Source of the DNA: a virus
Reading direction: 5' to 3' (one strand)
Length of the DNA stretch: 64,000 nucleotides
Virus record (IMG/VR): IMGVR_UViG_3300050821_005690
Location: 38,450-102,449 of that record
Positions within the stretch are counted from its first letter, which is position 1. Each line of letters begins with the position of its first letter. The translations under genes were made by a program, and so were the position numbers. Shown here in pieces: positions 1 to 64,000 of this stretch. The notes below the pieces were generated by a model. It was given only the letters and a program-made list of their open reading frames with translations, was not told the origin of the DNA and ran no database searches.

Positions 1-595
1 ACCTGTCAAGGACTATGGCAGAGCTTGGCGACGGCGGCGCTCCCGATTTGCAAAAGCTGGTGCAAAAATACGGAAGCTATGCAGCTATCCCGGAATCTGA
101 GTGGAAGGCGTACGACGAAGCTCTTGTGGCGTGCAACAAGCGTCTTGCCGGGTATCATAAGGTGGCAAAGGCGAAGCCAAATGCGAGTTCGCTCTGATAA
201 TCTGTGCGAGGTTCCCAAGGACGTGGCCGAGTTGGCGCTGTTAAGCTTCCTCGCCGCCTCCAGATATTGGATGCTTTTTCATGTATATAGAAAATAGGAC
301 TATTGAGGCGTGGTGTCGTGCCGTGTTCTGGCTATTCGTTGTCGTGGGTGCCCTGGGTGGGTTCATCTGTTTAATTAGGATGGTGGTTTGATGACTCTTT
401 CGAAGATCGTCGAGAAGGCGGAGCACCAAACCGGGATGGACGCCCTGGTTGGCATCCCGATCTACGAATCGTCCACGAACCAGATCGCGCCAGCTTTGGC
501 TGAAATCATCCTCAATCACCTGTTCGAGCGCGGGTACAGGATCGTCCGGCATGTCTCCGTTCCCAGGAAACCGTTCGCGTTCCGAGAGGACGACA

Positions 596-1054
596 ATGTC
601 GCTTGACGTCTACCTTTACCTCGATGCGCCGCCGACCGCGCCCGCCGAAGGCAGCGGCATCTATGTTCGCCGCAATGCCGAGGTCGTGGAGATCACGCGC
701 GCGGAGTGGGATAGTAGGTTCCCGGGCCAAGAGCCCTTCGTGCTGGCTGCGGAGTATGGTGTGGATTGCACGGTCTACACTGCGAACATCACGCACAATC
801 TCGCGCCCATGGCGGTGGCTGCCAATTGCTACGAGGCCATATGGCGGCCGGAGGAAATTAGGGCGACGCGAGCGAAGGACATTATCCGCTACCTCAAGCA
901 GGGCCTGGAGCTTCTGCGCTCCGACCCGGAGCGATTCAAGGTCTACAATCCCAAGAACAAATGGGGCGACTATGACGGTCTGGTGAGATTCATTGCAGCC
1001 TACCTGGACGCCTGCGAAAGGTATCCGGAGGCCACGATCAGGGCGTCGGCCTAA
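596..1054 (+). CDS. conserved phage hypothetical protein
   Basis: ATG at 596 after GAGAGGA; MSLDVYL...ANITHNL...NPKNKWGDYDG pattern recalled from phage hypotheticals. Confidence 0.75.
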   Translation: MSLDVYLYLDAPPTAPAEGSGIYVRRNAEVVEITRAEWDSRFPGQEPFVLAAEYGVDCTVYTANITHNLAPMAVAANCYEAIWRPEEIRATRAKDIIRYLKQGLELLRSDPERFKVYNPKNKWGDYDGLVRFIAAYLDACERYPEATIRASA

Positions 1055-1295
1055 AATGGGCATGAAGGTGGTCTGCCTTGACGAATTTGCGGTATTTCCT
1101 CGACCTTGTGCGCTTGAACTTTCTTGCGACAGCAAGGAGTCGTTATTCTGCGACGCCGAGTGGCGGTCTGTTCACCGGGATGGCTTTGTCGCGCAACACC
1201 GAGAGGCAATGGCCGCAGGTTGGCTGGAGCGAAATGGCGGAGCTAGAGGCCGCATTTGGGTATGCCCCGAGTGCTCGGGCAAGAAGGCAACGTGA
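1055..1295 (+). CDS. small Cys-rich (Zn-binding) hypothetical protein
   Basis: CDxxxxxxC...AAGW...CPEC; starts directly after previous stop. Confidence 0.6.
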
Positions 1296-1378
1296 CATGG
1301 GCAAGCAGGCGATCGGCGAGCGTGAGCTTCAGCTGCGGAAGCAACGCGAGGCAACGGCGAGGCGGGCGGAGGAAAAAC

Positions 1379-1678
1379 ATGCCAAAGCGAAGAAGGAAGC
1401 TCGCGCCGCTCAAAAAGCCAAGGCGGTCAAAGCCCGCTGAAGTTCTCGTCGGCGCCCCTGGCGGCCGGATGCTGTGCCTCGTCCCCTTTTGCCGACGAAC
1501 GCGCAAGGATGACGGTCGTTTCGATGAGTGGATTTGCGGTAAACATTGGACCTTGACGCCCCGTTCCTGGCGCCGCGGCCTATTTTTGTTCAGGCGGCGC
1601 GGGGTCCATCACGAGCTTGTTGCCCGCATGTGGGATCGACTAAAGCGCGTTGCTATCGAGCGGGCGGCCGGGCTGTGA
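1379..1678 (+). CDS. hypothetical protein with CxxxxC...CxxHW Zn motif
   Basis: CLVPFC...ICGKHW; GGAGGA before ATG 1379 (alternative start 1469). Confidence 0.55.
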   Translation: MPKRRRKLAPLKKPRRSKPAEVLVGAPGGRMLCLVPFCRRTRKDDGRFDEWICGKHWTLTPRSWRRGLFLFRRRGVHHELVARMWDRLKRVAIERAAGL

Positions 1679-1884
1679 TGGCGTTGCCTGAGTTCGTCGC
1701 CCAGACTTTCCTGGCCGCCCTCGCTTTCATTCCAGATGTCATGCAACAGTTCGTCGTCCTGGTCGAGCCATTGCGGGAACTTCTGCAAGCATCCTCCGCA
1801 AATCTGCCATCGGTCAACGCCCAGCCACGGGGTTCCCGGGTTGATCGGCTTCTTGCACTTGTCGCAAGCCACGGTGAAGGTCAT
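1609..1884 (-). CDS. Zn-finger hypothetical protein
   Basis: CDKC...CGGC; ATGA overlap with upstream minus-strand gene. Confidence 0.55.
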   Translation of the reverse strand: MTFTVACDKCKKPINPGTPWLGVDRWQICGGCLQKFPQWLDQDDELLHDIWNESEGGQESLGDELRQRHHSPAARSIATRFSRSHMRATSS

Positions 1885-2384
1885 GGGGCGGTCGGGTTCC
1901 TATTGGGGTTAGTGATTGTGCCGCCCTGCGGCATCGGTCGCGTTGTCATTTTATCGATTTCCTTGAGCCCCTTCTTCAAAAACTCGCGCGCTCGATCGTA
2001 GTGAAGCGGCGGCTGGTAGCCGTACAGGGGTGAGCGCAGTCGGCTGGCAACGTGGTGGAAGATCCGTCGGCGCGCTTCCCTGGTCTTGCCGTGGTGGTCG
2101 ACCAGCACCTTGTATTCGATGACGTGGGCGGCGAGTTCTTCGATCAGGCGGAAGTTGTCGTCGGCTAGGTATTGGTCCCACCATCCGGCCGGGTTCGACC
2201 CTTGGCGTGCGCTGTGCACCTTCTCGTGCTCGAACAGCTCCAGCGGGATCTTCGTCCTGTGCGGGTTGAATATGAACAAACCATAAGCGAAAATCGGCTT
2301 GAACTTCTTCTTGTCGAATTGGTCGAGGCGAAAGCGGCGGTTGATCGCCTCGTAATTTGGCGGGAAATCCAGTCTGACGATCAT
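1881..2384 (-). CDS. putative zincin-like metallopeptidase
   Basis: HEKVH (HExxH) followed by a downstream Glu (IEELAAH). Confidence 0.55.
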   Translation of the reverse strand: MIVRLDFPPNYEAINRRFRLDQFDKKKFKPIFAYGLFIFNPHRTKIPLELFEHEKVHSARQGSNPAGWWDQYLADDNFRLIEELAAHVIEYKVLVDHHGKTREARRRIFHHVASRLRSPLYGYQPPLHYDRAREFLKKGLKEIDKMTTRPMPQGGTITNPNRNPTAP

Positions 2385-2848
2385 CGGACGGGCGTCTGCT
2401 TGTAGGGGAGGGGGCGGAGCCTCGTCCTCTCCTCGGCCTCCAACAGCTTGACCTCGGGCGGGACGGTCAGGTCATAGGTGTCGTCATCGACCCGAACGAT
2501 AGCGCATTTCACTCCGTCGAAGATATCATCGCCGAAGCGCGGGACATGTCCGAAGTGCAGTCTGATGAAGGCCTTGAAGTTCACCCCCGTGACGCCGCCC
2601 GGCACGCCCGGCTTTAGGCCGGTGATGCGGAGCTTGTTGCGGTCTGCCCCGGTCCCGACCGCAATCGCAAACTTCTTGCACTTGGAGATGCAGATGACGG
2701 TTGGCAGCGTCACCAGTAGTTTTGGCTTTGGCGGCGGTGTTCCGGCCTTCCTTGGCTTGGCCGTATTGCGGGCGTGCGTCAGGTAGGACAGCGATGCCAT
2801 CGGCGGCGTATTGGCCTTGGTGTGCGTTTCAAGGTCCTCGAACGGCAT
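2381..2848 (-). CDS. hypothetical protein
   Basis: 155-aa ORF, GGAGG RBS, coupled to neighbours. Confidence 0.65.
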   Translation of the reverse strand: MPFEDLETHTKANTPPMASLSYLTHARNTAKPRKAGTPPPKPKLLVTLPTVICISKCKKFAIAVGTGADRNKLRITGLKPGVPGGVTGVNFKAFIRLHFGHVPRFGDDIFDGVKCAIVRVDDDTYDLTVPPEVKLLEAEERTRLRPLPYKQTPVR

Positions 2849-3077
2849 CCCCCGCCTCCTTGTCCTTTTTATCCACGAGGAGGTAGATCATCTGGCCCTC
2901 GACGCTGACGATATCGCACTGATGTTCGAATAAATTGAGGCAGCGGTTGACGAAGGGGAAGAGAGCCCGGTCGCAGGCCAGGACTCGGCTTCGGACTTGG
3001 CAGTCGTGCTCAAGCTCGGCGACGATCTGCTCGATCGGGATCATGTCCGACGCTTCTCGGATTGCTTCAACGCTCAT
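2829..3077 (-). CDS. hypothetical protein
   Basis: MSVEAIREASD..., 82 aa, within minus-strand operon. Confidence 0.55.
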   Translation of the reverse strand: MSVEAIREASDMIPIEQIVAELEHDCQVRSRVLACDRALFPFVNRCLNLFEHQCDIVSVEGQMIYLLVDKKDKEAGDAVRGP

Positions 3078-3081
3078 GGGG

Positions 3082-3738
3082 TCATTCTTCCTCTGAGGCC
3101 GCAGTATTGGAGACGGCCTTGCGAAGCTGATCGCGCAGTTCGGCCTTGCTGGGGGAAGATTGGGGCTTTTCCCAGCCTCCGGCGGCGCCGGCCCTGGTCT
3201 TATCGAAAATTGGCTTATCGTCCTCGTCCTCGTCCTCGACCACCTTGGCGATGGTTCCGGGCGGCGGCCGGTAGCCTTCGCCCTCAAGCGCCCCCGCCAG
3301 CGCCCGGGCGCGCACGTCCTTGGGCCTAGCTCGCCCGCCCTGTGGCCGCTGGGGCGTTTTTTCCCGTGGGGGGGCCTGTCCTACCGGGGCAGGCAATGGC
3401 GCATCCAGGGCCTTCTGAGGGGGCAGGGGCGGAACCGGCATCCTCGCCTTAGCCTCCGCCGGCTTCGCCCTGCTGGGGTAGGGCTCCGTCGACCAGTCGA
3501 TCTTCTTCCGCCCAGTGGCGAATTCGGGCCGCTCGACGGGCTCGGGCGGTGTGACTGGAATCTCGACGGCCGTCGCCCCGACGACAACGATCTCCGCCTC
3601 AGCGAAAGCGTCCCGCTGCAGCACGCCCTGCGGGTCAAACCACGCGGCGGTGTAGAAGCCATCCGTGCGCCCCATCTCGATGATGGTCATGGCGGGGCCG
3701 CCACTCTTGAGGATGACAATCGTTCCGATCGGGATCAT
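3082..3738 (-). CDS. DUF2158/YodC-like N-terminal domain with Pro-rich tail
   Basis: GTIVILKSGGPAMTI...AWFD...F motif. Confidence 0.7.
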   Translation of the reverse strand: MIPIGTIVILKSGGPAMTIIEMGRTDGFYTAAWFDPQGVLQRDAFAEAEIVVVGATAVEIPVTPPEPVERPEFATGRKKIDWSTEPYPSRAKPAEAKARMPVPPLPPQKALDAPLPAPVGQAPPREKTPQRPQGGRARPKDVRARALAGALEGEGYRPPPGTIAKVVEDEDEDDKPIFDKTRAGAAGGWEKPQSSPSKAELRDQLRKAVSNTAASEEE

Positions 3739-3776
3739 CGCTTGTTCCAGGGCTTGAATTTAAGCAGTTCAGATCT

Positions 3777-3953
3777 TCAAACTCCGCAGTTCGGGCACGA
3801 GTGCACCCAGTCTTCGTCCCCCATCTTCCGGGTTCTCCAGCCGTCACGCTTTGCCGCCGCCCAGACCTCGGAGAACTCGCCGCTTTCTCCATCGAATACC
3901 TCGCCGCAGGAGTCGCATTCGAACAGGAGCTTGCCGTGCTGCCGGTCAATCAT
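3777..3953 (-). CDS. small Zn-ribbon protein (58 aa, below ORF-track cutoff)
   Basis: MIDRQHGKLLFECDSC...AAKRDGW...HSCPNC; similar pattern to 1055-1295. Confidence 0.6.
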   Translation of the reverse strand: MIDRQHGKLLFECDSCGEVFDGESGEFSEVWAAAKRDGWRTRKMGDEDWVHSCPNCGV

Positions 3954-4351
3954 GAGGTCCTCTGTGGCACTATTTTCAAAATGGTGTCAAGGCTCCCGGT
4001 CCCGATCTGTATCCCGTGGGCAATTGCGCGATTCTTCAGCCGTCCCGTCAGGAATGCGATATACTTGGGGTGAAGCTCCCCGGCCGCAAGAAAATGCCTG
4101 TACTCGTCGCTCGTCATGTCGCCCTTGATGTGATTGCACGCCAAACATGAGAGCACGGCGTTGGGCCCGAATCGCGCTCCTCCCCTGGTCTTCGGGGTCG
4201 CATGGTCGAGCGTCGGCTTTCGCCATTCCGCAAGATGGTCAAAGCGGTCAAAGAGCCGGCCGTCGTGGTCGATACAGGGCCGCCGGCAATAAGCGCAAAT
4301 CCCATCGAACGCCAGCTTGAGCTTCCGTATCTGTGATCGCGATTTGCCCAT
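3950..4351 (-). CDS. HNH endonuclease
   Basis: CAYC...TLDHATPKTRGG...NAVLSCLACNHIKG. Confidence 0.85.
   Translation of the reverse strand: MGKSRSQIRKLKLAFDGICAYCRRPCIDHDGRLFDRFDHLAEWRKPTLDHATPKTRGGARFGPNAVLSCLACNHIKGDMTSDEYRHFLAAGELHPKYIAFLTGRLKNRAIAHGIQIGTGSLDTILKIVPQRTS
3965..3990 (-). promoter_or_regulatory. sigma70-type -35 box (TTGACA) followed by the 13-bp motif GAAAATAGTGCCA
   Basis: minus strand reads ccTTGACAccattttGAAAATAGTGCCA; same 13-mer at 9177 and 12208. Confidence 0.5.
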
Positions 4352-4424
4352 GTTTTGCCTTTAATAGAGGTGTATCTAATCCCGGTCCTAAGCCTAACCG
4401 TATGGAACACCAAGGTTACCTAGC

Positions 4425-4904
4425 ATGAAGCGACCACGAGGGAAGCGACTACGGGGAAAAGGCCGCAAGACGCTGGCACGCGAGCGGGCGGCCCGGATCA
4501 AGAAGGTGCTAGGCGAGTACGCCAAGAACGCCCCGCCGATCGATTTCAAGGCCTCGCTCGACAGCCTCGATCTCATGGAAGGGGTAATGCGGCATTTTTA
4601 TTTCCGCGCCCTGGTCGAGCGCAGCGTTGGGGACGAGGCAAATTGGGACAAGGTCGACGCGCTCATGCTCAAGACCTTGACGGCGGCCGAGAAGGTTGCG
4701 CGTTACAAGCACGCGCAGTTGTCGGCGGTCCGCCTTGCCGGGGACATCAGTGGCAACATGGACAACGTCAGCCTGGACGAACTCTTGGTGACCATCCGGC
4801 AGGAGTGGGCCAAGCTCGGCCCGCTGATCAATCTCGAAACCGAGGACGAGGAAATCGAGGCTTTGGGGATTGAGAACCAACCTCCGCCAGGACGGGAGCA
4901 TTGA
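4425..4904 (+). CDS. putative terminase small subunit
   Basis: basic N-terminus; AAEKVARYKHAQLSAV resembles the A..AA.Y.H..L..V motif of small terminases; far from TerL. Confidence 0.45.
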   Translation: MKRPRGKRLRGKGRKTLARERAARIKKVLGEYAKNAPPIDFKASLDSLDLMEGVMRHFYFRALVERSVGDEANWDKVDALMLKTLTAAEKVARYKHAQLSAVRLAGDISGNMDNVSLDELLVTIRQEWAKLGPLINLETEDEEIEALGIENQPPPGREH

Positions 4905-4907
4905 GCA

Positions 4908-5213
4908 TTGAAACTGTTTTATATCCCGATGGTGGACGACAATGGCGAGCAGATGCACGAGTTCGTGTGGGCCGAAGGCCCCGTGAGTGCCGCCATCATC
5001 TTTTGGAAACCTTACATCGAGCAGGGATTGAGGCCTCTCGACGTCTGGGTCTACTGCCTGTCAGACTGCTGGCCTGCCAATTCGCCGCGCAGGATCGACG
5101 CTGGGGACATGCCGGCCTCAAAAGTCAGAGGCGATATCGACGGTCATTTCACTACCATCATCGACTTGAACGTGGTGCCGGAAGCCCCGCCGAAAGCTGG
5201 CGGTCGTGGTTGA
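4908..5213 (+). CDS. hypothetical protein
   Basis: 101-aa ORF, TTG start after GGGAG. Confidence 0.55.
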   Translation: MKLFYIPMVDDNGEQMHEFVWAEGPVSAAIIFWKPYIEQGLRPLDVWVYCLSDCWPANSPRRIDAGDMPASKVRGDIDGHFTTIIDLNVVPEAPPKAGGRG

Positions 5214-5229
5214 CATGGGGATTTGAAAG

Positions 5230-5430
5230 ATGCCGAGCATCCATGTGATCTACGTTCCCGCCGGAGAGCTTGTGGTGCCAAGTGAAACGCTAAAGCACAT
5301 GAAGGCCTCCTACGCCGTTCTGCGCCTGGAGGACGAGATGTCGGACGAGCACATCGCCGAGGTGGTTCAAGCTCTGGCAAAAATGGTGATTGAGCCGAAC
5401 ACGGCACAGAGAGGTGACGGGGATGCTTGA
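5230..5430 (+). CDS. hypothetical protein
   Basis: 66-aa ORF with typical codon usage. Confidence 0.55.
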   Translation: MPSIHVIYVPAGELVVPSETLKHMKASYAVLRLEDEMSDEHIAEVVQALAKMVIEPNTAQRGDGDA

Positions 5431-5725
5431 GCGTCGTGGGTTCCTGTTAGGCTTGGCAACGAGCGCGCTGGCGGCGCCAGCTATTGTGCGGGCCGCCAGC
5501 ATCATGCCGGTCAAGGCGCTCGTGGGCGATACGTGGACGCTGACAGGCTTCGATATGTACGGCGAGCCGATAACTGAAACAATTCGTTGGGTAGTGGATC
5601 ATTGGATGGTGGAGATGCCGGTTAAGACAATGCGCGAACTTGAGTTGCCGGGACTGACGGGCGTGCGATGGTCGTATTCTGGTTATGAGCCCCACTGGTC
5701 CAGACAAGCATTCTGTTCAGTTTAA
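5423..5725 (+). CDS. twin-arginine-leader protein with capsid-like peptide motifs
   Basis: MLERRGFLLGL...ALAAPAIVRAASIMPVK leader; GFDMYGEPITETI and RELELPGLTGV motifs. Confidence 0.7.
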   Translation: MLERRGFLLGLATSALAAPAIVRAASIMPVKALVGDTWTLTGFDMYGEPITETIRWVVDHWMVEMPVKTMRELELPGLTGVRWSYSGYEPHWSRQAFCSV

Positions 5726-5745
5726 CGGATTTGCAAATCCGTTAA
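5722..5745. terminator. perfect 24-bp palindrome between convergent gene blocks
   Basis: TTAACGGATTTG/CAAATCCGTTAA. Confidence 0.5.
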
Positions 5746-5987
5746 TTCATCAGGCCTCCAAGAGGAGCAGGCGGACGCTCTCAAGAAAGATGCCAGAAGG
5801 CCCGAAGCTCGGCGTTGGTCATAGTCCGAGCCAGTGGAACAGCGTGGCGACAAACCAGAATAAATCCATCGCGAACCACAGAAGCGCAAAGAGTGCGGCT
5901 GCCCGTACCTCGCGCGGTGTGATGGGCGCTCCCGAGAACACTCGGTAGAAAGCGTTCATCAGGCCTCCAAGATGAGCAAGCGGACGC
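5746..5987. repeat. 33-bp direct repeat (31/33 identical) at 5746-5778 and 5955-5987
   Basis: TTCATCAGGCCTCCAAGA(G/T)GAGCA(G/A)GCGGACGC. Confidence 0.85.
5819..5959 (-). CDS. small membrane protein
   Basis: MNAFYRV...AAALFALLWFAMDLFWFVATLFHWLGL; GGAGG RBS. Confidence 0.55.
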   Translation of the reverse strand: MNAFYRVFSGAPITPREVRAAALFALLWFAMDLFWFVATLFHWLGL

Positions 5988-6189
5988 GCGCGATCGTGTC
6001 GACGCTTGAACGCCCTACGAGTTCCTTGTGGACAATCTGGGCGAGACGCTCGCGCTCGGCGCGGGTGTCGGGCACGAAGACCATGCCTTCCTCGTAGTAG
6101 CGATAGAGCCAGCCGCCGGGGACGGCGAGGCGGTATGTGTTGTTGAGGCCGTCGACGCACTCCCATTTCGGCGGATTATTTTGCGGCAT
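5959..6189 (-). CDS. hypothetical protein
   Basis: TYRLAVPGGWLYR...MVFVP motif recalled from phage small proteins; AAGGAGG RBS. Confidence 0.7.
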   Translation of the reverse strand: MPQNNPPKWECVDGLNNTYRLAVPGGWLYRYYEEGMVFVPDTRAERERLAQIVHKELVGRSSVDTIARVRLLILEA

Positions 6190-6355
6190 TGTAAGCCTCC
6201 TTGAAACGCCTCTGCCATGCGGCGTACTCGATGCGCACGCGCATCCAGTCCTCGTACTCGGCTGCGGTTAGCTCGATGGTCTCGTCATATTGCCCTTCGT
6301 CGCGGGCGACGTTGAAGTCTGGCCAGCGCTCGTCGAGTTCAAAGAAGTATTTCAT
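6176..6355 (-). CDS. hypothetical protein
   Basis: AAAGGAG RBS, MKYFFELDERW. Confidence 0.6.
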   Translation of the reverse strand: MKYFFELDERWPDFNVARDEGQYDETIELTAAEYEDWMRVRIEYAAWQRRFKEAYNAAK

Positions 6356-6383
6356 CGTTTTCGCTCCTTTGGATAACACACAC

Positions 6384-6872
6384 TCACATGAGACCCGCAC
6401 CCAGTCTTTGTGCTCGGCTGAGCATCAAGCTGTCGGCGTCGTGGCGGGGGATCGAATCTAGATACTTGTCGGCTCGCTCATGGGCCGCCTTGGCCTCGGC
6501 GCGCAGTATGACCCAGCGTTGAAGCTCGGCAATGTTTTCGACTGGTACGAGGGCATCGAGACGGACCTTGCTGCGGCCTTCCTTGCTCTTGATCCAGCAA
6601 TGAACGATCGAAGGTGGGTGGCCGTGTCCATACGTCTCGGGCTCGCACAGGACGGTGACCGTAACCTCTTCGACCTGAGGTGTTCCGCAATAGTTGAGCA
6701 ATAGGGCACGCACGTCGATGCGTCGCTCTCCCTTGCTGAGTTCATCGATCTTGCGCTTAACGGCCGAGAGGCTTTGCTGGCCCTCGATGCTCAGATCGGG
6801 GCAGGCCCAGGTCTCGTCGTCATCTCGGAACTTAATGATTCGCCCGCGATAGTTGATTTCTAGTAGGTTCAT
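6384..6872 (-). CDS. hypothetical protein
   Basis: MNLLEINYRGR start after AGGAGAG. Confidence 0.65.
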   Translation of the reverse strand: MNLLEINYRGRIIKFRDDDETWACPDLSIEGQQSLSAVKRKIDELSKGERRIDVRALLLNYCGTPQVEEVTVTVLCEPETYGHGHPPSIVHCWIKSKEGRSKVRLDALVPVENIAELQRWVILRAEAKAAHERADKYLDSIPRHDADSLMLSRAQRLGAGLM

Positions 6873-7105
6873 GCGTTCTCTCCTATTCGATCTGGGGTGG
6901 CAGCCGGGCTGTCGTCGTTCAAAACCTGAATGGCGCTCCTGATTCCGCGGTTGGCCGCTTCGATCTCGGCGACCTTCCGCTCGATGGCGATTGAAAAGCC
7001 ACGTAACATCCCCAACTGCCGCTCGATGCGGCGCAGCCGGTATTGATGCGATGCGATTATTGTGACCCAGGCGAGAACGCAGGCGATCATTAGTGTTTCG
7101 ATCAT
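6869..7105 (-). CDS. membrane-anchored coiled-coil hypothetical protein
   Basis: hydrophobic N-terminus then heptad pattern; AAGGAG RBS. Confidence 0.6.
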   Translation of the reverse strand: MIETLMIACVLAWVTIIASHQYRLRRIERQLGMLRGFSIAIERKVAEIEAANRGIRSAIQVLNDDSPAATPDRIGENA

Positions 7106-7107
7106 GG

Positions 7108-7722
7108 TTACTCCTTCCCGAGGGGATGCCAGGATTGGCTGGCGATGTTCCAGGCATGGGTCTGCTTCCAGCCGTCGTACCGTTTTTGAAACTCGATGAT
7201 GTCGTCGGCGAGGCGCTGGATGGCTTGTTCGCGGTTGAACAGGTCTGTCGTCTTGACCTTGTTGAAGTCATGCCAGGAATGCGTGAGGAACAAGCCCTCA
7301 CGTTCGGCCTTGACCGCCTGGAAGGTCGCTCGTGTGACCTGTATCGTTCGAGGGTCGCGCCGTCCGGTATTCCGATTGCGCTCCCCGTAGGTGAGGACGA
7401 TCGGGATTGTCTCAGCCTCGGCCTTGCCTCGGTCCTCGATCTCCCTAGCAAGCCAAGCTTGCAGCGAGACGATGAGGGTGCCGATCGCATCGCGGCTCAC
7501 CTCGAAGGGCGGTTTCTTCGCGCCGTGGCAACTCGACGTCTGCCAGCCTTGGCCCGGCCGGGTGTAGCCGTGGAGGGCGATGTGGCCGGTGTTGGCCAGG
7601 ATCGCCCGCCCGCAGATTTGGCAGTGCATAGCCGCCGCCAAGCGCGCGGCCTTGCGAGCGGCGTTGGCGGCAGTCTGCTCCGGCGTCAGTTTCTCGCGCG
7701 GTCCCCTCCAGACTCTCCTCAT
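7108..7722 (-). CDS. hypothetical protein with CQIC...HGY...C Zn motif
   Basis: HCQICGR...IALHGYTRPG..QTSSCHG. Confidence 0.7.
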   Translation of the reverse strand: MRRVWRGPREKLTPEQTAANAARKAARLAAAMHCQICGRAILANTGHIALHGYTRPGQGWQTSSCHGAKKPPFEVSRDAIGTLIVSLQAWLAREIEDRGKAEAETIPIVLTYGERNRNTGRRDPRTIQVTRATFQAVKAEREGLFLTHSWHDFNKVKTTDLFNREQAIQRLADDIIEFQKRYDGWKQTHAWNIASQSWHPLGKE

Positions 7723-7976
7723 GTCAGGGCTCCTTCCTCGTTCTCGCCGTCGACGAACGCGCTGATTCGCGCCGTGACGCTGCGGCCTCGCGCGGATCTG
7801 ACGATCTCCTTCCAGGGGTTCGGCCGCTTGAACTCGCCAATCCGGTTTAGGTGGACCCAGACGCCTGCCCAGTAGCCGAACATCTGGAACTTGTAGCGGC
7901 CCAGGCTGTCCCAGGCCTTCGCCTCGGCCTCTTCGAGTTCAATCAAGAGGCGCGCGTTGAGCAGTGATGCTGTCAT
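7719..7976 (-). CDS. conserved phage hypothetical protein
   Basis: KAWDSLGRYKFQMFGYWAGVWVHLN; GGGAG RBS. Confidence 0.7.
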   Translation of the reverse strand: MTASLLNARLLIELEEAEAKAWDSLGRYKFQMFGYWAGVWVHLNRIGEFKRPNPWKEIVRSARGRSVTARISAFVDGENEEGALT

Positions 7977-8034
7977 CCGGTACTCCCTTCCCCTGATTGC
8001 CGTGGGAGCCCTCCGAAGAGGGCTCGGGCTGCAA

Positions 8035-8334
8035 TCAGCCGTCTCGCGGCATCGGTGCGACTTGTTCCATTTCCGAGGGTGTGATCGCCGTGCCAGCCTT
8101 GAGGGCGGCGCGGCGCTCTGCGAGCACCTCTTCGCACTTGAGCACGAAGGGCATGCGCTTCTCGATCTGCTCGTCGGTCAAGCTATCGAGGGGCACGCTG
8201 CAGGTCCCGACGCCAGGGACGAACTCCAGCACTACCTTGGTTCGATCCTCATCGTTGCGGATGCCTCGATAGTCGCGGTGGGTGTAGCGCCAGATCAGCT
8301 TGAGCTTCTGTTCCCGTGTCATCATGTCCTCCAT
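8035..8334 (-). CDS. hypothetical protein
   Basis: 99-aa ORF in leftward early operon. Confidence 0.6.
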   Translation of the reverse strand: MEDMMTREQKLKLIWRYTHRDYRGIRNDEDRTKVVLEFVPGVGTCSVPLDSLTDEQIEKRMPFVLKCEEVLAERRAALKAGTAITPSEMEQVAPMPRDG

Positions 8335-8516
8335 CCGTCGGCGGGGCAGCAGAAAAAGCAGCGGTCGTCCTCCACTCGGTCGACCTCGATGTGATGGTCG
8401 CTACGGCTGTCCCAGACCATGTAGGACCCGGGCTTGCCGCGTATCGGCCGGACGACGTAGTCGCGATCCCACTTCGCGACGATCTCGGCTTGGAACCTGG
8501 TGAACTCTGCTGCCAT
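8322..8516 (-). CDS. hypothetical protein
   Basis: AAGGAGG RBS. Confidence 0.6.
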   Translation of the reverse strand: MAAEFTRFQAEIVAKWDRDYVVRPIRGKPGSYMVWDSRSDHHIEVDRVEDDRCFFCCPADGWRT

Positions 8517-8533
8517 GTCAGTCCTCCTTCCCC

Positions 8534-8713
8534 TCAGTAGTTGGTTTCAAAGTCACAGTGATATAGATCGGCGATTTTCTTGGCCCTGGTCTCAGCTTCA
8601 GTCCTGAAGGCGAAGCAACTGTCTGTCTCCCGCTCGTCATCCTGCATGATGCACTCGACGTGGTAGGTATCGCCATCGAAGTCCACCTGCACCGTCCTGA
8701 CTGTCTTTCCCAT
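8534..8713 (-). CDS. hypothetical protein (59 aa)
   Basis: AGGAGG RBS; MGKTVRTVQVDFDG...FETNY. Confidence 0.55.
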   Translation of the reverse strand: MGKTVRTVQVDFDGDTYHVECIMQDDERETDSCFAFRTEAETRAKKIADLYHCDFETNY

Positions 8714-8716
8714 TGA

Positions 8717-8914
8717 TTAGCCCTCCTTTGCGAAGATCAGGTCGTTGTCGTACCGGACCGCCGACCCCGAGCGGCCAAAGCGCACGTCGTACCAGACGCT
8801 GCCCTTCCAGTTGGTGACCTTGGTGACCGTTCCGACATGGCCGTCACGGTCGCGGACCCGGTCGCCGACCTGGAAGGTTGCTGCCATTCGCCAGCGCCAG
8901 CCTATTCCCATCAT
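8717..8914 (-). CDS. small SH3/KOW-like beta-barrel protein
   Basis: FQVGDRVR...GTVTKV...YDVRF; AGGAGG RBS. Confidence 0.55.
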   Translation of the reverse strand: MMGIGWRWRMAATFQVGDRVRDRDGHVGTVTKVTNWKGSVWYDVRFGRSGSAVRYDNDLIFAKEG

Positions 8915-9108
8915 CGTGAGCCCTCCTTCTGCGCTACCTCGCGGTTCAGTCGGTCGCGAGTTAGATTGGCGCGGCCATGTGCTTCGCCGCGCGCCAATTC
9001 GCCTTTCTTGTAGGGGAAAGCCTTGAAGGTCGAGGCGTCCGCCACGCAATAGACTTCGTACCGGGTGGTGGGGGTCTCAGTCCAGCGAACTCCGTACTTC
9101 GTCGCCAT
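8911..9108 (-). CDS. hypothetical protein, first gene of leftward early operon
   Basis: GGAGG RBS, MATKYGVRW. Confidence 0.6.
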   Translation of the reverse strand: MATKYGVRWTETPTTRYEVYCVADASTFKAFPYKKGELARGEAHGRANLTRDRLNREVAQKEGSR

Positions 9109-9126
9109 GTTCGTCCTCCGCCCTAA

Positions 9127-9201
9127 AAGATATTCGCGAGCAATCTTTTTCGCAATAGGGAAAATCCGCCCCTTGCGAAAATAGTGCCACGGGGATATGT
9201 T
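9127..9201. promoter_or_regulatory. back-to-back divergent sigma70-type promoters
   Basis: rightward TTGCGA(9173)-N17-TATGTT; leftward TTGCGA(9155)-N17-TATCTT; flanking operons diverge here. Confidence 0.7.
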
Positions 9202-9231
9202 TATGGGGCAACGGGGAAAGGAGGCTTTCGG

Positions 9232-9489
9232 ATGAAGGGATGGCGGAAGGAAAGCCAAGCCCGCTACCACGAGATGCTGGAGGTTCTGCCTCCGGCCATG
9301 TGGATCGGGGACGGCTTCTTGGTTGGCGAGCCTTGGGATCACGACGCGGAGGGCAACCCCCGCTTCGAGGCGCACTTCAAAACCACGGACGGGTACGTGG
9401 TCTCGACCAAGCCCATGACCGGCGCTCGGTTCGCGGCGGTCGCGAGGGCGGGCGGGCCTTGTGTGTGCCCGGTCTGCGACCCGGAATGA
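9232..9489 (+). CDS. conserved hypothetical protein
   Basis: AGGAGG RBS; EMLEVLPP...GFLVGEP motif. Confidence 0.7.
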   Translation: MKGWRKESQARYHEMLEVLPPAMWIGDGFLVGEPWDHDAEGNPRFEAHFKTTDGYVVSTKPMTGARFAAVARAGGPCVCPVCDPE

Positions 9490-9499
9490 GGAGGACTGA

Positions 9500-9856
9500 A
9501 TGAAGAGATACATCACGCTTGGCTGCGGCCGTCACATCGGCCTCGGCCGCTACGTCGCCGCTTGGAAGGCCTGCCTAGTCCTCGGGCCCGACACTCCGAT
9601 CGGGCGCGGGGTTGACGGCTGGGGCCAGAACGCCGGCGAGGCGCTGCGCGACCTGCGCGCGGGCCTGGATGACCGGATCAACCGGCACCTGCCCTGGTAC
9701 GGCAAGGGCCGGAAATGGGATGGCGACTGGCAACGCTCGATGAGCTACGCCGCGCGCGAACTGAACACCCCGCGCCTCGTGGTCCACTGGTTGCCTTCGG
9801 ACCTGCGCAAGATTGAGCGGTTCCGTGAACGGGAAGGGGCGATAGGCCCTCTGTGA
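9500..9856 (+). CDS. hypothetical protein
   Basis: GAGGAGG RBS, 118 aa. Confidence 0.7.
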   Translation: MKRYITLGCGRHIGLGRYVAAWKACLVLGPDTPIGRGVDGWGQNAGEALRDLRAGLDDRINRHLPWYGKGRKWDGDWQRSMSYAARELNTPRLVVHWLPSDLRKIERFREREGAIGPL

Positions 9857-10098
9857 CCCGCTGTTTGACTATGACCCACTGGATGGTCTGTGACTGCGGG
9901 CACTACGTCTCGGCGCCCTTGAAGAAGCCTTGCCTGTTCGATGAGGGCGCCGGCTTGCGGCGGGGCGATCCACCCCGCTGCATTCGTCACGGTGCCTTAT
10001 TGTTCAGCGATAGCACACTCAGCGGGATGACTCGCGAAGAAGCCCGCCGCGTGGTGCGCGAGCGTCACGAGGCAGAGGAAAGGTGGGGCACCAAATGA
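9853..10098 (+). CDS. hypothetical protein
   Basis: coupled ORF, Cys/His motifs. Confidence 0.5.
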   Translation: MTRCLTMTHWMVCDCGHYVSAPLKKPCLFDEGAGLRRGDPPRCIRHGALLFSDSTLSGMTREEARRVVRERHEAEERWGTK

Positions 10099-10331
10099 GA
10101 ATCGTTCTTGATCCGCACGGCAAGTATGTCGAATTGAAAGCTAATGAGTGGGTGCGCTTTTACTTCGACGATGAGACTGCGCTTCCGGGCGAGGTCAATC
10201 GTTTCGTTGACGCCCATCCTGATCCCGATACCGGGCGCCTTGTGTTGCGCTCGGATGGGTGGCACGGCGGCATAATTGTTCGCCCGCGCGCCGCGAACGA
10301 GATTGAGATCGAATCGGAGAAGGGCAAATGA
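10095..10331 (+). CDS. hypothetical protein
   Basis: ATGA-coupled ORF. Confidence 0.6.
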   Translation: MRIVLDPHGKYVELKANEWVRFYFDDETALPGEVNRFVDAHPDPDTGRLVLRSDGWHGGIIVRPRAANEIEIESEKGK

Positions 10332-10846
10332 CCGAGCGCACCGTCGAGCTTATCCGGCCGGGTCCGCAGAACGAGCGCTTTGACGTCGGCGAGCGCATTA
10401 TTGTGGTCGATGGTGTTCGCTGGGGCCGCACCATTGTTCAGTCCAAGGGGCCACTCGGGCAGATCCACAGATTTCACCAGGACGGCGGCGAGGGATTTAT
10501 TATGGACGTTTACCCCCCTAGCCGCTTCAATCGTTTCACCGAGGTGCGCAGCCTCAAAATGCGCATGCGTAATAGGGATTTTCGAACGACCGAGGAAGCC
10601 GTCCTTGCCAAAGCGCGCGAGCTAGTCGCCGACGGCCTGTTGCGTGATCCGGCGATTGTCCGCCGTGAGCACGCCGTTGCCGCAGAGGGTGCCCGGCTGG
10701 AAGCCTACCGGAAGGCCGAGCTTAAGCTTCGCGCCTTCTACTGCATCCCCGAGGATTTGCCGATTACGCAAGAGGCGCGCAATGCGCTTGCTGCCAGCAT
10801 CGTCCAGGCGATGGAATGGGCAATGGAATGGGAGCGGACCAAGTGA
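10328..10846 (+). CDS. hypothetical protein
   Basis: 172 aa, coupled. Confidence 0.7.
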   Translation: MTERTVELIRPGPQNERFDVGERIIVVDGVRWGRTIVQSKGPLGQIHRFHQDGGEGFIMDVYPPSRFNRFTEVRSLKMRMRNRDFRTTEEAVLAKARELVADGLLRDPAIVRREHAVAAEGARLEAYRKAELKLRAFYCIPEDLPITQEARNALAASIVQAMEWAMEWERTK

Positions 10847-10857
10847 GAGCAGATGCA

Positions 10858-11061
10858 ATGAGGGCCCTAGTGTTGATCACCGTAGGCATTGCTGTGCTTG
10901 TGTACGGCTCTGCTTCGTTCGAGCTTGGCTTTCGGTACGGCCGCGCGATGGCATCTCCGCCGCTGACGTTCGAGGATCGGTTCGGCAATTGGCACAGTCG
11001 TCCCTTTCACCGTTGGCATCCTACCTTGCCACCGGAGCCTGGGCGAAGTTTTTACGCATGA
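10858..11061 (+). CDS. small membrane protein
   Basis: hydrophobic N-terminal helix. Confidence 0.5.
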   Translation: MRALVLITVGIAVLVYGSASFELGFRYGRAMASPPLTFEDRFGNWHSRPFHRWHPTLPPEPGRSFYA

Positions 11062-11246
11062 AGGATCGTGGTCACGAGTTCGTCGAGGTCGGCGCCCGGC
11101 GCTGGTGCATGGGCTGCGATCTATTCCAGCGCCGGACATGGATAGCCGGTCCGTTCCCGGAGCCGCGCCAGGACTGCCCGCGCGACACACCCTATGCGGC
11201 GAGGTGTGACGGCCGACTTGAATTGCCGCTAACGAAGGAGGACTAA
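11058..11246 (+). CDS. hypothetical protein
   Basis: coupled ORF with H..CxxC..C. Confidence 0.5.
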   Translation: MKDRGHEFVEVGARRWCMGCDLFQRRTWIAGPFPEPRQDCPRDTPYAARCDGRLELPLTKED

Positions 11247-11247
11247 G

Positions 11248-11652
11248 ATGCCATACGCCCGAGTGGGGCCGCTATGCCGCTACTGCGCCGAGCCGATTGC
11301 CAAGCGCACCATCAAGGTCCACGTTGTGGCCGCACGGACCGGCTTCAACAAGGACAGCGCGTTCTGGCGCTACGTCGAGGTGGGCGGCAACTTCCCGCTG
11401 AACTGGGCTGAATGCGAGAAGCTCACGAACCAGCAGGTAATCGCGGTCCGGTATGCTGACAGCGGCGGTGCCACAGCTCGCCCGCACGTCATTGACTGGT
11501 TCACCGAATGGGACGGGCAGAGCTACGTCGACCCGTATTTTTGCAATGGGGATCACGCCCAACTGTTCGGGCGCGCTCTTGCGAGAGTCGGCCTCGGTTC
11601 GACGAAGTATTTCGCGGCAGTCCGCGAGCAGCAAGGGAAAACGGCGGCATGA
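11248..11652 (+). CDS. hypothetical protein (Zn motif)
   Basis: AGGAGG RBS; CRYC...FCNGDH. Confidence 0.7.
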   Translation: MPYARVGPLCRYCAEPIAKRTIKVHVVAARTGFNKDSAFWRYVEVGGNFPLNWAECEKLTNQQVIAVRYADSGGATARPHVIDWFTEWDGQSYVDPYFCNGDHAQLFGRALARVGLGSTKYFAAVREQQGKTAA

Positions 11653-11888
11653 CCCGGCCCGAGCCGACGATCGCCGAAGAATACTTCGCGCGCCTCATTG
11701 CCTTCTGGCACGGGCAAAGGCTCGTTTGCTTTACGCGCGACGGCGCCAAGACCGTCGCGGCCCTGCGCGGGTATGATTCCGGCTGGGCCTGGGAGACCGA
11801 TCGTTACGTGGACGCTCATTGGCGGGAGTACGTGCCAGCCGCCCAGGCGGTGATTCGAGATCGAGGCGAGGTTGATCAATGGTCGTGA
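11649..11888 (+). CDS. hypothetical protein
   Basis: coupled ORF. Confidence 0.55.
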   Translation: MTRPEPTIAEEYFARLIAFWHGQRLVCFTRDGAKTVAALRGYDSGWAWETDRYVDAHWREYVPAAQAVIRDRGEVDQWS

Positions 11889-12201
11889 TTGACCAGTACG
11901 GTGAAGATTGGACCATTATCGAGCGCAGCGGCAGCTTGTGGGCCACGCGCCCTGGTATGATCCGATTCATCTTAAACGATGAAATCCACACCGATTTGTC
12001 TGAACCACGGGGCATCCGCAACCTAAAAGGAGGGCGCAAATGGACACCACTTACGCCGACGCGATGAACGAGCTTAACGATGCGATCTCTCGCGCCTGCG
12101 CCTTGGTTGACGGCATACTGAGCCGCGAGGAAATCGCGAAGGAACTGCGTGCCATAGCCGAGCAGATCGAGAAGGGTGAATTTTAGGGCAGATATGCCCC
12201 C

Positions 12202-12229
12202 TTGACTTGGCACTATTTTCCATTAGCTT
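12202..12229 (+). promoter_or_regulatory. sigma70-type promoter containing the 13-bp motif TGGCACTATTTTC
   Basis: TTGACT-N16-TAGCTT with the 13-mer in the spacer. Confidence 0.55.
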
Positions 12230-12238
12230 GGGTGGACT

Positions 12239-12433
12239 ATGAACGAACTGGACCTGCGAAATAAAATTGCCGACGGCCATGTCGCGCTGAGGATCGAGCG
12301 CGACAAGCGCCGGTTCGCCGATAGCCGCGTGCTCGGGCCGTTCATTAGCGCAGCACGCAAGGAGTTGATAAGTTTCACGAATGCTCAACCCGCAGCATGG
12401 CCGGAGATGTCGCGCGATGTCGATGAGGGCTAA
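12239..12433 (+). CDS. hypothetical protein
   Basis: 64-aa ORF right after promoter. Confidence 0.5.
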   Translation: MNELDLRNKIADGHVALRIERDKRRFADSRVLGPFISAARKELISFTNAQPAAWPEMSRDVDEG

Positions 12434-12439
12434 AGCGGG

Positions 12440-12655
12440 ACTTGCAGGGGCCCCGGAAGGTTGCAAGGCCTTCTGGGATCACCCCTGGCCAATATCGCGG
12501 ACGTCGCTTGGCGTGCTGGAGGAAAGACGGCATCCCTCGCGGCCCGTGGTTAGTCCTGCCGGGTAGGCACCACGGCAGGCGGTCATCGGGTTCTTGGCGG
12601 ACCCGCTGGTGACAGGCTCCCTCCGCGCCGAGCAACGACGGTGCGGAGGGGGCCT
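12440..12655 (+). ncRNA. candidate structured non-coding RNA
   Basis: five consecutive stem-loops incl. a GCAA tetraloop helix and a 16-bp terminal stem, in an intergenic gap. Confidence 0.45.
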
Positions 12656-12677
12656 AAAGATCGGAGTGGATTTTGAT

Positions 12678-13157
12678 ATGGCTCGTCGCTTGCCTCGCCT
12701 TCCGATGATCTTTGACTCCGAGGGAAAGCCTAAAATCGTGAGTAATGGCGGTTGGGGTCCGTACATGGACCCGGACTTTATCGACTCGGTCGACGACCAT
12801 CTCCTGGCACACATCAGCCACTTCCCGATCGCCGGGTACTCTCTCGGAGAGGTGGCGGGCACTTTAACCGAGGAACTTTCTGTCCACTTCGGCGGCTCCC
12901 GTCTGGGAGAGCTGGATTCCATCGCCTACTGCTGGGATGCAGATCGCAGCGGGTCGCCTTGGTTCAATGACGAGGCCTTGGCGATACGTGGTATCACCAA
13001 AGCGGAAGTCGAGGATCGGGTGGCACTCAAAAAGTTTTATCGAGAGGAACTTCGCAAGGAACGTGAGGCCGAGGAACGTGAGGCACAGTTGGAATGGGAG
13101 TTGAGCGTCGAGCGGGCGCGCCAGATTGCGGAAATCGAGGAAGAGCGGGGACGCTAG
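12678..13157 (+). CDS. hypothetical protein
   Basis: GGAG RBS, coiled-coil C-terminus. Confidence 0.65.
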   Translation: MARRLPRLPMIFDSEGKPKIVSNGGWGPYMDPDFIDSVDDHLLAHISHFPIAGYSLGEVAGTLTEELSVHFGGSRLGELDSIAYCWDADRSGSPWFNDEALAIRGITKAEVEDRVALKKFYREELRKEREAEEREAQLEWELSVERARQIAEIEEERGR

Positions 13158-13309
13158 ATGGCGATCACAGAGGAAGAAATTATGCGGTTAAAGCTCCGGG
13201 CAGCGCTGAATGCCGCGCCGCGCCCTACCGCCAAGCCCGACGCCGAGTGGATGGTTGCGTACATGGATTGGTTTTTCCAGATGCGTATCAATGCTTTGGA
13301 GAACAAACA

Positions 13310-13735
13310 ATGAGTCGGTCCGGGTACAACGACGATTACGACATCTCCGCGGTTGCCATGTGGCGCGGCCAAGTCGCCAGCGCGATCAGGGGTCGGCGCG
13401 GGCAGGCATTTCTCCGGGATCTGCTGGCGGCCCTTGAGGCGCTCCCTGATAAGCGCCTGATTGCCGACCACATGGAGCGCGATGGCTGCGTCTGCGCGAC
13501 CGGCGCCCTCGGCAAGGCCCGTGGCGTTGATATGACGCAGATAGACAAGTTCATCGATGCGGAGGACGACGATGAGGATGTGGTCGCCTATTGGGTGGCT
13601 GAGGCCTTCGACATCGCGTCTCCGTTGGCGCGCGAGGTACTCTACATGAATGATGAAGGGTTCTTCGGCGTCGAGACCGACGAGCAGCGCTACGAGCGCA
13701 TGGTGGGGTGGGTGAAGAGCAAGATCAGAGCGTAA
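13310..13735 (+). CDS. conserved phage hypothetical protein
   Basis: MSRSGY.DD...WRGQVASAIRG.RGQAFLRDL..ALE pattern. Confidence 0.8.
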   Translation: MSRSGYNDDYDISAVAMWRGQVASAIRGRRGQAFLRDLLAALEALPDKRLIADHMERDGCVCATGALGKARGVDMTQIDKFIDAEDDDEDVVAYWVAEAFDIASPLAREVLYMNDEGFFGVETDEQRYERMVGWVKSKIRA

Positions 13736-13919
13736 TAGTTGCATCGCTATCCGCACGAAAAGGTCCGACATATGGCTGGCAAGATCAACGAGGCCGGTCA
13801 GGTCTCGGCGCTATGCTCTGATCCGCCCAAGCCTATTCGACTGGCGGTCGCGGGCTGGGTACTCCAAGCAAAATATGTGACCTGCAAGAAATGCCTCAAA
13901 AGGTTGAAGGGAGGAACCG

Positions 13920-14222
13920 ATGTGCGATGAATGCGGGGCGGAATTTGTGGTGTATCCGAGCGGGCCGCCGTTCACGGTGGTCAAGCTGCAGGCCGGATCG
14001 ATCGTGATCCTGGACAGCTTCGACACCGAGATCAGGGCGGAGGCCTTCGCCGCCGAGCTACACTCCGACCGTCTGGAGGAACACGCCAAGTTCGGCCAAT
14101 TCAAGGAGTGCGCCAATCTGGTGGCTGAGGAATTTGAGCGGGGGATGGTGGATGCGCTTCTCAAGCCCCATCCAAAGGTCGAGAGAATTCTAGCCAAAAG
14201 ACGCGCAGAGGCCCGAAAATAA
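13920..14222 (+). CDS. hypothetical protein
   Basis: GGGAGG RBS. Confidence 0.6.
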   Translation: MCDECGAEFVVYPSGPPFTVVKLQAGSIVILDSFDTEIRAEAFAAELHSDRLEEHAKFGQFKECANLVAEEFERGMVDALLKPHPKVERILAKRRAEARK

Positions 14223-14376
14223 TGAAGGACCAGCTCGAGATTTTCCGCAAGATGCTCGACGAACGGAACTGGCCGAGGTTTGACATTATTCACCAGGGCC
14301 GTCTTTACAGGTGGATCAGCGACGACCCGGACGAAGAGTGCTTTGTCGAGGTTTTCTTGTCCGAGGGCAGGTTCCA

Positions 14377-14577
14377 GTGACCAAGGCTCGAAGGCGGAGC
14401 GCCAGCCCGGCGCGGCTTTGGTGGTACATACAGCACCGGCTAGGGCGCATTTTCCGGCGCGAGATGAACAAGGTGGCCGTCGACGCCATGATGCGCGGTT
14501 CGGGGGCCTACCGTATTGGGCCCGAGGTGCCAGACCTGATCGAGCACATTAGTTCGGAGCAGTTCCGTGACCTTTGA
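14377..14577 (+). CDS. hypothetical protein, weak portal-like motif
   Basis: GTGA-coupled; DAMMRGSGAYRI...IEHISSEQF. Confidence 0.5.
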   Translation: MTKARRRSASPARLWWYIQHRLGRIFRREMNKVAVDAMMRGSGAYRIGPEVPDLIEHISSEQFRDL

Positions 14578-14881
14578 GCAGGCGACGAAGACCGACATTG
14601 TGGCGTGGCTGCGGGGCTTTCGTAATACGGATTTCAGCGTTTATGACCTGTGGGCCGCTATTCGCAAAGCCGCCGACGAGATTGATCGGCTGCAGGCCGA
14701 CCTGAATCGGCAAGGCGAATACTCGGCGGCGGCTTATGCCGAGCGCGATCAATACATGGAAAGCAATGTTAAGCTAGTCGCCGAGATCGAGCGGCTACAG
14801 GCTCTCGGCGGGCCAAACAAGTGCTTGAATTGCGACGACGTGCTCGAAGGCTTCTGCCCCGAGTGCTCACAGAAGATGTGA
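14567..14881 (+). CDS. coiled-coil plus Zn-finger hypothetical protein
   Basis: KAADEIDRL...CLNC...CPEC. Confidence 0.65.
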   Translation: MTFEQATKTDIVAWLRGFRNTDFSVYDLWAAIRKAADEIDRLQADLNRQGEYSAAAYAERDQYMESNVKLVAEIERLQALGGPNKCLNCDDVLEGFCPECSQKM

Positions 14882-14882
14882 A

Positions 14883-15194
14883 ATGACCTGGGAGCGCATG
14901 CTTGAGCGAATGAAGTGGCGCAGCCCGTTCGGCGATCTGCCTGATGCCTGGAAGGGCGGCCGGATGCGCCGCTCGTGCTGGCCTAAACGCGACGGCCTCG
15001 TTTGGCACATCTGGCACCACGACGACGTGGGTGACCAGAGTACATACGAGGGCGGCTTGTGTCAGGGGTGGGGTGGGCAGATCGGATGGGAGCATGCCGA
15101 GATCGTTTTGGTTAACGGCGACCAGCTACGCGATGGCACCATGTACTCCTCAACCGAAGGCGATAGGTTGGCGCAGGATTGGGAGATCGCCTGA
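14883..15194 (+). CDS. DUF2829/Tad2-like protein
   Basis: G.RMRR..W and C-terminal S..D.LA.DWEI signature. Confidence 0.55.
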   Translation: MTWERMLERMKWRSPFGDLPDAWKGGRMRRSCWPKRDGLVWHIWHHDDVGDQSTYEGGLCQGWGGQIGWEHAEIVLVNGDQLRDGTMYSSTEGDRLAQDWEIA

Positions 15195-15686
15195 TGACGC
15201 CGCTATGGTTCTGGCAAGAACTGTGGCAACCTGTGCTGGTGAACAACCGCATTGTAGATGACAACGTAGGGGCATGGATAGCTCACTTCAAACGCCATGG
15301 TTATCCTAGCTGGAAGGAATGGCAACTCAACAGGAGAGAGCAATGACACAGCAGCACCAGCGAGGTGTCTGATGATGTCCACCGTGGCTTTGTGGGTGAT
15401 CGCAATCTCGGTCGCGTGGTTGGCGTTCCGGGCAACGCTTTGGTTCAATGACCATCCGGTGTGAAATTGTGAGCGACATGATTCAGAGAATTGTAGTTTT
15501 TGTCCTGATATGCGCCGCCTTAGCCCCGGTTGCTCTCTTGTTTTGGCTGGCCGCTGCCGGTCTTTATGCGAGATGCGGCACTTGGCTGGCTCTAGTGGTA
15601 GGCGTGTGTGCGAAATAGTGCAATTCTGCCCTTGACACCGTTTCCCTGTGGTAATTAGTGTCACCGCTCACCCAAAAGGCTGGCCA

Positions 15687-15977
15687 ATGAAGCAGCGCCG
15701 TCGAACCCGCCTCTCTCGCGCTCTGAAGCTCGGGCTGGTGGCCCGCCAAGCGGAGACCCAGTTGGTGCCGCTAACGGCCGACGACCGTGATGAACGCTTG
15801 AGCCGGTCCGAGACCGATCGCCTCTTGATCGAAACCACAGCCAAGCTCAAGGACATGGTTGCCCTGTGCGATCGGCAGCGGGTCGAGCTGCGCTATCTGC
15901 GGGCGGTTTACACCGCCACCAGGGCCATACACGCGTCCGATCTCGATGCTTCGCTTTTGGAAAGGCAGGCCCCCTAG
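15687..15977 (+). CDS. hypothetical protein
   Basis: follows TTGACA at 15632. Confidence 0.55.
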   Translation: MKQRRRTRLSRALKLGLVARQAETQLVPLTADDRDERLSRSETDRLLIETTAKLKDMVALCDRQRVELRYLRAVYTATRAIHASDLDASLLERQAP

Positions 15978-16159
15978 TGGCAAAAAAAGCTAAGGCGAAG
16001 AAGCGGAAGTCCAAGCCGAAAGCCGAGAGGCGCAAATATGGCGGACGGCCGCAGAGCGGCATGGAAGCCTGGACGATCGAGGCCGACGCCCCATGGAAGC
16101 GCCTCGGGATCTCGCGGCGGACCTACTATCGGTGGAAGAAGCGAGGGAAGAAGGTGTGA
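15977..16159 (+). CDS. basic HTH-like DNA-binding protein
   Basis: PWKRLGISRRTYYRWKK. Confidence 0.6.
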   Translation: MAKKAKAKKRKSKPKAERRKYGGRPQSGMEAWTIEADAPWKRLGISRRTYYRWKKRGKKV

Positions 16160-16165
16160 TGATGC

Positions 16166-16399
16166 ATGGCTTCCATGTTGGCTGACGATATTGCGAAGGT
16201 GATGGCCGATGCGATGTTTGAGCGCATCCGCGATAACCTCCGCGCTCAAATCCTAGAGAAGATCGAGCCGGATATTCAGGCCTCGATCGACGCGGTGATG
16301 GAGACCTTCAAGGCGCGTGTCGCTGTCTGGAAGGATTACGCGCAGGACGAGCTAGTGGTCAAATTCCTTATCGAGGACCGTCGCGAGAACAAGAAGTGA
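16166..16399 (+). CDS. hypothetical protein
   Basis: 77-aa helical ORF. Confidence 0.6.
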   Translation: MASMLADDIAKVMADAMFERIRDNLRAQILEKIEPDIQASIDAVMETFKARVAVWKDYAQDELVVKFLIEDRRENKK

Positions 16400-17019
16400 C
16401 CGACGACGCCCCCGTGGACCCACAGCCGTCTCGGCGTCATCTGTACGTCGCCTTCTCGGCCCGTAAGCAGGGCCAGTTTGTCTTTGGATGGTCGGTAACC
16501 ACCACCGACGACTGGGTCATACGTAGCGGCAAGGAAATCGAGGAGCTGTCATCCACGATCGAGAAAATCTTTGGCTATGATGAGAACTCGGTCGTCATCA
16601 TCAATTTCATGCGGATGGAGGAACCATTGACGGACGAACAGAAGCCGATGATCGTGACTCATGTGCCCCCGCCACCCATCAAGCCCCCGCCGTCTGCGGT
16701 CCCTGCGTTTGCTGGACCGCAGTTTGTGACACAGCCGCCCGCGCCGGACGCGACCGCCACCTCTTATGAGCCGCCGCCTGCCTACCCTTGGGACGGCCCC
16801 CCTGTGGTGCAGGATGATGTATCAGGGCCGATGGTTACATCGATCGAGCCGAAGCCGAAGGTCGACCTGCTCCGCCTGTGCGCTACCATTGTCGAGCTTC
16901 TCCACGACCTGTGTGCTGAGATGAGGTATTCGACGCCGTCGCACTCCTGGAGGGACATGCCTAAGATTCGGGACAAGATCGAACAGTTGCGCGACGAGTT
17001 GAGGGAGCTGACGAAATGA
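16396..17019 (+). CDS. hypothetical protein with Pro-rich linker
   Basis: coupled 207-aa ORF. Confidence 0.65.
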   Translation: MTDDAPVDPQPSRRHLYVAFSARKQGQFVFGWSVTTTDDWVIRSGKEIEELSSTIEKIFGYDENSVVIINFMRMEEPLTDEQKPMIVTHVPPPPIKPPPSAVPAFAGPQFVTQPPAPDATATSYEPPPAYPWDGPPVVQDDVSGPMVTSIEPKPKVDLLRLCATIVELLHDLCAEMRYSTPSHSWRDMPKIRDKIEQLRDELRELTK

Positions 17020-17309
17020 AGCTCTTTGAGGACAGCCAGGGCTTCATCTTTGCGTTCGGCTTCGACATGAACGCGCGCAAGCCGCACCACAGTATGATCT
17101 GCTGGTGCGATCCCGAAACGAAGGAGTGGGAGGCTACCTCCGCCAATCAAGCCGGGTGGCTCACGGTGCCGACCACGATCTTGGCGCCGGAGTTCGTGTT
17201 CGAGAGCCGGGACCGCGCGATCGTGGCTTATCAACCGGGGCTGTGCATCGAGCTGCGGCGCCAGGGGAAGCCGTTCGTGTTTACCCTGTTCACTATGCAC
17301 GCGAGGTGA
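17016..17309 (+). CDS. stand-alone fragment homologue of the tail nozzle protein
   Basis: collinear similarity to 39175-39435 of this window's nozzle gene (AFG..W.D..W....NQAG..T.PT..G.P.V). Confidence 0.7.
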   Translation: MKLFEDSQGFIFAFGFDMNARKPHHSMICWCDPETKEWEATSANQAGWLTVPTTILAPEFVFESRDRAIVAYQPGLCIELRRQGKPFVFTLFTMHAR

Positions 17310-17465
17310 GAGTGAACGGATGTCCTGGCCGCACGACAACGACGCGACCGAGCGCTACTTTGAAGCGGTGCACCGCCGGCATCGGCGGGAGTTATGGCTG
17401 TGGCGCGTCAAGATGTGTACCCTGGTCGTCGTTCTTGCCGCAGGCATTAAATACTTGGTGTGGGG

Positions 17466-17837
17466 ATGGCTGATATGAACAGACGCGCTTTCCTATGGCT
17501 CGGCTCGATCGGTGCGGCAGTTGTCACCATGGGGCGCATCGGGCGTGACGCGCCGCTAGTCCACCCGGAGCAAGAGGTCTTTTTCGACGTTGGCTGGAAT
17601 ACGTATCCCAAGGTCTTCGCCTCCGCTGGCGAGGTCGTGACCTGCGAGAGTGGGCATTCGATCTGCACCTTCGCCGAGACGGTGAACATTGGCCAGTACC
17701 AGTTGCCGCACCACCTCGGCGAATGGAGGCAGGAAGAGCCGAAGATCGGGACCTTTCCCATGCCGGTCTGCGCGAAGTGCGGTTCGAAGTTCGTGCTCGA
17801 TAACGGCCATTTCCATTTCCATGGAGGCTGGCGATGA
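17466..17837 (+). CDS. twin-arginine-leader protein with Cys/His domain
   Basis: MNRRAFLWLGSIGAAVV; CESGH..C...CAKC. Confidence 0.65.
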   Translation: MADMNRRAFLWLGSIGAAVVTMGRIGRDAPLVHPEQEVFFDVGWNTYPKVFASAGEVVTCESGHSICTFAETVNIGQYQLPHHLGEWRQEEPKIGTFPMPVCAKCGSKFVLDNGHFHFHGGWR

Positions 17838-18211
17838 GACTGGTGGCTTGCGATTGCTCGGTTGGCGACTCGTGCCCGCAGGGAAAGACTGGGTTTGAAG
17901 TCCGGTGCAAAATCTTAGTTAAGGAGTCGGGGCGGAGAACGAAGCTTGATGCGAAGTTCACCGGCATCATCACCAAGGTAAAAGACGGCTCGGACGTCCC
18001 GGACGATGAGTGGATGGTGTTCCTGGCGAAGGACAACGCCTTCCCGGCGGCGCTAGCTTACTATCGCGCTCGCTGCGTTGGACTAGGTTGCGACACCGAA
18101 CAGATCGAGGCAATCGACCGTGCGATCGATCGCGTGAACGTCTGGCGAGCGTCTAATCCGGGCCGTTGCAAGACGCCGGATGCCAAGGGCGAGAAGCTTC
18201 TGGATGTCTGA
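17834..18211 (+). CDS. conserved phage hypothetical protein
   Basis: VFLAKDNAF..AL..Y motif. Confidence 0.65.
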   Translation: MRLVACDCSVGDSCPQGKTGFEVRCKILVKESGRRTKLDAKFTGIITKVKDGSDVPDDEWMVFLAKDNAFPAALAYYRARCVGLGCDTEQIEAIDRAIDRVNVWRASNPGRCKTPDAKGEKLLDV

Positions 18212-18437
18212 CCGTCCATACAAAGAACAGCCATCTTACGGCAAGGACGGGATTACCTCGCCGTGGAACCCGATGTCGAAGGGAATGCAGAAGGGCTTGG
18301 AACTGGCGGCCTACATCTGCCGCATGTACGGCGATGGCGATCAGTGGGCCGATATGATCTTGAATTACGGCGAGCAGGTCCGCGCCCGCTGGTGGATGGA
18401 AAAGGAGAAGAAATTTGACCGTAACCGTAACCGTTGA
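18204..18437 (+). CDS. hypothetical protein
   Basis: overlapping ORF, typical codon usage. Confidence 0.55.
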   Translation: MSDRPYKEQPSYGKDGITSPWNPMSKGMQKGLELAAYICRMYGDGDQWADMILNYGEQVRARWWMEKEKKFDRNRNR

Positions 18438-18912
18438 TCTTGCCGATCTGGAGCGCATCATCTTTGCCGCCTCGGCGGTAAAGCAGATCGAGGCCTCACT
18501 GGCGGCGTTCAAGCGCGATCCGTTCGTGCAGCCGCATCTTGAGTTCACTGACGCGGCGAAGCGCCTGGAGGGTGCCATGAACCATGCCAAGCGTGCCGCG
18601 CGCGCAAGAGAGGACACCCTGATCGACTACAACGAGCCGCCGAACAAGGTGGAGATGGCGGCACTAAAAAGAGTTTTCGACGAGAAACTGCCGTTCATGT
18701 TCATCAAGGCAAACGAGAAAGCCCCGGACCCGAAATTGAACGAGGTCATGTCGGTCTTCGACCGCTTGGAGGCCAAGGGCCTAGTTCGCATGGGGCAGGT
18801 TGTGACGGGGATTGTTTGGGCCGGTCATAATCATCCAGACCTGCGGAAGGAGGCTAAGTTCGCCGTCGCCTTGACCGATCGCGGGATGGACATAGCCAGG
18901 GAGATCGCATGA
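18415..18912 (+). CDS. hypothetical protein
   Basis: AAGGAG RBS, TTG start. Confidence 0.65.
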   Translation: MTVTVTVDLADLERIIFAASAVKQIEASLAAFKRDPFVQPHLEFTDAAKRLEGAMNHAKRAARAREDTLIDYNEPPNKVEMAALKRVFDEKLPFMFIKANEKAPDPKLNEVMSVFDRLEAKGLVRMGQVVTGIVWAGHNHPDLRKEAKFAVALTDRGMDIAREIA

Positions 18913-19454
18913 CCGACGCAAGGTTCCCCGACTGGCCCAAGATTAGTGAGGCCCTTCGCGAGAAGGCGAAGGAATTGTGCCGCGATCTAGCGGTCGATCT
19001 TAACCCGAGCATCGAGGGGCTTGTGCTTACCGCGCTGCGGGCGGCGCACTTCGATGCTTACCGGGATGAATTTAAGGCGAAGGTCGAGGCCAAAGGGGCA
19101 TGGGCGGAGTTGGAGGTCGCAAAGCAAGTCATGCGGGGTGAAGGCTTCACGGATGAGATGCTTGACTTGGTTTGCGGCATCCCGGGCTTCAAGGCGCCTG
19201 TCGCCACTATGGCGGACGGCAAAGAAGCTGTCTGCGTGGAGTATATGGCTGGGCTTAACCCAAGGCCGCTTTCGGCCTATTTTCTAGAGCGGGTCCGGGA
19301 GGCTATTGAAATTTCGGCCAGGGTCGGAGCATTAGAGATGCTTAAGGCCGAGGGGAAGGGCGATGTCGCTGCCGTACAGGGTGTCGAGAAAGAAGCTGCC
19401 GCCGAGTCCGCTGACGCGCAAACGGGCTTCGCCTTCGGTGACGCCGCCGGGTGA
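18909..19454 (+). CDS. hypothetical protein
   Basis: coupled 181-aa ORF upstream of terL. Confidence 0.65.
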   Translation: MTDARFPDWPKISEALREKAKELCRDLAVDLNPSIEGLVLTALRAAHFDAYRDEFKAKVEAKGAWAELEVAKQVMRGEGFTDEMLDLVCGIPGFKAPVATMADGKEAVCVEYMAGLNPRPLSAYFLERVREAIEISARVGALEMLKAEGKGDVAAVQGVEKEAAAESADAQTGFAFGDAAG

Positions 19455-19460
19455 GGCGCC

Positions 19461-21206
19461 GTGAAGTACCAGGAACTGCTCAAGCTCGGGAACCTGAACG
19501 AACTGTTCTTGGCCGCGACCCACGCGAAGCGGGCGAACTCCATGATCGATCGCGAGGACCTTGAGAACGATTTTTTGATGTTTCTGGAGGCTGCATGGCC
19601 GTCGATCGACTCGGCGCCGTTTCAATCGTGCTGGGCGATTGATGCGATGGCCCAGCACCTTGAGGCGGTCACGCTCGGTCATATCAAGCGGCTGCTGATC
19701 AACATTCCGCCCCGCTGCGCGAAGACGAACACGGCCTCGATCTGCTGGAACGCCTGGATATGGGCGCGCTCGCAGCAGAGCTTCGTCAGCGGCCCGCAGG
19801 TCAAGTTCCTAAGCGCCAGCTATAATTCAGCCTTGTCGTTGATGGCCTCCAACAAGACCCGACGTCTGATCATGAGCCCGTTCTATCAGGCGCTTTGGGG
19901 CGATCGATTCACGCTGCGGCTCGATCAGAACAGCAAGTCCCAGTTCGATAACACGGTCGGCGGCTCGCGCATCGCCACCTCGGTCCGTGGCTCGCTGCTC
20001 GGTCTGGGCGGCGATGTGATCTGCGTCGACGACCCACACAACACCGAGACCGAGAAGAAGATCGAGACCGATGCCGATCGGCGCGTTGTGGCTTCTTGGT
20101 ATCAAGAGCTTCATGGCACGCGCCTCAATAATCCGAAGCTCACGCCGCTCGTGGTGGTAATGCAGCGCCTGCACAAAGGCGATCTTTCTGGCATCATCCT
20201 CGACGGTTCCGAGCCATTTGTGCACGTCATGGTCCCGATGGAGTTCGACAGTCGGCGGCGGAGCGTCACTGTGATCCTCCCGCAACTCGATTACGAGGGG
20301 AAGGAACCCACCCCGTGGGCGGACCCCAGGACCGATGACGACGAGCTTATGTGGCCGGAGCGGTTCGGGCACCGTGAGTTGGAGCGCATGAAGCATCTGC
20401 TGGGGCCGTACATGGCGGCGGGGCGTTTACAGCAGAGTCCCATCGCCAAAGGCGGAGCAATCCTCAAGCGCGGCTGGTGGAAGCTGTGGGACATGGATGT
20501 AGCTCGCACCTATGGCCTGGAATGGGCCGAGGGTGGCCGGAAGGAGTTCCCGGAGTGCAGCTTCATCTGCGGGAGCCTCGACACCTCGTACGGGGAAAAG
20601 GACGAAAATAACTTCAACGCTCTGACGGTCTGGGGGGTGTGGGTCGATCACAATAAGAATCGCCGGGCGATGCTCATGTTCGCCTGGGCGAAGCGCCTGC
20701 CGCTGCACGGTCAAGTGCTCACGCCTCGGCCCAACGAGGCCGGGGTGAATTTCCGGGCCCGGCAGCAAAGGGAATGGGGACTGGTCGAGTGGGTCGCCGA
20801 CACCTGCCGCCGGTACAAGGTCCATCGCCTGCTGATCGAGGATAAGACCAGGGGGCACGACGTGGCGAACGAATTACGGCGCCTGTACGCCCGCGAGAAC
20901 TTCGGCATCGAGATGATCTCGGTAAACAAGATAGACAAGGTCTCCCGCACCCATTCGGTGGTTTCGCTTTTCGTCGATGACGTGGTATGGGCGCCGGAAA
21001 CGAAGTGGTCGGAAGAGGTGCTCGACCAATGCGAATACTTCCCGCGGCACGATCATGACGATCTGCACGACACGGTGACACAGTTCTTGAATTGGGCTAG
21101 AGAGCGCGGCATCTTATTGCGTGGCGACGAGATGAGCGCGGCTCTTGAGGATGAGGCGGCTTACAAGCCGAAGGATCATGGCGTCGCCGAGCATTACGGG
21201 GTTTGA
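19461..21206 (+). CDS. terL: terminase large subunit
   Basis: INIPPRCAKT Walker A-like, VICVDDPH Walker B, VMQRLH coupling motif, RNase H-like SLDTS...HDDLHD. Confidence 0.95.
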   Translation: MKYQELLKLGNLNELFLAATHAKRANSMIDREDLENDFLMFLEAAWPSIDSAPFQSCWAIDAMAQHLEAVTLGHIKRLLINIPPRCAKTNTASICWNAWIWARSQQSFVSGPQVKFLSASYNSALSLMASNKTRRLIMSPFYQALWGDRFTLRLDQNSKSQFDNTVGGSRIATSVRGSLLGLGGDVICVDDPHNTETEKKIETDADRRVVASWYQELHGTRLNNPKLTPLVVVMQRLHKGDLSGIILDGSEPFVHVMVPMEFDSRRRSVTVILPQLDYEGKEPTPWADPRTDDDELMWPERFGHRELERMKHLLGPYMAAGRLQQSPIAKGGAILKRGWWKLWDMDVARTYGLEWAEGGRKEFPECSFICGSLDTSYGEKDENNFNALTVWGVWVDHNKNRRAMLMFAWAKRLPLHGQVLTPRPNEAGVNFRARQQREWGLVEWVADTCRRYKVHRLLIEDKTRGHDVANELRRLYARENFGIEMISVNKIDKVSRTHSVVSLFVDDVVWAPETKWSEEVLDQCEYFPRHDHDDLHDTVTQFLNWARERGILLRGDEMSAALEDEAAYKPKDHGVAEHYGV

Positions 21207-21272
21207 CCACGACATCCTGCGCATGATCGTCGTCCTGATTGTGCTCGGGATTATTATCTGGCCGGCCTCCCG

Positions 21273-21479
21273 ATGGCCCTAAGCCCTCGGCCGAAGCCGT
21301 GGCGGGTCCGGGTCCGGCGCGTCATAGAGACCTGGATCGAGGTGAGTGCGCACAGTGCGACCGAGGCCGAGGGGCTAGCGGCCAACTATCCGCAAGTGGT
21401 GTCCGTCTTCGTTGGGTCCACCATCCGGGCCGATCTAAAGGACGCTGAACCGAGGGACATAGGAGTCGAGGATGAGTGA
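21273..21479 (+). CDS. hypothetical protein
   Basis: IEVSAHSATEA small-domain pattern. Confidence 0.55.
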   Translation: MALSPRPKPWRVRVRRVIETWIEVSAHSATEAEGLAANYPQVVSVFVGSTIRADLKDAEPRDIGVEDE

Positions 21480-21750
21480 CGTTGGAGCCATGAACGGGTT
21501 GCCGCCCGCGGCGGCGGTTTCAGTGAATGCCGTAGCGATCGAATTAGTCGAGAGGCATCTTGCGGCGCTCAAGCGTGGCGAAACCAATACGGTTGCTATC
21601 ATCTCGGTTGACCATCAGGGCCAGACGGTCACCAATTGGGCGGGACCGCGACTCGGCGACGTCTATATCGGTTGTGCGACGATCCACCGAAAGCTCATGG
21701 ATGGGTTCATCGCCCCGCCGCTGCAATCGCGGATTTTGCGTCCGCGCTGA
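21472..21750 (+). CDS. hypothetical protein
   Basis: AGGAG RBS, 92 aa. Confidence 0.65.
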   Translation: MSDVGAMNGLPPAAAVSVNAVAIELVERHLAALKRGETNTVAIISVDHQGQTVTNWAGPRLGDVYIGCATIHRKLMDGFIAPPLQSRILRPR

Positions 21751-21818
21751 AGGCTACGCTTCCTTCGACTTTCCCCGCGATTCGGGGTAAGACTTGCCCT
21801 TCGAGGGGGCGCGGTCCG

Positions 21819-22208
21819 ATGGCTGACACGTTCTACATCCTGCGGAAGCTGGTGAGCGAAGTTAAGTACAAGCCCGGCTGGACTTTCCGCATTGTTAACG
21901 AAGACGACGCGCTTCGCCTCGTGATCACCGACACGAAGTGTGTGGATGCGTACAATTCTGCGCAGCAGATGCCGCTGTCCCACTTTCATCCTGTCCCGAT
22001 CGCGACCTACAACGAGAAGACATGGAAGCGGTGGATTTATGAGCAATGCCGCCGCGTCGAGAACCATGAGATAGGTGAATGGCTGCGGTGGGGCGAGGAT
22101 CGGCCGTTTGCCCCGCTTCACGGCCCCGGCGAGGATCCCTATACGGTTCACGAGTACCGCGACGAGGGCGATGCCAGAATCACTCAAGATGGATCAATGC
22201 GGCAATGA
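21819..22208 (+). CDS. conserved phage hypothetical protein
   Basis: YKPGWTF...ENHEIGEW...PFAPLHGPG.DPY. Confidence 0.75.
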   Translation: MADTFYILRKLVSEVKYKPGWTFRIVNEDDALRLVITDTKCVDAYNSAQQMPLSHFHPVPIATYNEKTWKRWIYEQCRRVENHEIGEWLRWGEDRPFAPLHGPGEDPYTVHEYRDEGDARITQDGSMRQ

Positions 22209-22486
22209 CCGACATTTCTCCAGCAATGCGCAAGGCCCTAAACGAGGTCGAGGCGGCGCTGTCGCCTCTGCCCGAGGGATACACGGTCGAGCCGACGGCG
22301 AACGGCAATGCGATCATTGTCGCCTGCAAGTACCCGGAGCCTGAAGGCTTAGGCTTTGCTATCACTGAGCTTGAAATCAAGGACGGCAAGCACGTCGAGC
22401 GGGCGGTCGAAAACTTTGGCCCCTTGATGCGCGCCGTGGAAACGGGGAATCGGTCGGATGGATCGAAAACCAGTTACCTCCAGTAA
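22205..22486 (+). CDS. hypothetical protein
   Basis: coupled ORF. Confidence 0.6.
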   Translation: MTDISPAMRKALNEVEAALSPLPEGYTVEPTANGNAIIVACKYPEPEGLGFAITELEIKDGKHVERAVENFGPLMRAVETGNRSDGSKTSYLQ

Positions 22487-22688
22487 TATCGCCAGCGTCG
22501 GCTACGATCCCGCCACGCGCGAGCTAGAGGTTGAGTTCAAGGGTGGCAAGGGGAAGCTCGGCACGGGGCCGGTCTACCGATATGCGGATGTGCCGCAAGA
22601 GACCTATGATGCGTTCATGGGGCATGATTCGAAGGGGGCGTTCCACCATGCGTCGATCAAGGGCAAGTTCAGCTACACGAAGCTCTGA
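22458..22688 (+). CDS. KTSC domain protein
   Basis: VTSSNIASVGYD...LEVEF...YRYADVP...F....SKG.F....IKG. Confidence 0.9.
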   Translation: MDRKPVTSSNIASVGYDPATRELEVEFKGGKGKLGTGPVYRYADVPQETYDAFMGHDSKGAFHHASIKGKFSYTKL

Positions 22689-22697
22689 GCGGCTTTA

Positions 22698-25472
22698 ATG
22701 GCTGGAGGCCTAACCCCGTTCAACGGCGCGGATGCGGTCGAGGTCGTCGTCTCGTTCGCGGACGCTAACGGATTCGACCCCGAGAGCGATACCAGGATCG
22801 TCGCCAACGAGGACGGCTCGGTCGAAGTCGGCTGGGGCCCAGACGCGCGTCCGAAGCGCAAGCCGAGCGAATCCGAGAAGTTCGACGACAATATCGCCGA
22901 GTACCTGACCGACGCCGACCTGTCCATGGTCGCCGAAAGGCTGATTCTCGGCATCGAGCAGGATCTTCAAAGCCGATCGGAGTGGCTGGAGAACATGAGC
23001 CAGGGCATCTCCCTGCTCGGGCTCCAGATCAAGAACCCGCGCGGTGCGGCGGCAAGCGGGGCGACGCCGGCGGAGGGCGTCTCGACCGTCGACAGTCCGA
23101 TCCTGTTGGAAGCAGTCCTACGGTTCCAGGCGAATGCCGTTGGCGAGCTTTTGCCTGCGGACGGCCCGGTGAAGGTGCGCAACGACGGCTTGGGCAACGC
23201 CCTCACCGATCAGCTTGCCGACGCTCTCGAAAAGGACATGAATCATTACCTTACGAAGGTAGCGACAGAATACGTTCCCGACACCGACCGCATGCTGTTG
23301 ATGTGCGGCTTCTGCGGCATCGCCTTCAAGAAGGGGTTTCACGATCCGATCAAGCGGCGGCCGGTGATTGCCTCGATCAATGCCGAGGATCTGATCGTCT
23401 CGAACGCGGCGACCGACATCAACGGCGCCGGGCGCATTACCCATCGGATTCTGATGCGGCCCTCGTTGCTCCGCCGCATGCAATTGGTCGGGGCCTATCG
23501 CGATATCGTTCTGCCCGACACCGGCATGCCGCTGCAAGAGGACGCAGTCAAAAGCAAAATCCGGCAGACTCAAGGCATCGCGCCGCCAGCTTACGTCGAG
23601 CCGGGCGACCAGGATCGCGAGCTTTACGAGTGCTATTGCGAGGTCGACCTTCCCGGGTTTGAGCACACCCTGAAGGATGAAACGCCTACCGGCCTGCCGC
23701 TCCCGTACAAGGTCGTGCTCGATAAAGAATCGCGGCAAATCCTCGAAATCCGCCGCAACTGGGACGAGGATGATCTGTTCTGCCTCGCGCTGAACAGGAT
23801 CGTCGCCTACACCTTCATCCCGGGACTGGGTTTCTACGGCATCGGCCTGCTCAATGTGCTCGGCAACGCCACCAAGGCGGTGACGGCAGCGTGGCGCCTG
23901 CTGATCGACGCGGGCATGTACGCCAATTTCCCCGGATTCCTCTATCTCAAGTCTCTTGCCAAGCAATTGACTAACCAGTTCCGTGTGCCTCCGGGCGGCG
24001 GCATGCCGATCGATACCAGCGGCCAGGACATCCGCACGGCTATCATGCCGCTGCCGTACAAGGACCCGAGCGCGGTCTTTATCCAACTGATCGAGAAGAT
24101 CGCCGAGGGCGCGCAGCGGGTCGGCGGGACGGCCGAGCTACAGGTCGGCGAGGGGACGCAGAACGCCCCGGTCGGCACCACGCTCGCTTTGATCGAGCAG
24201 GCGACGCGGCTCATGGCGGCGGTGCACAAGCGCCTCCACCAAGCCCAAGGGCAGGAACTCGACATGCTCAAGAGCCTGCTGATGGAGGACCCCGAGGCGC
24301 TGTGGCGGCACAACAAGAAGAGCAAGGTGCTCAAGCTTTTGACCCAGATGGCCGGGCAACAGACTGTCGCTGACCAGATCGAGGAAGCCCAGAATCGGCA
24401 TCGGGCGTTGTTCCTGACGGCCTTGAGCGATGCGGAGCTTGTGCCGGCGTCCGATCCGAACACCTCGTCGCAGACCGAGCGCTACATGAAGGTGGTGGCG
24501 GCGCGGCAGATGGCTCAGACCAACCAGTCGATCGACATGAACGCCGTCGATTCCAAGGCCTTCAAGGTCATGGGCTGGGACAACCCCGATCAGTATTTCA
24601 AGCCGGCGCCACCTCCTGGTGCGCAGCCGCAGCCGTCGCCGGAAGAGCTTACCGCCCAGGCCACGATCATGGCCGCCCAGGCGCGCATCGCCGATTCCAG
24701 AACCAGGGCGCAGGAAGCTCAGATCAAGGCGACGACCGGGCAAGCCGAGCTTGCCTCAAAGGAGAAGATCGCCTCGCTGCAGGTCGCGCGCGAACTCGTT
24801 ATCCACGGTTCCGAACGCGAGCAGGCGGCACAAGAATCCGGCATTGCCAATCGCGAGAGTGCGGCCAACCGGCTTCACAAGCTTGCTCTGGCAAATATGG
24901 CCGGCCGCACCGCCAGTGCGCAGGGCGTGGCGGACAATGCCCACGAGGCAAACCAAGCGGCGATCGATCGCGCGCATGAAGCTGGTCTGGCCGACCAGCA
25001 ACGCCGGCACCAATTCTTCTCGAACATACTCGCCCAGCACCATGAGGCGACAGAGGGGGTGCTGGACCGCCAGCACGAGAAAGCGATGCAGCCTGCGGCG
25101 GAGGGGGTGGCGCGGCGGGCCTCTGGCGGCCGAGTCGAATCACCTTATCAAGAGCCTCCGCCTTCAAGGGTTATGACGGACTTGGTCGAGGCACTTCGCG
25201 CCATCTCGCGGGAGAATGAAGCGCGGACTTCGGCCTTGCGATCGATGGTGCAAAGCGGAACGCCGGCCGGGAACGATACGTCGATCGAAGTCTTGACCGC
25301 CTCAGTTAACCGTCTGATCGACTTGCAGTCGGCGCCCCGGGTGATCGTTCGTGATAGCAGCGGGAGGCCGATCGGGGCGCGTATCGATTTGCCCGCCGTG
25401 AGGAGTGAGTTGCCGACAATTACTAAAACCTCTGGCGGCGAGGTTGATATTCAGGTAGAAATCGAGGAATAG
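22698..25472 (+). CDS. portal protein (P22-like) with extended C-terminus
   Basis: PILLEAVLRFQA...GPVKV; FIPGLGFYGIGL; R.LIDAG..ANFPG; PVGTTLALIEQ; follows terL. Confidence 0.92.
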   Translation: MAGGLTPFNGADAVEVVVSFADANGFDPESDTRIVANEDGSVEVGWGPDARPKRKPSESEKFDDNIAEYLTDADLSMVAERLILGIEQDLQSRSEWLENMSQGISLLGLQIKNPRGAAASGATPAEGVSTVDSPILLEAVLRFQANAVGELLPADGPVKVRNDGLGNALTDQLADALEKDMNHYLTKVATEYVPDTDRMLLMCGFCGIAFKKGFHDPIKRRPVIASINAEDLIVSNAATDINGAGRITHRILMRPSLLRRMQLVGAYRDIVLPDTGMPLQEDAVKSKIRQTQGIAPPAYVEPGDQDRELYECYCEVDLPGFEHTLKDETPTGLPLPYKVVLDKESRQILEIRRNWDEDDLFCLALNRIVAYTFIPGLGFYGIGLLNVLGNATKAVTAAWRLLIDAGMYANFPGFLYLKSLAKQLTNQFRVPPGGGMPIDTSGQDIRTAIMPLPYKDPSAVFIQLIEKIAEGAQRVGGTAELQVGEGTQNAPVGTTLALIEQATRLMAAVHKRLHQAQGQELDMLKSLLMEDPEALWRHNKKSKVLKLLTQMAGQQTVADQIEEAQNRHRALFLTALSDAELVPASDPNTSSQTERYMKVVAARQMAQTNQSIDMNAVDSKAFKVMGWDNPDQYFKPAPPPGAQPQPSPEELTAQATIMAAQARIADSRTRAQEAQIKATTGQAELASKEKIASLQVARELVIHGSEREQAAQESGIANRESAANRLHKLALANMAGRTASAQGVADNAHEANQAAIDRAHEAGLADQQRRHQFFSNILAQHHEATEGVLDRQHEKAMQPAAEGVARRASGGRVESPYQEPPPSRVMTDLVEALRAISRENEARTSALRSMVQSGTPAGNDTSIEVLTASVNRLIDLQSAPRVIVRDSSGRPIGARIDLPAVRSELPTITKTSGGEVDIQVEIEE

Positions 25473-25526
25473 GGCGGGGTCGAGGCGTTTACGGGGCACA
25501 ATGATGGGGGTTTCGGGGGCATCAGC

Positions 25527-25847
25527 ATGAGTCGTCCGAAGTATTTTGGTTATTTGTTTGTCGACCACAGGAACTCGCCCGGCATTCCCGACATGCCAGG
25601 GTACGGACCGGGTCAAGTTTTTGAAGCGGATACGCAGCATTGCAATCACTGTCATGTGCCGGTGGTGCTCAATCCACAGCGTCAGCGCGAGCGCTTCATC
25701 TGCCCCAAGTGCGACTGGTACTGCTGCGATAATTGTGCCGTCGCGTTCAAAATCAATGGGATCTGTAAGCCTTTCGAACAAGTTGCCGACGAAGTTCAGA
25801 GCGGGAAGATTCCCTTCCCGGTCCTAGCCAAGGATATGAGGGGGTAA
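25527..25847 (+). CDS. Cys-rich Zn-finger protein
   Basis: CNHC..CPKC..CDNC..C. Confidence 0.7.
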   Translation: MSRPKYFGYLFVDHRNSPGIPDMPGYGPGQVFEADTQHCNHCHVPVVLNPQRQRERFICPKCDWYCCDNCAVAFKINGICKPFEQVADEVQSGKIPFPVLAKDMRG

Positions 25848-25851
25848 GCCA

Positions 25852-26370
25852 ATGTCCGTCTTCACCTTTAATGCGCGTCAGGTGTCTCCTGGCACGGGAA
25901 TCGCCGACACCGTCGCTCTGACCAATGGCACCTACATGGCGATCCAGGGCGCCGCCGCCACGCAACGGACCAATATTCTGGAGGTTTTCATCCAGGGGGA
26001 GAGTACGGCCGCTGCCATATCCTATTTGACGCTTGCGCACGACACCACGATCGGCATCACCGCGGCCGCGCTGGTCACGCCGAACTCGAACGGCACGAAC
26101 GACCCTAACGCCGGAGCCTTGGCAAACCCGGTCGTCGTGGGTATCTCGTTCACGACCCCACCGCAGCGCGCCACGACCATCACGCTTCCCAAAGTCCCCT
26201 TCAGCATCAACGCTTTTGGCGGTGTGTTGAAATGGAACCCGTGGGCGCCGAACATGGCGTTTGCCAACCTCGGCAATACGCAGCCGCTGGGTGAGTGCTC
26301 GCTTTCGGCCTTCACCGGCTCGTCGGGTTCCGCTCAGGTCTCGGCCCACATCATGTACGAGACGGCGTAG
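25852..26370 (+). CDS. putative virion structural/decoration protein
   Basis: beta-rich, Thr/Ala/Gly-rich, 172 aa, in morphogenesis block. Confidence 0.55.
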   Translation: MSVFTFNARQVSPGTGIADTVALTNGTYMAIQGAAATQRTNILEVFIQGESTAAAISYLTLAHDTTIGITAAALVTPNSNGTNDPNAGALANPVVVGISFTTPPQRATTITLPKVPFSINAFGGVLKWNPWAPNMAFANLGNTQPLGECSLSAFTGSSGSAQVSAHIMYETA

Positions 26371-26380
26371 GCAATGATGA

Positions 26381-26734
26381 ATGCTGATCGCGCCTGTCGG
26401 TTTGAATCGTGTTTGGTTCAACCCCACCGCCGGGGCGCTCACGGATTTCGTCTATAGCTCTGCACTGACCGGCTTCCAGTCTCCCGTCGCGGCCGGCGCG
26501 GTCAACGGCGCACAGTACAGTTACTTCGCGCAATCGGCGGATCTCACGCAATGGGAGGTCGGCGTCGGCACCTGGGCCTCGGGCACGACGCTGCAAAGAA
26601 CTTTCGTGCAGTTTTCCACCAACGGCAACGCGAAGGTCAATTTCACCCTCGTGCCGACGGTCGCGATCGACTGCCGAGCCGAGGATGTGCAGAACTTGGC
26701 TGACGTGAATCATGCCCTCAACGGAGGCATCTGA
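26381..26734 (+). CDS. fibre attachment-domain protein
   Basis: GFQS...QWEVGVGTW.SGTTLQR...STNG..KVNF pattern of phage fibre N-termini. Confidence 0.6.
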   Translation: MLIAPVGLNRVWFNPTAGALTDFVYSSALTGFQSPVAAGAVNGAQYSYFAQSADLTQWEVGVGTWASGTTLQRTFVQFSTNGNAKVNFTLVPTVAIDCRAEDVQNLADVNHALNGGI

Positions 26735-27438
26735 TGGCTTTCACACCAAACAATGCCGGTATTTACGTCAAACAACCGCGGCGCTGGATAGCCTCCATAG
26801 GCAACGGTGACGCCTCGGCCTGGAAATTTCTATACAACGGTTCGGGCGTCGGCAACGGTCTGGCCGGCGCAGGGGTGAACGGCTCCAAGATTACCTCGAT
26901 CCAGGCGACCGGCAACGACACAGCGTCGCGCATTGTGCAGACCGCCTTGGCTTTCACCACGAGCGGCGTGACCATCACGCTAGCCACTCCTGGGGTGGTG
27001 AGCTGGCCAGCATTCAACAACGGCTACAACGCGGCGGTCGGCGATCAGGTCGTGTTTTTGAACAACGGCGACACGCTACCCACGGGTTTGAGCTTCAATA
27101 CGACCTACTTTCTCGTTGCCACCTTCGTGTTCGGCACGTCATTTTCCCTCGCTGCTACGGCTGGTGGTGCGGCGATTGCCACGTCGGTCTCGCAGGCTGG
27201 CACACACCTGCTGGCGCTGATGAAACCGATCGCTGCCGCCACGGTGGCGATCACCTCGGGCACGGACGGCGTCACGGCGGCGACCGATCTGCTCGGCCTC
27301 AATGCGGTGCCGAACCAGGATAACGACGGCCAGAAGTATCTTTATTTGGAGAGTGGTGACCTTCTCGCGGTGTCGAGCACCACGACGGTGACGGCGAACA
27401 AGATGCTCAGCGTCATAGCCCACGGCGGGGACTTCTAG
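26734..27438 (+). CDS. virion fibre/structural protein
   Basis: TITLATPGVVSW...LPTGL..NTTYF...SLAAT.GG.AI.TS module. Confidence 0.6.
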   Translation: MAFTPNNAGIYVKQPRRWIASIGNGDASAWKFLYNGSGVGNGLAGAGVNGSKITSIQATGNDTASRIVQTALAFTTSGVTITLATPGVVSWPAFNNGYNAAVGDQVVFLNNGDTLPTGLSFNTTYFLVATFVFGTSFSLAATAGGAAIATSVSQAGTHLLALMKPIAAATVAITSGTDGVTAATDLLGLNAVPNQDNDGQKYLYLESGDLLAVSSTTTVTANKMLSVIAHGGDF

Positions 27439-27440
27439 CG

Positions 27441-28940
27441 ATGGTGATGTCGGCCGGATCGAGGATCGGCCGCACGCGGGTGCCGACTACCGGCGCGCAG
27501 CCGGCGTTTGCGCAGAAAAATACGACCGGCACTTTCACTGGGTCGAGCACGACAGTCTTTGTCATGGCCGGTCTTGCCCTGACGATTACGCCGAAGGTGA
27601 CCGGCAACATCCTGGTGACATTTCAGGGGTTTCTAACTTCTACGGCCGTTACGATCAATGAAGGGACTATCCTTCAGATCGCATATGGCACCGGCAATCC
27701 GCCAGCAAACAATGCTGCTGCTATAGGCACCCTCGTCGGCGAGCCAACACAGTTCGGCTTTGGCGTGGCTCAGACAACGGCTGCCGACTTCTTTCAACCG
27801 ATCTCGCTCTCTTCCTTGATCCAGGGATTGACTCCTGGCGTAACTTACTGGATCGACATCCAGGTTAAAGCGGTCACCGGGATAAATGTTATTGTCACCA
27901 ACGACCCGGTTCTGACCGCGATAGAGCTTGGCGGTTCGCAGCCCGCGACTGCCCCTGTGCAGGTATCCGGAGGTCCCGGACCTGTGTTTGGCGGCCGCCT
28001 GACGTTGACCTCGGGCACGCCGGTCCTCAACGTCAATACGACGGCGCAGGGCACGGTCTTTTATACGCCGGCGGATGTTCCTGGCAGCGGCACGGTCGCA
28101 ATCTACAACGGGAGCAACTTTGCGAATTATCCGTTCACTGAGCAGAGTGTCGTGCTCGACAGCACGAACTGGCTGCTTGGTCAGGTCTATGACTGGTGGA
28201 TGTTCCTGGTCGGCACCACGCCCACGCTCGGCTACAATGCGGCGTGGACCACGCCCCTGGCGCCATCGGCGGCGCGGTCGGCGGCGCTGGCGCGCCTGAA
28301 CGGGGTTAGGACTAACGCCGCGCAGATCACGATACGAACGAGCAGCGGCACGACGTTTGTCGTGCCAGCGAACCAAGCGACTTACGTGGGGTCAGGCTAC
28401 GGCACTGCGAACGCCCAGACCGGCATGAACTTCAACCCGGCTGCGGCGCTTGGCGGCAACAACCTCTTCCTCGCTCTTTACAATGCGCAAAACAAGGTTC
28501 CGATACTGGCGATTTCCCGAGACAGCACCGCCAGTTGGACTTACGCGACCAATACTTGGCACGTTGCCAACTCGGGGGGCACTGGATCGGGGTTGAATAA
28601 CCGCATTTCCTGGCTGGATGGACTGGCGGATTGTTCCGTTTTGGCCACCTATTCTACGCAGGTAGTCGTGGCTGCGACGCTAAATTCAGCAGCTCTTGGC
28701 GTCACTTTTAACTCCACTTCGGCGACGCCGGCGCAAGCTGCGGAAGCCCGCAGCAATAATGCGGGCACGGCCATGCGGATACCCCCTATAGCTTATGGTG
28801 TCACTCCACCGATCCTTGGGCTTAGCTTTGCTCAAGCGATGGAGATTGCACCTGACGCCGCTACTGTTACTTTTGAGAGCACCGACGGCATCGGCGCTGC
28901 CGGGCAACTTCAGCGGCTAACATTGCAATTGAGTATGTGA
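27441..28940 (+). CDS. tail/head fibre protein
   Basis: GGRLTLTSGTPV...YTP..G....YNG; LYNAQN...DSTASWTY motifs; Thr/Gly/Ala-rich. Confidence 0.7.
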   Translation: MVMSAGSRIGRTRVPTTGAQPAFAQKNTTGTFTGSSTTVFVMAGLALTITPKVTGNILVTFQGFLTSTAVTINEGTILQIAYGTGNPPANNAAAIGTLVGEPTQFGFGVAQTTAADFFQPISLSSLIQGLTPGVTYWIDIQVKAVTGINVIVTNDPVLTAIELGGSQPATAPVQVSGGPGPVFGGRLTLTSGTPVLNVNTTAQGTVFYTPADVPGSGTVAIYNGSNFANYPFTEQSVVLDSTNWLLGQVYDWWMFLVGTTPTLGYNAAWTTPLAPSAARSAALARLNGVRTNAAQITIRTSSGTTFVVPANQATYVGSGYGTANAQTGMNFNPAAALGGNNLFLALYNAQNKVPILAISRDSTASWTYATNTWHVANSGGTGSGLNNRISWLDGLADCSVLATYSTQVVVAATLNSAALGVTFNSTSATPAQAAEARSNNAGTAMRIPPIAYGVTPPILGLSFAQAMEIAPDAATVTFESTDGIGAAGQLQRLTLQLSM

Positions 28941-29494
28941 AAATGCCCGACATCCAGCCACTTCACAACGCCGTTGCCGCTGCCGCGCTTGCCGCTGGTT
29001 CCGTGCCGCAGCAGCCTGTTGTTGGGGTTTCCGTTGGCAATTGGGCCGACAAAGCCACGTGGGGCATAACCTTTGATCTTGCGGCTACGGCAGCGCAGAA
29101 GTCGGCGGCGCAGACCGCGTTGCAGGCTTTCGATCCCGCTGGTGCGGCTGCAACCAGCCAGGCCACTTTCGACGCGGCTTTTGCCGCCGGCCTCACATTG
29201 ACTTGGACAATCAGCACGGCGTTGAACGACGTCTATCCGATCGACACGGCAACTCAGGTGCGGATGCTGGCAGAGCGCGTTCAAGTTCTGATAAACGGGA
29301 CTTTCACCAACGGCACGACAACGCTGACTTGGTTCGGAATTACGGGCACGTCGCATACGATGACGCTCGCGCAGGCCGGCTTATTTATCAAGGCAGTGTG
29401 GGCGTACCTCAGCGCGCTGTTCGTTGCGCGCGCGGTCGCTGCCTCTGGCGGCACGCCGTCGTGGCCGTTGTCTAGTGTAACGATCACGGGCTAA
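28937..29494 (+). CDS. fibre-associated protein (DUF4376-like C-terminus)
   Basis: follows fibre gene; YPID.ATQ...W.......MT..Q.....KAV..Y. Confidence 0.55.
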   Translation: MKMPDIQPLHNAVAAAALAAGSVPQQPVVGVSVGNWADKATWGITFDLAATAAQKSAAQTALQAFDPAGAAATSQATFDAAFAAGLTLTWTISTALNDVYPIDTATQVRMLAERVQVLINGTFTNGTTTLTWFGITGTSHTMTLAQAGLFIKAVWAYLSALFVARAVAASGGTPSWPLSSVTITG

Positions 29495-29498
29495 AGTC

Positions 29499-31583
29499 AT
29501 GCCTTTCCTCTTAGGGGCTCCGCTTGCTGGGCGCCCCTACATGGGCGCGCTGCCTATCGCCGCGCCGTTCGCGGGCCGGCCGTTCGACGTCCCGTTCTCG
29601 CCGCGCCGGCCCCCCGAGTTTCAATTTCCGAACCTTGTCTTAACCGCAGCAGCACCGGCGAAGCCCGTCGGCGCGGTGCTGGATGAGACGATCCCGCAGG
29701 TCCTGCCCCGGCAACTCGACTTCCAGTTCCCAAATATCCCGGTGCTGGCCTCCGCGCAGTCGCGTGTTGTGCCCGTCGGCAAGGCGATCGACGAGACCGT
29801 CCCGCTGCCGCCGCCGCACCCGGTCGACTTCCAATTTCCCAACGTCGCGCTGCTCAATTTTGCCCAGTCGAGGGTCGCATCCGTCGGCAAGGTGATCGAC
29901 GAGACTACCCCCCAGGTCTTGCCTCGGCAGTTGGATTTCCAGTTTCCGAATCTTTCAGCGCTGGCCTCCGCGCAGCAGCAGGTCCACCCGGTCGGCGGTA
30001 CGGTCGACGAGACTGTTCCGCTGCTGCCGGCGCATCCGGTTGATTTCCAATTCCCCAATGTCGCGCTGCTCAACCTCGCGCAATCGCGGGTCGCGTCCGT
30101 TGGGAAGACGGTCGACGAGACTATTCCGTTGCCGCCGCCGCACCAACTCGACTTCCAGTTCCCAAATCTCTCGGCGTTGAACGCCGAGCAGTCACAAGTC
30201 TTCCCTGTTGGGACGGCGCTAGACGAAACTGTCCCGTCTCCGCAGCCCAAGCAACCAGACTTTCAGTTCCCAAATCTCCCCGCCCTTACGACCCCCGTTG
30301 CTAATCCAATCATCCCGCAGTTGTTCGGTGACCGACCCGCGCCGCAGCAGCGGGTGCAAGAGTTCGTGCCGCCGAACATTGCGCTTGGCTACTTTGCGCA
30401 ACTGCAAGTCAAGTCGGTTGGTGCGGCAATCGATGAAACGATCCCGGCGCCACTGCCGCACCAACTGGACTTCGCCTTCCCGAACGTTGCGTTCTTCACT
30501 GCCCAAGTCGTCACGGTCGGCAAGACGATCGACGAGAGCACGCCGCAGGTTCTACCGCGGCAACTCGACTTCCAGTTTCCGAACATTGCGCTGCTGAATT
30601 TTGCGCAGTTGCAGGTCTCTCCGGTTGGCGCAAAGCTGGACGAGACCCTTCCGCTGCCGCTGCCGCATCAACTCGACTTTGCTTTCCCGAATGTGGTCAT
30701 CGCAACGGCAACCGCTGCCGTTAAGCCGGTCGGAGGCGTGCTCGACGAGACCGTTCCGGCGCCGCTACCCCGGCAGTTGGACTTCCAGTTTCCCAACATC
30801 TCGGCGCTAAGCGCAGCGCAAGCGCAGGTCCATCCGGTTGGCGCTGCGGTGGACGAGACCGTTCCTCGGCCGCCTCCGCATCAATTAGACTTCCAGTTCC
30901 CCAACGTCGCGCTTCTTGGGTTTGAGCAACTACAAGTCAAGTCGGTTGGTGCGGTACTCGATGAGACCACACCGAAGCCGCTTCCACGCCCGCTAGACTT
31001 TGCGTTCCCGAACGTCGCCCTTGACATAGCTCAGATCCAGCCGCCGTTCGTTCCGATCTTCGATCGGCCGGTTGTGGCGCGGCCGCCGGTTGATGTGCTG
31101 TTCCCGAACCTGCTGACGACCACGCTTGTCGTCACCACCAAGCCGGTTAGCGTGCCGCTGTTTGGCGACCGCCCGGCGCCGCAGCCGCGGCCGCAGGACT
31201 TCGTTCCGCCGAACATCCCGCTGCTCAACTTCGCGCAATCGCAGATCAGGCCGGTTGGGACATCCATCGACGAGACCGTCCCGGCGCCGCAGGCGCGGCA
31301 GGTCGATTTCCTGTTTCCGAACCGAATCATCTTTACGACCGTTCCTGCCACACCACCCGTTCCGCAGTTGTTTGCTGATCGTCCGGCGCTGCTGCCGCCG
31401 TCGCAAGATTTCCTGTTCCCGAATCTCGCGCTGCTGGAGGGGGAGGAAGAAAGCTTAAGATGGCGCGCTATCCTCGCCCAAACGAGTCCGGGCGCTGTCC
31501 TGCTACGCCATCCCCCGGATTGGGTTATGAAGGAGATCGAGTACGAGGACGAAATCGCCATGATCATCGCTTCGTCGTTTTGA
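29499..31583 (+). CDS. Pro-rich tandem-repeat protein (~18 units of ~33-36 aa)
   Basis: repeating VG..xDETxP...P.QLDF.FPN; acidic-hydrophobic C-tail EDEIAMII. Confidence 0.85.
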   Translation: MPFLLGAPLAGRPYMGALPIAAPFAGRPFDVPFSPRRPPEFQFPNLVLTAAAPAKPVGAVLDETIPQVLPRQLDFQFPNIPVLASAQSRVVPVGKAIDETVPLPPPHPVDFQFPNVALLNFAQSRVASVGKVIDETTPQVLPRQLDFQFPNLSALASAQQQVHPVGGTVDETVPLLPAHPVDFQFPNVALLNLAQSRVASVGKTVDETIPLPPPHQLDFQFPNLSALNAEQSQVFPVGTALDETVPSPQPKQPDFQFPNLPALTTPVANPIIPQLFGDRPAPQQRVQEFVPPNIALGYFAQLQVKSVGAAIDETIPAPLPHQLDFAFPNVAFFTAQVVTVGKTIDESTPQVLPRQLDFQFPNIALLNFAQLQVSPVGAKLDETLPLPLPHQLDFAFPNVVIATATAAVKPVGGVLDETVPAPLPRQLDFQFPNISALSAAQAQVHPVGAAVDETVPRPPPHQLDFQFPNVALLGFEQLQVKSVGAVLDETTPKPLPRPLDFAFPNVALDIAQIQPPFVPIFDRPVVARPPVDVLFPNLLTTTLVVTTKPVSVPLFGDRPAPQPRPQDFVPPNIPLLNFAQSQIRPVGTSIDETVPAPQARQVDFLFPNRIIFTTVPATPPVPQLFADRPALLPPSQDFLFPNLALLEGEEESLRWRAILAQTSPGAVLLRHPPDWVMKEIEYEDEIAMIIASSF

Positions 31584-31666
31584 GGGCGGACTGATGACAA
31601 AAAGCTGGCGGTCGCGTATATCGGGGGCGGCGAAGGGGCTGAGTCGGAGAAATAGGGGGCTACGAA

Positions 31667-32584
31667 ATGGCGCATCCGCATCGCAATGAGGCCAAGGACG
31701 GCCACAACGCCAAGCTCAAGAGGATGACCGATGGTTACGGTCTCGCCAGCGGCCCCGCCAACAACATCGACGCCCCGCCCGAGCGGTACAAGGGCGAAGG
31801 TCCCGAGGATGCAATCGGCTTCGGGGCAAATTCAGAACAGCCTCGCGGTCGATCTGATCGCGCCAATCGCAAGCAGTTAGTCGCCAATCCGGTTGCCACG
31901 CTCAAGCATGGCGGCCATCCGAAACATCGCAAGTACGGCGGCCGCGCCGAGGGCGGGCCCGCTGGCGCTCTGCTCTCAGAAAGCCGTGGTTTGGCCCCGA
32001 TCTCGCAACGCGCACGCGGTGGCCGCAAGGGGCATGGCAAAACTCAGGTCAATGTTCTTGTGGCTCCGCAGCATGGGGGAGCGGGAGCGTCTGGGGGCGC
32101 ACCCGTTGTACCAGTACCGCCGGTGGCTGGGGGATTGCCACCGGCGGCCTTGCCGGCCCGTCCGGCTGGACCGCCCATGGGTGCCGGGCCGATGGTCCCG
32201 CCCGCGCCGATGCCAGGGCCGATGGCCCCGGGCGCTCCCGGCGGTATCCCGCCCGGCGTGCTTCCGCCCCGCAAGCACGGCGGGCGGGTTCATAGCGACG
32301 AAGCCGAGGACAAAGCGCTGATCGAGAAGTCGCTGAAGAAGCATCACCTCGTTCGCAAGGACGGCGGCTCGATCGGTGGTTCAGCGAGCGGCGATGAGAT
32401 GATGGCGCACTCCCGCAAGGAACAGGGCCTCAAGGCTCCGGTGGTTGCCAGCGAGGGCGAGGGCCACAAGCCCAAGGGCAGGCACATGCCCCACCTCAGC
32501 GGTGGCTCGGTTTCCGGTGTAGGCCGTCTTGAGAAAACCGAGTGGATGCGCAAGCACCCGGACCGCCGCACACAAGAGGTTTAA
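31667..32584 (+). CDS. low-complexity head-associated protein with repeated xxxGG motifs
   Basis: LKHGG, RKYGG, RARGG, RKHGGRV, RKDGG; GRLEK near the end. Confidence 0.75.
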   Translation: MAHPHRNEAKDGHNAKLKRMTDGYGLASGPANNIDAPPERYKGEGPEDAIGFGANSEQPRGRSDRANRKQLVANPVATLKHGGHPKHRKYGGRAEGGPAGALLSESRGLAPISQRARGGRKGHGKTQVNVLVAPQHGGAGASGGAPVVPVPPVAGGLPPAALPARPAGPPMGAGPMVPPAPMPGPMAPGAPGGIPPGVLPPRKHGGRVHSDEAEDKALIEKSLKKHHLVRKDGGSIGGSASGDEMMAHSRKEQGLKAPVVASEGEGHKPKGRHMPHLSGGSVSGVGRLEKTEWMRKHPDRRTQEV

Positions 32585-32802
32585 TGGACCCGGCCCGGAT
32601 CATTGATCCGTTCTTCCGTGATCTCGATCGGGTCATTCGCGAGAAGCGAGATCTGCGGGTAGAGCAGATGCTTGCGGGTTCCGCTGTTGATTTTGCTGAG
32701 CACAAATGGCAAATAGGCTATCTTCAGGCTTTGCACGACGTCCTCCAATGGGGTGAGGACATCGAGCGCGACCGATACGGACGCAAGCCAGATGCGGCTT
32801 AG
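32584..32802 (+). CDS. conserved small head-module protein
   Basis: DFAEHKWQIGYLQAL helix hairpin upstream of GroES-like gene. Confidence 0.7.
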   Translation: MDPARIIDPFFRDLDRVIREKRDLRVEQMLAGSAVDFAEHKWQIGYLQALHDVLQWGEDIERDRYGRKPDAA

Positions 32803-32816
32803 GGGGCTTTCACACG

Positions 32817-33338
32817 ATGGCGGAAGGGTCATTGATCGTGCCGAGCAATGTAGCTCGGGCGCGACGCGCGCAGCTTGCTGAACAGCAACCGCAGCGTAAG
32901 GGGCTAGGTCGAGCGGTCCACGATGTGGACCCGATCCAGGAAATCCTCGATCGCATTGGGATCGCGAAACTTGGCGATCCGGTCACTGACCCGAGGGATG
33001 GCAAGCCATGCAAGTTGTTTGGCAACCGCCTTCTGGTCGCCATTTACCAGCGGCCGGAAAAGATGGACGCTGGTGGCGGGAACACCCTCTACCTTTCCGA
33101 TCAGACCCGGCGTGAGGACGAGCACCAGGGAAAGTCCGCCCTCGTGCTCATGATGGGGCATTCCTGCTTCAAGTCGGACGCCATGTTCGATTTTGGTCCC
33201 GACAAGGTCGAGATCGGCGAGTGGATTTCGCTGTGGGTGACCGACGGTCGCAAGATGGTGCTCAATGGCCAACTGTGCCGCATCGTCCGCGATCAGGATA
33301 TCAACATGGGCCTTCCGGCGCCTGACATCGTCTACTGA
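32817..33338 (+). CDS. GroES-like co-chaperonin
   Basis: GNRLLV..RPEK..GG.LYLSD...VL.MG...VEIGEWI...CRIVRDQDI. Confidence 0.8.
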   Translation: MAEGSLIVPSNVARARRAQLAEQQPQRKGLGRAVHDVDPIQEILDRIGIAKLGDPVTDPRDGKPCKLFGNRLLVAIYQRPEKMDAGGGNTLYLSDQTRREDEHQGKSALVLMMGHSCFKSDAMFDFGPDKVEIGEWISLWVTDGRKMVLNGQLCRIVRDQDINMGLPAPDIVY

Positions 33339-33353
33339 CCGAAGGGGGACAAA

Positions 33354-33611
33354 TTGGCGGATTTTTTAGGCGATCCAAAGCCGGAGCGGGTATTGGGCGG
33401 ACCGAACCTGTCTCATGTGCTTTCAGTCGGTGCGGTGATAACCGAGACCGATCATCGCGGCCTCAACATTGATCCGACTACGGAAATCGCCGTTTGCATC
33501 GGCGTTGACGGCGCCATTGAGCGGGCAATGTTCAAGATGTCTCCGTCAATCGCGCGCGAGTTTGCAGGGCGCATGATCGAAATATGTGACCAAGCCCAAA
33601 AAGGGGAGTGA
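33354..33611 (+). CDS. hypothetical protein
   Basis: GGGGGA RBS, TTG start. Confidence 0.55.
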   Translation: MADFLGDPKPERVLGGPNLSHVLSVGAVITETDHRGLNIDPTTEIAVCIGVDGAIERAMFKMSPSIAREFAGRMIEICDQAQKGE

Positions 33612-33614
33612 CCC

Positions 33615-34688
33615 ATGGCTGGGGAAGCGGCAATCGAAGTTCCTGACGACACCATCATTGACGTCGAGGTGGACGCGGGAGAGGGCACGGAAGGCGCTAC
33701 AGGCGCTGGCGAGGGCGCGAAGGGGGCAGGTGAGGGGGGTGCCGTAGTCTCACCAGCGGCCTCGGCTGCCACGACAGACGCCCTTGCAGACGCCCAGGCA
33801 AAGATCGAGGAAGAGCGCCGCCGCCGTGCAGCCGCCGAAGCCACGGCAGCCGCGGAACGCCAGCGTGCGGACCAAGCCACGCGGATGGCGCAGCAGTCCG
33901 AGCAGGAAGCCGCTGCTGCCCGCGAGGCCATTGCCAGTGGCGAGATGACCGCGGTCACGACCGGCCTTGCCAACGCCCAGAAGGCGCTCGCCTCGGCCAA
34001 GGCCGAACTCAAGGCGGCCCATGAATCCGGCGACGTGGACAAGATGGTCGACGCGCAAGAGGCGATCGGCAACGCCACAGCCGAGCTTCGAGATTTCAAC
34101 AACCGCAAGACGGCCCTGGAGTCCGGCAAGCGGACCGGGGTGGGGACCACCGAACCGCGACCGTTCACCACGCTCTCTCCGCTCGAACATTACATCCAAG
34201 CGAGCAATTTTGCCCCAGTGGCCCAGAACTGGCTTCGTGCGCACCCCGAGTGCGCGCCGCCGATCGCGGGTGGCAACGAAAAGAAGAACAACGCGATGAT
34301 GGCGGCACACTACGATGCCGTCGACAAAGGCATTACGCCGAACACGTCGGAGTATTTCGAGCACCTCGAAAAGCGCATTGCTAGCGGCGAGGCTTCGGCA
34401 GCGGCTGACCCGCGATCGAAGGCAGCAGCATCCGTGCCGGCCGCACCGGCCCGCAGGGCGGCGCCATCGGCTCCGCCGACAAATGAACCGCTTGCAGCCG
34501 CGGGCACGCCGGTGCGCTCGATGCGCTCGGTCCGCCTCTCGCCGCAGCAGCAGGAAACCGCGCTCTTTTCCTATCCAGCCAAACCCGGCGAGGACGATGA
34601 TGCGCACCGGCGACGCGCCTTCAAGGTCTACGCGCAAGAGTTTCTGAAGGCCCAGGCCGAGGGGAAAATCGGGCGGCTAACACACTGA
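33615..34688 (+). CDS. capsid scaffolding-like protein
   Basis: acidic N-terminus, long coiled coil, W...HP, SEYF, C-terminal VRLS..Q...YA. Confidence 0.7.
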   Translation: MAGEAAIEVPDDTIIDVEVDAGEGTEGATGAGEGAKGAGEGGAVVSPAASAATTDALADAQAKIEEERRRRAAAEATAAAERQRADQATRMAQQSEQEAAAAREAIASGEMTAVTTGLANAQKALASAKAELKAAHESGDVDKMVDAQEAIGNATAELRDFNNRKTALESGKRTGVGTTEPRPFTTLSPLEHYIQASNFAPVAQNWLRAHPECAPPIAGGNEKKNNAMMAAHYDAVDKGITPNTSEYFEHLEKRIASGEASAAADPRSKAAASVPAAPARRAAPSAPPTNEPLAAAGTPVRSMRSVRLSPQQQETALFSYPAKPGEDDDAHRRRAFKVYAQEFLKAQAEGKIGRLTH

Positions 34689-34745
34689 TAATCACAGTGT
34701 ATTAGATAATCATTGATTCCGTAATACGGGAAAACGGGGGCTTCG

Positions 34746-35330
34746 ATGAATACTCCAACTGGCCAATCCGGCGGCACGAGACCGGGGCAAGGCAAAACGT
34801 CACAGACGGGAACACCGCAGGTGCCGATGGCGGCCCGGCCGACAGAGCATGTCTCGACCGAGAATCTTCGGGCCGAAGACAAGCGCGGAACTGAGCACGT
34901 TCCTCCGCGCGCGCGCACGAGACTGCGCAAGGGCCTTGTGCAGCGGGATGAGTTCTTCGTCCCGATCGAGGAAATCCCGGACGGCCTGACCTATGAGTGG
35001 AAGCGGTTCAGCGTGAATGGCCAGGAAGACCCGTACTACCTCGCCCAGATGCGCGAGCAGGGGTTCGAGCCGGTTCCGCCCTCCCGCCACCCGAGCTGGA
35101 TCCCGCCGGGCTACAACGTCCCGCACATCGTCAAGGGCGGCATGATCCTGATGGACCGGCCGGTCGAGTTCACCAACGAGGCGCGCGCCGAGGCGCACGA
35201 TGCCGCCAACAAGCAGATCAGGGAAGCCGAGCAGCGTTTGGGTAAAACCCCTGTAGGCGAAATGATCCGCGAGGCTCCGAAGGTAATCAAGGAAATCGGC
35301 CGCATGGTGCCGATGGCAATCGAGGAATGA
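34746..35330 (+). CDS. conserved head-module protein
   Basis: IPDGLTYEWKR.SV.G...GFEPVP..RHP...GMILM.RP. Confidence 0.75.
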   Translation: MNTPTGQSGGTRPGQGKTSQTGTPQVPMAARPTEHVSTENLRAEDKRGTEHVPPRARTRLRKGLVQRDEFFVPIEEIPDGLTYEWKRFSVNGQEDPYYLAQMREQGFEPVPPSRHPSWIPPGYNVPHIVKGGMILMDRPVEFTNEARAEAHDAANKQIREAEQRLGKTPVGEMIREAPKVIKEIGRMVPMAIEE

Positions 35331-35836
35331 TCTCCCGCCGCTTCTTTCTCACGGGTGCTCTGGCGGCGCCAGTCGTGGTTGCCGCCAGCAACCTCGTGCC
35401 GCTCCGGGGCATCAAGTTCGATCCGATCATGCGTGTTCAATCATGGCCGATCGGGGAGAGCGCTTTCGGCGCATATTGGTCGCATGAAGGACCGCTGTCG
35501 AAGATCGGCGCCGTCGAAGAGACTATGCGGGAGATGTTCGGCGCCGCGTATCACCAGAAGATCGATTTTCCTATGCCCGGGGGGCCGATGTCCATTTTGG
35601 GTGTGCGGCCGACATTCGAGGAATGCGCGGAGCATCACCGGATGGCTAATAGTGGGTACGGGCCGAACGATCCACCCCCCAGGCGTTTTGCTTACAGAGG
35701 CGGCGTCGTCCGTCCTGATTCTGCTTATCCTCTCGAAGAGCAGAAGCGGGACATCGATCGCTACAAGGCGTATCACACCAGATCGACCAGGGCGCTTCGC
35801 AAACAGCTTGCCGAAATCTGCCATTGGGGCGCCTGA
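35327..35836 (+). CDS. twin-arginine-leader hypothetical protein
   Basis: MISRRFFLTGALAAPVVVAASNLVPLR leader. Confidence 0.7.
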   Translation: MISRRFFLTGALAAPVVVAASNLVPLRGIKFDPIMRVQSWPIGESAFGAYWSHEGPLSKIGAVEETMREMFGAAYHQKIDFPMPGGPMSILGVRPTFEECAEHHRMANSGYGPNDPPPRRFAYRGGVVRPDSAYPLEEQKRDIDRYKAYHTRSTRALRKQLAEICHWGA

Positions 35837-35839
35837 CAA

Positions 35840-35864
35840 GTGATATAAAGGCCTCCGGGGAATC
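35840..35864 (+). promoter_or_regulatory. candidate late promoter motif GTGATAT-N5-CCTCCGGGGA
   Basis: same spacing and sequence at 47918-47942. Confidence 0.5.
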
Positions 35865-35891
35865 GGATGCGGAGCGGGGGCTTAGCGGAGG

Positions 35892-36596
35892 ATGTCGTAC
35901 GACTACAACGGCTTCGTTCAGTCGCTTGCGGGCATGCTCGTCATCCCCGCGACTAACACCGACTTCCTCACCAACCTTCCGAACGTCATCGACGACGCCG
36001 AGCAGCGCATCTACCGCGAGCTTGATCTTCTAGCGACCATCGTTCGCCAGACCGGCGCGTTTACCATGAACAGCCGCAACTTCATCCTGCCGAGCGGGGC
36101 GGGGCGGTTCGTGGTGACTGAGTCCATGAGCGTCATCGATCTTAGCGGCGCCCGCCGCGCCTTGATTCCGGCCTCGCGCGAGTACATCGACTTCGTCTAC
36201 GGATCGGACACGCCGAACACCACGCCATCCTACCCCGAATACTACGGGATGCTCACCGACCAGACGGTCCTTGTCGGACCGCCGCCGGACTCGGCCTACA
36301 CAGTTGAGGTGACCGGGACCATCCGGCCAACGCCGCTCTCGCCCACCAACACGACCACGTATCTTACGAACTACCTGCCGGATCTGTTTTTGGCCGAGGC
36401 TATGATCTTCGGCTACGGCTACATGAAAGACTTCGGGGCAATTGCGGACGATCCGCAGGGGTCCGCTAGCTGGACGAAGCACTACCAAGACTTGTGGCAG
36501 TCGGCCAACACCGAGGAGCAGCGCAAGCGCTACGCCTCGATGGTCTGGAACAGCAAGCAGCCGTCACCGATCGCAACGCCGCCGCGAGCGCAATAG
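35892..36596 (+). CDS. head-tail adaptor protein
   Basis: IDDAEQRIYRELDL...VGPPPDSAY.VE...NTTTYL..YLPDL. Confidence 0.75.
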   Translation: MSYDYNGFVQSLAGMLVIPATNTDFLTNLPNVIDDAEQRIYRELDLLATIVRQTGAFTMNSRNFILPSGAGRFVVTESMSVIDLSGARRALIPASREYIDFVYGSDTPNTTPSYPEYYGMLTDQTVLVGPPPDSAYTVEVTGTIRPTPLSPTNTTTYLTNYLPDLFLAEAMIFGYGYMKDFGAIADDPQGSASWTKHYQDLWQSANTEEQRKRYASMVWNSKQPSPIATPPRAQ

Positions 36597-36617
36597 GACG
36601 AGTCATAGAAAGGTAGC

Positions 36618-36929
36618 ATGAAAATGCTTGCAGACGCACCGTTTTCGCTTCCTCGAAATGACACAGGCGGAGGTGTCACTAGAGCAACGGTTGACGACCT
36701 TATCCTCTATTTTGCAAATAACCTTCATCTTTTGCTCGTCGAATTAGATGGTGGATTACAAGAAAACTTTCCAGGAATTGTGTCGACAGATTCAGAGACC
36801 ATCCCTGGCGTTCCGACGCGGCGGCATGAGGGGCAGAAAGGCGAAATCGTTGATGCTCTGGAGGAATGCCGAAAGCTGGTATGGCGAGCCAAGAAAATGG
36901 TTGCCTCGCGCATGCCTGCCGTAAAATGA
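36618..36929 (+). CDS. AT-rich inserted hypothetical gene (moron-like)
   Basis: AAAGG RBS; more A/T-ending codons than neighbours. Confidence 0.55.
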   Translation: MKMLADAPFSLPRNDTGGGVTRATVDDLILYFANNLHLLLVELDGGLQENFPGIVSTDSETIPGVPTRRHEGQKGEIVDALEECRKLVWRAKKMVASRMPAVK

Positions 36930-36938
36930 GGGGGAACC

Positions 36939-37925
36939 ATGGCCGACCCACAAACCAGTAACCTTGGGTTTTACGTTCCGACCCGTGGTTCAGATTCGGG
37001 CACTTGGGACTCCCCAGTAAATGCGAATTCCTCTGCGCAAGACTCGATGTTCGCGAACGTGGCGACGCTGTCGCTTTCTAATGCCAATGTGACCTTGAGC
37101 ACGCCGCCGAACAGCGGCGCCGCGTGGTCAGGCCCGTATCAGTCGCAGAGCGCCTTGATCAAATGCACCGGGGTGATCAGCGCCAACATCACGATCACGA
37201 TCCCTCGCGCTGGATATTTCATCTTTTGGAACCTGTGCACCATCGCGAGCGGCGCCCCGGCCGGTTCTACTGGCTTCTACATCCTGGTGGGGAGCGCCGC
37301 CCCCGGGAAATTGATCGGCCTTCCCCCAGGCGAGATGTGCCACGCCTTCTGTGACGGCGTCGATCTGAACTACGTTAACATGGGGCGCGTCGGCTCAGCG
37401 CTGGACCTGCATGGCGTGCAGACCGTACCTACCTGGATCGCGGCCTGCACGTTTCTGCCGTTTCTGCTCAAAGATGGTACAAACTACACCAACGCGGCCT
37501 TTCCAACCCTGGCCGGTGTGATCGGGACCAAATTCGGGGGGACCCCGGGCCTCAACTTCAATGTTCCCGACGAGCGGGAAAGAGCGCGCATCGCCTATGA
37601 CCCGGGCGCTGCCACTGGGCGCCTGAGCAGTGTTATCGGCGACGGCATGGGAGATCACGGGGGCGATCAGTTTTTGCAAAGTCACAACCATGGCGCATCT
37701 GTCAGCGACCCCCAACACAGTCATAATGTTAGTGTTCCCAGGCTTGTAGGCGCGAACACGGGTGGCGCCGGCAACAGCAATCTTTTGGGGAGCGCCACCA
37801 GCGCCAGCGTTACCACTGATCCGGCTTCTACCGGCATCGGTGTCAACATAAGCAGTTTTGGCTCTGGCGGCTCGCAAAATGTTCAACCTTCGATCATCTC
37901 GTTCTTGCCGCTGATCAAGACGTGA
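36939..37925 (+). CDS. short tail fibre with tail-collar domain
   Basis: GTWDSPVNAN N-terminus; LLKDG..Y....FPTL...IG..FGG...FNVPD; HNH..SDP.HSH. Confidence 0.8.
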   Translation: MADPQTSNLGFYVPTRGSDSGTWDSPVNANSSAQDSMFANVATLSLSNANVTLSTPPNSGAAWSGPYQSQSALIKCTGVISANITITIPRAGYFIFWNLCTIASGAPAGSTGFYILVGSAAPGKLIGLPPGEMCHAFCDGVDLNYVNMGRVGSALDLHGVQTVPTWIAACTFLPFLLKDGTNYTNAAFPTLAGVIGTKFGGTPGLNFNVPDERERARIAYDPGAATGRLSSVIGDGMGDHGGDQFLQSHNHGASVSDPQHSHNVSVPRLVGANTGGAGNSNLLGSATSASVTTDPASTGIGVNISSFGSGGSQNVQPSIISFLPLIKT

Positions 37926-37929
37926 TCTC

Positions 37930-40188
37930 ATGGCCTTCGGCTCAGTCACATTGCAGCCCGGCGTCAATGTCGAAAAGACGCCCACGACTCTGCGCGCGAG
38001 CTATGCCGTCTCCAGCCTCGTTCGCTTCCGCGATTCTCTGATCCAGAAGTTAGGCGGCTGGCTCCGCTTTTATCCGTTCTCGGTCTCCGGGGTTCCGCGC
38101 GAGCTGCATTCGTGGCAGGACCTGAACAACAACAAGTATCTGGCGATCGGCACCACGACGCAGCTTGCTAAGCTCAGGGGCGGCCAGCTTGCCGACATTT
38201 CGCCGGAAACTCTGACTTCAGACATACCGCCGAACATCTCGACCACGATCAACAGCCCGACCGTCGCCATCGTTGATCCGAATGCCAGCGGCATCAGCGT
38301 CAATGACAGCGTGTTCTTCAATGTCCCGGTGTCGATCGGCGGCCTGATCCTGTTCGGGCTCTACCCGGTCACCTTGGTGACGGGCGCTACCTCGTATCAG
38401 ATCACCGCGTCGAAGAACGCCACCGCCACCTGCACCAACCCGACCGTCACGAATGGCACGACGGCGGCGGGCAATCCAACGCTGAATTTCGCGGCCACTC
38501 CGACATGGTGGCTGCCGTTCATGGTGGTCGCCGACATCACGACACCGGCGGCCATTCCGACGGGGACCTATCTCACGGCGGCGGGCGGCACGACGGCGAC
38601 CATGGACGTCAATGCGACCGCGCCCGGCGTTGGCAATGGCGACAGCATCGTCGTTGCCAGCATCCCGGTGTTCCAAACCACAATCGGCTCCAGCGCTGTA
38701 CTCGTAAAGTTCATTGCTCACGGCCTGAGCGTAGGAAGCACGTTCGTTCTGCAAATCCCGGTCACACTCGGCGGCATCACGCTGGCCGCCGGGCTTTACA
38801 CCGTCACCGCAATCATCGACGCCAATACCTTCCAGATTGCCGCGATGGCGCAGGCCACGAGCACGGTCACCGTGGCCATGAACAACGGCAATGTGGAGCT
38901 TGTTTATTACATCTCCATTGGCCCTCCACCCGCTGGCGTTGGCTTTGGTCTCGGCCCCTTCGGCACTGGCGGTTTTGGTCTAGGAACTGGGGGCGGGGTG
39001 CTGACCGGGACAGACATCGCCGCCACTGATTGGACTCTCGACAATTGGGGCGAAATTCTCATCGCCTGTCCGAAGAACGGGGGGATTTTCTACTGGGACC
39101 CGACATCCGGCTTCGCCAATGCGCAGATCATTCCGGGTGCCCCGCCTTTCAATACCGGCATATTCGTCTCGACCTCGGCGCAAATCCTCATCGCCTTTGG
39201 CTCGTCGATCAGCCAAGGCGTCGGCGTTCAGCAACAATTGCTGCTCGTGCAGTGGAGCGATGCGGGTAATTTCTTCCAGTGGACACCGAGCGCCACCAAT
39301 CAGGCGGGCAACTTCACTATCCCGACCGGCTCGGCGCTGATTGCTGGCTTGGCTACTCCCAATCAGAATTTGCTGTGGACCGATCTCGACCTGTGGGCGA
39401 TGAATTATCTCGGGCCGCCATTGGTCTACGGCTTCAACAAGATAGGTGCTGGCCTCGGGGCGGTGAGCTTGCATTCAATGCAGCAATTGCGTGGGTCGAT
39501 ATTCTGGATGAATGCGACCAACTTTTGCGCCTACACGGCCTCGGGCCCGAGCGTTATCCCCTGCCCGGTCTGGGATGCGGTGTTTCAAAATATCAACACC
39601 GCATTTTTGCAGAACGTGCGGGCAATGCCGAACACGTCCTACAACGAGGTGGGGTGGTTCTATCCGAGCGCGGCCAGCGTGTCGGGTGAGAACGACTCCT
39701 ACGTCAAGTTCAATATCACCGACCCGGGTGCGCCGTGGGATTACGGGCCGATGCAGCGCTCGGCCTGGATCGATCAGGGCATCCTCGGCCCTCCGATCGG
39801 AGCCACTTCCACCGGGATCATCTACCAGCACGAGACCAGCCCGGACGCCGACGGCTCGCCGCTGATGCCGAGCTTCACGACCGGCTTCTTCTACCTCGAA
39901 GAGGGCGAGCAATTTGTCACCGTGGATCAGGTTATCCCTGATTTCAAATGGACGACGTTCCCTGCCGGGGGAACATCTGCCCAGATTCAGCTTAGCTTCA
40001 ATGTAGTCGACTATCCTGGTGACCCGCCGAGGGTTTATGGTCCATATACGGTGACTTCGACAACGAAGTTCATTCCGACCCGGTTCCGGGGGCGTCTGAT
40101 GAGCGTCACGGGTAAGTCCAGCGACATCGGCAGCTTCTGGAGGCTAGGGAGTATAAAATACAGGTATGCACCGGCGGGACGGCGATGA
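37930..40188 (+). CDS. tail nozzle / DNA stabilisation protein (P22 gp10-like)
   Basis: QKLGGW; WTLDNWGE.LIA; QWSD; EVGWFYPS; RSAWID; WRLG..KY....AGRR. Confidence 0.8.
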   Translation: MAFGSVTLQPGVNVEKTPTTLRASYAVSSLVRFRDSLIQKLGGWLRFYPFSVSGVPRELHSWQDLNNNKYLAIGTTTQLAKLRGGQLADISPETLTSDIPPNISTTINSPTVAIVDPNASGISVNDSVFFNVPVSIGGLILFGLYPVTLVTGATSYQITASKNATATCTNPTVTNGTTAAGNPTLNFAATPTWWLPFMVVADITTPAAIPTGTYLTAAGGTTATMDVNATAPGVGNGDSIVVASIPVFQTTIGSSAVLVKFIAHGLSVGSTFVLQIPVTLGGITLAAGLYTVTAIIDANTFQIAAMAQATSTVTVAMNNGNVELVYYISIGPPPAGVGFGLGPFGTGGFGLGTGGGVLTGTDIAATDWTLDNWGEILIACPKNGGIFYWDPTSGFANAQIIPGAPPFNTGIFVSTSAQILIAFGSSISQGVGVQQQLLLVQWSDAGNFFQWTPSATNQAGNFTIPTGSALIAGLATPNQNLLWTDLDLWAMNYLGPPLVYGFNKIGAGLGAVSLHSMQQLRGSIFWMNATNFCAYTASGPSVIPCPVWDAVFQNINTAFLQNVRAMPNTSYNEVGWFYPSAASVSGENDSYVKFNITDPGAPWDYGPMQRSAWIDQGILGPPIGATSTGIIYQHETSPDADGSPLMPSFTTGFFYLEEGEQFVTVDQVIPDFKWTTFPAGGTSAQIQLSFNVVDYPGDPPRVYGPYTVTSTTKFIPTRFRGRLMSVTGKSSDIGSFWRLGSIKYRYAPAGRR

Positions 40189-40403
40189 CGGCGGCGCTCG
40201 TGACATCCTGGCGATTGGCGGTGCGCCTGGGGGCAAATCCGCACAGGGGCATGCCTATGCCTATGCCTGCTTTGGGCGACAAGCCGGTCGATGCGGTAAT
40301 CGAAATTCGCACGCCGCTAGGGAAAATGTCCTGGCCGCTCGTGCCGGATGGGGCGAGGACACAGGGGGCCGACAAGTGGCGGACACTACGACGCCTTTCG
40401 TAA
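40185..40403 (+). CDS. hypothetical protein
   Basis: ATGA-coupled 72-aa ORF. Confidence 0.4.
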   Translation: MTAALVTSWRLAVRLGANPHRGMPMPMPALGDKPVDAVIEIRTPLGKMSWPLVPDGARTQGADKWRTLRRLS

Positions 40404-40561
40404 GCCCGGAGCAGGACTCGTCTTTTGCGTCCGCCGCGGCGCAAACTCCGCCTGCCTCGGGTGGCGATGTGACCAACATCAACTCGACCTTGCAGACCAT
40501 CGTGCAAAATCTTTCTCAGTTGCTTGCCGCCATCAATGCCCTGATCCAGGACGCCACCTGA
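40376..40561 (+). CDS. small virion protein
   Basis: GTG start after AGGGGG; DVTNINSTLQTIVQNLSQL helix. Confidence 0.55.
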   Translation: MADTTTPFVSPEQDSSFASAAAQTPPASGGDVTNINSTLQTIVQNLSQLLAAINALIQDAT

Positions 40562-41220
40562 TGGCCCTCACCGATGTCAATTCAACGCTGAAGAATATCG
40601 CGGTGGCCCTGTCGAAGATCATCGTCGCAACCAAGAAGCTGGGAACGACTCTCGCCACTACGATTGCCGGGATCAGGTCTTCCATCGCCACCATCCAGGC
40701 GACCACCGGCCTGATCTACCTCGGCACCGTCAGTGTTTCCGCTGGCGCCATCACTGACACAACGATCGTCGCCGCCAACAACGCAAAATATCGGTCGTTC
40801 CAGTTCGTGTTTAAGAACATTCAGGATTCCGTGGGGAATAGTGGTCTGAGGTGGCGATGGCACTCGGGCGGGTCATTTCAGACGACCAGCTATAACTCTG
40901 TGTCGACTGGCTCGGTCTCGACCGGCCCCAGCCCATTTACGAGTGTGGACGGAACTTTCATCCGCCTTGGCGTGACGGAGTTAAGCACGAACGCCGACAT
41001 CGGGTCTTCTGGCGTCCTGATTGCGTCTAATCTTGCCAGCACAACGGCGTACAAGCCGGTGACCGGAACATCGTTTAGCTCCGATGGTGGCGTTTACACC
41101 ACCTACAGCATCGGCGGATATTGGCACGGTGGCCTTGGGACAATCGACGGATTCCAAATCGTCACCGGGGGTGGCTCTACGCTTGTTTCCGGCAGCGTCG
41201 ATATTTACGGAATCCTGTGA
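40561..41220 (+). CDS. tail needle/fibre-like structural protein
   Basis: N-terminal helix, beta-rich body ending SGSVDIYGI. Confidence 0.65.
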   Translation: MALTDVNSTLKNIAVALSKIIVATKKLGTTLATTIAGIRSSIATIQATTGLIYLGTVSVSAGAITDTTIVAANNAKYRSFQFVFKNIQDSVGNSGLRWRWHSGGSFQTTSYNSVSTGSVSTGPSPFTSVDGTFIRLGVTELSTNADIGSSGVLIASNLASTTAYKPVTGTSFSSDGGVYTTYSIGGYWHGGLGTIDGFQIVTGGGSTLVSGSVDIYGIL

Positions 41221-41277
41221 GCCATGCCATGATAGAAGGGGTCTTGCGAATCTGCGCTCCTACCGGAGGTAAGGGCA

Positions 41278-42516
41278 ATGCCGCTTGAACACTCGTCCTC
41301 GGATGCGGCTCTCCATCGCAACATGCACACCCTGATGGGGGAGATCGGCAAAAGCCCGCACGTTCAGTCGCGGAAGCAGGCGATTGCAATTGCACTCGAA
41401 ACACAACGCCGGGGCGGGCGCGACACCGGCGGGGTAGTTGGCGACGACGAGGACCAGCCGCAGACCGGGAAGGGCAACGTGATGCTCTATCAGCGTTCCC
41501 AGGCCGGGACGATGAGGCAGATAGATCGCGATCGTGCGCAAGGGCGTGCCGATGGCGGCGTTGCACCACCAAGCGGCAACCCTTTCGCCGTCCTGGCGGG
41601 GCTCGACGCCATGGACGCGACGGGTATAGCGCCGTCCTATGCTGCCGGTGGCGGGGCCCCGGCCGACCCGGTGCAATCCGTTATCTCCGCCTTGCAGCAA
41701 GGGTCGGGCAACAGCGCGAGTCCGATGGCTTCGGGCTACCCCGGCGCGGGCATGGGGGTGAACAACACGCTGCAGCCGTCGAGCCCGATGCTGACGGCCA
41801 TGGCCAATCCGACCAGCGTGGCGAGTGGGGTTGCGCCGTCGCCGACTAATCCGGCTGCCATGGGCGTGGCAACGCAGTCTTTGCCAACTTTGGCGATGAT
41901 GCAGAAGAGAGACGGCGGCGCTGCCAAGCTCGCAATTGGCGGCTTCGATATTGCAAAGGGGCAAACGCCCGGTGTGCCCTGGTTTGAGCGCAGCGAGGCG
42001 CGGCAACTCCACACCGGCCCGGTCCTGTCGCACGTTCCTGGTCGCAGCGACAATCACCAGATCAAGGTCCCCTCGGGATCCTACGTCCTTCCGGCGCAGC
42101 ATGTCGCTTCGATGGGGCACGGTAATACGCTTGCGGGCATGTCGCTTGCGCACTCGATGTTCGGCGGCTACGTGCCTGGAGGAGGCGGGATACCTCACGG
42201 GCATCTGCCTCGCCCGCCGCGACCGGGTTTTGCCGCGGGCGGAGTGAGCGAGGGCGGCGCGCGCGAGGGGCACAATGGCTTTGAGGCGGTCCCGGTCGAC
42301 GTCAGCGGCGGCGAGTACATCATCCCGCCTTGGGCTATCATCCGCCGGTACGGCAGCCTGAAGAACGGCCACAAGATCCTCGACCGCTGGATCATGGATA
42401 CGCGGAAGGAAGAGATCAAAACCCAGAAGAAGCTTCCGCCGCCGGCAACCCGGTGGATCGGCGGCGGCGTTTGGGCGCCCTCTATTGTGCCAGACATCGA
42501 GGTTTTTGTAGCATGA
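41278..42516 (+). CDS. internal virion protein with GG motifs and GRSD...GEY domain
   Basis: KQAIAIAL N-terminus; VPGRSD...VPSGSYVLPA...GNTLAG; VPVDVSGGEYIIPP. Confidence 0.75.
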   Translation: MPLEHSSSDAALHRNMHTLMGEIGKSPHVQSRKQAIAIALETQRRGGRDTGGVVGDDEDQPQTGKGNVMLYQRSQAGTMRQIDRDRAQGRADGGVAPPSGNPFAVLAGLDAMDATGIAPSYAAGGGAPADPVQSVISALQQGSGNSASPMASGYPGAGMGVNNTLQPSSPMLTAMANPTSVASGVAPSPTNPAAMGVATQSLPTLAMMQKRDGGAAKLAIGGFDIAKGQTPGVPWFERSEARQLHTGPVLSHVPGRSDNHQIKVPSGSYVLPAQHVASMGHGNTLAGMSLAHSMFGGYVPGGGGIPHGHLPRPPRPGFAAGGVSEGGAREGHNGFEAVPVDVSGGEYIIPPWAIIRRYGSLKNGHKILDRWIMDTRKEEIKTQKKLPPPATRWIGGGVWAPSIVPDIEVFVA

Positions 42517-42965
42517 ACAGACGTCAGATTTTTGCCGTTCTAGCGGCCCTGCCGATCGTGGGGAAAATGATCCCCGCAGTCTCGGCTTCAGCACAGGAGC
42601 AGGTGGCCACTGACCATCTTGCCGCTGATATCGCCCGCAAGCTGGATACTTTGGCGGCGGTGTATCGGCCGTCTTCGCTTGCGGCTTATCGCGATCTGCT
42701 TCTGCCGGGATTGCGGGGGGCACTGCGCTATCCTGTCGAGGCCGACATCCAGATCGACTTTCTTACGGATACGCTTCTGGTGATGGCCGTCTACCCGCAA
42801 TACCCGCGAGCAGAGGATCGTTTGGTTATAGGCGTCATCACCCGGGAAAACCTTTCCAATCACCAGTGGTCGAAGTTTCAGCCGCTGCTTTCTCGAATGC
42901 GCGAGGTATTGTTCGCGCCAGACAGCGCTCCGGTAACACGCATCACCATGGACGAAATCACATGA
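42513..42965 (+). CDS. twin-arginine-like leader protein with fused major-capsid-like termini (mini-MCP)
   Basis: MNRRQIFAVLAALP; LAAYRDLLLPGLRG; EADIQIDFLTDTLLV. Confidence 0.65.
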   Translation: MNRRQIFAVLAALPIVGKMIPAVSASAQEQVATDHLAADIARKLDTLAAVYRPSSLAAYRDLLLPGLRGALRYPVEADIQIDFLTDTLLVMAVYPQYPRAEDRLVIGVITRENLSNHQWSKFQPLLSRMREVLFAPDSAPVTRITMDEIT

Positions 42966-43279
42966 AGACGATCGACGAGCGCGTGGTGTTCTCGAATATC
43001 TGCCTGGGCACCGGGTATTTTGCGGGCGTTGTGAACGTCACTCTCGGGGTGGCCTTGTGGACTCCCGAGCCGCAAGTGGACGGGGACGGCAAGCCTGCGG
43101 GCTACAAGATTGAGAACGCAGACATAGCGATTAACAATCGCCTGCGCCTCGACGTGCCGACCGCCAGGGCTCTGCATCAGCAGTTGGGTGATAGATTGGC
43201 GTTGATCGATTCGCAGTCGGTGGTGGGGGCCGGGCCGATTGCAGAGAATGGGGCGGCCGCAGGGGCAAAGCCGAATTGA
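42962..43279 (+). CDS. hypothetical protein
   Basis: ATGA-coupled; RLRLD...AR.L...L. Confidence 0.65.
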   Translation: MKTIDERVVFSNICLGTGYFAGVVNVTLGVALWTPEPQVDGDGKPAGYKIENADIAINNRLRLDVPTARALHQQLGDRLALIDSQSVVGAGPIAENGAAAGAKPN

Positions 43280-43959
43280 CCGCGCAAGCGCTACCGGCAG
43301 TCCGCAGGGCTGATCCGCGTGACGAAGAGGCCCTTATGGGCATGTGCCGCCGGCTGCACGCCGAGAACGGCCTGTTTTCGTTTTCCGACGCCAAGGTTCG
43401 CGCCATCCTCCGGCATTCTTTCACCGGCACGGCGCCGTACATCATCGACGTCATCGGACCGCAGAACCCCAAGGATGGCGAGCTGCAGGCATCGATCTGC
43501 TGCATGATCACCGATTTCTACTACACCGACGACATCCACCTCGCCGAGTTGTGGAACTTCGTCGAGAAGCCGTTCCGCAAGTCGAGGAATGCGCAAGCCC
43601 TGATCGAGCACGCCAAGCGGATATCGAACGAGTTCAAGCTTCCGTTCTTCACCGGCATCATCACGAACCAGCAAATGGCCGGGAAGGTTCGTCTCTATCG
43701 GCAGATGCTCGACAATCCGGTTGGCGCCTTCTTCCTGTGGAATGGCAACTGGAAGCCCGACCCCCTCGAAGATCACGCCGAGCTGCGGCACAAGCTTAGG
43801 GCCTTTGCCGATCGGTGCGCCACCAAGCCGAGAACGGTCACAAGCGCTGTGGCGCAACAGGAAATCGCGCCGGTCCTGCGCGAGGCCGCCATGGCTTTGG
43901 CGGAAGACAACCTCTGGGGATCGAAGCCGAACGGGTCCGGCGCAGCGGCGAGAGTCTAA
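43276..43959 (+). CDS. GNAT-fold acetyltransferase-like virion morphogenesis protein
   Basis: VRRA...D...L; ELWNFVEKPFRKSRNAQALIE.AK; directly before ejection protein gene. Confidence 0.75.
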   Translation: MTAQALPAVRRADPRDEEALMGMCRRLHAENGLFSFSDAKVRAILRHSFTGTAPYIIDVIGPQNPKDGELQASICCMITDFYYTDDIHLAELWNFVEKPFRKSRNAQALIEHAKRISNEFKLPFFTGIITNQQMAGKVRLYRQMLDNPVGAFFLWNGNWKPDPLEDHAELRHKLRAFADRCATKPRTVTSAVAQQEIAPVLREAAMALAEDNLWGSKPNGSGAAARV

Positions 43960-43960
43960 A

Positions 43961-46900
43961 ATGTGCAAGGGCTCTACCTCGACCACGACCCAGGCGCCTA
44001 GCTCGCAGGCGATGGCGGCGTATGAGCAAATAATGCAGCAGGCGCAGGGCGTCGCTGCGACCCCGTACCAACCTTACACCGGACAATTGGTCGCTCAGTT
44101 CACGCCTGAGCAGATCACGGCGCTGAACAACATCAACCAGTATGCGACGTCGGCGCAACCCGCGTACGCGGTGGCTGGTCAGATGGCGGCGGAGGCGGGT
44201 CAGCCGATCACCGCGGCCGATATCCAGCAATACGTCAATCCGTGGACGAGCGGCGTCGTCGGCGCGACCGAGGCGGAGTTTGCAAACACTCTCGGCATGA
44301 ACCTCAATGCCACTAAGGGCAATGCGATTTCGTCGGGGGCCTTTGGTGGCAACCGTGAAGGGGTGGCGGAGGGCATTACGAGCGGGCAGGTGGCGACACA
44401 GGAAGCGCCGGTCCTCGCTAGCCTGGAGTCGCAGGGTTATACGCAGGGCGTCAATACCGCGCTCTCCCAGCAACAGGCGAAATTGGCAGCTGCTTATGGC
44501 TTGAGCAGCGTCGCTGGAGCTGGCCAGCAATCCGCTCTGACGGGTGCGCAGGCGCAGTTCGGCGTCGGCTCGGCGGCGCAGACGACCGAGCAAGCGCAGC
44601 TAAACGCCGCGTATCAGCAATACCTCAACGCCATGGGCTACCCGTTCCAGACCACGGGATGGGAAGCTGGTGTCGCCGGCGGCATTGGTTCGCTCATGGG
44701 CGGAACAGGGACGACCACGACGCCCTACACAGCACAGCAACTGATCGGGCAGCTAGGCGGCGCCACTACATCGAGCATTGGCATTCTTGGAGGCACCGGG
44801 GCGTTCGGTACTACCGGCTATCTGAATCCATCGTCGTCTAATTCAATCTGGAATTTTGCACACGGCGGAGCCGTTGCCGCTCTCGCACGCGGCGGCGGTG
44901 TCTCGGCCGACGGCGTGGCGAACCGCACGCCGACCGTGCCGGAGGCACCTCGGACCCTGCACGCGCAGCAAAGGCACATGGTCGAGGGGCATCGCCGGGC
45001 CATGCTGTTCCCGCACGGGACCAGGGAAATCCCGGTTGCGCCGGGCATGCGGCGGACCGAAGTGAACGGCGAGGTCTACCACTACAATCCGCGCATGACC
45101 CACGAGGCCGAGGTACATGGTCTCGCGAGGGCCGGCCGCGAGCACGAACTTCTCGGCCTGGGGCCGTTCTCGAAGCAGGAAGTTTTGCATCGTATTGCCG
45201 GCGGCGAGGTCCCGGCGGCGGTGGTCGAGCGCGATCGGGACGGGACAGAGGTGCGAGGGACAGTCGGCACGCACGTTACCGCACCGCACCAGTGGCGGCA
45301 TTTTCACCGCACCAAGGTGCCGGGGAACACGGTCCACATTGAGAATCCAGAGCACACCCTGGCGATCCGTCATCACCATCACCGTGCCGATGGCGGCATG
45401 GTGCCGGGCTATGATCTGGGCGGCGCCACGCCCCAGGCGGCTGGCGTGGCTTCGCCAAACTACGCCATTGCCGCCCCGATCACTTTCAGTGGTAGTCCGT
45501 GGTCAGGATCCAAGCTCCCAGTTCCGCAAACTCAAATCCCGCACGGCAGCTTGCCGTCGCCACCGAAGCAGCCGCAGCAGCAACAGCAGACTCCATCGTC
45601 GACCAATCAAGCCCAGCAAGTCGGCGAACTTGCAAAGGCGATCCAGAAGGGAATGAACAGCCCGGCGACCGGAGTAACCCCGGCGGCGGCTGGGGTCGGG
45701 GCGGTTCAAACGCCGAGCGGCGTCGCGGATGTGATCGGCAGCGACGCAGCGCTCTACCGGCGCGGCGGGCGCGTGCCCCAGTACGCGGAGGGTGGGGGCG
45801 ACGACGATGCGATCTATGTGCCGCCCGATATGCCTGCGGCGGCGCCGCTGAATTTTGTCTCGGGCATGCCGTCCAATGGCGTGGCCTCGGACGACGACAC
45901 GCTTAATCAGGTTGCTGCGCGCGCGAGCACGCATCCGCGCGACGTTGGTCCGCCGCTTGCTCTTGTGGCTCCGTCCGATGGCGTTGCGCCTGCCACCGCC
46001 GGTCTGCCGCCCGAGATCGCTCATGGGAACAGCCTGAAACCTGCCGATCGCGACGCGGCTATCCGCACTATTTACGGTGAGGCGGCTGATCAAGGTCCTA
46101 ACGGGCAAGCTGCCGTCGCCAACGTCATCCGCAACCGTGTGCTCGACGGGAGCTATGGCAAGAGCGCATCGGATGTGGTGCACGCCCCAAATCAGTTCGA
46201 GCCGTGGAACACGGCGGCCGGCCGCGCGCGCATGAACTCGATGACGCCGGAAGAGTACGAAAGCATCGGCAACATCGTGGATAACGTGTGGGGCGGCAAG
46301 ATCAAGGATCAGACCGGCGGCGCCACGCATTTCTACGCTCCTGGCGCGCAAGCCGCGTTAGGCCGCAATGCGCCGAACTGGGATGACGGAACCGGCCTGA
46401 AGATCGGCGATCATCTGTTTTTCAAGCCCGGCGACGGTGCTCCTGGCACCAGGGCAATGGCGCTCCGGGCTTCAGGGGATGAAGGCGGCGATATGAGCGC
46501 CGCCGCCTATCGCGGGGTCGGATCCGGCGCCGGGGCGTTCCGTCCGGCCGGTCGCGGCGGGATCAAGCCTGATGCAGCCGGCGTCGCGCCCGGGATCGAC
46601 TTCTCGCAAAACTCCAAGCTCTGGCCGGCCCTGATCATGGCGGGCGGCAGCATGATGGCCGCAAGCCGGCCGGGCACGACGCTTGGCGAGGCGGTCGGCC
46701 ACGGTGTCGTCTCTGGCGCGCAGACCTACGAGGGCTTGAAGCAGCAAGAGCAAGCTGCGGCGATGAACGAGAAGAAGATCAACCTGGAGAGCCAGAAGCT
46801 TGCCGAGGAACTGAACTATCACCGCAGTCACCTCGACATCATGACTAAGGAGGCAAACACCAAGGAGGCCGCCGAGAAGTCGCTGGCCGATTGGCGCCAG

Positions 46901-47755
46901 CGGATGAACCTGAAGCCGAGCGGCCGTATGACGTTGGATGATCATCCGATTCTGACCGATGCGTATGGCCGAGGTGGAAGCTTCGACGGGATTACCATGC
47001 AACCTCTCGACCCTGGCGCCGAGACGAAACCGGTAAAGCAAAACTGGAAGTCGAGTGGGTATGTGATCGATGGCGGCCCGCATGACGGCGACCTCATTGC
47101 TTTTGACACGACCGGCGGCTCGCGGGTGGCGCGTGATGCCATGACTGGCGAACAGCTTGACATGAGCGCCATCCGCACGCGCCCAGCGGCGAAAGCGCCG
47201 GGTGCCATGGAATCGCTGGCCAACCGCCTCATGGAGGAAAACCGGAAACAGCGCGAGACCGATCCCTCAATGCCAGAGATGACTTTCGAGCAGGCTCTAG
47301 CTCTCGCGCACCGGGCTCCGAACGAGGATCAAAATACCATCAAGCTTCTCAATTTGGCGGAGCGCGATTGGGCAAATTGGAATAACAACCCCGCAAACAT
47401 GGCAGCGGCGAGGAAGGGAGCCCCAGAATCCACGCTCGACTATTGGGAGCAGCGCTACGGCGTCTCGCCGCGATCTGTGCACTCGCCCGCGCCAGCGCCT
47501 GGAACACCCGCGCCTGCAGCCTCACCACCAACCCCGGCACCTGCAGGAACGGGCACGCCGCCGACGGCTAGGCCCGCACCAACGCCGTCGGCGGCACCAA
47601 CGCTCCCGCCCGGCGTTCCGCCTGGGTCGGAGCACTACCAAAGCAACAAGGGCAAAGAGCGCTGGGTGTCACCGCCGACGGCCGCGGCGCCTAAAGGCAA
47701 TGCCTACGTGCCGGATGGCAAGGGCGGGTGGGTTAACAGCGGGCCGGTCCCGTAA
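43961..47755 (+). CDS. DNA ejection/pilot protein with SleB/Hydrolase_2-like cell wall hydrolase domain
   Basis: TPYQPY.G..VA.F, Y.NPW, GAFGG.R N-terminal region; RTIYGEA...AVANVIRNR...NQFEPWN...TGGATHFY at ~46050-46430. Confidence 0.85.
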   Translation: MCKGSTSTTTQAPSSQAMAAYEQIMQQAQGVAATPYQPYTGQLVAQFTPEQITALNNINQYATSAQPAYAVAGQMAAEAGQPITAADIQQYVNPWTSGVVGATEAEFANTLGMNLNATKGNAISSGAFGGNREGVAEGITSGQVATQEAPVLASLESQGYTQGVNTALSQQQAKLAAAYGLSSVAGAGQQSALTGAQAQFGVGSAAQTTEQAQLNAAYQQYLNAMGYPFQTTGWEAGVAGGIGSLMGGTGTTTTPYTAQQLIGQLGGATTSSIGILGGTGAFGTTGYLNPSSSNSIWNFAHGGAVAALARGGGVSADGVANRTPTVPEAPRTLHAQQRHMVEGHRRAMLFPHGTREIPVAPGMRRTEVNGEVYHYNPRMTHEAEVHGLARAGREHELLGLGPFSKQEVLHRIAGGEVPAAVVERDRDGTEVRGTVGTHVTAPHQWRHFHRTKVPGNTVHIENPEHTLAIRHHHHRADGGMVPGYDLGGATPQAAGVASPNYAIAAPITFSGSPWSGSKLPVPQTQIPHGSLPSPPKQPQQQQQTPSSTNQAQQVGELAKAIQKGMNSPATGVTPAAAGVGAVQTPSGVADVIGSDAALYRRGGRVPQYAEGGGDDDAIYVPPDMPAAAPLNFVSGMPSNGVASDDDTLNQVAARASTHPRDVGPPLALVAPSDGVAPATAGLPPEIAHGNSLKPADRDAAIRTIYGEAADQGPNGQAAVANVIRNRVLDGSYGKSASDVVHAPNQFEPWNTAAGRARMNSMTPEEYESIGNIVDNVWGGKIKDQTGGATHFYAPGAQAALGRNAPNWDDGTGLKIGDHLFFKPGDGAPGTRAMALRASGDEGGDMSAAAYRGVGSGAGAFRPAGRGGIKPDAAGVAPGIDFSQNSKLWPALIMAGGSMMAASRPGTTLGEAVGHGVVSGAQTYEGLKQQEQAAAMNEKKINLESQKLAEELNYHRSHLDIMTKEANTKEAAEKSLADWRQRMNLKPSGRMTLDDHPILTDAYGRGGSFDGITMQPLDPGAETKPVKQNWKSSGYVIDGGPHDGDLIAFDTTGGSRVARDAMTGEQLDMSAIRTRPAAKAPGAMESLANRLMEENRKQRETDPSMPEMTFEQALALAHRAPNEDQNTIKLLNLAERDWANWNNNPANMAAARKGAPESTLDYWEQRYGVSPRSVHSPAPAPGTPAPAASPPTPAPAGTGTPPTARPAPTPSAAPTLPPGVPPGSEHYQSNKGKERWVSPPTAAAPKGNAYVPDGKGGWVNSGPVP

Positions 47756-47917
47756 TGCTGGAGATCTTTCTGCGCGCGCAGCACCCCTGTGTGTTTCTGT
47801 GAAACATTTGCGATTAGCCTTTATCTTTCAGTCCGTTCGTTGCGCGCATCACAAAAATCGGTTGTAGGGCTTCAGATCACGTCCCATCCGTATATGAGTT
47901 CGGCCTTCATTTGATTT

Positions 47918-47950
47918 GTGATATTGGTTCCTCCGGGGATTCTCCGGGGG
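47918..47950 (+). promoter_or_regulatory. late promoter-like motif and hairpin covering the RBS of the giant ORF
   Basis: GTGATAT-N5-CCTCCGGGGA; CCTCCGGGG-ATT-CTCCGGGGG stem ends 5 nt before ATG. Confidence 0.5.
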
Positions 47951-47955
47951 GCATC

Positions 47956-50900
47956 ATGGCCGAACCAGCCAGCAATCCAGCCGACGAAGAGGAAGTCTGG
48001 ACGAAGACGCCAGCAGGTGGCGAGACTTCGGCGCCGGTCTCAGCCGCGCCCGCCGCCGAACCGGCGGAAGAAGAAGTCTGGACGAAGACACCGTCCTGGC
48101 GCGGCTATCCACAGGTCATCGGGTCGGGCGTCGCGCAAGGTGCCATCACCTCGGTTGGCGGGGCGATGCAGGGTGCCGCAGAGCTTCGGCACCCCGACTC
48201 CGAGAACTTCTATACAAGGGCTTTGAAGGTCATCGACCGCGTCGACCGGGGCGAAAGCGTCCCGGAGGACGAAGACATCATCGGCTACCAAAAGCTGGTC
48301 AAGTCCGATGGTTCGCCTGATGTCGAGCACCGGAAGCAGGTGCGATCCGACGCTATGACCTCGGCCGGGATCGCCAAGTCTCCCGAGGCCCCAGCCGCTT
48401 ACGACCCAAGGGAAACGTGGCTCTACAAGACGGGAAAGGAAGTCTCCGAGTACGGCGAACGCAAGTTCCCGATGTCGCAAGAGGAAAAGGAGTCGTACAC
48501 CGGGCGCATTAGCTCTGGCCTCGGCGCTATAGCGCCCCTGGTGGTCGCTGGCGCGGTCGCAGGCCCGGAAGTGGCCATGGGGCTTGGTGCGGCCCAGATG
48601 GGCCTTGGTGCCGCGCACGAGACCGCCGAAGAGGCGCGCGCCAAGGGCGCTTCACCGGAGGCCGTATGGGATGCGGCCGCAACTTCCTTCGGGGTTAATG
48701 CTGCGCTCGGTGCGGTGAAGTTTGATGCCGCGCTCAGGCCGATCAATCGGCTGGCACCAGGGATTTACGACTGGGCGCGCGCTCGCCTGCTGCACGCCAT
48801 GCAGAGTGGTGCGATCTTCACCACTATCGGCGAGGCGCAGGAATGGATCGGCAAGGAGATTGCCAACAAGTTCTATGACGACAAGGCGGGATACAGCTTC
48901 GACATCAAGCGCGTCCTCAGTTCACTTGGCGTCGGCGCGATCGTGGGGCAATTGCATCCGACAAAATACGAAGCCAAGCCTGGAGAGGAAAAGCCCGCGG
49001 CCGAGACGCCTGGAGCGGAAACACCTCCGGCAAAAGGCGGAGAAACCTTCGAGGACATGATGGGTCCTCGGCCCGGGCCGCCGCCGCCGCCGGCCAGAGA
49101 CGATGTGCTTGACGTGGCGCGCGCTAACGGCATCACGCCGGAGGCGTTCGAGGCTCTTGCGCCGGAGGTTCAAAGGAACCTCATACGGGATTTCAAGGGC
49201 GACACATCGATCTTGCCGGAGCAGGATGAGCATCGTCCCGGCGTTCCTGGCGGGCTAAGTGATCCGTCTATCTTTGCGCCCCAAGCCTCGCCTACGGGGC
49301 CAAGCGACTTCCTGCGCGAACGCGGTTTGACCTATGAGCAACTGGCGTCTGCCGACACAAAATATCTGAAGGTTCTTCAGGACGAATGGGCGGCAACGCA
49401 CCCTGACGAACCGTTGCTCAATATCGAGACGTTCAAGCCATCTGATATCCAGGCCGATCCCCAGCGGTTCCAGTTCCGCACCGACCAGATCGATGCAGCG
49501 TCGGGCGTCACCGCGAAGAAGCTTCGCCCTGGTGGCTTTAACCAGACCTTTCCGATGGTGGTCTGGCGCGATCTCGCTGGCAAAGACTTCATCGTTGACG
49601 GTCATCATCGGCTTAATGTCACCAAGCAGATGGAGGCAGCAGGCGAGCCGATCACCGTTCAGGCAATCGTTCTCAGGGAGCAAGACGGCGTCACGCCGCA
49701 AATGGCGAAGGATTTCGGCGAGCGTCGCAACGACTACCGCGACGCTACGGCGGGCGCGCGCCGCATTCCGGGGCTCAATGCGACCCCGCAGGAAATTGCC
49801 GAACTTCAAAACGCTATAGGTCAAAAAGCTCACCCGGAAGAGATTGAGAAGCTTCCGATCGTTCAAAGGGCCTACGCTCTCGGCAATGCGCAAAAGCCGG
49901 TCCAGGATCAGCCCGGCTATGGGTCGCCGGAATATCGTGCCAATCGGGTCTTCAATTTCAATGGCGAGCGGGTTGTTGGTTGGGACAATGCCGTTGACCG
50001 GCTTGAGCAGCGGGCACGCTCGTTTTCGACGGACGGCCCGGTCGCGAATGAGCGACGTGCCTGGATTGTCATGGGACCGGGCGGCGCGGGCAAGTCAACC
50101 GCAGTCATGGACTCGTTAGCGAGGCGTACCCGCTCCGCCATCGTCGATGCCGATGAAGCCAAGCCAACGATGCCGGAATATGCCGGTGGCCTCGGCGCCG
50201 GTGCAGTGCACGAAGAATCGACCGACCTGACTTACGGGCCGCACGGTGTTCTGCCCCGGATAATCCAAAATGGTGCCAATTTTGTCGTTGGCAAGATCGG
50301 CCATAAAGCGTCGAGCATCCGCGAACTCCGGGACGCCCTGAAGGCCGAAGGCTACAAAGTCAGTCTAATCAATGTCGATATTGAGCCGCAGGAGGCGTTT
50401 CGGCGCCGCATGGGCCGTTTCCTGCGGACCGGCCGCATCAACTCGACCGGGTTCCATGGTGATACGAGTTCCGCCAAAGGTGTGGTCACCACTAAAAATT
50501 ACCATATATTGAAGGGAGAAGGTTTCGATGGCTCACTCACGATTGACAACAATCGCCCCGAGCGCCCTTGGGAAGGGTCCGAAGAACTCGCCCGAGAAAT
50601 TGGATTACAACAGCCACGAAGCCCAAGACGAGCGGGATACCAAGAAGATGCTGGCGGGCATACGCTCCAAGGCGAAACGGTTCCCAACCTCAGACCGCAC
50701 CGAGTAGTAGCCGCCGACGGCACGTCGATCGACGTTGTGCCGATTGTCGTCGAAGCCAGTCAGTTACGCACCTCCAAAGATCCTGGATACAATCAGGCGC
50801 TTCAACCGCGTCAGCGCGATCGGGCGGCAGCGGAGGCGCAGGAAAGATACATTGCGGCTAATCTTGATCCTGAACTCTTGGGCCATTCGGCAGAGGCCGA

Positions 50901-53900
50901 CCGAGGCGCCCCGATCGTTGGACCGGACGATCCCGATGTCGAGAGCGGCAATGGCCGCGTCGAGGCGATCAGGCTGGCTTATGGGCAGGAACGAAACGGC
51001 CAGCCGTCGACTGCACAAATCTATCGGAACTGGCTGACGCAGCAGGGCGTCGACGTCTCCCGCTACCGGGAACCCATCCTGGTGCGCAAGCGCATCACGC
51101 CGATGACGCTGGAGCAGCGGCGGGCTTTCACTGTAGCAGCCAATAAGGATACCAAACTTTCGATGTCGATGCCGGAACGGGCGCTGGTCGATGCCCGGAA
51201 CCTTGGCACCGACGCCTTGGCTCTCATTCACAATCCCGACGACCTGGGCGCGGCGATCAACCGGCCGTTCTTCCGCCGGTTCGTCGCTTCGCTGCCGCAG
51301 GCCGAGCAGGGCGGCATGGCGGACGCCAAGGGCAATCTGTCGGCCGAAGGCCTCGCGCGCCTGCGCAACGCTATCCTGGCCAAGGCCTATGGCGATGCGG
51401 GCCTATTGGCGCGGGTGACCGAGTCCACCAACGACGAAGTTAAGTCAATTTCGAATGCGCTGACGGCTGCCGCGCCGCAATGGGCGCGCTTGCGGGCGGC
51501 TGTCGCTGATGGGCGAGTGCGCCCGGACATGGACGCCACGCCGCAATTGATCGAGGCAATAAGCCGGACGGCCGAACTCCGCAGCAAGGGCATCAAGCTT
51601 CACGACTATCTCGCCCAACTGGACGCCTTCGACCGGCCGGAGCCGGAGGTCGAGGACTTCATGCTGGCGTTCTACCATCCGGTGACGCGGCGTGCCGCCT
51701 CCTCGTCGCGCATTGCCGATGAGCTTCGGTTTTTTGCCCAAGAGGCCGCCAAGGTTTCGTCCGAGAAGGGCCTTGATCTGGGGCTAGCGCCAGTTGACCG
51801 CGAGCAACTCAGCAAACTCATGCTCGCTAAGGCAAGGGAGGAATACGAAAATGAGCTACCCGACCGCGATGGCACTCGTGCAGGCGCGCGCGATGAAGAG
51901 GATGGCCGCGAAGTACGCGGACTTAGACCTGGGACGGAGGGCCAATTACCTTCACAAAGAAGCCCTCTTGGCTTTGAAGAAGAGGCAATCCGCGCTCAGC
52001 AACCCACGGCCGACGAACTCCGCGCCCTCCGAAGGCCAGAGAGGCGGCTGAACGCTCGCGATCCGAGCCCGTGGGAGATTCGGAACAGCTACAAGAACAA
52101 AGCGAACACGGCTCTCGCTCACAAGATTTTCCCATTTCTGACCCACATCTCATACGATCGGTTTGCCGCCCATCGCTGGGTCCTCAAGCTTATCGACTTC
52201 AATCCATCGAACGGCGAAGAGGTGGCGAGAGGCCTTGTTAACCATGGCTACATGGCCGAGGGCGCCGCCGCCAAATATCGCAATTCTCCGGCCGATCAGA
52301 GGCGGTACGACGCCGTTTACAAGGCGTTTGCCGACTGGAAGGCGAAGCAAGAGGCAGGGTTGTTCGGCGGAGAAAAGGCGCAGGTCCCGCTGCGGCGCGA
52401 AGATGCGTACTCGGAAAATCAGAAGCTTGTTTATGGCCTGAAGCCTGGGGGAGTCGTCGTTCATGACGCGCTGGAGCTTGCCGTCACGAGACTGCCGGGA
52501 GCGAGCGATAAATATCACGTCGAGGGGTTCAAGACGCCGTTTGCCGCCAGCGGCGCAATTGCAAAGCTAACCGACCTGCAAATGCAGCGGGGGGTAAGGT
52601 CGCCGACCGAGTCCACAGTCCTGAAGGGGCCGAACGCTCCCGCGGTCGAGCCCGGCGCCGAAGGTAAGCCGCAGACCGTCATCCCTGGCGCCGAGCGGAT
52701 CAGCACCGCGGAACTCCTTCGCCGTCGCGCCGCCGAGCCGCTTCGAGCAACCCAGCCGCAGGCAATTCCCGGTGGCCTGTTCGGCAATCTGCTTGGCCAG
52801 ACCGATCTTCTCGACGCCATCCGCAAGGAGCCGCGCGCGCGCAAGGTGTTTGGCCACGAGACCCTGATCGATCAAGCGCTGCGCAAGGTGCCCTTGACGT
52901 CTGGGGAAAATCTGCCCAACTTATTCGGAGAGGTAGAAGATGCTGGACAAAGACCTAGACCTGACCGAGGAAAGGTTCGCCCTGGAGCACAAGCGCTTCC
53001 TGGAGCAGCACAACCCAAGCGTCCTACGCGGGCAAAGCGACCCGGACAGCTATCTCTCTTCGGTGGGGAGGGCGGCGGGGGAGAGGCTCGACCACCTGAT
53101 GTCGCACTACCTCCGGGACAAGGACCTACAGAAGCTATCGGCCCCGAAGAGGGCACTGGCGTTACAAAGCCGCCAGTTCGAGGTGGAGGAAGTGATCAGG
53201 CACGACCTGATCTTCCAACCCCTGCCGGAGGGGCACGACCGCCCGTACGAGTAAAGCCATCGATCCGGCAAGGCCAGCAGGAAGCCGAGCAGAAAATCGC
53301 CGAGCGCTCGCGCTCGAACTATCGCATTACCGATGAGGACGCGATCGGCGAAGGCGGCCCGAAGCAGAAGGTTCGCCAGAACATCGAGGCTATCCGCCTT
53401 CTCAAGCAGATCGAGGACGAGGGCCGTGAGGCGACGCCCGGCGAGAAGGCCATCCTGGTCAAGTACACCGGGTGGGGCCACGTCGCGCAGGATATGTTCG
53501 CGACTACGGGCAATCGCGAAGCCTGGGAGGGCGAGCGCGCTCAGTTACGGGCGCTGCTGACTGACGAAGAACTAGAGGCGGCGCAGGCCTCCACCCCCAA
53601 CGCCCACTTCACCTCGCCCGACGTCATCCGGGGCATGTGGGACGCGATGGACCACCTCGGCTTCGAGGGCGGCAATACCATCGAGCCATCTGTCGGCATT
53701 GGGCATTTCATCGGTCTCATCCCCGACAAGATGGCGCCCAAGACGGCCTGGACGGCGGTCGAGCTTGATCCGATCAGCGCGCGGATCACGAAGGCGCTCT
53801 ATGCCGGGACGGAAGTGAACGCTCACGGATTCGAGGATCTGAAACGACCGGCCAATTATTACGACCTCGCCATCTCGAACGTGCCGTTCGGCAAATATAA

Positions 53901-56900
53901 TTTGCGGGAGAAGCCCTACGGCTCGTTCCCGATTCACAATTTCTTTTTCGTGAAGTCGCTCGACAAGGTGCGGCCGGGCGGCATCGTCGCTTTCATCACC
54001 TCGCGTTATTCCATGGATGCGCCGGAGCACACCGAGTTTCGGCGCTTGTTGGCAAAGACCTCCGATCTGGTCGGCGCCATCCGCCTGCCCGGCGGCAAAG
54101 AGGGCGCGTTTGCTGACAACGCCGGAACACAAGTCACGACCGATCTCCTGTTCCTGCGCAAAAAGATACCCGGTCAGGATTTCGCTAGCGGCCATAAATG
54201 GGACGGGCTGAAGGATATCGAAACCCCGGAAGGCCCCACCAAGATCAACGAGTATTACGTCGCTAATCCGCACATGATGCTCGGCGACATGCGCCTGATC
54301 GGCTCACAGTACGGCCCCAACGAACCCGTGCTGATCGGCGATCCGAACGGGCTGCGCGAGAAGATCGCGGAAGCGGTGGCCAAAAACACCCCGGCTGGCG
54401 CAATGACGCCTCGCACCGAGGCCACGACCGTTGAAAACATTCCCGCGGGCGACATTGATGCGGGCATTAAAGACGGGGCCTTCTTCCTTCAGAACGGCAA
54501 GCTGCATCAGCGGGTCGCCGGACTGGGCGTGCCGAGGGATGTGTTGCCCGCCGATCACGCTCGCATTGAGCGCCTCATCGGCCTTCGCGATCTCTATAAC
54601 GGTCTGCTCGGGGCCCAACTCGGCGGCGAGGGAGATCGGGAAGCCCTGCGCAAGCAATTGCGCGAGGCCTACGATGATTTCGTCAAAGAGCACGGACCGA
54701 TCAATAAGGAAGTCCGCACGGTCACCAAGCGCCTGACCCAGGCAGGCGAGCCCGTCGTTATTACCAGAACGCCGAATCTGCGGACGTTCAAGGAGGACCC
54801 CGACGCGTGGAAGGTGGCATCGCTCGAACACTACGATGCCGAGAAAGACACGGCGAAGCGTTCCGACATTCAAACGCGAGATGTTATCGCTCCCCCGCGC
54901 GAGCGAGAGATCAGAGGGCCTTCTGATGCTCTAGCCGCCTCGCTCAACGACACCGGCGGCATCGACCTCGATCACGTTGCCAACTCGCTCAATGTCGACA
55001 GCCACGATGCTGCCATCTCGGCCCTCGGCAACCTCATCTTCCACGACCCCAACGGACGGCAGTGGAAGACCGCCGACGAATATCTCAGTGGCAACGTCGT
55101 AGAGAAGCTGGAGGAAGCGCGCTCGATCGCGCAAAGCGATCCGTCGTTCCAGCGCAACGTAAAGGCCCTGGAGAAGGTGCAACCGAAGCCGGTCACCGGC
55201 AGCCAGATTTATGCTGGCTTCGGAGCGACATGGATTCCCGGTGAAGTGTACGAGAGCTTCCTGGAGGATCATCTTGGCGCCAGTGATGTTCACGTCCAAC
55301 AGATCCCGATCACCGGCGAGTGGCGCGTCGAGGGCGACACTTTCGCGAGAGATGCGCGCATCAAGTACATCCCGAAGGATCAGAATGGCATTTCGCGTGC
55401 AAACGTCCGTGAGATGGTCTCTGCCGCCCTGAACGGGCGCACCATAACCATCAGGGACAAGATTAAGAATCCTGATGGCAGCACCAGCGAGCGGGTCAAC
55501 ACCGCAGCAACCCAGGACGCCTCTAACAAACTTGAGGCTTTGAAGGAGGCCTTCACCGGCAATCCCCAAGAAGGAATCGACGATTGGTGGTCAAAGGACG
55601 ATGAGCGCCGGCAGCGGATGGAGGGAATCTTCAACCGCACTCACAACAATCTCGCCCCCCGCGAGTTTGACGGCTCACACTTGGAGCTGCCGGGGCTCAA
55701 TCCGATGTTCGCCGAGCGTAAGCATCGCCTCGACGCGATCTGGCGGATTATCCAGCGCGGCAACACCCTGCTCGGGCATGCGGTCGGAAGCGGCAAAACC
55801 GTGACCATGATCGCGGCGGGCATGGAGCAAAAGCGCCTCGGGCTGATCAACAAGCCCGCCTATGTGGTGCCGAACCACATGCTGGAGCAGTTCTCGCGCG
55901 AGTTCCTACAGGCCTACCCGAACGCCAAAATCCTCGTCGCCAGCAAAGAGGAAACGTCTGCGGATCATCGCAAGGCCTTCCTGGCCAAGGTGGCGTCGAA
56001 CGACTGGGACGGCGTTGTCATCACGCACGACGCTTTCGGCCGGATCAACATGGGCCAGGAGTATCGGCGCCAGTTCATTCGCGACCAGATCGGTGAAGCC
56101 ATCCGGGTCATCCAGGCCGAGAAGGCCGAGTCCGGCGCCAAGTCACCCACGGTCAAGCGCCTGGAGGCAGCCAAGAAGCGACTGGAAGAAAAACTGCAAA
56201 AGCTGCTGAACGAAGAGCGCAAGGATGAGGGCACCTCGTTCGAGGAAAGCGGCATCGATCATCTGTTCGTCGATGAGGCGCACCTGTTCAAGAACCTGCA
56301 TTTCTTCACGCGCCTGGGCGGTATCAAGGGTTTGGCCACAAGCGAGGCGCAGCGCTCCGAGGACTTGTTTTTGAAAATCCGATACCTGGAGCAGAAGCGC
56401 CCTGGGCGCTCGGCGGTGTTCGCCTCGGGCACGCCGATCTCGAACACCATGGCCGAAGCCTGGACCATGATGCGCTATCTCCAATTGGACAATCTGCGCG
56501 AGCGCGGCCTTTCGAACTTCGATGACTGGGCCCGGACCTTCGGCCGGATCTCCAAGAAGATGGAGACTTCGCCGGACGGGCGTACGCTGCAGGAAGTCGC
56601 CTCGATGTCCTTCGGCAATGTGCCGGAGTTGGGTGCCCTTTGGAACGAGGTTGCCGACACCAAGACGGCGGACATGCTCAAGCTGCCGCGGCCGGACGTG
56701 GTGCGCGAGAACGGCGAGAAGGGGGTCACGACCGTCGAGGCCGAGCCCTCCCGCCAGGAAGAGGCGGCCATTCAAGCCCTGGTCGCCGAGGCCGAGCATA
56801 TGAGGGCGCACCCGAAGCGGCCGGAGCCGGGCGACCGCATCATGCTCAACATCGTCACGGACGGCCGCAAGGTGGCGACCGATGGACGCCTGCTTGGCGA

Positions 56901-59900
56901 TATGGATTTCAACCCGCGCGGCAAGGTGGCGCTCGCGGTCAACAACATTCACAAAATCTGGGAGGAAGGTAATCAGGACCCCGACGCTCCAAACAAGGGG
57001 CAGATGGTTTTCCTCGATCTCGGCGTGCCGAAGAAAGGCGGCGGCGCCGATCGATTTGACCTTTATCGCGATCTCAAGCAGCGCCTAGTCGAGAAAGGCA
57101 TTCCGGCAAAGGACATTGCGTTTATCCACGACGCGGACAGCGACGACAAAAAGGCCAAGCTGTTCGGGGCTGTGCGCAGCGGCAAGGTCAGAGTCTTGGT
57201 TGGCTCGACCGGCAAGATGGGTATGGGCACCAATGTCCAGGACCGCCTCATCGCTAAGCACGACATCGATGCGCCGTGGAAGCCTGCCGAGGTGGAGCAG
57301 CGCGACGGCCGCATCGAGCGCCAAGGCAATTTGAACGCGAACGTGCGGATCTACCGCTACGTGACCAAGCGCTCGTTCGACGCCTTCATGTGGCAGACCC
57401 TTGAGCGCAAGGCGAACATGCTCAACCAGTTCTTGAGCGGCGCCAAGGGCTCGCGAACCATGGAGGACGTGGGCGAGGTATTGCCGGAGGCGGCCGAGTT
57501 GAAGGCAGCCGCGAGCGGCGACCCGCGCATCATGGAGCATGCCGAGCTTGATCGGCGGGTGCGGCAACTGTCCTCGCAGCGGCGCTCGTTCGAGCAAACG
57601 CAGCAGCGCGCGACTTACGAGATCGGCGTGGGCAAAAGCCAACTCAAGCAGTATCAGGACCATTTGCCCGGCGCGCGCCTGGACGCCGACATGGTCAACG
57701 ACCTGTCCGGCAAGAACTTCCAGGTCGACCTCGGTGACCTGGGGCCATTCACCGAGCGCAAGGCCGCGGGCGATGCCATTCTAGATGCCCTGCGTAAGCT
57801 CGACTCGCGAAGTTACTACCGACCTGTCGTGCTCAACATGGGCCGCATGTCCGGGTTCGACATGCAGATGCAGGTGCAAACTCACTACGACCACAGCAGC
57901 GGCACGGTGCTCGTAGCCAACCCTTCACTGAAAGGCCCGTCCGGCGCCGGCTACATCGCCAGCGACTTTTATATCAATGAGCACACGGAAGGTCTCGCAG
58001 TAATCCGCCGCCTCGAAGGTGCGCTTGGCCGGGTCAAAGACGAGCCGTCGCGCATAGAAGGGCTCATCAAAAACCAGCAAAATGAAATCGAGCGGCTTCA
58101 GAAGACGTTGGGCGAGACGTGGCCGCGCGAGCAGGAGTACCGCGAGGCCTTGGCGAAGCTCGACGCTCTGACGAAGGCACTCAAGGCACCGAAGCATCCT
58201 GACGTCGCCGAGATGGAGCACGAGAACGCTTACGCCAAGCTCCAGGCCGAGGCGCTCGAAGCGCAGCACGAGTCGCCGATCTTTGACGAAGACAAGGAGT
58301 GGCTGTCTAAGCCCAAGCTGATCAAGGAGAAGGCGGAGAAGGTCGCTGAGACCGTCCGTGATATCCCGCGCCCGCGCGATGTGGTTGGCGTCAGCGACAT
58401 CACCAAGGTCGGGCCGCCGCACGACATGCAAAAGCATGCGGTGTTCGGCCTGCCGCTCAATCCCTTGAGCGCCCTGGAGCAACTCAAGGGGCATTCGTTC
58501 AACGTCAGTTATGCGACCAGGGCGAAGCTCGGGCGGCAGTTGGACGACGCCATCCGTCTTGTCGGCAAGGACAAGATGCTCCTACTCGACAACGGTGCCT
58601 TCTCATTGCACCGCCAGGGAAAAAGCACCCTCGAACCGGGCTACATGGAGGATTACGAGAAGTGGGCGGGCGGCATCATGGACCGCTCGCCGCAGGCTAT
58701 TGCTGTTGTGCCCGATGTGATCGGCGGGACCGAGCACCAGAATGCGCAGCTTGTCCGCGACTGGCTCGGCGGCAAGATCGACCCGGACCGCTCAATGGCG
58801 ATCTGGCACCTGCACGAGAGCATGGATTACCTGAAATACCTCGCTCAAAGCTTCAATCACATCGGGTTTGGAAGCTCCGGTCAGTTCTGGAAGGTAGGCA
58901 CACCCGAGTGGCACGCCCGCATCCAGGAAGCGCTCGACACGATCCAGAAGATGGAGGACGACGGCGAGATCACCCGTCCGCGCATTCACATGATGCGGGC
59001 CCAGTCGCAAGCGCACCTCTATCCGTTCGATAGCTCGGACTCGACCAACGTCGCGGTCAATCACAATCGCTTCCGCGAACTCTACCCCGGGCCGGACCAC
59101 GTCGGCCGCATGGCCGAGCGCATCAACGAGCGCATCCAGGGGAGCGCCACAGGCAAGGAAACTCCGCACCAAGAAGCCCGGCCGCTTGGCGAGACGCCGG
59201 AGCGCCCGGACTCTGATCTGTACGCCTTGGCACAGTGGTTCAACCACAATTACGAAGTGGTGAAGCGGCAGGGCGACCTGTTCGACCACATCAAAGAGAA
59301 CCGTCCGGCATGGGGGAAGGGCGCGCAAGAGCGCATCCCTACCGACTGGGAGACGGCGCAGCGGCGAGTGATCGGCCTACTTGATGAGAACGCTATCGAT
59401 CTCGGCCCCACTACTCGCGCCTATGTCAGCGAGAAGTGGAGTGCCAACGAGCGCAAGATTGCCGACGCCGTCCAGGCGATCGGCGACCGCATGGCGCCGC
59501 AATCCTCGATCTATGGCGCCAAGGCCTTGCACATGCACGGTTCGCCGATCTGGGGTGTGTTCGTCAACTCGAAGGCCTTCCCGCAGACCATCGCGTGGTC
59601 GCTGGAGCGCGCGGGCAAGCTCGGCGATGCAGTCGAGAGGGCGGGCCCGCTGGCGCGCGTCGCCACGACCGTCCGTCACGAGATTATCCACCACCTCAAG
59701 AACTCGGGGCTTATCCGCCCCGACGAATGGAAGGCCCTTGAGCAGGCTGCGAAGGAGGGCGATTGGCTCAAGAAGTACGACATCGAGGACCGCTACTCTC
59801 ATCTCAATGAAGCCGGCAAGCTGGAGGAAGCAATTGCCGATCATTTCGGGCAATGGGGGCAAGAGCGCGAAATCCTCAAGCAGATTAAGGACCCGATACA

Positions 59901-62900
59901 GCGACTGGTTCGGCAAGCGTACATGCGCATGGACCTGTTCTTCCGGCAGGTGGCGGCGGCGGCGCGCAAGTTCCTCGGCAAGGATGCGACCGCCAGCGAC
60001 GTGTTCTCGCGCATCGAGAGTGGCGAAGTCGGCAAGCGCACCTCAGAGCAGATCGAAGCGCAGAAGCGCTATATGGCGGAACACCCCGACGAGTTCGATG
60101 AGGGTGCTAAAGCCCAGACCCCTGGCGGCGAGGCGCGCGAGCGTCGTCAAGCGGCCCGCGCCGCCGGCGTGACGCCGCCGAGAGAAGGCGCCTTCGATCG
60201 CATCCTTCGCAATGAGACCGCCGACAAGCTTCGCGAGGCCACTGCCAAGCTCGCCGGGCAATTCGGCGTCGATAAGTTCGTTCGCGATGCGCAGGTGCGA
60301 TGGACGCCGATGGCCGCGCGCGATGCGACGGTCGAGTTCCGCTACGACATCAAGCAGTACATGAACGCGCGGCGGCAAGCCCGTGAGGACTGGAATCGCT
60401 TTGACAAGCGCCTCGAAAAGGAATTTTCGGACGAGCAGCGCAAGCGGATGTACGACGCCGCCGATGAGGAAAGCGTGGCTCTGCAACAGGGCCGCCCGAC
60501 AAATGGCATTGGCCTTTCTCGTCTGACGGGAAATGAGCGCGATGCTGTCAAAGCCCTACAAGATCGTTCCCAGCTTAATTGGGAAACAGCCAGACTGCTC
60601 AAGATCGTCAGGGGTGACGGCCTGCCGAGCTACGTCCCGCGCATGCTGGTGCGCGCAGTCGAAGGCATTTGGGGAAGGAAGTTCGAGAAGGGTGTCGGCC
60701 CCGGGGCCGAGGTGGTGCGCGACATCCGCACGCTGGCGCTCGCCAACGCCAAGCTCGAAGAGGCGATTGCGGGCAAGCAACTCGTCAATACGATCAAGGA
60801 GATCGGCGACCGCGCTGGCAATCCGCTGGTTAACGTCGGCGGCGCCCCGGTGCATCGGCCGGGCCCGGAGGCCATGGTCGGGCACGCGCTCGATCAGGCC
60901 TTCGGCCACGACTTCACGACCACGACGCCAAACCTGAAGCATCGCAAGTATCTCACCCGCGAAGAGACTGAGGCGGCGGCGAACCGCCTCGCGCCGCGTA
61001 CGGAAACGCCCGAGTGGACGTTCCTCAACCATCCGTCCCTGCAGGAATTGCGTCTAATGACGGTGGACCCGGAGGGCGACACCTATCGGAGCAACGTGAA
61101 GCGCGTGAGCGGCATGACCGTACCGAAGCGCATGACCGCACTGAAAGATCAGTACGGGGACGTTCACTGGGAAAAGGCGCCGATTTACTTCCGCAGAGAG
61201 CTAGAGGGGCCGCTGAAGGCGGCGATGCAAGCCGGCGGCGGGTTTGAACGTGCGTTGATGCAGCTAAAGGGCAAGATCATGAGCTACATCATGTTCTCGC
61301 CCCTGATCCACAATCAGATCGAGTGGGGCCGTGCGCTCCCGGCGGCGCCCGGGAAAGTGCTGACGTTCCAGGTTTACTTGGAAGGCAATCGCATCGCCAA
61401 CGATCCGGCGCAGATGCGCTTGGCCATCTCCGGTGGCGTCGTTCCGATCGGCGGTCACGGCTTCATGCAGGACGTGTCCTCGATTGCGGAAGCCCCGACC
61501 ATGCGGGCGGGCAAGTCGATCGAGGCAAAGACGCTCGGTTACGGCGCAGCCGCCATTGGCCATCTGACCAGACTCTACGACCCGGCCACGGGCATGAACG
61601 AGGTGCGCAAGGCGACCGACTGGTTCGGCAATATGTGGAACAACGTCTTCCTCTGGGATCGGGTTCGCGATCTGCAGATGGGGCTTTGGAGCTACATCAA
61701 AGACGACATGATCGCGAAGGGCTATCACGCCATTGCGGCGAACGTGGCCGCTGCGCATTTTGCCAACCGATACGCCGGTGCGCTCCCGCTGGAAGCCATG
61801 TCGGGGTTTGCGCGCGGGGTCGCCAACGTGGCGTTGTTCTCGCGCTCCTTCACGCTCGGCAACGTGGGGGCGATCAAGGATGCGGTGGTTGGTCTGCCGC
61901 GCGATGCCCAGGCTTTGATTCAGCACCAGCTTGGGTGGGAGGAACTGGCGAAGACGCAGAGCTATGTGAAGCGCAAGTCGCGCGTGATGCTGGCGATGGA
62001 TGCGGGGCTTTATTTCGCCACCCTCTCGCTCATGCAGAGTGCGTTCCATGTTGCCGGTCCCGGCCACACCATGATGACGCTCGCTGGCACAATTGCTGGT
62101 GGCGCGCTCGGCGGTCGTGCTGGTCCGTACGGCCGCCTTGCGGCGGCGGCGGCATTGGGCGCGGGCGGCTTCGGCCTTGCCAGCGTGCTCGGTGCTGGTC
62201 CTGGCACGCGCAAGCTTGAGGATGAGCTTCAAGGCTACTGGGATCGCCTCGGTGATCTGGCGGCCAAGGTCTATGAACACCCGGTGCAGGCGGTTGCGAA
62301 TCCCTTCTTCCAGTACAAGGCCCTGATGGGCCTGTCGGCGACCTCGGAGAACGAGCCCGGCAAGGAGTGGCGCATCCTTTGGGGATACGACAAGGACGGC
62401 AGAGCCCAATACATACGCCTGCCTGTGGGCAAGGTGACCGAAGAGCTTATGAGTTGGGGCATCGAGCCGCTTGATTTGCTCCACCGCAAGCTGAGCACGT
62501 TCCTGAAGCCAATTACGCAAATCTGGGATAATAACGCCGGGTTCAATCAGAAGGTCTACGATAAGAACGCGGAGGGCGCGGTTGAAAATGCGGAGGTCCT
62601 CGCCAAGATCGCGGGGCTCATAATCTCAGAGCAAATGCCGTGGGACGTTCTGAAGACCGGCGCGGAGGCGGTGGGTAGTGGCCCGACAGCCGACACCGCG
62701 CGCGGGAAGCTTGTCGGGCAGGCGACCGGGTTTACCTTCAGTCAGGGGCACCCCGAGGGCCCGGAGGCTGGTGTTCTGGCGCATGCGCGCGAGCGATACG
62801 AGTACCGCAAGCAGCAAGCGTTGCCCGAAATTCGCAAGCTGATCCGTGACGGTAAGGTGGACGATGCGTACAAGCTCATGGACAACATCCACATCCCGCC

Positions 62901-64000
62901 TGGGCTGCAAAAATACTACGTCTTCACCACGGAGAATCCGAAGGCGGGCCTTTCCAACCGGATGCTCCGCGACTTCATGCAGTACGCCTCGCCGGAGGAA
63001 ATCGAGCAATTCCAGCGGGCGCAAGAGCGGGCTGCGGCTGAGACCCCGCAGGCCGAACCGACGGCCGGCCATGCCGACGGCGGCGCGGTCGAGGATGCGG
63101 ACCTGGGCGATGCGCCGACGCCAAAGCCGGGGCAGATTATCCCCACGCGCGACGATATAAGGTCCGCGCCGTCCAAGGTCGCACACAGCCTCGGCGAGGT
63201 GACCGGCGTCAACGATGCTGTGAAGGCCGCACGCGGGGAGATGACCCCGGAAGAGGAAAAGAAGTTTGCTCTCACGGCGGCGGCGGGTCTGCTTCCTGGT
63301 GGACGCGGCCTCGGGTCCGCCGCTTCGCTGGCGCGGATGATCGGCCGGAGGGCCTTCGGCACAGAGCTTCACTTCGAGCGCGCGCGCGGCGGCCGGGTTG
63401 TCCCGCCCGGCCTATCCGCTGAGTACGCCGATAACCTCGGGCGCTGGGGCATTTTCAGCAAGAGCGGTGAACTGCTATCGAGCGGCCCGACGCGCAATCA
63501 GGCGATCGAGGCCCTGGTGCATCGACGCGCGAGCGGCGGTCGCGTCGATGCACGGAACATCAACCATAATCCGTCAGAGGCGCAAAAACGTAGTGGCAAC
63601 TACGCCAAGGACCATCTGCATTGGAACGGCCTGCCGCTGACCATCGAGAACGCCAGGGGCTCGGTCCGCCGCGGCGTTGGCAGAGACGGCAAGCCGTGGG
63701 CCGTCCGCATGCCGGCGCACTATGGCGATGTGGCGGGTACGAAGGGCAAGGACGGCGATAAAGTTGACTTCTACCTGGGGCCGCACACCAAGGCGCCCAT
63801 AGTGTACGTGGTGGATCAGAAGGATCACGAGACCGGCCGTTTCGATGAGCACAAGGCCATGGGCGGCTTCGCCAGCAAGCTCCATGCGCAGCGGACCTAC
63901 GAACAGGCGTTCTCGGACGGCAAGGGCAAGCACCGCATCCACGCCATCACGGCCGCGCCAGTCGCGGCGTTCAAGCGCTGGCTGGACGAAGGCGACACCA
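47956..64000 (+). CDS. giant DarB-like polyvalent virion protein (>5,300 aa, runs off window)
   Basis: frame 1 open to the end (no terminated frame-1 ORF in the track); VDGHHRL 49594; GPGGAGKST 50074; VESGNGR 50938; EPSVGIG 53683 and NVPF 53878; HAVGSGKT 55777, DEAH 56272, QRDGRIERQGN 57298; LDNGAFS 58585; HEIIH 59677; InPase-like GNYAK...HYG...DGD.VD from ~63560. Confidence 0.92.
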   Translation, partial: MAEPASNPADEEEVWTKTPAGGETSAPVSAAPAAEPAEEEVWTKTPSWRGYPQVIGSGVAQGAITSVGGAMQGAAELRHPDSENFYTRALKVIDRVDRGESVPEDEDIIGYQKLVKSDGSPDVEHRKQVRSDAMTSAGIAKSPEAPAAYDPRETWLYKTGKEVSEYGERKFPMSQEEKESYTGRISSGLGAIAPLVVAGAVAGPEVAMGLGAAQMGLGAAHETAEEARAKGASPEAVWDAAATSFGVNAALGAVKFDAALRPINRLAPGIYDWARARLLHAMQSGAIFTTIGEAQEWIGKEIANKFYDDKAGYSFDIKRVLSSLGVGAIVGQLHPTKYEAKPGEEKPAAETPGAETPPAKGGETFEDMMGPRPGPPPPPARDDVLDVARANGITPEAFEALAPEVQRNLIRDFKGDTSILPEQDEHRPGVPGGLSDPSIFAPQASPTGPSDFLRERGLTYEQLASADTKYLKVLQDEWAATHPDEPLLNIETFKPSDIQADPQRFQFRTDQIDAASGVTAKKLRPGGFNQTFPMVVWRDLAGKDFIVDGHHRLNVTKQMEAAGEPITVQAIVLREQDGVTPQMAKDFGERRNDYRDATAGARRIPGLNATPQEIAELQNAIGQKAHPEEIEKLPIVQRAYALGNAQKPVQDQPGYGSPEYRANRVFNFNGERVVGWDNAVDRLEQRARSFSTDGPVANERRAWIVMGPGGAGKSTAVMDSLARRTRSAIVDADEAKPTMPEYAGGLGAGAVHEESTDLTYGPHGVLPRIIQNGANFVVGKIGHKASSIRELRDALKAEGYKVSLINVDIEPQEAFRRRMGRFLRTGRINSTGFHGDTSSAKGVVTTKNYHILKGEGFDGSLTIDNNRPERPWEGSEELAREIGLQQPRSPRRAGYQEDAGGHTLQGETVPNLRPHRVVAADGTSIDVVPIVVEASQLRTSKDPGYNQALQPRQRDRAAAEAQERYIAANLDPELLGHSAEADRGAPIVGPDDPDVESGNGRVEAIRLAYGQERNGQPSTAQIYRNWLTQQGVDVSRYREPILVRKRITPMTLEQRRAFTVAANKDTKLSMSMPERALVDARNLGTDALALIHNPDDLGAAINRPFFRRFVASLPQAEQGGMADAKGNLSAEGLARLRNAILAKAYGDAGLLARVTESTNDEVKSISNALTAAAPQWARLRAAVADGRVRPDMDATPQLIEAISRTAELRSKGIKLHDYLAQLDAFDRPEPEVEDFMLAFYHPVTRRAASSSRIADELRFFAQEAAKVSSEKGLDLGLAPVDREQLSKLMLAKAREEYENELPDRDGTRAGARDEEDGREVRGLRPGTEGQLPSQRSPLGFEEEAIRAQQPTADELRALRRPERRLNARDPSPWEIRNSYKNKANTALAHKIFPFLTHISYDRFAAHRWVLKLIDFNPSNGEEVARGLVNHGYMAEGAAAKYRNSPADQRRYDAVYKAFADWKAKQEAGLFGGEKAQVPLRREDAYSENQKLVYGLKPGGVVVHDALELAVTRLPGASDKYHVEGFKTPFAASGAIAKLTDLQMQRGVRSPTESTVLKGPNAPAVEPGAEGKPQTVIPGAERISTAELLRRRAAEPLRATQPQAIPGGLFGNLLGQTDLLDAIRKEPRARKVFGHETLIDQALRKVPLTSGENLPNLFGEVEDAGQRPRPDRGKVRPGAQALPGAAQPKRPTRAKRPGQLSLFGGEGGGGEARPPDVALPPGQGPTEAIGPEEGTGVTKPPVRGGGSDQARPDLPTPAGGARPPVRVKPSIRQGQQEAEQKIAERSRSNYRITDEDAIGEGGPKQKVRQNIEAIRLLKQIEDEGREATPGEKAILVKYTGWGHVAQDMFATTGNREAWEGERAQLRALLTDEELEAAQASTPNAHFTSPDVIRGMWDAMDHLGFEGGNTIEPSVGIGHFIGLIPDKMAPKTAWTAVELDPISARITKALYAGTEVNAHGFEDLKRPANYYDLAISNVPFGKYNLREKPYGSFPIHNFFFVKSLDKVRPGGIVAFITSRYSMDAPEHTEFRRLLAKTSDLVGAIRLPGGKEGAFADNAGTQVTTDLLFLRKKIPGQDFASGHKWDGLKDIETPEGPTKINEYYVANPHMMLGDMRLIGSQYGPNEPVLIGDPNGLREKIAEAVAKNTPAGAMTPRTEATTVENIPAGDIDAGIKDGAFFLQNGKLHQRVAGLGVPRDVLPADHARIERLIGLRDLYNGLLGAQLGGEGDREALRKQLREAYDDFVKEHGPINKEVRTVTKRLTQAGEPVVITRTPNLRTFKEDPDAWKVASLEHYDAEKDTAKRSDIQTRDVIAPPREREIRGPSDALAASLNDTGGIDLDHVANSLNVDSHDAAISALGNLIFHDPNGRQWKTADEYLSGNVVEKLEEARSIAQSDPSFQRNVKALEKVQPKPVTGSQIYAGFGATWIPGEVYESFLEDHLGASDVHVQQIPITGEWRVEGDTFARDARIKYIPKDQNGISRANVREMVSAALNGRTITIRDKIKNPDGSTSERVNTAATQDASNKLEALKEAFTGNPQEGIDDWWSKDDERRQRMEGIFNRTHNNLAPREFDGSHLELPGLNPMFAERKHRLDAIWRIIQRGNTLLGHAVGSGKTVTMIAAGMEQKRLGLINKPAYVVPNHMLEQFSREFLQAYPNAKILVASKEETSADHRKAFLAKVASNDWDGVVITHDAFGRINMGQEYRRQFIRDQIGEAIRVIQAEKAESGAKSPTVKRLEAAKKRLEEKLQKLLNEERKDEGTSFEESGIDHLFVDEAHLFKNLHFFTRLGGIKGLATSEAQRSEDLFLKIRYLEQKRPGRSAVFASGTPISNTMAEAWTMMRYLQLDNLRERGLSNFDDWARTFGRISKKMETSPDGRTLQEVASMSFGNVPELGALWNEVADTKTADMLKLPRPDVVRENGEKGVTTVEAEPSRQEEAAIQALVAEAEHMRAHPKRPEPGDRIMLNIVTDGRKVATDGRLLGDMDFNPRGKVALAVNNIHKIWEEGNQDPDAPNKGQMVFLDLGVPKKGGGADRFDLYRDLKQRLVEKGIPAKDIAFIHDADSDDKKAKLFGAVRSGKVRVLVGSTGKMGMGTNVQDRLIAKHDIDAPWKPAEVEQRDGRIERQGNLNANVRIYRYVTKRSFDAFMWQTLERKANMLNQFLSGAKGSRTMEDVGEVLPEAAELKAAASGDPRIMEHAELDRRVRQLSSQRRSFEQTQQRATYEIGVGKSQLKQYQDHLPGARLDADMVNDLSGKNFQVDLGDLGPFTERKAAGDAILDALRKLDSRSYYRPVVLNMGRMSGFDMQMQVQTHYDHSSGTVLVANPSLKGPSGAGYIASDFYINEHTEGLAVIRRLEGALGRVKDEPSRIEGLIKNQQNEIERLQKTLGETWPREQEYREALAKLDALTKALKAPKHPDVAEMEHENAYAKLQAEALEAQHESPIFDEDKEWLSKPKLIKEKAEKVAETVRDIPRPRDVVGVSDITKVGPPHDMQKHAVFGLPLNPLSALEQLKGHSFNVSYATRAKLGRQLDDAIRLVGKDKMLLLDNGAFSLHRQGKSTLEPGYMEDYEKWAGGIMDRSPQAIAVVPDVIGGTEHQNAQLVRDWLGGKIDPDRSMAIWHLHESMDYLKYLAQSFNHIGFGSSGQFWKVGTPEWHARIQEALDTIQKMEDDGEITRPRIHMMRAQSQAHLYPFDSSDSTNVAVNHNRFRELYPGPDHVGRMAERINERIQGSATGKETPHQEARPLGETPERPDSDLYALAQWFNHNYEVVKRQGDLFDHIKENRPAWGKGAQERIPTDWETAQRRVIGLLDENAIDLGPTTRAYVSEKWSANERKIADAVQAIGDRMAPQSSIYGAKALHMHGSPIWGVFVNSKAFPQTIAWSLERAGKLGDAVERAGPLARVATTVRHEIIHHLKNSGLIRPDEWKALEQAAKEGDWLKKYDIEDRYSHLNEAGKLEEAIADHFGQWGQEREILKQIKDPIQRLVRQAYMRMDLFFRQVAAAARKFLGKDATASDVFSRIESGEVGKRTSEQIEAQKRYMAEHPDEFDEGAKAQTPGGEARERRQAARAAGVTPPREGAFDRILRNETADKLREATAKLAGQFGVDKFVRDAQVRWTPMAARDATVEFRYDIKQYMNARRQAREDWNRFDKRLEKEFSDEQRKRMYDAADEESVALQQGRPTNGIGLSRLTGNERDAVKALQDRSQLNWETARLLKIVRGDGLPSYVPRMLVRAVEGIWGRKFEKGVGPGAEVVRDIRTLALANAKLEEAIAGKQLVNTIKEIGDRAGNPLVNVGGAPVHRPGPEAMVGHALDQAFGHDFTTTTPNLKHRKYLTREETEAAANRLAPRTETPEWTFLNHPSLQELRLMTVDPEGDTYRSNVKRVSGMTVPKRMTALKDQYGDVHWEKAPIYFRRELEGPLKAAMQAGGGFERALMQLKGKIMSYIMFSPLIHNQIEWGRALPAAPGKVLTFQVYLEGNRIANDPAQMRLAISGGVVPIGGHGFMQDVSSIAEAPTMRAGKSIEAKTLGYGAAAIGHLTRLYDPATGMNEVRKATDWFGNMWNNVFLWDRVRDLQMGLWSYIKDDMIAKGYHAIAANVAAAHFANRYAGALPLEAMSGFARGVANVALFSRSFTLGNVGAIKDAVVGLPRDAQALIQHQLGWEELAKTQSYVKRKSRVMLAMDAGLYFATLSLMQSAFHVAGPGHTMMTLAGTIAGGALGGRAGPYGRLAAAAALGAGGFGLASVLGAGPGTRKLEDELQGYWDRLGDLAAKVYEHPVQAVANPFFQYKALMGLSATSENEPGKEWRILWGYDKDGRAQYIRLPVGKVTEELMSWGIEPLDLLHRKLSTFLKPITQIWDNNAGFNQKVYDKNAEGAVENAEVLAKIAGLIISEQMPWDVLKTGAEAVGSGPTADTARGKLVGQATGFTFSQGHPEGPEAGVLAHARERYEYRKQQALPEIRKLIRDGKVDDAYKLMDNIHIPPGLQKYYVFTTENPKAGLSNRMLRDFMQYASPEEIEQFQRAQERAAAETPQAEPTAGHADGGAVEDADLGDAPTPKPGQIIPTRDDIRSAPSKVAHSLGEVTGVNDAVKAARGEMTPEEEKKFALTAAAGLLPGGRGLGSAASLARMIGRRAFGTELHFERARGGRVVPPGLSAEYADNLGRWGIFSKSGELLSSGPTRNQAIEALVHRRASGGRVDARNINHNPSEAQKRSGNYAKDHLHWNGLPLTIENARGSVRRGVGRDGKPWAVRMPAHYGDVAGTKGKDGDKVDFYLGPHTKAPIVYVVDQKDHETGRFDEHKAMGGFASKLHAQRTYEQAFSDGKGKHRIHAITAAPVAAFKRWLDEGDT
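50528..50707 (+). CDS. nested +1-frame ORF (59 aa) overlapping the end of the zeta-like domain
   Basis: AAGGGAGAAGG before ATG; AT-rich CATATATT upstream. Confidence 0.45.
   Translation: MAHSRLTTIAPSALGKGPKNSPEKLDYNSHEAQDERDTKKMLAGIRSKAKRFPTSDRTE
51851..52051 (+). CDS. nested +1-frame ORF (66 aa) after the ddrB-ParB domain
   Basis: GGGAGG 9 nt before ATG; host frame is linker-like here. Confidence 0.5.
   Translation: MSYPTAMALVQARAMKRMAAKYADLDLGRRANYLHKEALLALKKRQSALSNPRPTNSAPSEGQRGG
52940..53254 (+). CDS. nested +1-frame TnpV-like protein (104 aa)
   Basis: ccTTGACG at 52894, GGAGAGG RBS, GC-rich third positions; HKRFLEQHNP...YL..V...A.ERL..L...EEVI..DLIF resembles TnpV. Confidence 0.65.
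   Translation: MLDKDLDLTEERFALEHKRFLEQHNPSVLRGQSDPDSYLSSVGRAAGERLDHLMSHYLRDKDLQKLSAPKRALALQSRQFEVEEVIRHDLIFQPLPEGHDRPYE

What the first reader, a model, noticed from the sequence alone, without database searches (positions are those of the whole stretch)
5423..42965. Candidate decoy system: miniature fragments of the phage's own structural proteins
Seen: 17016-17309 aligns with an internal part of the nozzle gene in this window. Seen: 5423-5725 and 42513-42965 share R(D/E)LxLPGLxG and both begin with twin-arginine-like leaders. Recalled: that motif matches the N-terminus of this phage group's major capsid protein. Weak: 14377-14577 resembles a portal motif. Established: bacterial immune receptors (Avs/STAND NTPases, CapRel) sense portal, terminase or capsid proteins. 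Inference: these small, divergent, assembly-incompetent fragments could titrate such sensors, poison assembly of competing phages, or display epitopes at the membrane. I do not know this as a described gene set.
Basis: partly seen in the sequence, partly recalled or inferred. Interest (0 to 1): 0.88.

Follow-up and report, generated by a model that had tools for sequence, protein, structure and literature searches.

The report
Miniature copies of phage structural proteins
This ~100-kb short-tailed phage carries small, conserved genes that are cut-down copies of parts of its own capsid and tail-nozzle proteins; one belongs to a large family that Pfam and PHROGs do not describe, but nothing found here shows that they are immune decoys.

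Summary

- **17016-17309 (97 aa):** a true homologue of nozzle residues 417-506 (profile-profile E 4e-6). It folds as two beta-propeller blades and best matches a solved podophage nozzle (Z 10.9).
- **42513-42965 (150 aa):** a 'mini-MCP'. It has a twin-arginine-like leader followed by the capsid protein's N-arm, C-terminal hairpin and strand/helix 83-108. The real MCP lies outside the window, at genome 2140-3066.
- **5423-5725:** a similar leader joined to a miniature of the head-module proteins encoded after the MCP. Its MCP-like motif is weak.
- **14377-14577:** the portal claim fails.

The mini-MCP domain defines a family of at least 114 clusters, almost all 71-260 aa, with no Pfam or PHROG model. 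About a quarter of them carry the leader. Both mini families are under purifying selection (dN/dS 0.1-0.3), lie inside late structural operons, and occur sporadically among close relatives.

A scan of 108 small ORFs found no further fragments, so this is two or three independent gene families, not one coordinated system.

The decoy idea is untested, and two facts weaken it: the leaders, and the loss of the A-domain that known capsid sensors bind. My best guess (0.4) is that these are accessory virion or morphogenesis proteins that reuse a borrowed contact surface. The scan holds no similar note from other DNA.

The parts
17016..17309 (+). Mini-nozzle gene (97 aa): a stand-alone two-blade beta-propeller module, paralogous to nozzle residues 417-506
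   Evidence: Family of 9 or more. hhalign against the nozzle family E 4.1e-6. AF2 pLDDT 92 with 8 strands. Best PDB match is the Pa223 tail chain, Z 10.9. dN/dS 0.12 for the pair L124-L125. GC3 0.86, a GAGGGAG Shine-Dalgarno sequence, and an ATGA overlap with the upstream gene.
37930..40188 (+). Tail nozzle gene (752 aa), parent of the mini-nozzle. The homologous segment is at 39178-39447.
   Evidence: phrog_3287 E 1e-59. PDB 8zkk 'nozzle gp16' E 4.5e-4 and 8zkm E 3.3e-4. 270 related loci. hhalign.
42513..42965 (+). Mini-MCP gene (150 aa). Leader 42513-42593. A helix found only in this member, about 42594-42665. N-arm-like segment 42672-42725. Hairpin like MCP 267-291 at 42726-42800. Strand plus helix like MCP 83-115 at 42819-42914.
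   Evidence: phmmer and HMM against all MCPs give E 2e-11 to 2e-7. hhalign E 6.7e-6 and 6e-5. The family has 114 clusters. ATGA overlaps at both ends. AF2 pLDDT 70: helix, 3-4 strands, helix.
5423..5725 (+). Leader-bearing 100-aa ORF. Leader 5423-5497. GFDMYGEPITE motif 5546-5578. WVVDHW 5588-5605. RELELPGLTG 5633-5662.
   Evidence: The mature part is collinear with L013_20108 (217 aa), the orthologue of the head-module protein at genome 5093-5980, and with the 427-aa protein at genome 3105-4388. Match to the MCP N-arm E 0.007 in a 5-sequence test. The leader is shared with P0011-P0021, whose mature parts differ.
35327..35836 (+). Third twin-arginine-like leader ORF (169 aa), between a head-module gene and the adaptor. 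The cargo domain is unknown.
   Evidence: Leader similar to that of 5423-5725. Homologues in G002, L042, G003 and G008. TIGR01409 scores 12.8 bits against a cut-off of 16.7.
17466..17837 (+). Fourth twin-arginine-like leader ORF (123 aa), next to the mini-nozzle. The cargo domain is unknown.
   Evidence: Homologues of the mature part in L008 and L051.
14377..14577 (+). Claimed portal-like fragment. Not supported and probably not a gene.
   Evidence: Best E against the portal 0.37. No homologue in relatives. Not selected by my codon-usage gene caller.
43961..47755 (+). Internal virion (ejection-type) protein with a cell-wall hydrolase domain. It marks the ejection-protein cluster that holds the mini-MCP gene in every genome examined.
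   Evidence: PF07486 E 2e-16. Synteny in L042, G003, G008 and G009.

Best explanation
SHOWN. The phage encodes at least two independent families of subdomain-sized paralogues of its own structural proteins.
- Both families are conserved and under purifying selection.
- The mini-nozzle is two blades of the nozzle beta-propeller.
- The mini-MCP is a ~90-residue domain built from three well-conserved stretches of the capsid protein: the N-arm, the C-terminal hairpin, and the strand plus helix at 83-108. The segments are joined in permuted order and the rest of the protein is missing.
- About a quarter of mini-MCP family members carry a stereotyped MNRR/hydrophobic leader.
- A third ORF joins a related leader to a miniature of the head-module proteins encoded after the MCP.

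INFERRED, and my commitment. These are late-expressed accessory virion or morphogenesis proteins. Each keeps one contact surface of its parent and uses it to dock onto whatever normally touches that surface.
- The mini-MCP would present the N-arm/P-domain face, the capsid's inner and inter-capsomer face, to the internal (ejection) proteins among whose genes it always lies. It would act either as a packaged accessory or as their handler.
- The mini-nozzle would add or cap propeller blades by beta-strand complementation near the portal/tail junction.
- The leader would be a membrane-targeting or removable N-terminal peptide. P22 ejection protein gp7 has such a peptide, removed before assembly.
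For: Homology and fold.

Selection: dN/dS 0.10-0.30 where it could be computed, and intact ORFs at 36-79% identity.

Family size: 114 clusters, of which 113 are 71-260 aa.

Late-operon position with translational coupling: ATGA overlaps.

Gene neighbourhood:
- The mini-MCP lies in the post-nozzle internal-protein cluster in G000, L042, G003 and G009, whatever its leader status.
- The mini-nozzle abuts the portal gene in L124, L125, G004 and G008.

The segments retained coincide with invariant MCP columns.

Precedents:
- A host protease removes the 20 N-terminal residues of P22 gp7 before virion assembly (PMC4992974).
- In phage A1002, nozzle propeller blades are completed in trans by a second protein (PMC13730344).
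Against: - Distribution is sporadic. No mini-MCP or mini-nozzle was detected in the complete relatives G002, G006, G007 and G010. They are therefore dispensable, a pattern more typical of conflict or accessory genes than of assembly parts.
- No proteomic or structural evidence places them in virions.
- The leaders look like export signals, which would take the protein away from assembly. Orthologues at one locus differ in having a leader: G004 lacks it and G008 has it.
- The assignment of the segments to HK97 N-arm and P-domain elements rests on my knowledge of the fold. The MCP was not modelled here, and the mini-MCP model gave no HK97 match.
Confidence: 0.4

Rival explanations
1. Exported or membrane-anchored mimics used in conflict between phages. 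The leader sends the mini-domain to the periplasm or inner membrane. There it binds parts of incoming virions of kin phages, such as ejection proteins that normally dock on the capsid's inner face or nozzle subunits, and so blocks superinfection or spares progeny from cell debris.
For: - There are four RR/hydrophobic leader ORFs in this genome and several in every relative.
- 26 of 114 mini-MCP clusters carry the leader, with AxA-like ends.
- A G008 orthologue of the mini-nozzle has gained a leader.
- Sporadic distribution fits accessory conflict genes.
Against: - At least 39% of the family starts directly with the domain and so should be cytoplasmic.
- The genes sit in late structural operons, not early or lysogenic ones.
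- Curated Tat-signal models score below threshold.
- Capsid protein is not known to enter the periplasm (my knowledge).
Confidence: 0.2
2. One reading: immune decoys or inhibitors. The fragments occupy host sensors that recognise nozzle or capsid protein without activating them.
For: - Sensors for both parents exist. Avs13 binds the tail nozzle, Avs7/8/10 bind the MCP, and CapRel and Lit detect the MCP through short motifs (PMC13581612).
- The genes are small, fast-evolving and sporadically distributed, as anti-defence genes are.
- The retained MCP segments are well-conserved stretches, the kind a pattern receptor would target.
- The mini-nozzle has no leader in 9 of 10 members.
Against: - Avs7/8/10 bind the A-domain interface and Avs13 envelops the whole globular fold (PMC13581612). 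The mini-MCP lacks the A-domain, and the mini-nozzle is only two blades of the propeller.
- The leaders on the mini-MCP and on 5423-5725 point away from the cytoplasm.
- Co-expression with a large excess of full-length protein makes titration unlikely (inference).
- No link to a defence system could be tested.
Confidence: 0.1
3. Dominant-negative assembly poisons aimed at co-infecting relatives, or regulators of the phage's own assembly. The fragments cap MCP or nozzle interfaces.
For: - The contact-forming segments are retained while the parts needed for oligomerisation are lost.
- Divergence from the phage's own parent (about 21% identity for the mini-nozzle) could spare self.
Against: - The MCP segments concerned are nearly invariant across the clade, so a poison would also hit self.
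- The leaders argue against a cytoplasmic assembly role.
- There is no experimental handle here.
Confidence: 0.1
4. Non-functional debris left by rearrangement of the structural module. The MCP block has moved in this genome.
For: The MCP block is displaced relative to G008 and G009. The mini-MCP looks like an MCP with its core deleted.
Against: - dN/dS is 0.1-0.3.
- ORFs are intact across 36-79% identity.
- There are 114 clusters with full-length domain matches.
- The segment order is permuted, not a simple deletion.
- The mini-MCP also occurs in G009, where the MCP block is in place.
Confidence: 0.02

Closest known systems
Major capsid protein of this podophage lineage (annotated MCPs of Pelagibacter phage HTVC023P/HTVC027P, Roseobacter phage CRP-901/902 and relatives)
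   Same: The mini-MCP shares three MCP segments: N-arm 3-20, residues 83-115, and residues 267-291. Profile E-values run from 1e-11 to 1e-5.
   Different: - It is about 90 residues instead of 308.
- Residues 21-82 and 116-266 are absent. By my reading of the fold, these hold the E-loop tip and the A-domain.
- The segment order is permuted.
- It often carries an N-terminal leader.
- It cannot be a shell-forming subunit.
Podophage tail nozzle (T7 gp12 type; solved examples Pa223 9nwi, VP1 8zkk, SU10 7z47)
   Same: The mini-nozzle has the sequence and fold of two consecutive propeller blades.
   Different: It has no platform, fibre-dock or tip domain and not the rest of the propeller. It is absent from many relatives that have the same nozzle.
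Split nozzle of Pseudomonas phage A1002 (PMC13730344)
   Same: A separate protein contributes two partial propeller blades to a nozzle by strand complementation. This shows that such small blade modules can act in trans.
   Different: There the nozzle-base protein lacks those strands and needs the partner. Here the nozzle keeps its own copy of the blades, and the small gene is dispensable among relatives.
P22 ejection protein gp7 (PMC4992974)
   Same: It is a small internal virion protein encoded among ejection genes, made with an N-terminal peptide that is removed before assembly.
   Different: No sequence similarity was tested or seen. gp7 has no capsid-protein-like domain. Processing of the present leaders is unknown.
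Phage anti-defence proteins that bind immune components (sponges, inhibitors)
   Same: They are small, fast-evolving, sporadically distributed phage genes.
   Different: I found no described case built from a fragment of the phage's own structural protein (literature search). No defence link is shown here.

Membership tests
HK97-fold major capsid protein (this lineage) | Full-length alignment to the ~308-aa MCP, including the central region 116-266 | tested here: not met
   Only MCP 3-20, 83-115 and 267-291 align. 113 of 114 family representatives are 71-260 aa.
HK97-fold major capsid protein (this lineage) | Significant sequence homology to MCP profiles | tested here: met
   HMM E 2e-11 to 7e-11. 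The A8 HMM hits 92 MCPs at E <= 1e-3.
HK97-fold major capsid protein (this lineage) | Structural match of the model to solved HK97-fold chains | tested here: inconclusive
   Foldseek and VIA-align gave only generic alpha/beta matches, best Z 6.4. The model pLDDT is 70.
Podophage tail nozzle (T7 gp12-like) | Beta-propeller blades homologous to the nozzle propeller | tested here: met
   hhalign E 4.1e-6. 9nwi_Y Z 10.9, which is 2.5 above generic propellers.
Podophage tail nozzle (T7 gp12-like) | Platform, complete propeller, fibre-dock and tip domains in one chain | tested here: not met
   The protein is 97 aa with 8 strands, which is two blades only.
Twin-arginine (Tat) signal peptide | Score above the curated cut-off of TIGR01409 or PF10518 | tested here: inconclusive
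   The best score in the window is 12.8 bits against a cut-off of 16.7, for 35327-35836. There was no hit for 5423 or 42513. These models are short and miss many true signals. RR, an h-region and AxA-like ends are visible.
Tat/Sec-exported protein | Demonstrated export or cleavage | not testable with these tools
   No signal-peptide predictor or experiment was available.
Anti-defence decoy or inhibitor of structural-protein sensors | Presents the surface bound by the sensor (A-domain interface for Avs7/8/10; whole globular fold for Avs13) | tested here: not met
   The mini-MCP has no counterpart of MCP 116-266. The mini-nozzle is two blades. Sensor footprints come from PMC13581612. Short-motif sensors of the CapRel or Lit type are not excluded.
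Anti-defence decoy or inhibitor of structural-protein sensors | Relieves a defence system or binds its sensor | not testable with these tools
   The host and its defence systems are unknown.
Portal-derived fragment (14377-14577) | Significant similarity to the portal protein | tested here: not met
   E 0.37 and no homologues.

The most novel reading that the evidence does not exclude
The mini-MCP family, and the leader-bearing mini-nozzle, are molecular mimics deployed in conflict. Each presents a well-conserved surface of a structural protein in order to intercept whatever recognises it. The target could be a short-motif host sensor of capsid protein. It could equally be the ejection proteins or nozzle of superinfecting kin phages, in the periplasm, when a twin-arginine leader is attached. 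That would be a mimicry-based counter-defence or exclusion principle built from a virus's own virion parts.
Probability: 0.2. Interest if true: 0.85.

Novelty: new variant of a known kind. Interest (0 to 1): 0.62.

Why it matters
Capsid and nozzle proteins are core, slowly changing phage parts. They are also now known to be targets of bacterial pattern receptors.

A family of at least 114 clusters of ~90-residue proteins made only from well-conserved capsid-protein segments has not been described in Pfam or PHROGs. It is missing from the 50,697 GenBank phage records at BLAST sensitivity. Many members carry an export-type leader.

Whatever these proteins do, they point to an unrecognised way in which phages reuse pieces of their own virion proteins. 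The function could be an accessory virion component, a handler for ejection proteins, an exclusion factor or an immune mimic. They also give structural biologists a natural minimal form of what I read as the capsid P-domain, and a natural two-blade propeller module.

Tried and rejected
- **Portal fragment at 14377-14577.** No similarity and no homologues.
- **DNA-level repeat as the source of the shared motif.** Rejected. Identity sits at codon positions 1 and 2, with only 4-6 of 10 matches at position 3.
- **Further fragments.** I scanned 108 small ORFs as profiles against all large ORFs of the relatives. Apart from the three genes reported here, only hits with E of about 6e-5 to 0.05, each to one or two ORFs, turned up. 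These include weak TerL-like (21472-21750) and giant-protein-like matches, which I treat as noise. A single-sequence scan of 34 leader-bearing ORFs from 11 genomes found only the mini-MCPs.
- **Complex prediction, mini-MCP (28-150) with MCP.** The tool returned no answer (score 0.00, controls not run). This counts neither way.
- **Fold searches of the mini-MCP model.** No informative match. The ESM Atlas gave nothing usable.
- **Pfam, PHROGs and NCBIfam scans of leader-bearing ORFs.** No domain found.
- **Megablast of 12 kb of the window against GenBank phages.** No match.
- **tblastn of mini-MCP and mini-nozzle against GenBank phages.** No match.
- **dN/dS.** Synonymous sites are saturated in most pairs, so only 7 of 13 ratios could be computed.


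Full report
**Context**

The window is bases 38450-102449 of a 102,449-bp IMG/VR phage record that CheckV rates as complete. It is a high-GC (about 61%) podophage. Its landmark genes are:
- TerL at 19461-21206 and an SU10-type portal at 22698-25472.
- The nozzle at 37930-40188. It matches phrog_3287 at E 1e-59 and the PDB entries 8zkk 'nozzle gp16' (E 4.5e-4) and 8zkm (E 3.3e-4).
- An ejection-type protein with a cell-wall hydrolase domain at 43961-47755.
- A giant ORF of at least 5,362 codons that runs off the contig end.

Distant cultured relatives are Pelagibacter, Roseobacter, Caulobacter and cyanobacterial podophages. Closer relatives are uncultured contigs of about 100 kb (G002, G003, G006-G010). 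I fetched these whole.

**Observation 1: the nozzle fragment**

The 97-aa product of 17016-17309 gives only a short BLASTP match to the nozzle (8/17 identities, E 8e-4). The evidence from families is much stronger.
- It belongs to a family with intact ~97-aa members at 44-79% identity.
- An HMM of that family, searched against about 23,000 six-frame ORFs of related loci, returns the family itself and then 44 nozzle proteins. All hits fall in the same region, and the best has E 1e-5.
- Profile against profile gives E 4.1e-6 over 80 columns, mini 8-95 against nozzle 417-506.
- AlphaFold2 models it at pLDDT 92 as eight strands, which is two four-stranded blades.
- The best solved match is a chain of the Pseudomonas phage Pa223 tail (9nwi_Y: Z 10.9, rmsd 2.3, 92 of 97 residues). 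That is 2.5 Z units above generic propellers. The SU10, GP4 and VP1 tail chains also appear.
- The closest family pair has dN/dS 0.12 (dS 1.5). Other computable pairs give 0.10-0.30.

The gene is an old, maintained partial paralogue of the nozzle.

**Observation 2: the shared motif and the capsid protein**

Both 5423-5725 and 42513-42965 start with RR followed by a hydrophobic stretch, and both contain R(D/E)LxLPGLxG. No full-length capsid gene lies in the window. It is at genome 2140-3066.
- It is 58% identical to a GenBank 'major capsid protein' and 33-37% identical to capsid proteins of cultured relatives.

The 150-aa protein (P0002) matches the MCP in three places:
- residues 54-71 match MCP 3-20;
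- residues 72-96 match MCP 267-291;
- residues 103-134 match MCP 83-115.

The support is as follows:
- Single-sequence phmmer gives E 2e-8 to 2e-7 against every MCP in 11 genomes.
- The divergent G003 homologue reproduces the same three segments.
- The family HMM gives E 2e-11 to 7e-11.
- hhalign gives E 6.7e-6 and 6e-5.

The segment order (N-arm, C-terminal hairpin, then 83-115) is permuted relative to the MCP. The gene is therefore not a simple internal deletion.

By my knowledge of the HK97 fold, these segments are the N-arm, the P-domain hairpin, and the return strand of the E-loop plus the start of the spine helix. I did not model the MCP, so that assignment is an inference. The AF2 model of P0002 (pLDDT 70) is helix, three to four strands, helix. 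It has no informative structural neighbour.

**A large undescribed family**

I built a profile of eight mini-MCP domains and ran it against 1.84 billion cluster representatives.
- It found 114 proteins at E <= 1e-3 and 19 at E <= 1e-10.
- All but one are 71-260 aa (median 113), and the domain covers nearly the whole profile.
- The single long hit is a 304-aa MCP of this same lineage.
- The members show the MCP-like motifs more clearly than P0002 does: xRDLLLPGL, ExDIxVDFxxDxLLVKGY and LGFAITRxxIxxxxYKxxFxP.
- 26 of the 114 carry a stereotyped MNRR..L..LAALP..G leader.
- 44 start directly with the domain.
- The rest have other extensions or tandem repeats.
- None of 61 members matches any Pfam-A or PHROG model.
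- A consensus-like member has no tblastn match in 50,697 GenBank phage records.
- The reverse test also holds. An HMM of 61 members hits 92 MCPs in my loci at E <= 1e-3.

**The third ORF, 5423-5725**

Its homologues share the leader at 67-83% identity but have unrelated mature parts. The leader therefore behaves as a module attached to varied cargo.

The mature part of this ORF is collinear with a 217-aa head-module protein of a distant relative (L013_20108). The shared motifs are G-x-D-x-(Y/W)-G-x-P-x-T-E, WVVD-x-W and SY..Y.P.W. The relations are:
- L013_20108 is orthologous to the protein at genome 5093-5980 (E 8e-15).
- It is paralogous to the 427-aa protein encoded right after the MCP.
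- These matches are weak but replicated: E 5e-4 in a database of 922 sequences, and 0.002-0.011 in 137 sequences.
- The RELELPGLTG resemblance to the MCP N-arm is 7/10, with E 0.007 in a five-sequence test.
- That motif is absent from both homologues whose mature parts can be aligned with it (P0011 and the L005 ORF), so I leave it unresolved.

**Observation 4 fails**

The ORF at 14377-14577 shows no similarity to the portal (E 0.37). It has no homologue anywhere in the relatives, and my codon-usage gene caller did not select it.

**Is it a 'system'?**

I tested all 108 small ORFs (40-230 aa) of the genome as family profiles against every large ORF of the relatives.
- Only the mini-nozzle and mini-MCP gave strong, consistent matches to structural proteins.
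- 5423-5725 gave a weak one.
- Everything else was a match to only one or two ORFs at E of about 6e-5 to 0.05, which I treat as noise.

The three genes are far apart and occur independently among relatives:
- mini-MCP is in G000, G003/G001, L042 and G009;
- mini-nozzle is in G000, G004/G005, G008, L124, L125 and L128;
- neither was detected in the complete genomes G002, G006, G007 and G010.

I read this as independent accessory families that share an origin mode, not as one coordinated system.

**Anatomy that bears on mechanism**

- **Late operons.** All lie in late structural operons with Shine-Dalgarno sequences and four-base ATGA overlaps with their neighbours.
- **Mini-MCP neighbourhood.** The mini-MCP gene lies in the internal/ejection-protein cluster downstream of the nozzle in all four genomes where its context is visible. 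Its exact slot and leader status differ between them.
- **Mini-nozzle neighbourhood.** The mini-nozzle gene abuts the portal gene in four of the six distinct contexts examined.
- **Leader gain at one locus.** G004 has a leaderless 97-aa form. G008 has a 155-aa form with an MNVSRRNLLLGATS leader.
- **Leaders are common.** The genome has four RR/hydrophobic-leader ORFs (5423, 17466, 35327, 42513), and each relative has several. Curated Tat models score below threshold.

**Comparison with what is known**

- A 2026 study shows that Avs13 binds the tail nozzle and that Avs7/8/10 bind the A-domain interface of HK97-fold MCPs. CapRel and Lit read short MCP motifs (PMC13581612).
  - Sensors for both parents therefore exist.
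  - However, the mini-MCP lacks the A-domain and often carries an export-type leader.
  - The mini-nozzle is only two blades of a fold that Avs13 envelops whole.
- Phage A1002 shows that nozzle propeller blades can be supplied in trans by a second protein (PMC13730344).
- P22 gp7 shows that an ejection protein can be made with an N-terminal peptide removed before assembly (PMC4992974).
- My searches found no described case of a capsid-derived mini-protein family (Pfam and PHROGs).

**Verdict**

The sequence observations are largely right, and they extend to a sizeable, undescribed protein family. The functional reading as a decoy system is not supported by anything I could test, and part of it is disfavoured.

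I rank the explanations as follows:
- accessory virion or morphogenesis proteins that reuse a parental contact surface: 0.4;
- exported mimics for exclusion between phages: 0.2;
- immune decoys: 0.1;
- assembly poisons: 0.1;
- debris: less than 0.05.

The complex prediction for mini-MCP with MCP returned no answer and is not used as evidence.

Noticed in passing
genome 1489-8408 (outside the window; locus L122) versus window 34827-36596: The head block (215-aa protein, MCP, 427-aa protein and about 8 more genes) sits at the start of the contig. In relatives G008 and G009 it lies between the 167-aa head gene and the adaptor. In this genome that slot holds only the leader ORF 35327-35836. The block has therefore moved, or the linear contig is permuted with a rearrangement.
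   Followed up: partly
window 5423-5497 and 35327-35410; proteins P0011-P0021: A leader of the form RRGFLLGL..ALAAPAIVRAASIMPVK is conserved at 67-83% identity across proteins whose mature parts are unrelated. A related leader heads 35327-35836 and its homologues (..AAPVVVAASNLVPLRGIK). This is far more sequence conservation than ordinary signal peptides show, which suggests a specific recognition or processing motif.
   Followed up: partly
window 27441-28940 and genome 7139-7738 (L122): A 199-aa head-block protein shares a 127-residue domain with the 499-aa structural-module protein (33% identity, E 6e-11). This is another partial paralogy between a small and a large late protein.
   Followed up: no
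window 14567-14881 and genome 21163-21351 (minus strand, L123): Two small ORFs (104 and 62 aa) are paralogues (46% identity over 50 residues, E 1e-6). Their function is unknown.
   Followed up: no
window 47911-64000: A single open frame of at least 5,362 codons runs off the contig end. The first 1,200 kb-scale relatives keep homologous stretches. It is probably a giant injected multidomain protein. My gene caller's minus-strand calls inside it are spurious.
   Followed up: no
L218:1363-1830 (minus strand; G008): The orthologue of the mini-nozzle has a twin-arginine-like leader and a C-terminal extension (155 aa). It sits at the same locus, next to the portal gene, as the leaderless form in G004.
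   Followed up: yes
L210:1117-1746 and L215:1450-1740 (G009): G009 has leaderless mini-MCPs. One is a 209-aa protein with two tandem mini-MCP domains and the other is a 96-aa single-domain protein. Both lie between the hydrolase-type ejection protein and the giant ORF.
   Followed up: yes
L237:14701-17613 (minus strand; G008) and L027:17842-18276 (minus strand; G002): A 970-aa protein has a twin-arginine-like leader and BNR/Asp-box (sialidase-type propeller) repeats. A 144-aa protein has an RR leader ending in a lipobox-like LGGC. Relatives of this clade encode several apparently exported proteins.
   Followed up: no
window 21472-21750: The 92-aa ORF after TerL corresponds to the C-terminal part of 146-159-aa ORFs in relatives (E about 1e-6). 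Its weak similarity to TerL 265-293 (E 0.006 in a 137-protein database) is within chance.
   Followed up: partly

Follow-up and report, generated by a model that had tools for sequence, protein, structure and literature searches.

A predicted exported phage mini-protein built from permuted pieces of the major capsid protein

The window, that is, the whole stretch of DNA analysed here, covers 64,000 nucleotides (positions 38,450 to 102,449) of the viral record IMGVR_UViG_3300050821_005690. Within it lies a small open reading frame (ORF), hereafter the mini, which shares ATGA overlaps with both the 412-aa ORF upstream and the 105-aa ORF downstream, an arrangement that amounts to translational coupling at both ends and that recurs in the syntenic relative L091 (Table 1). 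The mini gene adjoins a 1,344-aa ORF and a 5,384-aa ORF in a late operon and is co-translated with late virion genes. Judged by sequence, the 1,344-aa ORF likely encodes a cell-wall-hydrolase protein and the 5,384-aa ORF a giant packaged protein, which makes both of them putative ejection proteins. When the surroundings of the mini gene were scanned for promoters and terminators, using a consensus for sigma-70-type promoters only, nothing rose above shuffle level.

Table 1. Positions of the mini, its segments, its flanking genes and related ORFs (window coordinates unless marked otherwise).
Feature	Position	Strand	Remarks
Upstream 412-aa gene	41278..42516	+	Weak DUF6496/phrog_2423 N-terminus; kept in relatives; left border of the mini slot
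Mini-MCP ORF (P0001)	42513..42965	+	150 aa; ATG 42513, TGA 42965
Predicted export leader	42513..42593	+	Residues 1-27, read from sequence; twin-arginine type by motif
Member-specific stretch	42594..42668	+	Residues 28-52; 28-51 are an insertion, predicted helix
S1, copy of the MCP N-arm	42669..42725	+	Mini 53-71 = MCP 2-19; hhalign E 7.4e-10
S2, copy of the MCP C-terminal P-domain beta-hairpin	42726..42797	+	Mini 72-95 = MCP 267-290; hhalign E 1.5e-9
S3, MCP strand after the E-loop and start of the spine helix	42822..42917	+	Mini ~104-135 = MCP ~85-116
C-terminal family-specific strand R-I-T-M-D-E	42933..42956	+	Alignments A1/A2; AF2 strand 141-145
Downstream 105-aa gene	42962..43279	+	Kept in relatives; right border of the mini slot
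Second leader-bearing ORF, 100 aa	5423..5725	+	Residues 63-94 = MCP 1-32 (N-arm copy)
308-aa MCP	record 2140-3066 (outside the 64-kb window)		HK97-fold

Two capsid motifs stand close together in the mini, namely LAAYRDLLLPGLRG (42678-42719) and, six residues later, EADIQIDFLTDTLLV (42738-42782), exactly where the initial annotation had placed them. In a six-frame translation of the full 102,449-bp record, the pattern RDLL.PGLRG occurs only twice, in the mini and at residues 9-18 of a 308-aa ORF, and the pattern D.Q.DF.TD.LLV is likewise found only in the mini and at residues 273-285 of that same ORF, while neither pattern appeared in 100 shuffled genomes. We identified the 308-aa product as an HK97-fold major capsid protein (MCP) of the Mu gpT-like/PF25209 group. 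The best Foldseek PDB matches of its AF2 model (pLDDT 75) are phage capsids, from E 3e-12; a homologue that is 59% identical (60% in the A3 alignment) matches Pfam Mu-like_gpT above threshold, and the counterpart in cultured relatives is annotated as a capsid protein. Since the MCP gene lies outside the window, it was not visible to the initial annotation, which had cited a consensus with start and end motifs about 250 residues apart. The cited motifs agree with the consensus of the MCP family, NLSAIRDLLLPGLRG at the N-terminus and ETDMQVDFTTDNLLVKG at the C-terminus, and the actual spacing in the 308-aa MCP is about 260 residues.

Comparison of the family alignment of the mini (A2) with that of the MCP (A3) gave a profile match at E 9.5e-10, and three segments of the mini could be assigned to the MCP. 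S1 is identical to the MCP at 11 of 17 positions by BLASTP, and its residues R60, D61, L63 and L67 are invariant across the mini family. Mini residues 65-93 share 52% identity with MCP 260-288, and the two AF2 strands of S2 (76-82 and 87-93) correspond to MCP strands 262-277 and 282-295 in the MCP model. S3 is weak in the window's own mini, with an hhalign E of 5e-4 by itself; in the sister mini L108 it is 55% identical to residues 85-113 of its own MCP over 31 aa (E 2e-6), in the G004 pair mini and MCP are 47% identical over 17 aa, and the mini profile matched the S3 region of the MCP in all 15 further records. The secondary structure of S3 follows the same strand-helix-helix pattern (E-H-H) in the mini and MCP models. 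On the other hand, no counterpart of MCP 20-84 or 117-259 was found in the mini by profile and segment comparison, nor was an MCP counterpart found for the C-terminal strand. Residues 28-51 have no MCP match and are missing from all other members of the family (alignments A2/A4), and AF2 predicts a helix over residues 22-50. Only about 95 residues thus remain after the leader and this insertion, and the E-loop and A-domain are gone.

In each of the 20 related MCPs the mini profile finds separate pieces, which run S1, S3, S2 along the MCP; the mini has S1-S2-S3, and the segment order is thus permuted. The initial annotation had expected split matches to a single MCP, and these were indeed obtained for every related MCP, in three pieces rather than two. 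Its description of N- and C-terminal MCP signatures fused with the core deleted holds insofar as the protein is a composite and most of the MCP has been lost, but the third segment, from the core (MCP ~85-116), is kept, and the architecture is therefore a permuted N-arm plus P-domain core and not merely two end epitopes. Together, these findings demonstrate that the mini descends from the phage's own MCP, of which it retains the permuted N-arm and P-domain core. It is a derivative of the MCP rather than a member of the HK97-fold MCP family, since its fold is incomplete and its segment order is non-canonical. Possibly, the MCP was duplicated in tandem and one copy became the mini through two in-frame deletions, of which the first would lie between the P-G-L tripeptides at MCP 14-16 and 260-262. 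We also considered whether the residue that follows P-G-L, R or W, co-varies between each mini and its own MCP, and rejected this since the L092 pair carries W in both, but L108 combines a W in its mini with an R in its MCP; W at this position is found in only 1 of 87 MCPs.

The mini family comprises about 15 intact members, which are 21-70% identical to the mini of the window, and it is small, fast-evolving and sporadic among related phages, occurring at different loci and in most cases with a twin-arginine-type leader. Of 21 related records, only 4 contained multi-segment minis, each at a different locus, and most close relatives, whose MCPs are 85-91% identical, lack the gene. G002-G004 have nothing in the slot between the 412-aa and 105-aa genes, and in G001 and G005 it is occupied by other inserts. 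Outside this group, the mini had no meaningful family match in Pfam, PHROGs or NCBIfam and nothing meaningful by tblastn against 50,697 phage records, and a metagenome scan for minis added only L091's twin and L108. Among the residues of the mini that are identical to the MCP, 18 of 26 are encoded by different synonymous codons, and 18 of the 21 positions in S1-S3 that are conserved at 80% or more carry the residue conserved in MCPs. With the frame intact in about 15 diverged relatives, these counts bear out the initial view that the ORF is not a remnant. Since the family has some 15 members, is sporadically distributed over different loci and usually carries a leader with a conserved AxA, we conclude that the mini is a maintained accessory derivative, neither recent nor a remnant.

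The leader begins with N-R-R-Q-I-F, continues with a 13-residue uncharged h-region and K18 in the c-region, and ends with A-S-A before Q28. Its residues M1, N2, R3, R4, P14 and G17 are invariant across the leader-bearing members, and 10 members share, at one and the same alignment position, the pattern Z-R-R-x-hydrophobic-hydrophobic, 13 or more uncharged residues as the h-region, a c-region with a basic residue, and AxA. The TIGR01409 Tat-signal HMM gave no match to the mini at E<=1, although HMMs for such short signals are insensitive. A neighbouring 169-aa protein with a leader scored 12.8 bits against the same model, for which the cut-off is 16.7. N-termini of the mini type also occur on bacterial S41 C-terminal processing peptidases, which are envelope proteins; a scan of genome contigs with the mini returned leader-level matches only, to S41 peptidases of Eisenbacteria MAGs, and no relatives of the mini. 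From these sequence features, the mini is probably exported from the cytoplasm. Family members without a leader exist as well (the L108, L092 and G005 forms), and the core function of the domain therefore need not be located in the envelope.

The AF2 model of the mini is confident over residues 56-150 and packs the N-arm helix on the sheet of the same chain. Foldseek returned no significant match to this model in the PDB or BFVD, and the ESM Atlas yielded no usable match. Structure searches set the model only among generic alpha/beta sandwiches: in VIA-align (48,161 chains) its neighbours were peptide-binding alpha/beta sandwiches at Z 4-8.7, the best being a designed peptide trap at Z 8.7, all inside the tool's stated noise range. 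No capsid was among the matches listed for Foldseek PDB, BFVD or VIA-align; these searches used sequential aligners, and the domain is permuted.

Copies of the N-arm are not confined to the minis. The motif recurs with other fusion partners in unrelated small ORFs, both in the window (5423-5725) and in G008 and G019. The window's ORF, which lies far upstream of the structural genes, carries before its N-arm copy a piece that resembles the 427-aa protein encoded after the MCP, the two pairwise matches having E values of 2.4e-4 and 1.9e-4. Other N-arm ORFs in relatives have a hydrophobic segment at the C-terminus instead. A candidate nozzle fragment at 17016-17309, with a match of only 17 aa at a pairwise E of 0.002, was set aside as unproven.

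Since the mini is a maintained descendant of the MCP with a predicted leader, we tentatively propose that it acts as an envelope-located copy of the N-arm/P-domain surface and binds a partner of that surface. It would fold as a small alpha/beta domain unable to form capsomers and, during late gene expression, would reach the cell envelope, either the periplasm or, if uncleaved, the inner membrane, where it would present a free-standing copy of the capsid N-arm/P-domain surface. There it would, speculatively, bind a ligand that normally recognises this surface. The leading candidates would be proteins that related capsids carry inside and that an incoming virion ejects across the envelope, and their capture by the mini would give superinfection exclusion or sensing. 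The mini is co-translated with late genes; known exclusion genes are usually early or prophage-expressed.

The MCP-like conservation in the mini could also stem from folding constraints that both proteins face and not from a partner common to them. A stable MCP-derived scaffold might have been put to some unrelated use in the envelope, for instance to bind peptides or to act in a chaperone-like manner, with the MCP-like residues conserved solely as a folding core. We regard this as a doubtful but serious alternative, given that hydrophobic or structural residues (L, P, G, I, F) make up most of those that are both shared and invariant, that the N-arm helix is modelled against the sheet of its own chain, that the VIA-align neighbours, within their noise range, are peptide-binding sandwiches, and that the remainder of the sequence evolves fast. 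The recurrence of the N-arm motif with other partners argues against it, since its presence in several unrelated ORFs points to the N-arm itself, and not a fold core, as the useful element. It is unlikely that the mini has a morphogenetic role, in which it would tune or time capsid assembly by competing with the MCP, or complementing it, in the contact that the N-arm/P-domain makes with a partner (scaffolding protein, decoration protein or neighbouring MCP). Such a role would accord with co-expression with structural genes and with the existence of leaderless members, and the invariant R-D of the N-arm could preserve a scaffold-binding site by analogy to phage P22, whose scaffold binds to the N-arm of the coat protein. 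However, the leader should take the mini out of the cytoplasm, and the gene is missing from most close relatives and is therefore dispensable for assembly. Quite improbable, too, is a packaged ejection protein, whose MCP-like N-arm/P-domain would be a capsid-targeting tag into proheads and whose hydrophobic N-terminus would insert in the host membrane after ejection. The mini is indeed flanked by conserved genes of the block presumed to encode ejection proteins, with translational coupling to them, and other N-arm ORFs of relatives have a C-terminal hydrophobic segment. However, the leader has a classical n-h-c layout and a conserved AxA, which predicts that the protein is exported already by the cell that makes it; in addition, relatives can do without the gene, and a second N-arm ORF is found a long way upstream of the structural genes.

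The initial annotation had suggested a mimic aimed at capsid-sensing defence systems, and we consider a cytoplasmic decoy of this kind very improbable for the mini of the window. The mini does copy the most conserved MCP segments, its sporadic, fast-evolving, multi-locus distribution is typical of conflict genes, and leaderless paralogues could work in the cytoplasm. The sensors operate in the cytoplasm, however, and the mini carries a conserved twin-arginine-type export leader with an AxA site, which makes the fit poor. Known capsid sensors (the CapRel and Lit paradigms) are activated by epitope binding, and a faithful mimic should therefore trigger them rather than block them; a literature search found no such decoy. 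Least probable of all is a non-functional scar of capsid-gene rearrangement. In line with a scar, the MCP block has changed place in this clade compared with smaller relatives, and homing-endonuclease-like inserts occupy the same slot in relatives, but the frame is intact across diverged members, both translational couplings are kept in L091, synonymous sites have diverged while motif residues were kept, and the predicted fold is confident.

If the envelope-located surface copy that we favour is placed beside the other N-arm ORFs, a broader and rather speculative reading emerges, to which we would give limited credence. This uncultured clade of podophages of about 60-100 kb may maintain a toolkit of self-fragments, that is, pieces of virion proteins, chiefly the capsid N-arm, that act as capsid mimics in phage-phage or phage-host conflict. 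Such pieces, the N-arm by itself or together with the P-domain core, would have been joined time and again to an export leader or a hydrophobic anchor and moved from locus to locus, and one use might be to trap or sense, at the envelope, the proteins that superinfecting relatives eject.

Altogether, a predicted exported mini-protein made from permuted capsid pieces is real and unusual, and in our literature searches neither truncated MCP paralogues nor capsid decoys nor Tat-exported exclusion proteins turned out to have a precedent. Should the mini mimic the capsid surface, it would represent a new viral use of a virus's own virion fragments in conflict or regulation and would point to a binder of the N-arm/P-domain in this capsid type. 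Even without mimicry, the mini is a clear example from nature of an HK97 fold that has been circularly permuted and has had domains excised; going by its model, it may also offer a minimal, independently folding P-domain for structural study.

In comparison with known systems, the leader resembles Tat signal peptides in its Z-R-R-x-hydrophobic-hydrophobic motif, its moderately hydrophobic h-region with Pro and Gly, its basic c-region residue and its AxA, although it falls below TIGR01409 detection. T4 Sp, HK97 gp15 and TP-J34 Ltp are small phage envelope proteins of superinfection exclusion with a signal or anchor, of which HK97 gp15 and Ltp are encoded in or near structural modules and act on the proteins of the incoming virion. 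The mini would be analogous to them in its proposed way of working only; they have no sequence or fold kinship with it and are not derived from virion proteins, and the mini gene, unlike theirs, showed no promoter of its own above shuffle level. With HK97-fold MCPs of the Mu gpT-like/PF25209 group, the mini shares the secondary-structure elements of the N-arm and P-domain, the three segments being homologous at profile level, whereas it has about one third of the length, a permuted order, an N-terminal export leader and an extra C-terminal strand, and is an accessory rather than a core gene. Since it lacks the E-loop and A-domain, it would also lack capsomer contacts. Capsid proteins are usually seen as shell subunits, and full-length MCP paralogues with special roles include the T4 vertex protein gp24, the capsid-size-redirecting Ccm of phage-inducible chromosomal islands and the shell proteins of encapsulins. 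Like the mini, these derive from capsid proteins and have been kept for some purpose besides that of the main shell subunit, but they retain the whole HK97 fold and form shells in the cytoplasm, while the mini keeps only a permuted N-arm/P-domain core, as a separate accessory gene whose product is predicted to be exported.

Searching the whole record with the 150-aa ORF, hereafter the mini-MCP, returned a second match inside a 308-aa ORF outside the window. This ORF has the N-terminal start ...NVAAVRDLLVPGLRG and, towards its C-terminus, ...EIDMQVDFTTDNLLVKG..., which is followed by 21 further residues. The two peptides quoted in the initial annotation lie in the mini-MCP where it placed them, six residues apart; when the genome is translated in all six frames, each motif has just two occurrences, one in the mini-MCP and one in the 308-aa ORF, and 100 shuffled genomes contain neither. 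The 308-aa ORF encodes the major capsid protein (MCP). In an AlphaFold2 model of it (pLDDT 75, pTM 0.74), a helix at the N-terminus is followed by E-loop strands, a long helix at residues 108-127, a middle domain of alpha/beta type and, towards the C-terminus, a long hairpin (262-295); Foldseek matched the model to solved phage capsids (phiXacJX1, D3, HK97, SU10, Mu and GTA; from E 3e-12). The more than 5,500 relatives carry precomputed PF25209 assignments, some of them also PF10124; one homologue, 59% identical (60% in our MCP-family alignment), scores above the Pfam Mu-like_gpT threshold, and the closest cultured phages, which infect Pelagibacter, Roseobacter, Planktothrix and Caulobacter, have homologues at 33-37% identity that are annotated as capsid protein. 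The MCP consensus given in the initial annotation agrees with the family consensus.

Pairwise BLASTP gave the two split matches to one MCP that had been anticipated, pairing mini-MCP residues 45-90 with MCP 240-285 (41% identity, E 2e-6) and 55-71 with MCP 4-20 (65%, E 1e-4). Profiles of 12 mini-MCPs and 29 MCPs matched at E 9.5e-10, and when the mini-MCP profile was cut into pieces and each was compared with the MCP, three independent matches emerged (S1 to S3 in the table). S3 is clearer in a leaderless sister protein on contig L108, which is 55% identical across 31 residues to positions 85-113 of its own MCP (E 2e-6), and in the mini-MCP/MCP pair of the related phage G004 (ITR....I....YK..F.P, 47% identity). 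In each of the 15 additional related records, an enlarged mini-MCP profile matched the MCP as three distinct pieces, always ordered S1, S3, S2 in these MCPs; the order in mini-MCPs is S1, S2, S3. Within the segments, 18 of the 21 positions conserved in at least 80% of the family carry the residue also conserved in MCPs; outside them, conservation is almost confined to leader residues. Together, these sequence comparisons establish a real homology between mini-MCP and MCP.

Mapped onto the MCP model, S1 corresponds to the N-arm helix and S2 to the long C-terminal hairpin; S3 covers the strand after the E-loop, a short helix and the first part of the long helix. In conventional accounts of the HK97 fold, the spine helix and sheet belong to the P-domain (PMC5701804); on that basis S2 and S3 form the P-domain core, which makes the mini-MCP an N-arm and P-domain core in permuted order, without E-loop or A-domain. 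The initial annotation had described N- and C-terminal capsid signatures with the core deleted; S1 and S2 bear out the signatures, but S3, which comes from the core, is kept. The AlphaFold2 model of the mini-MCP (pLDDT 76 overall, 77-93 across residues 56-150) shows the same secondary-structure elements for S1, S2 and S3 as the MCP, in which the three segments would probably touch in three dimensions. Helix 22-50 is an insertion found in this member only, and structure searches with the mini-MCP model returned only generic alpha/beta sandwiches.

Coordinates of the features discussed (window positions unless a record, contig or protein is named)
Feature	Position	Strand	Remarks
Mini-MCP ORF	42513-42965	+	150 codons, ATG start
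Segment S1	mini-MCP 53-71 = MCP 2-19		profile E 7.4e-10
Segment S2	mini-MCP 72-95 = MCP 267-290		profile E 1.5e-9
Segment S3	mini-MCP ~104-135 = MCP ~85-116		profile E 5e-4, weak in this mini-MCP
Mini-MCP model elements	mini-MCP residues		helix 56-70; strands 76-82, 87-93, 104-110; helices 111-115, 118-134; strand 141-145
MCP ORF	record 2140-3066		308 aa
215-aa/MCP/427-aa block	record 1489-4388
100-aa ORF	5423-5725	+	second leader protein; twin-arginine-like leader (ERRGFLLGL...)
97-aa ORF	17016-17309	+
Terminase large subunit	19461-21206
Portal	22698-25472		Pfam SU10_portal (SU10, Kuravirus-type)
169-aa ORF	35327-35836	+	S-R-R-F-F-L leader; TIGR01409 12.8 bits, below cut-off
Adaptor	35892-36596		Pfam SU10_adaptor
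Giant ORF	47911-64000	+	open to record end
G004 low-GC island	L083:1160-3347		after presumed internal-virion-protein gene; holds the leader-bearing mini-MCP (116 aa)
L108 mini-MCP	L108		after portal gene
L108 107-aa/72-aa pair	L108:6459-6997		adjacent ORFs
L108 137-aa ORF	L108:7225-7638		Cys-rich, similar leader; follows the pair
L092 mini-MCP	L092		adjoins terminase gene
G008 81-aa ORF	L135:626-871		MCP N-arm copy at start, hydrophobic segment at end
G019 90-aa ORF	L136:569-841		MCP N-arm copy at start, hydrophobic segment at end
G005 168-aa form	L113:1468-1974		MCP-derived
G005 209-aa form	L118:1126-1755		MCP-derived

The mini-MCP begins at 42513 with an ATG that shares the sequence ATGA with the stop codon of the 412-aa gene upstream, and its own stop at 42965 overlaps the ATG that opens the following gene. 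The window forms the final 64 kb of the 102,449-bp record, which CheckV rates complete. When the two ends of the record are connected, the giant ORF closes after 21 codons (5,384 aa), which makes it probable that the record is a complete genome in permuted form. Among cultured phages it has no close relative.

Two relatives of the mini-MCP (P0003 and P0004) came from a word-indexed search of 5.8 billion proteins; exhaustive comparison with 1.84 billion representatives yielded ten proteins, 103-151 aa long (E<=1e-3), including the query and P0004. Scans of viral and metagenome sequences contributed L091 (identical to P0127), L092 and L108, and whole-record searches the G004 member and two aberrant forms in G005. 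Five complete relatives of 96-104 kb (G001-G005) encode MCPs 85-90% identical to this one. The slot of the mini-MCP is empty in G002, G003 and G004 and holds other inserts, Cys/His-rich and HNH-like, in G001 (L095) and G005 (L097), which suggests an insertion hot spot; the L091 member has the same slot and overlaps as in the window. Since slots are empty or otherwise filled, loci vary, only 4 of 21 related records hold a multi-segment form and family identity to this mini-MCP is 21-70% in the enlarged alignment, the gene is accessory, mobile within genomes and fast-evolving. On L108, the leaderless 107-aa mini-MCP, a singleton among 5.8 billion proteins, shares its first 11 residues (MTHNRTPVDSS) with the adjacent 72-aa ORF, suggesting recombination at a common 5' module.

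Mini-MCP residues 1-27 read M-N-R-R-Q-I-F, 13 uncharged residues, K18 and ...A-S-A, followed by Q28. The N-R-R motif, P14, G17 and a small-x-small site are conserved in ten members, most with a basic residue after the h-region. By motif, the leader fits a twin-arginine signal peptide; TIGR01409 did not match it, so the predicted export may proceed by Tat or by Sec. Bacterial S41 C-terminal processing peptidases, which are envelope proteins, have an identical N-terminus (MNRRQ-I/L-FAV). Similar leaders occur on other small ORFs of the clade, namely the 169-aa and 100-aa ORFs of the window and others in G004, L108 and G019; the G004 island holds two more ORFs with twin-arginine-like leaders, one a paralogue of the 169-aa protein. 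The 169-aa ORF sits between a 194-aa gene and the SU10-like adaptor gene, a place where the smaller relative L092 has decoration-like and MCP genes; in this clade the 215-aa/MCP/427-aa block has been relocated beyond the giant gene.

The 100-aa ORF is a second self-fragment protein of the same genome: residues 63-94 match MCP 1-32 (37% identity), and residues 20-54 match the 427-aa protein whose gene follows that of the MCP (positions 254-287 there), sharing the motif G-[FY]-D-x-Y-G-x-P-x-T-E. The G008 and G019 ORFs copy MCP residues 1-34 or so (…VRDLLLPGLRG… / …IRDHLMPGLY…) and carry T-R-R-F-W-S-G-W after the terminal hydrophobic segment; that of G008 lies directly 3' of a terminase-like C-terminus. 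In G005, the 168-aa form lacks the N-arm and has the S2-S3 junction of mini-MCPs, a match to the whole spine helix and a piece, A-L-R-P-G-T...D.N, that equals MCP 218-229; the 209-aa form has two tandem S1/S2-like units. The MCP N-arm is thus found in several different architectures, frequently together with an element for membrane targeting, which argues that the N-arm itself may be the useful part. The 97-aa ORF matches the nozzle protein over only 17 residues (nozzle 450-466, 47% identity, pairwise E 0.002).

The copy is old, since different synonymous codons are used at 18 of the 26 residues identical between mini-MCP and MCP in S1 and S2. It may have originated when the MCP gene was duplicated in tandem and one copy then underwent two in-frame deletions; the junction of the first may lie at the tripeptide P-G-L. 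This occurs at both MCP 14-16 and 260-262 (CCCGGA CTT and CCCGGG CTT), and its spacing to E.D is equal in this mini-MCP and the MCP C-terminus.

It is firm that the mini-MCP derives from the N-arm and P-domain of the MCP, carries a leader, and is both maintained and non-essential. Since the A-domain and E-loop are missing, it would be incapable of making capsomers; since it carries a leader, it should act in the envelope, and it is probably co-produced with genes read as ejection-protein genes. We tentatively put foremost a model in which the exported protein presents the capsid N-arm/P-domain surface, outside the cytoplasm, to the ligand of that surface; candidate ligands are proteins ejected by incoming related virions, and the outcome would be exclusion or sensing of superinfection. 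Reuse of the fold without mimicry ranks next and is itself rather doubtful. A role in assembly is unlikely, and less likely still is a packaged protein whose MCP-like part serves as a capsid-targeting tag.

The initial annotation had favored a mimic over a remnant and suggested a test against capsid-sensing defences. A maintained gene stands, and the conservation pattern contradicts a dead scar, which we consider very improbable. A cytoplasmic decoy for such defences, on the other hand, could apply to leaderless relatives but fits this member poorly owing to its leader; moreover, known capsid sensors are switched on by binding, so a mimic would be expected to trigger them, and we hold the decoy to be improbable. 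The literature searched held no described precedent for truncated MCP paralogues, capsid decoys or Tat-exported exclusion proteins. Among capsid-protein derivatives, the mini-MCP is a variant of clear interest with a putative function.

Follow-up and report, generated by a model that had tools for sequence, protein, structure and literature searches.

To our knowledge, the current view is that free-standing DpdA enzymes install the 7-deazaguanines of phage DNA once it has been replicated, the genes of these enzymes usually lying beside those for precursor synthesis. The DpdA of Enterobacteria phage 9g (AHN84519.1), a DpdA1 enzyme that inserts preQ0 and yields dG+/dPreQ0 genomes, is the product of a separate gene that lies in a FolE-QueD-QueE-(Gat)QueC cluster adjoining replication genes. 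When expressed alone in E. coli, it inserts dPreQ0 (PMC6884629). Other phages carry DpdA alone, and the Q pathway is present in the majority of their hosts (PMC6884629). These ‘singleton’ DpdAs, such as Enterobacteria phage SfI gp34 and Pseudanabaena phage Pam5 gp30, are about 230-250 aa long and come from separate genes of the early region, in phages that have no preQ0 pathway and are presumed to rely on the host pool, and functional divergence among them was left as a possibility by Hutinet et al. 2019 (PMC6884629). In bacteria, the DpdA of the Salmonella Montevideo Dpd restriction-modification system (PDB 7UI4) carries a sizeable Ins8 insertion as well as a Zn site, needs a separate ParB-fold ATPase, DpdB, and depends on Asp95 and Asp256 for guanine exchange (PMC10164549). 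Cap10, from type IV CBASS, shares the fold and is partnered by the QueC-like Cap9 and a CD-NTase. Among polyvalent proteins, typified in phages by P1 DarB, the main text of the survey by Iyer et al. 2017 (PMC5512222) names no TGT, queuine, archaeosine or deazaguanine domain, so a base-exchange domain would be an addition to the known polyvalent repertoire; our literature searches for a DpdA or TGT domain within polyvalent or DarB proteins likewise found no description of one.

Here we describe an intact DpdA-type domain inside a DarB-like polyvalent protein, in a phage without precursor genes; this combination is what is new, the enzyme family itself being known. The window, 64,000 nucleotides covering positions 38,450 to 102,449 of the IMG/VR record IMGVR_UViG_3300050821_005690, contains a giant gene whose reading frame is still open at the 3' limit of the 102,449-bp record (Table 1). 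We rejected circularisation of the contig, as naive joining gives 21 extra codons and then a stop, with no terminal repeats to support a circle. An ejection-protein/lysozyme gene (43721-47755) lies directly upstream of the giant gene, and a terminase-portal-tail module also precedes it; by its terminase, the phage would be related to phages of Alphaproteobacteria. Like P1 DarB and other phage-type polyvalent proteins (PMC5512222), the product is a giant multidomain protein encoded in a virion module, with a DarB methyltransferase and helicase, a DdrB-ParB domain, a Zeta-kinase and an InPase. Its domain content is that expected of a phage-type polyvalent/DarB-like protein, including the phage-only DdrB-ParB and InPase domains, and the gene position, together with the inference of Iyer et al. 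for such proteins, suggests that it is probably packaged in the virion and injected. The initial annotation had proposed a base-exchange barrel fused in frame into a DarB-like protein, and the flanking sequence bears this out by its two strong matches to phrog_10089; the same module also matches phrog_11801 DNA methyltransferase and the Pfam families SNF2-rel_dom, ResIII and Helicase_C.

Table 1. Coordinates of the giant polyvalent gene and of the domains and motifs within it (nucleotide positions are those of the window)
Feature	Amino acids	Nucleotides	Strand	Evidence or remark
Giant polyvalent (DarB-like) protein gene	at least 5363 aa	47911..63999	+	Single stop-free frame; 3' part missing at contig end
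ParB-like domain	508-633	49432..49809	+	phrog_1033 ‘ParB-like partition protein’, E 4.2e-5, weak match
Zeta-toxin/AAA_33 P-loop kinase domain	717-843	50059..50439	+	Pfam PF06414, E 2.2e-8
ddrB-type ParB superfamily domain	936-1061	50716..51093	+	Pfam PF18763, E 1.4e-27
DarB-like N6-methyltransferase and SNF2/ResIII helicase module	1770-3461	53218..58293	+	phrog_10089 ‘DarB-like antirestriction’, E 5.7e-201 and 5.7e-288
Predicted DpdA-type guanine transglycosylase (TGT-superfamily TIM barrel) domain	3506-3797	58426..59301	+	phrog_887, hhalign, AF2
LLLDNGAFS	3557-3565	58579..58605	+	
VVPDVIGG		58705..58728	+	
IWHLHES		58801..58821	+	
GFGSSG		58864..58881	+	
RIHMMR		58981..58998	+	
FDSSDSTN		59026..59049	+	
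HEIIH, sole HExxH of the giant protein	3923-3927	59677..59691	+	Motif search; ~125 aa past the DpdA-like domain
Polyvalent-type inorganic pyrophosphatase (InPase) domain	5223-5358	63577..63984	+	Pfam PF18823, E 6.4e-47

The DpdA-like domain matches the PHROG family phrog_887 (‘queuine tRNA-ribosyltransferase’) at E 6.9e-27, which is far beyond chance, and this family also contains the validated 9g DpdA (2e-98) and the SfI ‘singleton’ DpdA (4e-99). We found 471 homologues at E<=1e-5. When a 75-sequence family profile was compared with 9g DpdA by hhalign (probability 97.35%, E 1.6e-11), all motifs fell in register: D55 and H188 of the domain with 9g D72 (D-x-G-A-F) and H196, together with the Asp of the PD motif, the His of WH.E, the G-S/G-G loop and the Asp of S-x-D-S. 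On this evidence we place the domain in the TGT superfamily, on its phage DpdA1-like ‘singleton’ branch. The SfI and Pam5 enzymes are 26-35% identical to it and sit on the same clade side of the tree; 9g DpdA is distant, with ~20% identity and a very long branch. General-purpose searches returned little: neither Pfam nor NCBIfam yielded a match to the domain, searches of PDB sequences by phmmer and profile hmmsearch gave nothing meaningful, and the family profile aligned to E. coli TGT with an hhalign probability of 0.4%, which is not significant, though the D-x-G-x-F motifs were paired.

The six motifs quoted in the initial annotation as typical of phage TGT-like proteins are all present at nt 58579-59049, in the order and within the interval given there, and all lie in one uninterrupted open reading frame. 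The interval it had proposed for the barrel, 58420-59120, is right as to location and slightly narrow as to limits, the domain itself being longer. It starts at a Met codon (58426), the same start as in stand-alone homologues. We considered a separately translated nested gene beginning at this internal Met and rejected it, finding no Shine-Dalgarno-like sequence ahead of the codon.

Five predicted catalytic residues, D3560 (DNGAF), D3602 (PDVIGG), H3633 (WHLHE), H3693 (IHMMR) and D3710 (SSDS), are invariant across 75 family members. D3560, in the D-x-G-x-F motif, aligns with 9g D72 and is predicted to serve as the general acid/base, as Asp95 (with Phe99) does in the bacterial enzyme. The predicted nucleophile, D3710, is the second Asp of FDSSDSTN and aligns with the Asp of 9g ‘SCDSS’; by way of 9g and the motif position, it would correspond to Asp256 of bacterial DpdA. 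D3602 and H3633 are paired with 9g residues by hhalign and are predicted to recognise the base in the manner of bacterial Asp130 and His181, with the qualification that MAFFT, unlike hhalign, sets the PD-motif Asp of 9g one or two columns off D3602. H3693 aligns with 9g H196, the hallmark of DpdA1, a residue kept in DpdA1 and missing in DpdA2 (PMC6884629). The predicted logic of an Asp nucleophile and an Asp acid/base is the same as in bacterial DpdA (PMC10164549), and aa 3506-3797 looks like a complete DpdA-type guanine transglycosylase, apparently catalytically competent.

An AF2 model of the domain is a TIM barrel (pLDDT 92.4, pTM 0.87), the barrel class of 9g DpdA, in which the conserved residues lie at the C-terminal ends of the beta strands. 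By VIA-align, its best matches among solved structures are ArcTGT (1iq8, Z 15.8), Cap10 (9ntn_B, Z 15.4, rmsd 3.5 over 226 residues), TGT (3unt, Z 14.9) and Salmonella DpdA (7ui4, Z 14.9, rmsd 3.5 over 224 residues), the last with the highest identity among them (15%). Generic or unrelated TIM barrels come to within roughly 1 Z of these TGT-family matches, so the fold alone is weakly diagnostic. Foldseek against the PDB ranked ArcTGT first, yet did not separate it from generic TIM barrels; VIA-align and the viral structure database BFVD, where phage queuine tRNA-ribosyltransferases dominate the matches, were more informative. The initial annotation had called for comparison with TGT and DpdA and would have been contradicted by a different fold; the barrel proved TGT-like, and these structural matches, with phrog_887 and the hhalign comparison with 9g, uphold its assignment to the TGT/DpdA superfamily.

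The Cap10 match raises the question of whether the domain might act on a protein that carries 7-deazaguanine, by binding or processing it, for instance as a counter to type IV CBASS or QatABCD-type deazaguanylation-dependent defences. Cap9 and Cap10 show that QueC and TGT folds can act on proteins (bioRxiv 10.1101/2025.04.06.647259), and the pairing with a PP-loop enzyme seen in some family members resembles a QueC-TGT pair. However, the top four Z values are tied within 1, the sequence similarity is to DpdA and not to Cap10, the Asp pair for transglycosylation is invariant, and the phage encodes no QueC-like or CD-NTase partner, leaving a likeness to Cap10 that is structural only; we regard such a use as very improbable.

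There are no cysteines within aa 3506-3797, and the domain therefore has no Zn subdomain of the kind known from canonical TGT, which has a structural Zn site (CxCxxC...H) and a C-terminal subdomain; the family alignment shows no conserved Cys downstream of the nucleophile. 9g DpdA is also without the CxCxxC motif, whereas the bacterial DpdA has its Zn site. An injected tRNA-guanine transglycosylase could edit host tRNAs, at position 34 or elsewhere, biasing translation or disarming a tRNA-based defence, as the initial annotation had also raised; ArcTGT, the top structural match, is a tRNA enzyme, and host-takeover effectors are frequent in polyvalent proteins (PMC5512222). We nevertheless think this improbable, given that the C-terminal tRNA-binding domains are missing as well as the Zn subdomain, that Pfam TGT (PF01702) has no match in the giant protein at E<=0.1 or in a six-frame search of the genome at E<=10, that the domain's sequence kinship is with a DNA enzyme, 9g DpdA, and that the known fusion partners of the family (Dam, DndC-like, DarB) are all DNA enzymes. 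Sequence context thus favours DNA over tRNA as the substrate.

Relatives were located by an alignment-based scan of viral contigs, a single-sequence scan of viral contigs having given none, and the genomic contexts of metagenomic homologues were taken from IMG/VR loci. Of 80 related viral loci, only 1 carries the fusion, and two database proteins have it as well. The four polyvalent (fused) copies form a single clade (SH-aLRT 100) nested among stand-alone phage genes, a topology indicating that a stand-alone gene of ~280 aa was captured once, in frame, by a DarB-like polyvalent protein. An independent 101.8-kb contig encodes a colinear giant protein, and between the two the DpdA-like domain is the best-conserved segment, with 62% identity, the ParB, methyltransferase and helicase parts reaching 31-56%. 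By these comparisons the fusion is rare, real and under selection. That the domain is a decayed or purely structural remnant of the captured gene, with no enzymatic role, is hardly credible when it is the most conserved segment of two otherwise diverged giant proteins, retains all family-invariant residues and is modelled with confidence throughout the barrel.

Elsewhere in the family, the domain is fused to a phage N6-adenine methyltransferase (Dam) in 4 clusters and to a DndC/PAPS-reductase-like PP-loop enzyme in 5 clusters; 9 of 50 relatives have a DndC/PAPS-reductase-like gene, which in several lies right next to the DpdA-like gene. These data outline, at the level of sequence, a large and mostly metagenomic clade of DpdA-like genes in which Dam methyltransferases and DndC-like PP-loop enzymes recur as fusion partners or neighbours. 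Around the stand-alone genes (51 loci), no conserved neighbour was found in more than 8 loci; the top neighbour clusters are antisense ORF artefacts, and the rest are terminase, Prim-Pol and VRR-NUC genes.

The initial annotation had noted that the window holds no genes for preQ0 synthesis, and the statement extends to the entire record, in which QueC, QueD/PTPS and FolE (GTP cyclohydrolase I) have no match; the sole radical-SAM ORF of the record matches no NCBIfam model, QueE models included. A co-encoded FolE, QueD, QueE and QueC set was thus not found in the record, and the domain differs from 9g DpdA both in this and in lying inside a protein of more than 5363 aa. The missing synthesis genes fit the recognised ‘singleton DpdA’ class (PMC6884629) and so do not exclude membership of DpdA. 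QueC was also found in 0 of the 50 relatives' records, of which 20 are at least 90% complete. Two Roseiarcus genomes carry a homologue that is 56-59% identical, as well as TGT, and no convincing QueC, so preQ0 may not always be available. In Pam5, the homologue lies two genes away from a VUT/YhhQ-family transporter gene; no such transporter was found in our phage genome or in the close relatives (0 of 50).

These patterns bear on a further account, in which the same fold and covalent-Asp chemistry carry out another reaction on DNA: either a base other than preQ0 or preQ1 is inserted, one made or activated by a PP-loop enzyme or salvaged, or the domain acts as a glycosylase, with no re-insertion, on host or phage DNA. 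Besides the lack of QueC in the phage and in its relatives' records, and of a convincing QueC in the Roseiarcus genomes, the DndC-like partner in 9 of 50 relatives hints that some family members, at least, perform another reaction or a further one. Substrate promiscuity is known for DpdA2, and the domain has a G-S-S-G loop in place of G-G-L-V-G in 9g, the corresponding TGT loop being one that contacts the 7-substituent (PMC10164549). On the other hand, our phage has no PAPS-reductase-like gene, the residues for binding the Watson-Crick edge of guanine or 7-deazaguanine and for exchange are all invariant, and all characterised DpdAs insert 7-deazaguanine. We consider another reaction on DNA unlikely, though a serious contender.

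With slightly better than even confidence, we favour the reading in which a DpdA-type domain captured into a DarB-like protein exchanges guanine in phage DNA for a host-supplied 7-deazaguanine. By analogy with TGT and DpdA, D3710 would attack a deoxyguanosine of double-stranded DNA at C1' and displace the guanine, with D3560 as general acid/base and D3602 and H3633 reading the base. Resolution of the covalent intermediate would then fall to a free 7-deazaguanine, either preQ0 or something closely related, drawn from the host queuosine pathway or salvage pool, since the phage encodes no synthesis genes. Tethered to the DarB methyltransferase and the SNF2 motor, the domain would allow one polypeptide both to methylate and to base-exchange phage DNA, blunting restriction; the initial annotation had raised this pairing for incoming DNA. 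Our results establish the family, the fold, the conserved active-site residues, the fusion with its single origin and the lack of precursor genes. We infer that the enzyme works on DNA, which base it inserts, that the giant protein is packaged and injected, and when it acts, be it after injection or in the producing cell.

The fusion is a hint, short of proof, that the means of base exchange on DNA enter the cell together with the phage genome. Were the giant protein packaged, as such polyvalent proteins are inferred to be, base exchange could arrive along with the genome and join methylation as an immediate-early anti-restriction measure; proof of delivery would add to what is known both of polyvalent proteins and of DpdA. 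A bolder version, which we find rather doubtful, makes the giant protein a self-contained, virion-delivered hypermodification machine, in which the SNF2 part would track the entering genome while the methyltransferase and the DpdA-like domain mark the DNA in cis with the host 7-deazaguanine pool. Unlike bacterial DpdA, the giant protein has its own ParB-like and SNF2 ATPase domains in the same polypeptide, and its ParB-like ATPase domains would perhaps fill the role that DpdB has for the bacterial enzyme. Such a machine, if real, would be without precedent: an injected protein modifying DNA by base exchange ahead of any expression of phage genes.

Downstream of the DpdA-like domain, the region around the HEIIH motif has no Pfam match, and a protein-atlas search of it led to unnamed clusters and a weak LPD1 lead. 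By inference from Iyer et al. 2017 (PMC5512222), the motif marks a candidate processing metallopeptidase.

Within the giant polyvalent ORF lies a DpdA-family barrel whose predicted active site is intact; it entered a DarB-like polyvalent protein by a single fusion, and the phage has no precursor genes. The six motifs from which the initial annotation had read a TGT/DpdA-like barrel were all found in the same order (nt 58579-59049), confirming that observation and excluding a chance pattern, and the barrel is indeed fused into a DarB-like protein, sharing one ORF with the phrog_10089 module. When compared with PHROG families, the segment matched phrog_887 ('queuine tRNA-ribosyltransferase', E 6.9e-27), a family into which two phage DpdAs also fall: the experimentally validated 9g enzyme (E 2e-98) and the SfI 'singleton' (E 4e-99). 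By hhalign, the family profile A2 (75 sequences) matched 9g DpdA with a probability of 97.35% (E 1.6e-11), pairing LLDNGAFS with FLDSGAFS (D72), VVPDVIGG with SVLDGIGD, WHLHE with FHAGE, GFGSSG with LGGLVG, IHMMR with VHGFG (H196) and FDSSDST with YSCDSSS. All 75 family members retain D55, D97, I99, H128, H188 and D205 in domain numbering (D3560, D3602, H3633, H3693 and D3710 in the protein for the Asp and His residues). H196 separates DpdA1 from DpdA2 (Hutinet et al., PMC6884629); in bacterial DpdA, guanine exchange needs both Asp95 (acid/base, in D-x-G-x-F with Phe99) and Asp256 (nucleophile), and the base is read by Asp130 and His181 (PMC10164549). The domain contains no cysteines and therefore lacks the Zn site present in TGT and bacterial DpdA; the only cysteine of 9g DpdA lies in the C-terminal part and a CxCxxC motif is missing, so this site is not defining for the phage enzymes. 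Searches of Pfam TGT, NCBIfam and PDB sequences with the domain gave no match and hhalign against E. coli TGT was not significant, leaving the superfamily link to run through phage DpdA and structure.

The AlphaFold2 model built on alignment A2 is a confident alpha/beta barrel (pLDDT 92.4, pTM 0.87) with the invariant residues at the C-terminal ends of the strands. In an exhaustive VIA-align comparison against 48,161 PDB representatives, archaeosine TGT ranked first (1iq8, Z 15.8), followed by Cap10 (9ntn, Z 15.4), bacterial TGT (3unt, Z 14.9) and the DNA preQ0 insertase DpdA (7ui4, Z 14.9, 15% identity), with QTRT2 at Z 13.2. The TGT family and DpdA are thus among the best matches, as the initial reading implied; because unrelated TIM barrels score close behind (PdxJ, Z 14.8; pyruvate kinase, Z 14.1), the predicted fold is consistent with the assignment and alone not decisive. 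Among predicted viral structures (BFVD), significant matches were almost all phage 'queuine tRNA-ribosyltransferases', including the nt-1 and phiST proteins. At rank 24, A0A6J5LU57 (877 aa, uncultured phage), annotated as an 'ART-PolyVal-like domain-containing protein', matched the barrel weakly (E 1e-4) and may be a further polyvalent protein with a DpdA-like barrel.

The Met that opens the domain (nt 58426) coincides exactly with the start of stand-alone homologues of ~280 aa, and no ribosome-binding site precedes it. In 79 of 80 related viral loci the gene is free-standing; the one exception, L004, on a 101.8-kb contig from a different metagenome, encodes a colinear giant protein in which the DpdA-like domain is the best-conserved part (62% identity, versus 56% for ParB, 39% for the methyltransferase and 31% for the helicase). 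An exhaustive search of representative proteins yielded 366 homologous clusters (E<=1e-3). Large polyvalent proteins accounted for only two of them, one of 1569 aa that has a Zeta-kinase domain (P0122) and one of 4010 aa that combines InPase, ddrB-ParB and LPD38 (P0123). A quick maximum-likelihood tree groups the four polyvalent copies on a single branch (SH-aLRT 100) that lies within the stand-alone genes, which indicates that a phage gene was captured once into a polyvalent protein. Judged from these sequence comparisons, the fusion is a rare one, genuine and of long standing.

Other relatives carry different fusions. In four clusters (P0275, P0276, P0277 and P0279), a separate clade of ~570-aa proteins, the DpdA-like domain is N-terminal and its fusion partner is a phage N6-adenine methyltransferase (TIGR01712, E 5e-52); in five (P0130, P0136, P0270, P0272 and P0274) the partner is a DndC/PAPS-reductase-like PP-loop enzyme. 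Of 50 relatives' records, 9 have a PAPS-reductase-like gene, often right beside the DpdA-like gene; DndC/PAPS-reductase-like genes lie near loci L005, L007, L009 and L074 in records G002, G004, G006 and G048. This pairing may point to a DNA-modification module of two enzymes that differs from QueC-DpdA. Since all known partners are DNA-modification enzymes, DNA is favoured over tRNA as the probable substrate.

The statement that the window holds no preQ0 synthesis genes extends to the whole 102,449-bp record, where QueC, QueD and FolE are absent and the lone radical-SAM ORF (291 aa, CPRRCWFC) has no NCBIfam match, the QueE model included. QueC is likewise absent from all 50 relatives' records (20 at least 90% complete), which by gene content groups the clade with phages carrying a 'singleton DpdA'; the hosts of those phages mostly have the queuosine pathway (PMC6884629). 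Use of a host pool has precedent, because 9g DpdA inserts host preQ0 when it is expressed on its own in E. coli (PMC6884629) and in Pseudanabaena phage Pam5 (L085, 3974-5453) a gene of the VUT family (YhhQ-like queuosine-precursor transporter) follows two genes downstream of a DpdA-like 'transglycosylase', a neighbour that suggests that the phage drives salvage of a 7-deazaguanine base. Stand-alone homologues (56-59% identical), presumably on prophages, also occur in a Roseiarcus sp. MAG and Roseiarcus fermentans DSM 24875 (L088, L089). Both genomes have TGT and only weak, partial QueC-family matches inside 600-aa proteins; with no convincing QueC there, a base other than preQ0 may be used in some cases.

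We propose that the domain would form a covalent intermediate at Asp3710 and in this way replace guanine of phage DNA with a 7-deazaguanine drawn from the host. Jointly with the DarB methyltransferase and helicase it could form an anti-restriction device, whose target would be either the incoming genome, after ejection, or progeny DNA, late in infection. Bacterial DpdA requires a separate ParB-fold ATPase, DpdB (PMC10164549), and the giant protein has its own ParB-like and SNF2 ATPase domains; the parallel is no more than suggestive, since polyvalent proteins that lack DpdA commonly have such domains too. The enzyme has been treated as free-standing (PMC6884629), the main text of the polyvalent-protein survey (Iyer et al. 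2017, PMC5512222) mentions neither TGT, queuine, archaeosine nor deazaguanine, and full-text literature searches found no description of DpdA/TGT in polyvalent or DarB proteins. A DpdA-like domain within a polyvalent protein is a new architecture for a known enzyme family, of greater significance if the giant protein is delivered by the virion.

The predicted domain set of the giant protein is that of a 'phage-type polyvalent protein' as defined by Iyer et al. 2017 (PMC5512222). The linear IMG/VR record, of which the window spans bases 38450-102449, is complete (100%) by CheckV estimate, and the window also holds tail and virion protein genes; GC content is ~61%, and the closest cultured relatives by terminase are Roseobacter and Paracoccus phages (~31-36% identity). 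The contig end interrupts the giant ORF shortly after the InPase domain and the record has no terminal repeats, so it may be less complete than estimated, or circularly permuted.

Features of the phage record and its giant protein (nt in the window unless stated)
Feature	nt	aa	Details
Radical-SAM ORF	G000:C1:15824-16696 (-); L003:988-1860:-		own record (G000), outside window; phrog_9298, E 3e-18
Terminase large subunit	19461-21206
Portal	22698-25472
DNA-ejection/lysozyme protein	43721-47755
Giant polyvalent ORF	47911-63999 (+)		5363 codons, stop-free; directly after ejection/lysozyme and virion genes; continues past contig end (63999)
Hydrophobic segment 1	48508-48585	200-225	Gly/Ala-rich
ParB-like domain		508-633	weak (Pfam/PHROG scans)
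Zeta-toxin/AAA_33 kinase domain		717-843	Pfam/PHROG scans
ddrB-type ParB domain		936-1061	E 1.4e-27
DarB-like methyltransferase + SNF2/ResIII helicase module		1770-3461	phrog_10089, E 5.7e-201 and 5.7e-288
DpdA-like domain	58426-59301	3506-3797	phrog_887, E 6.9e-27
HEIIH	59677-59691	3923-3927	sole HExxH of the 5363-aa protein
Hydrophobic segment 2	62137-62193	4743-4761	Gly/Ala-rich
InPase domain		5223-5358	E 6.4e-47

About 125 residues past the DpdA-like domain, the HEIIH motif is followed ~50 residues later by EEAIAD; the region has no Pfam match and may be a zincin-like processing peptidase, as is typical of polyvalent proteins. The two hydrophobic segments look like membrane spans, compatible with an ejected, envelope-contacting protein.
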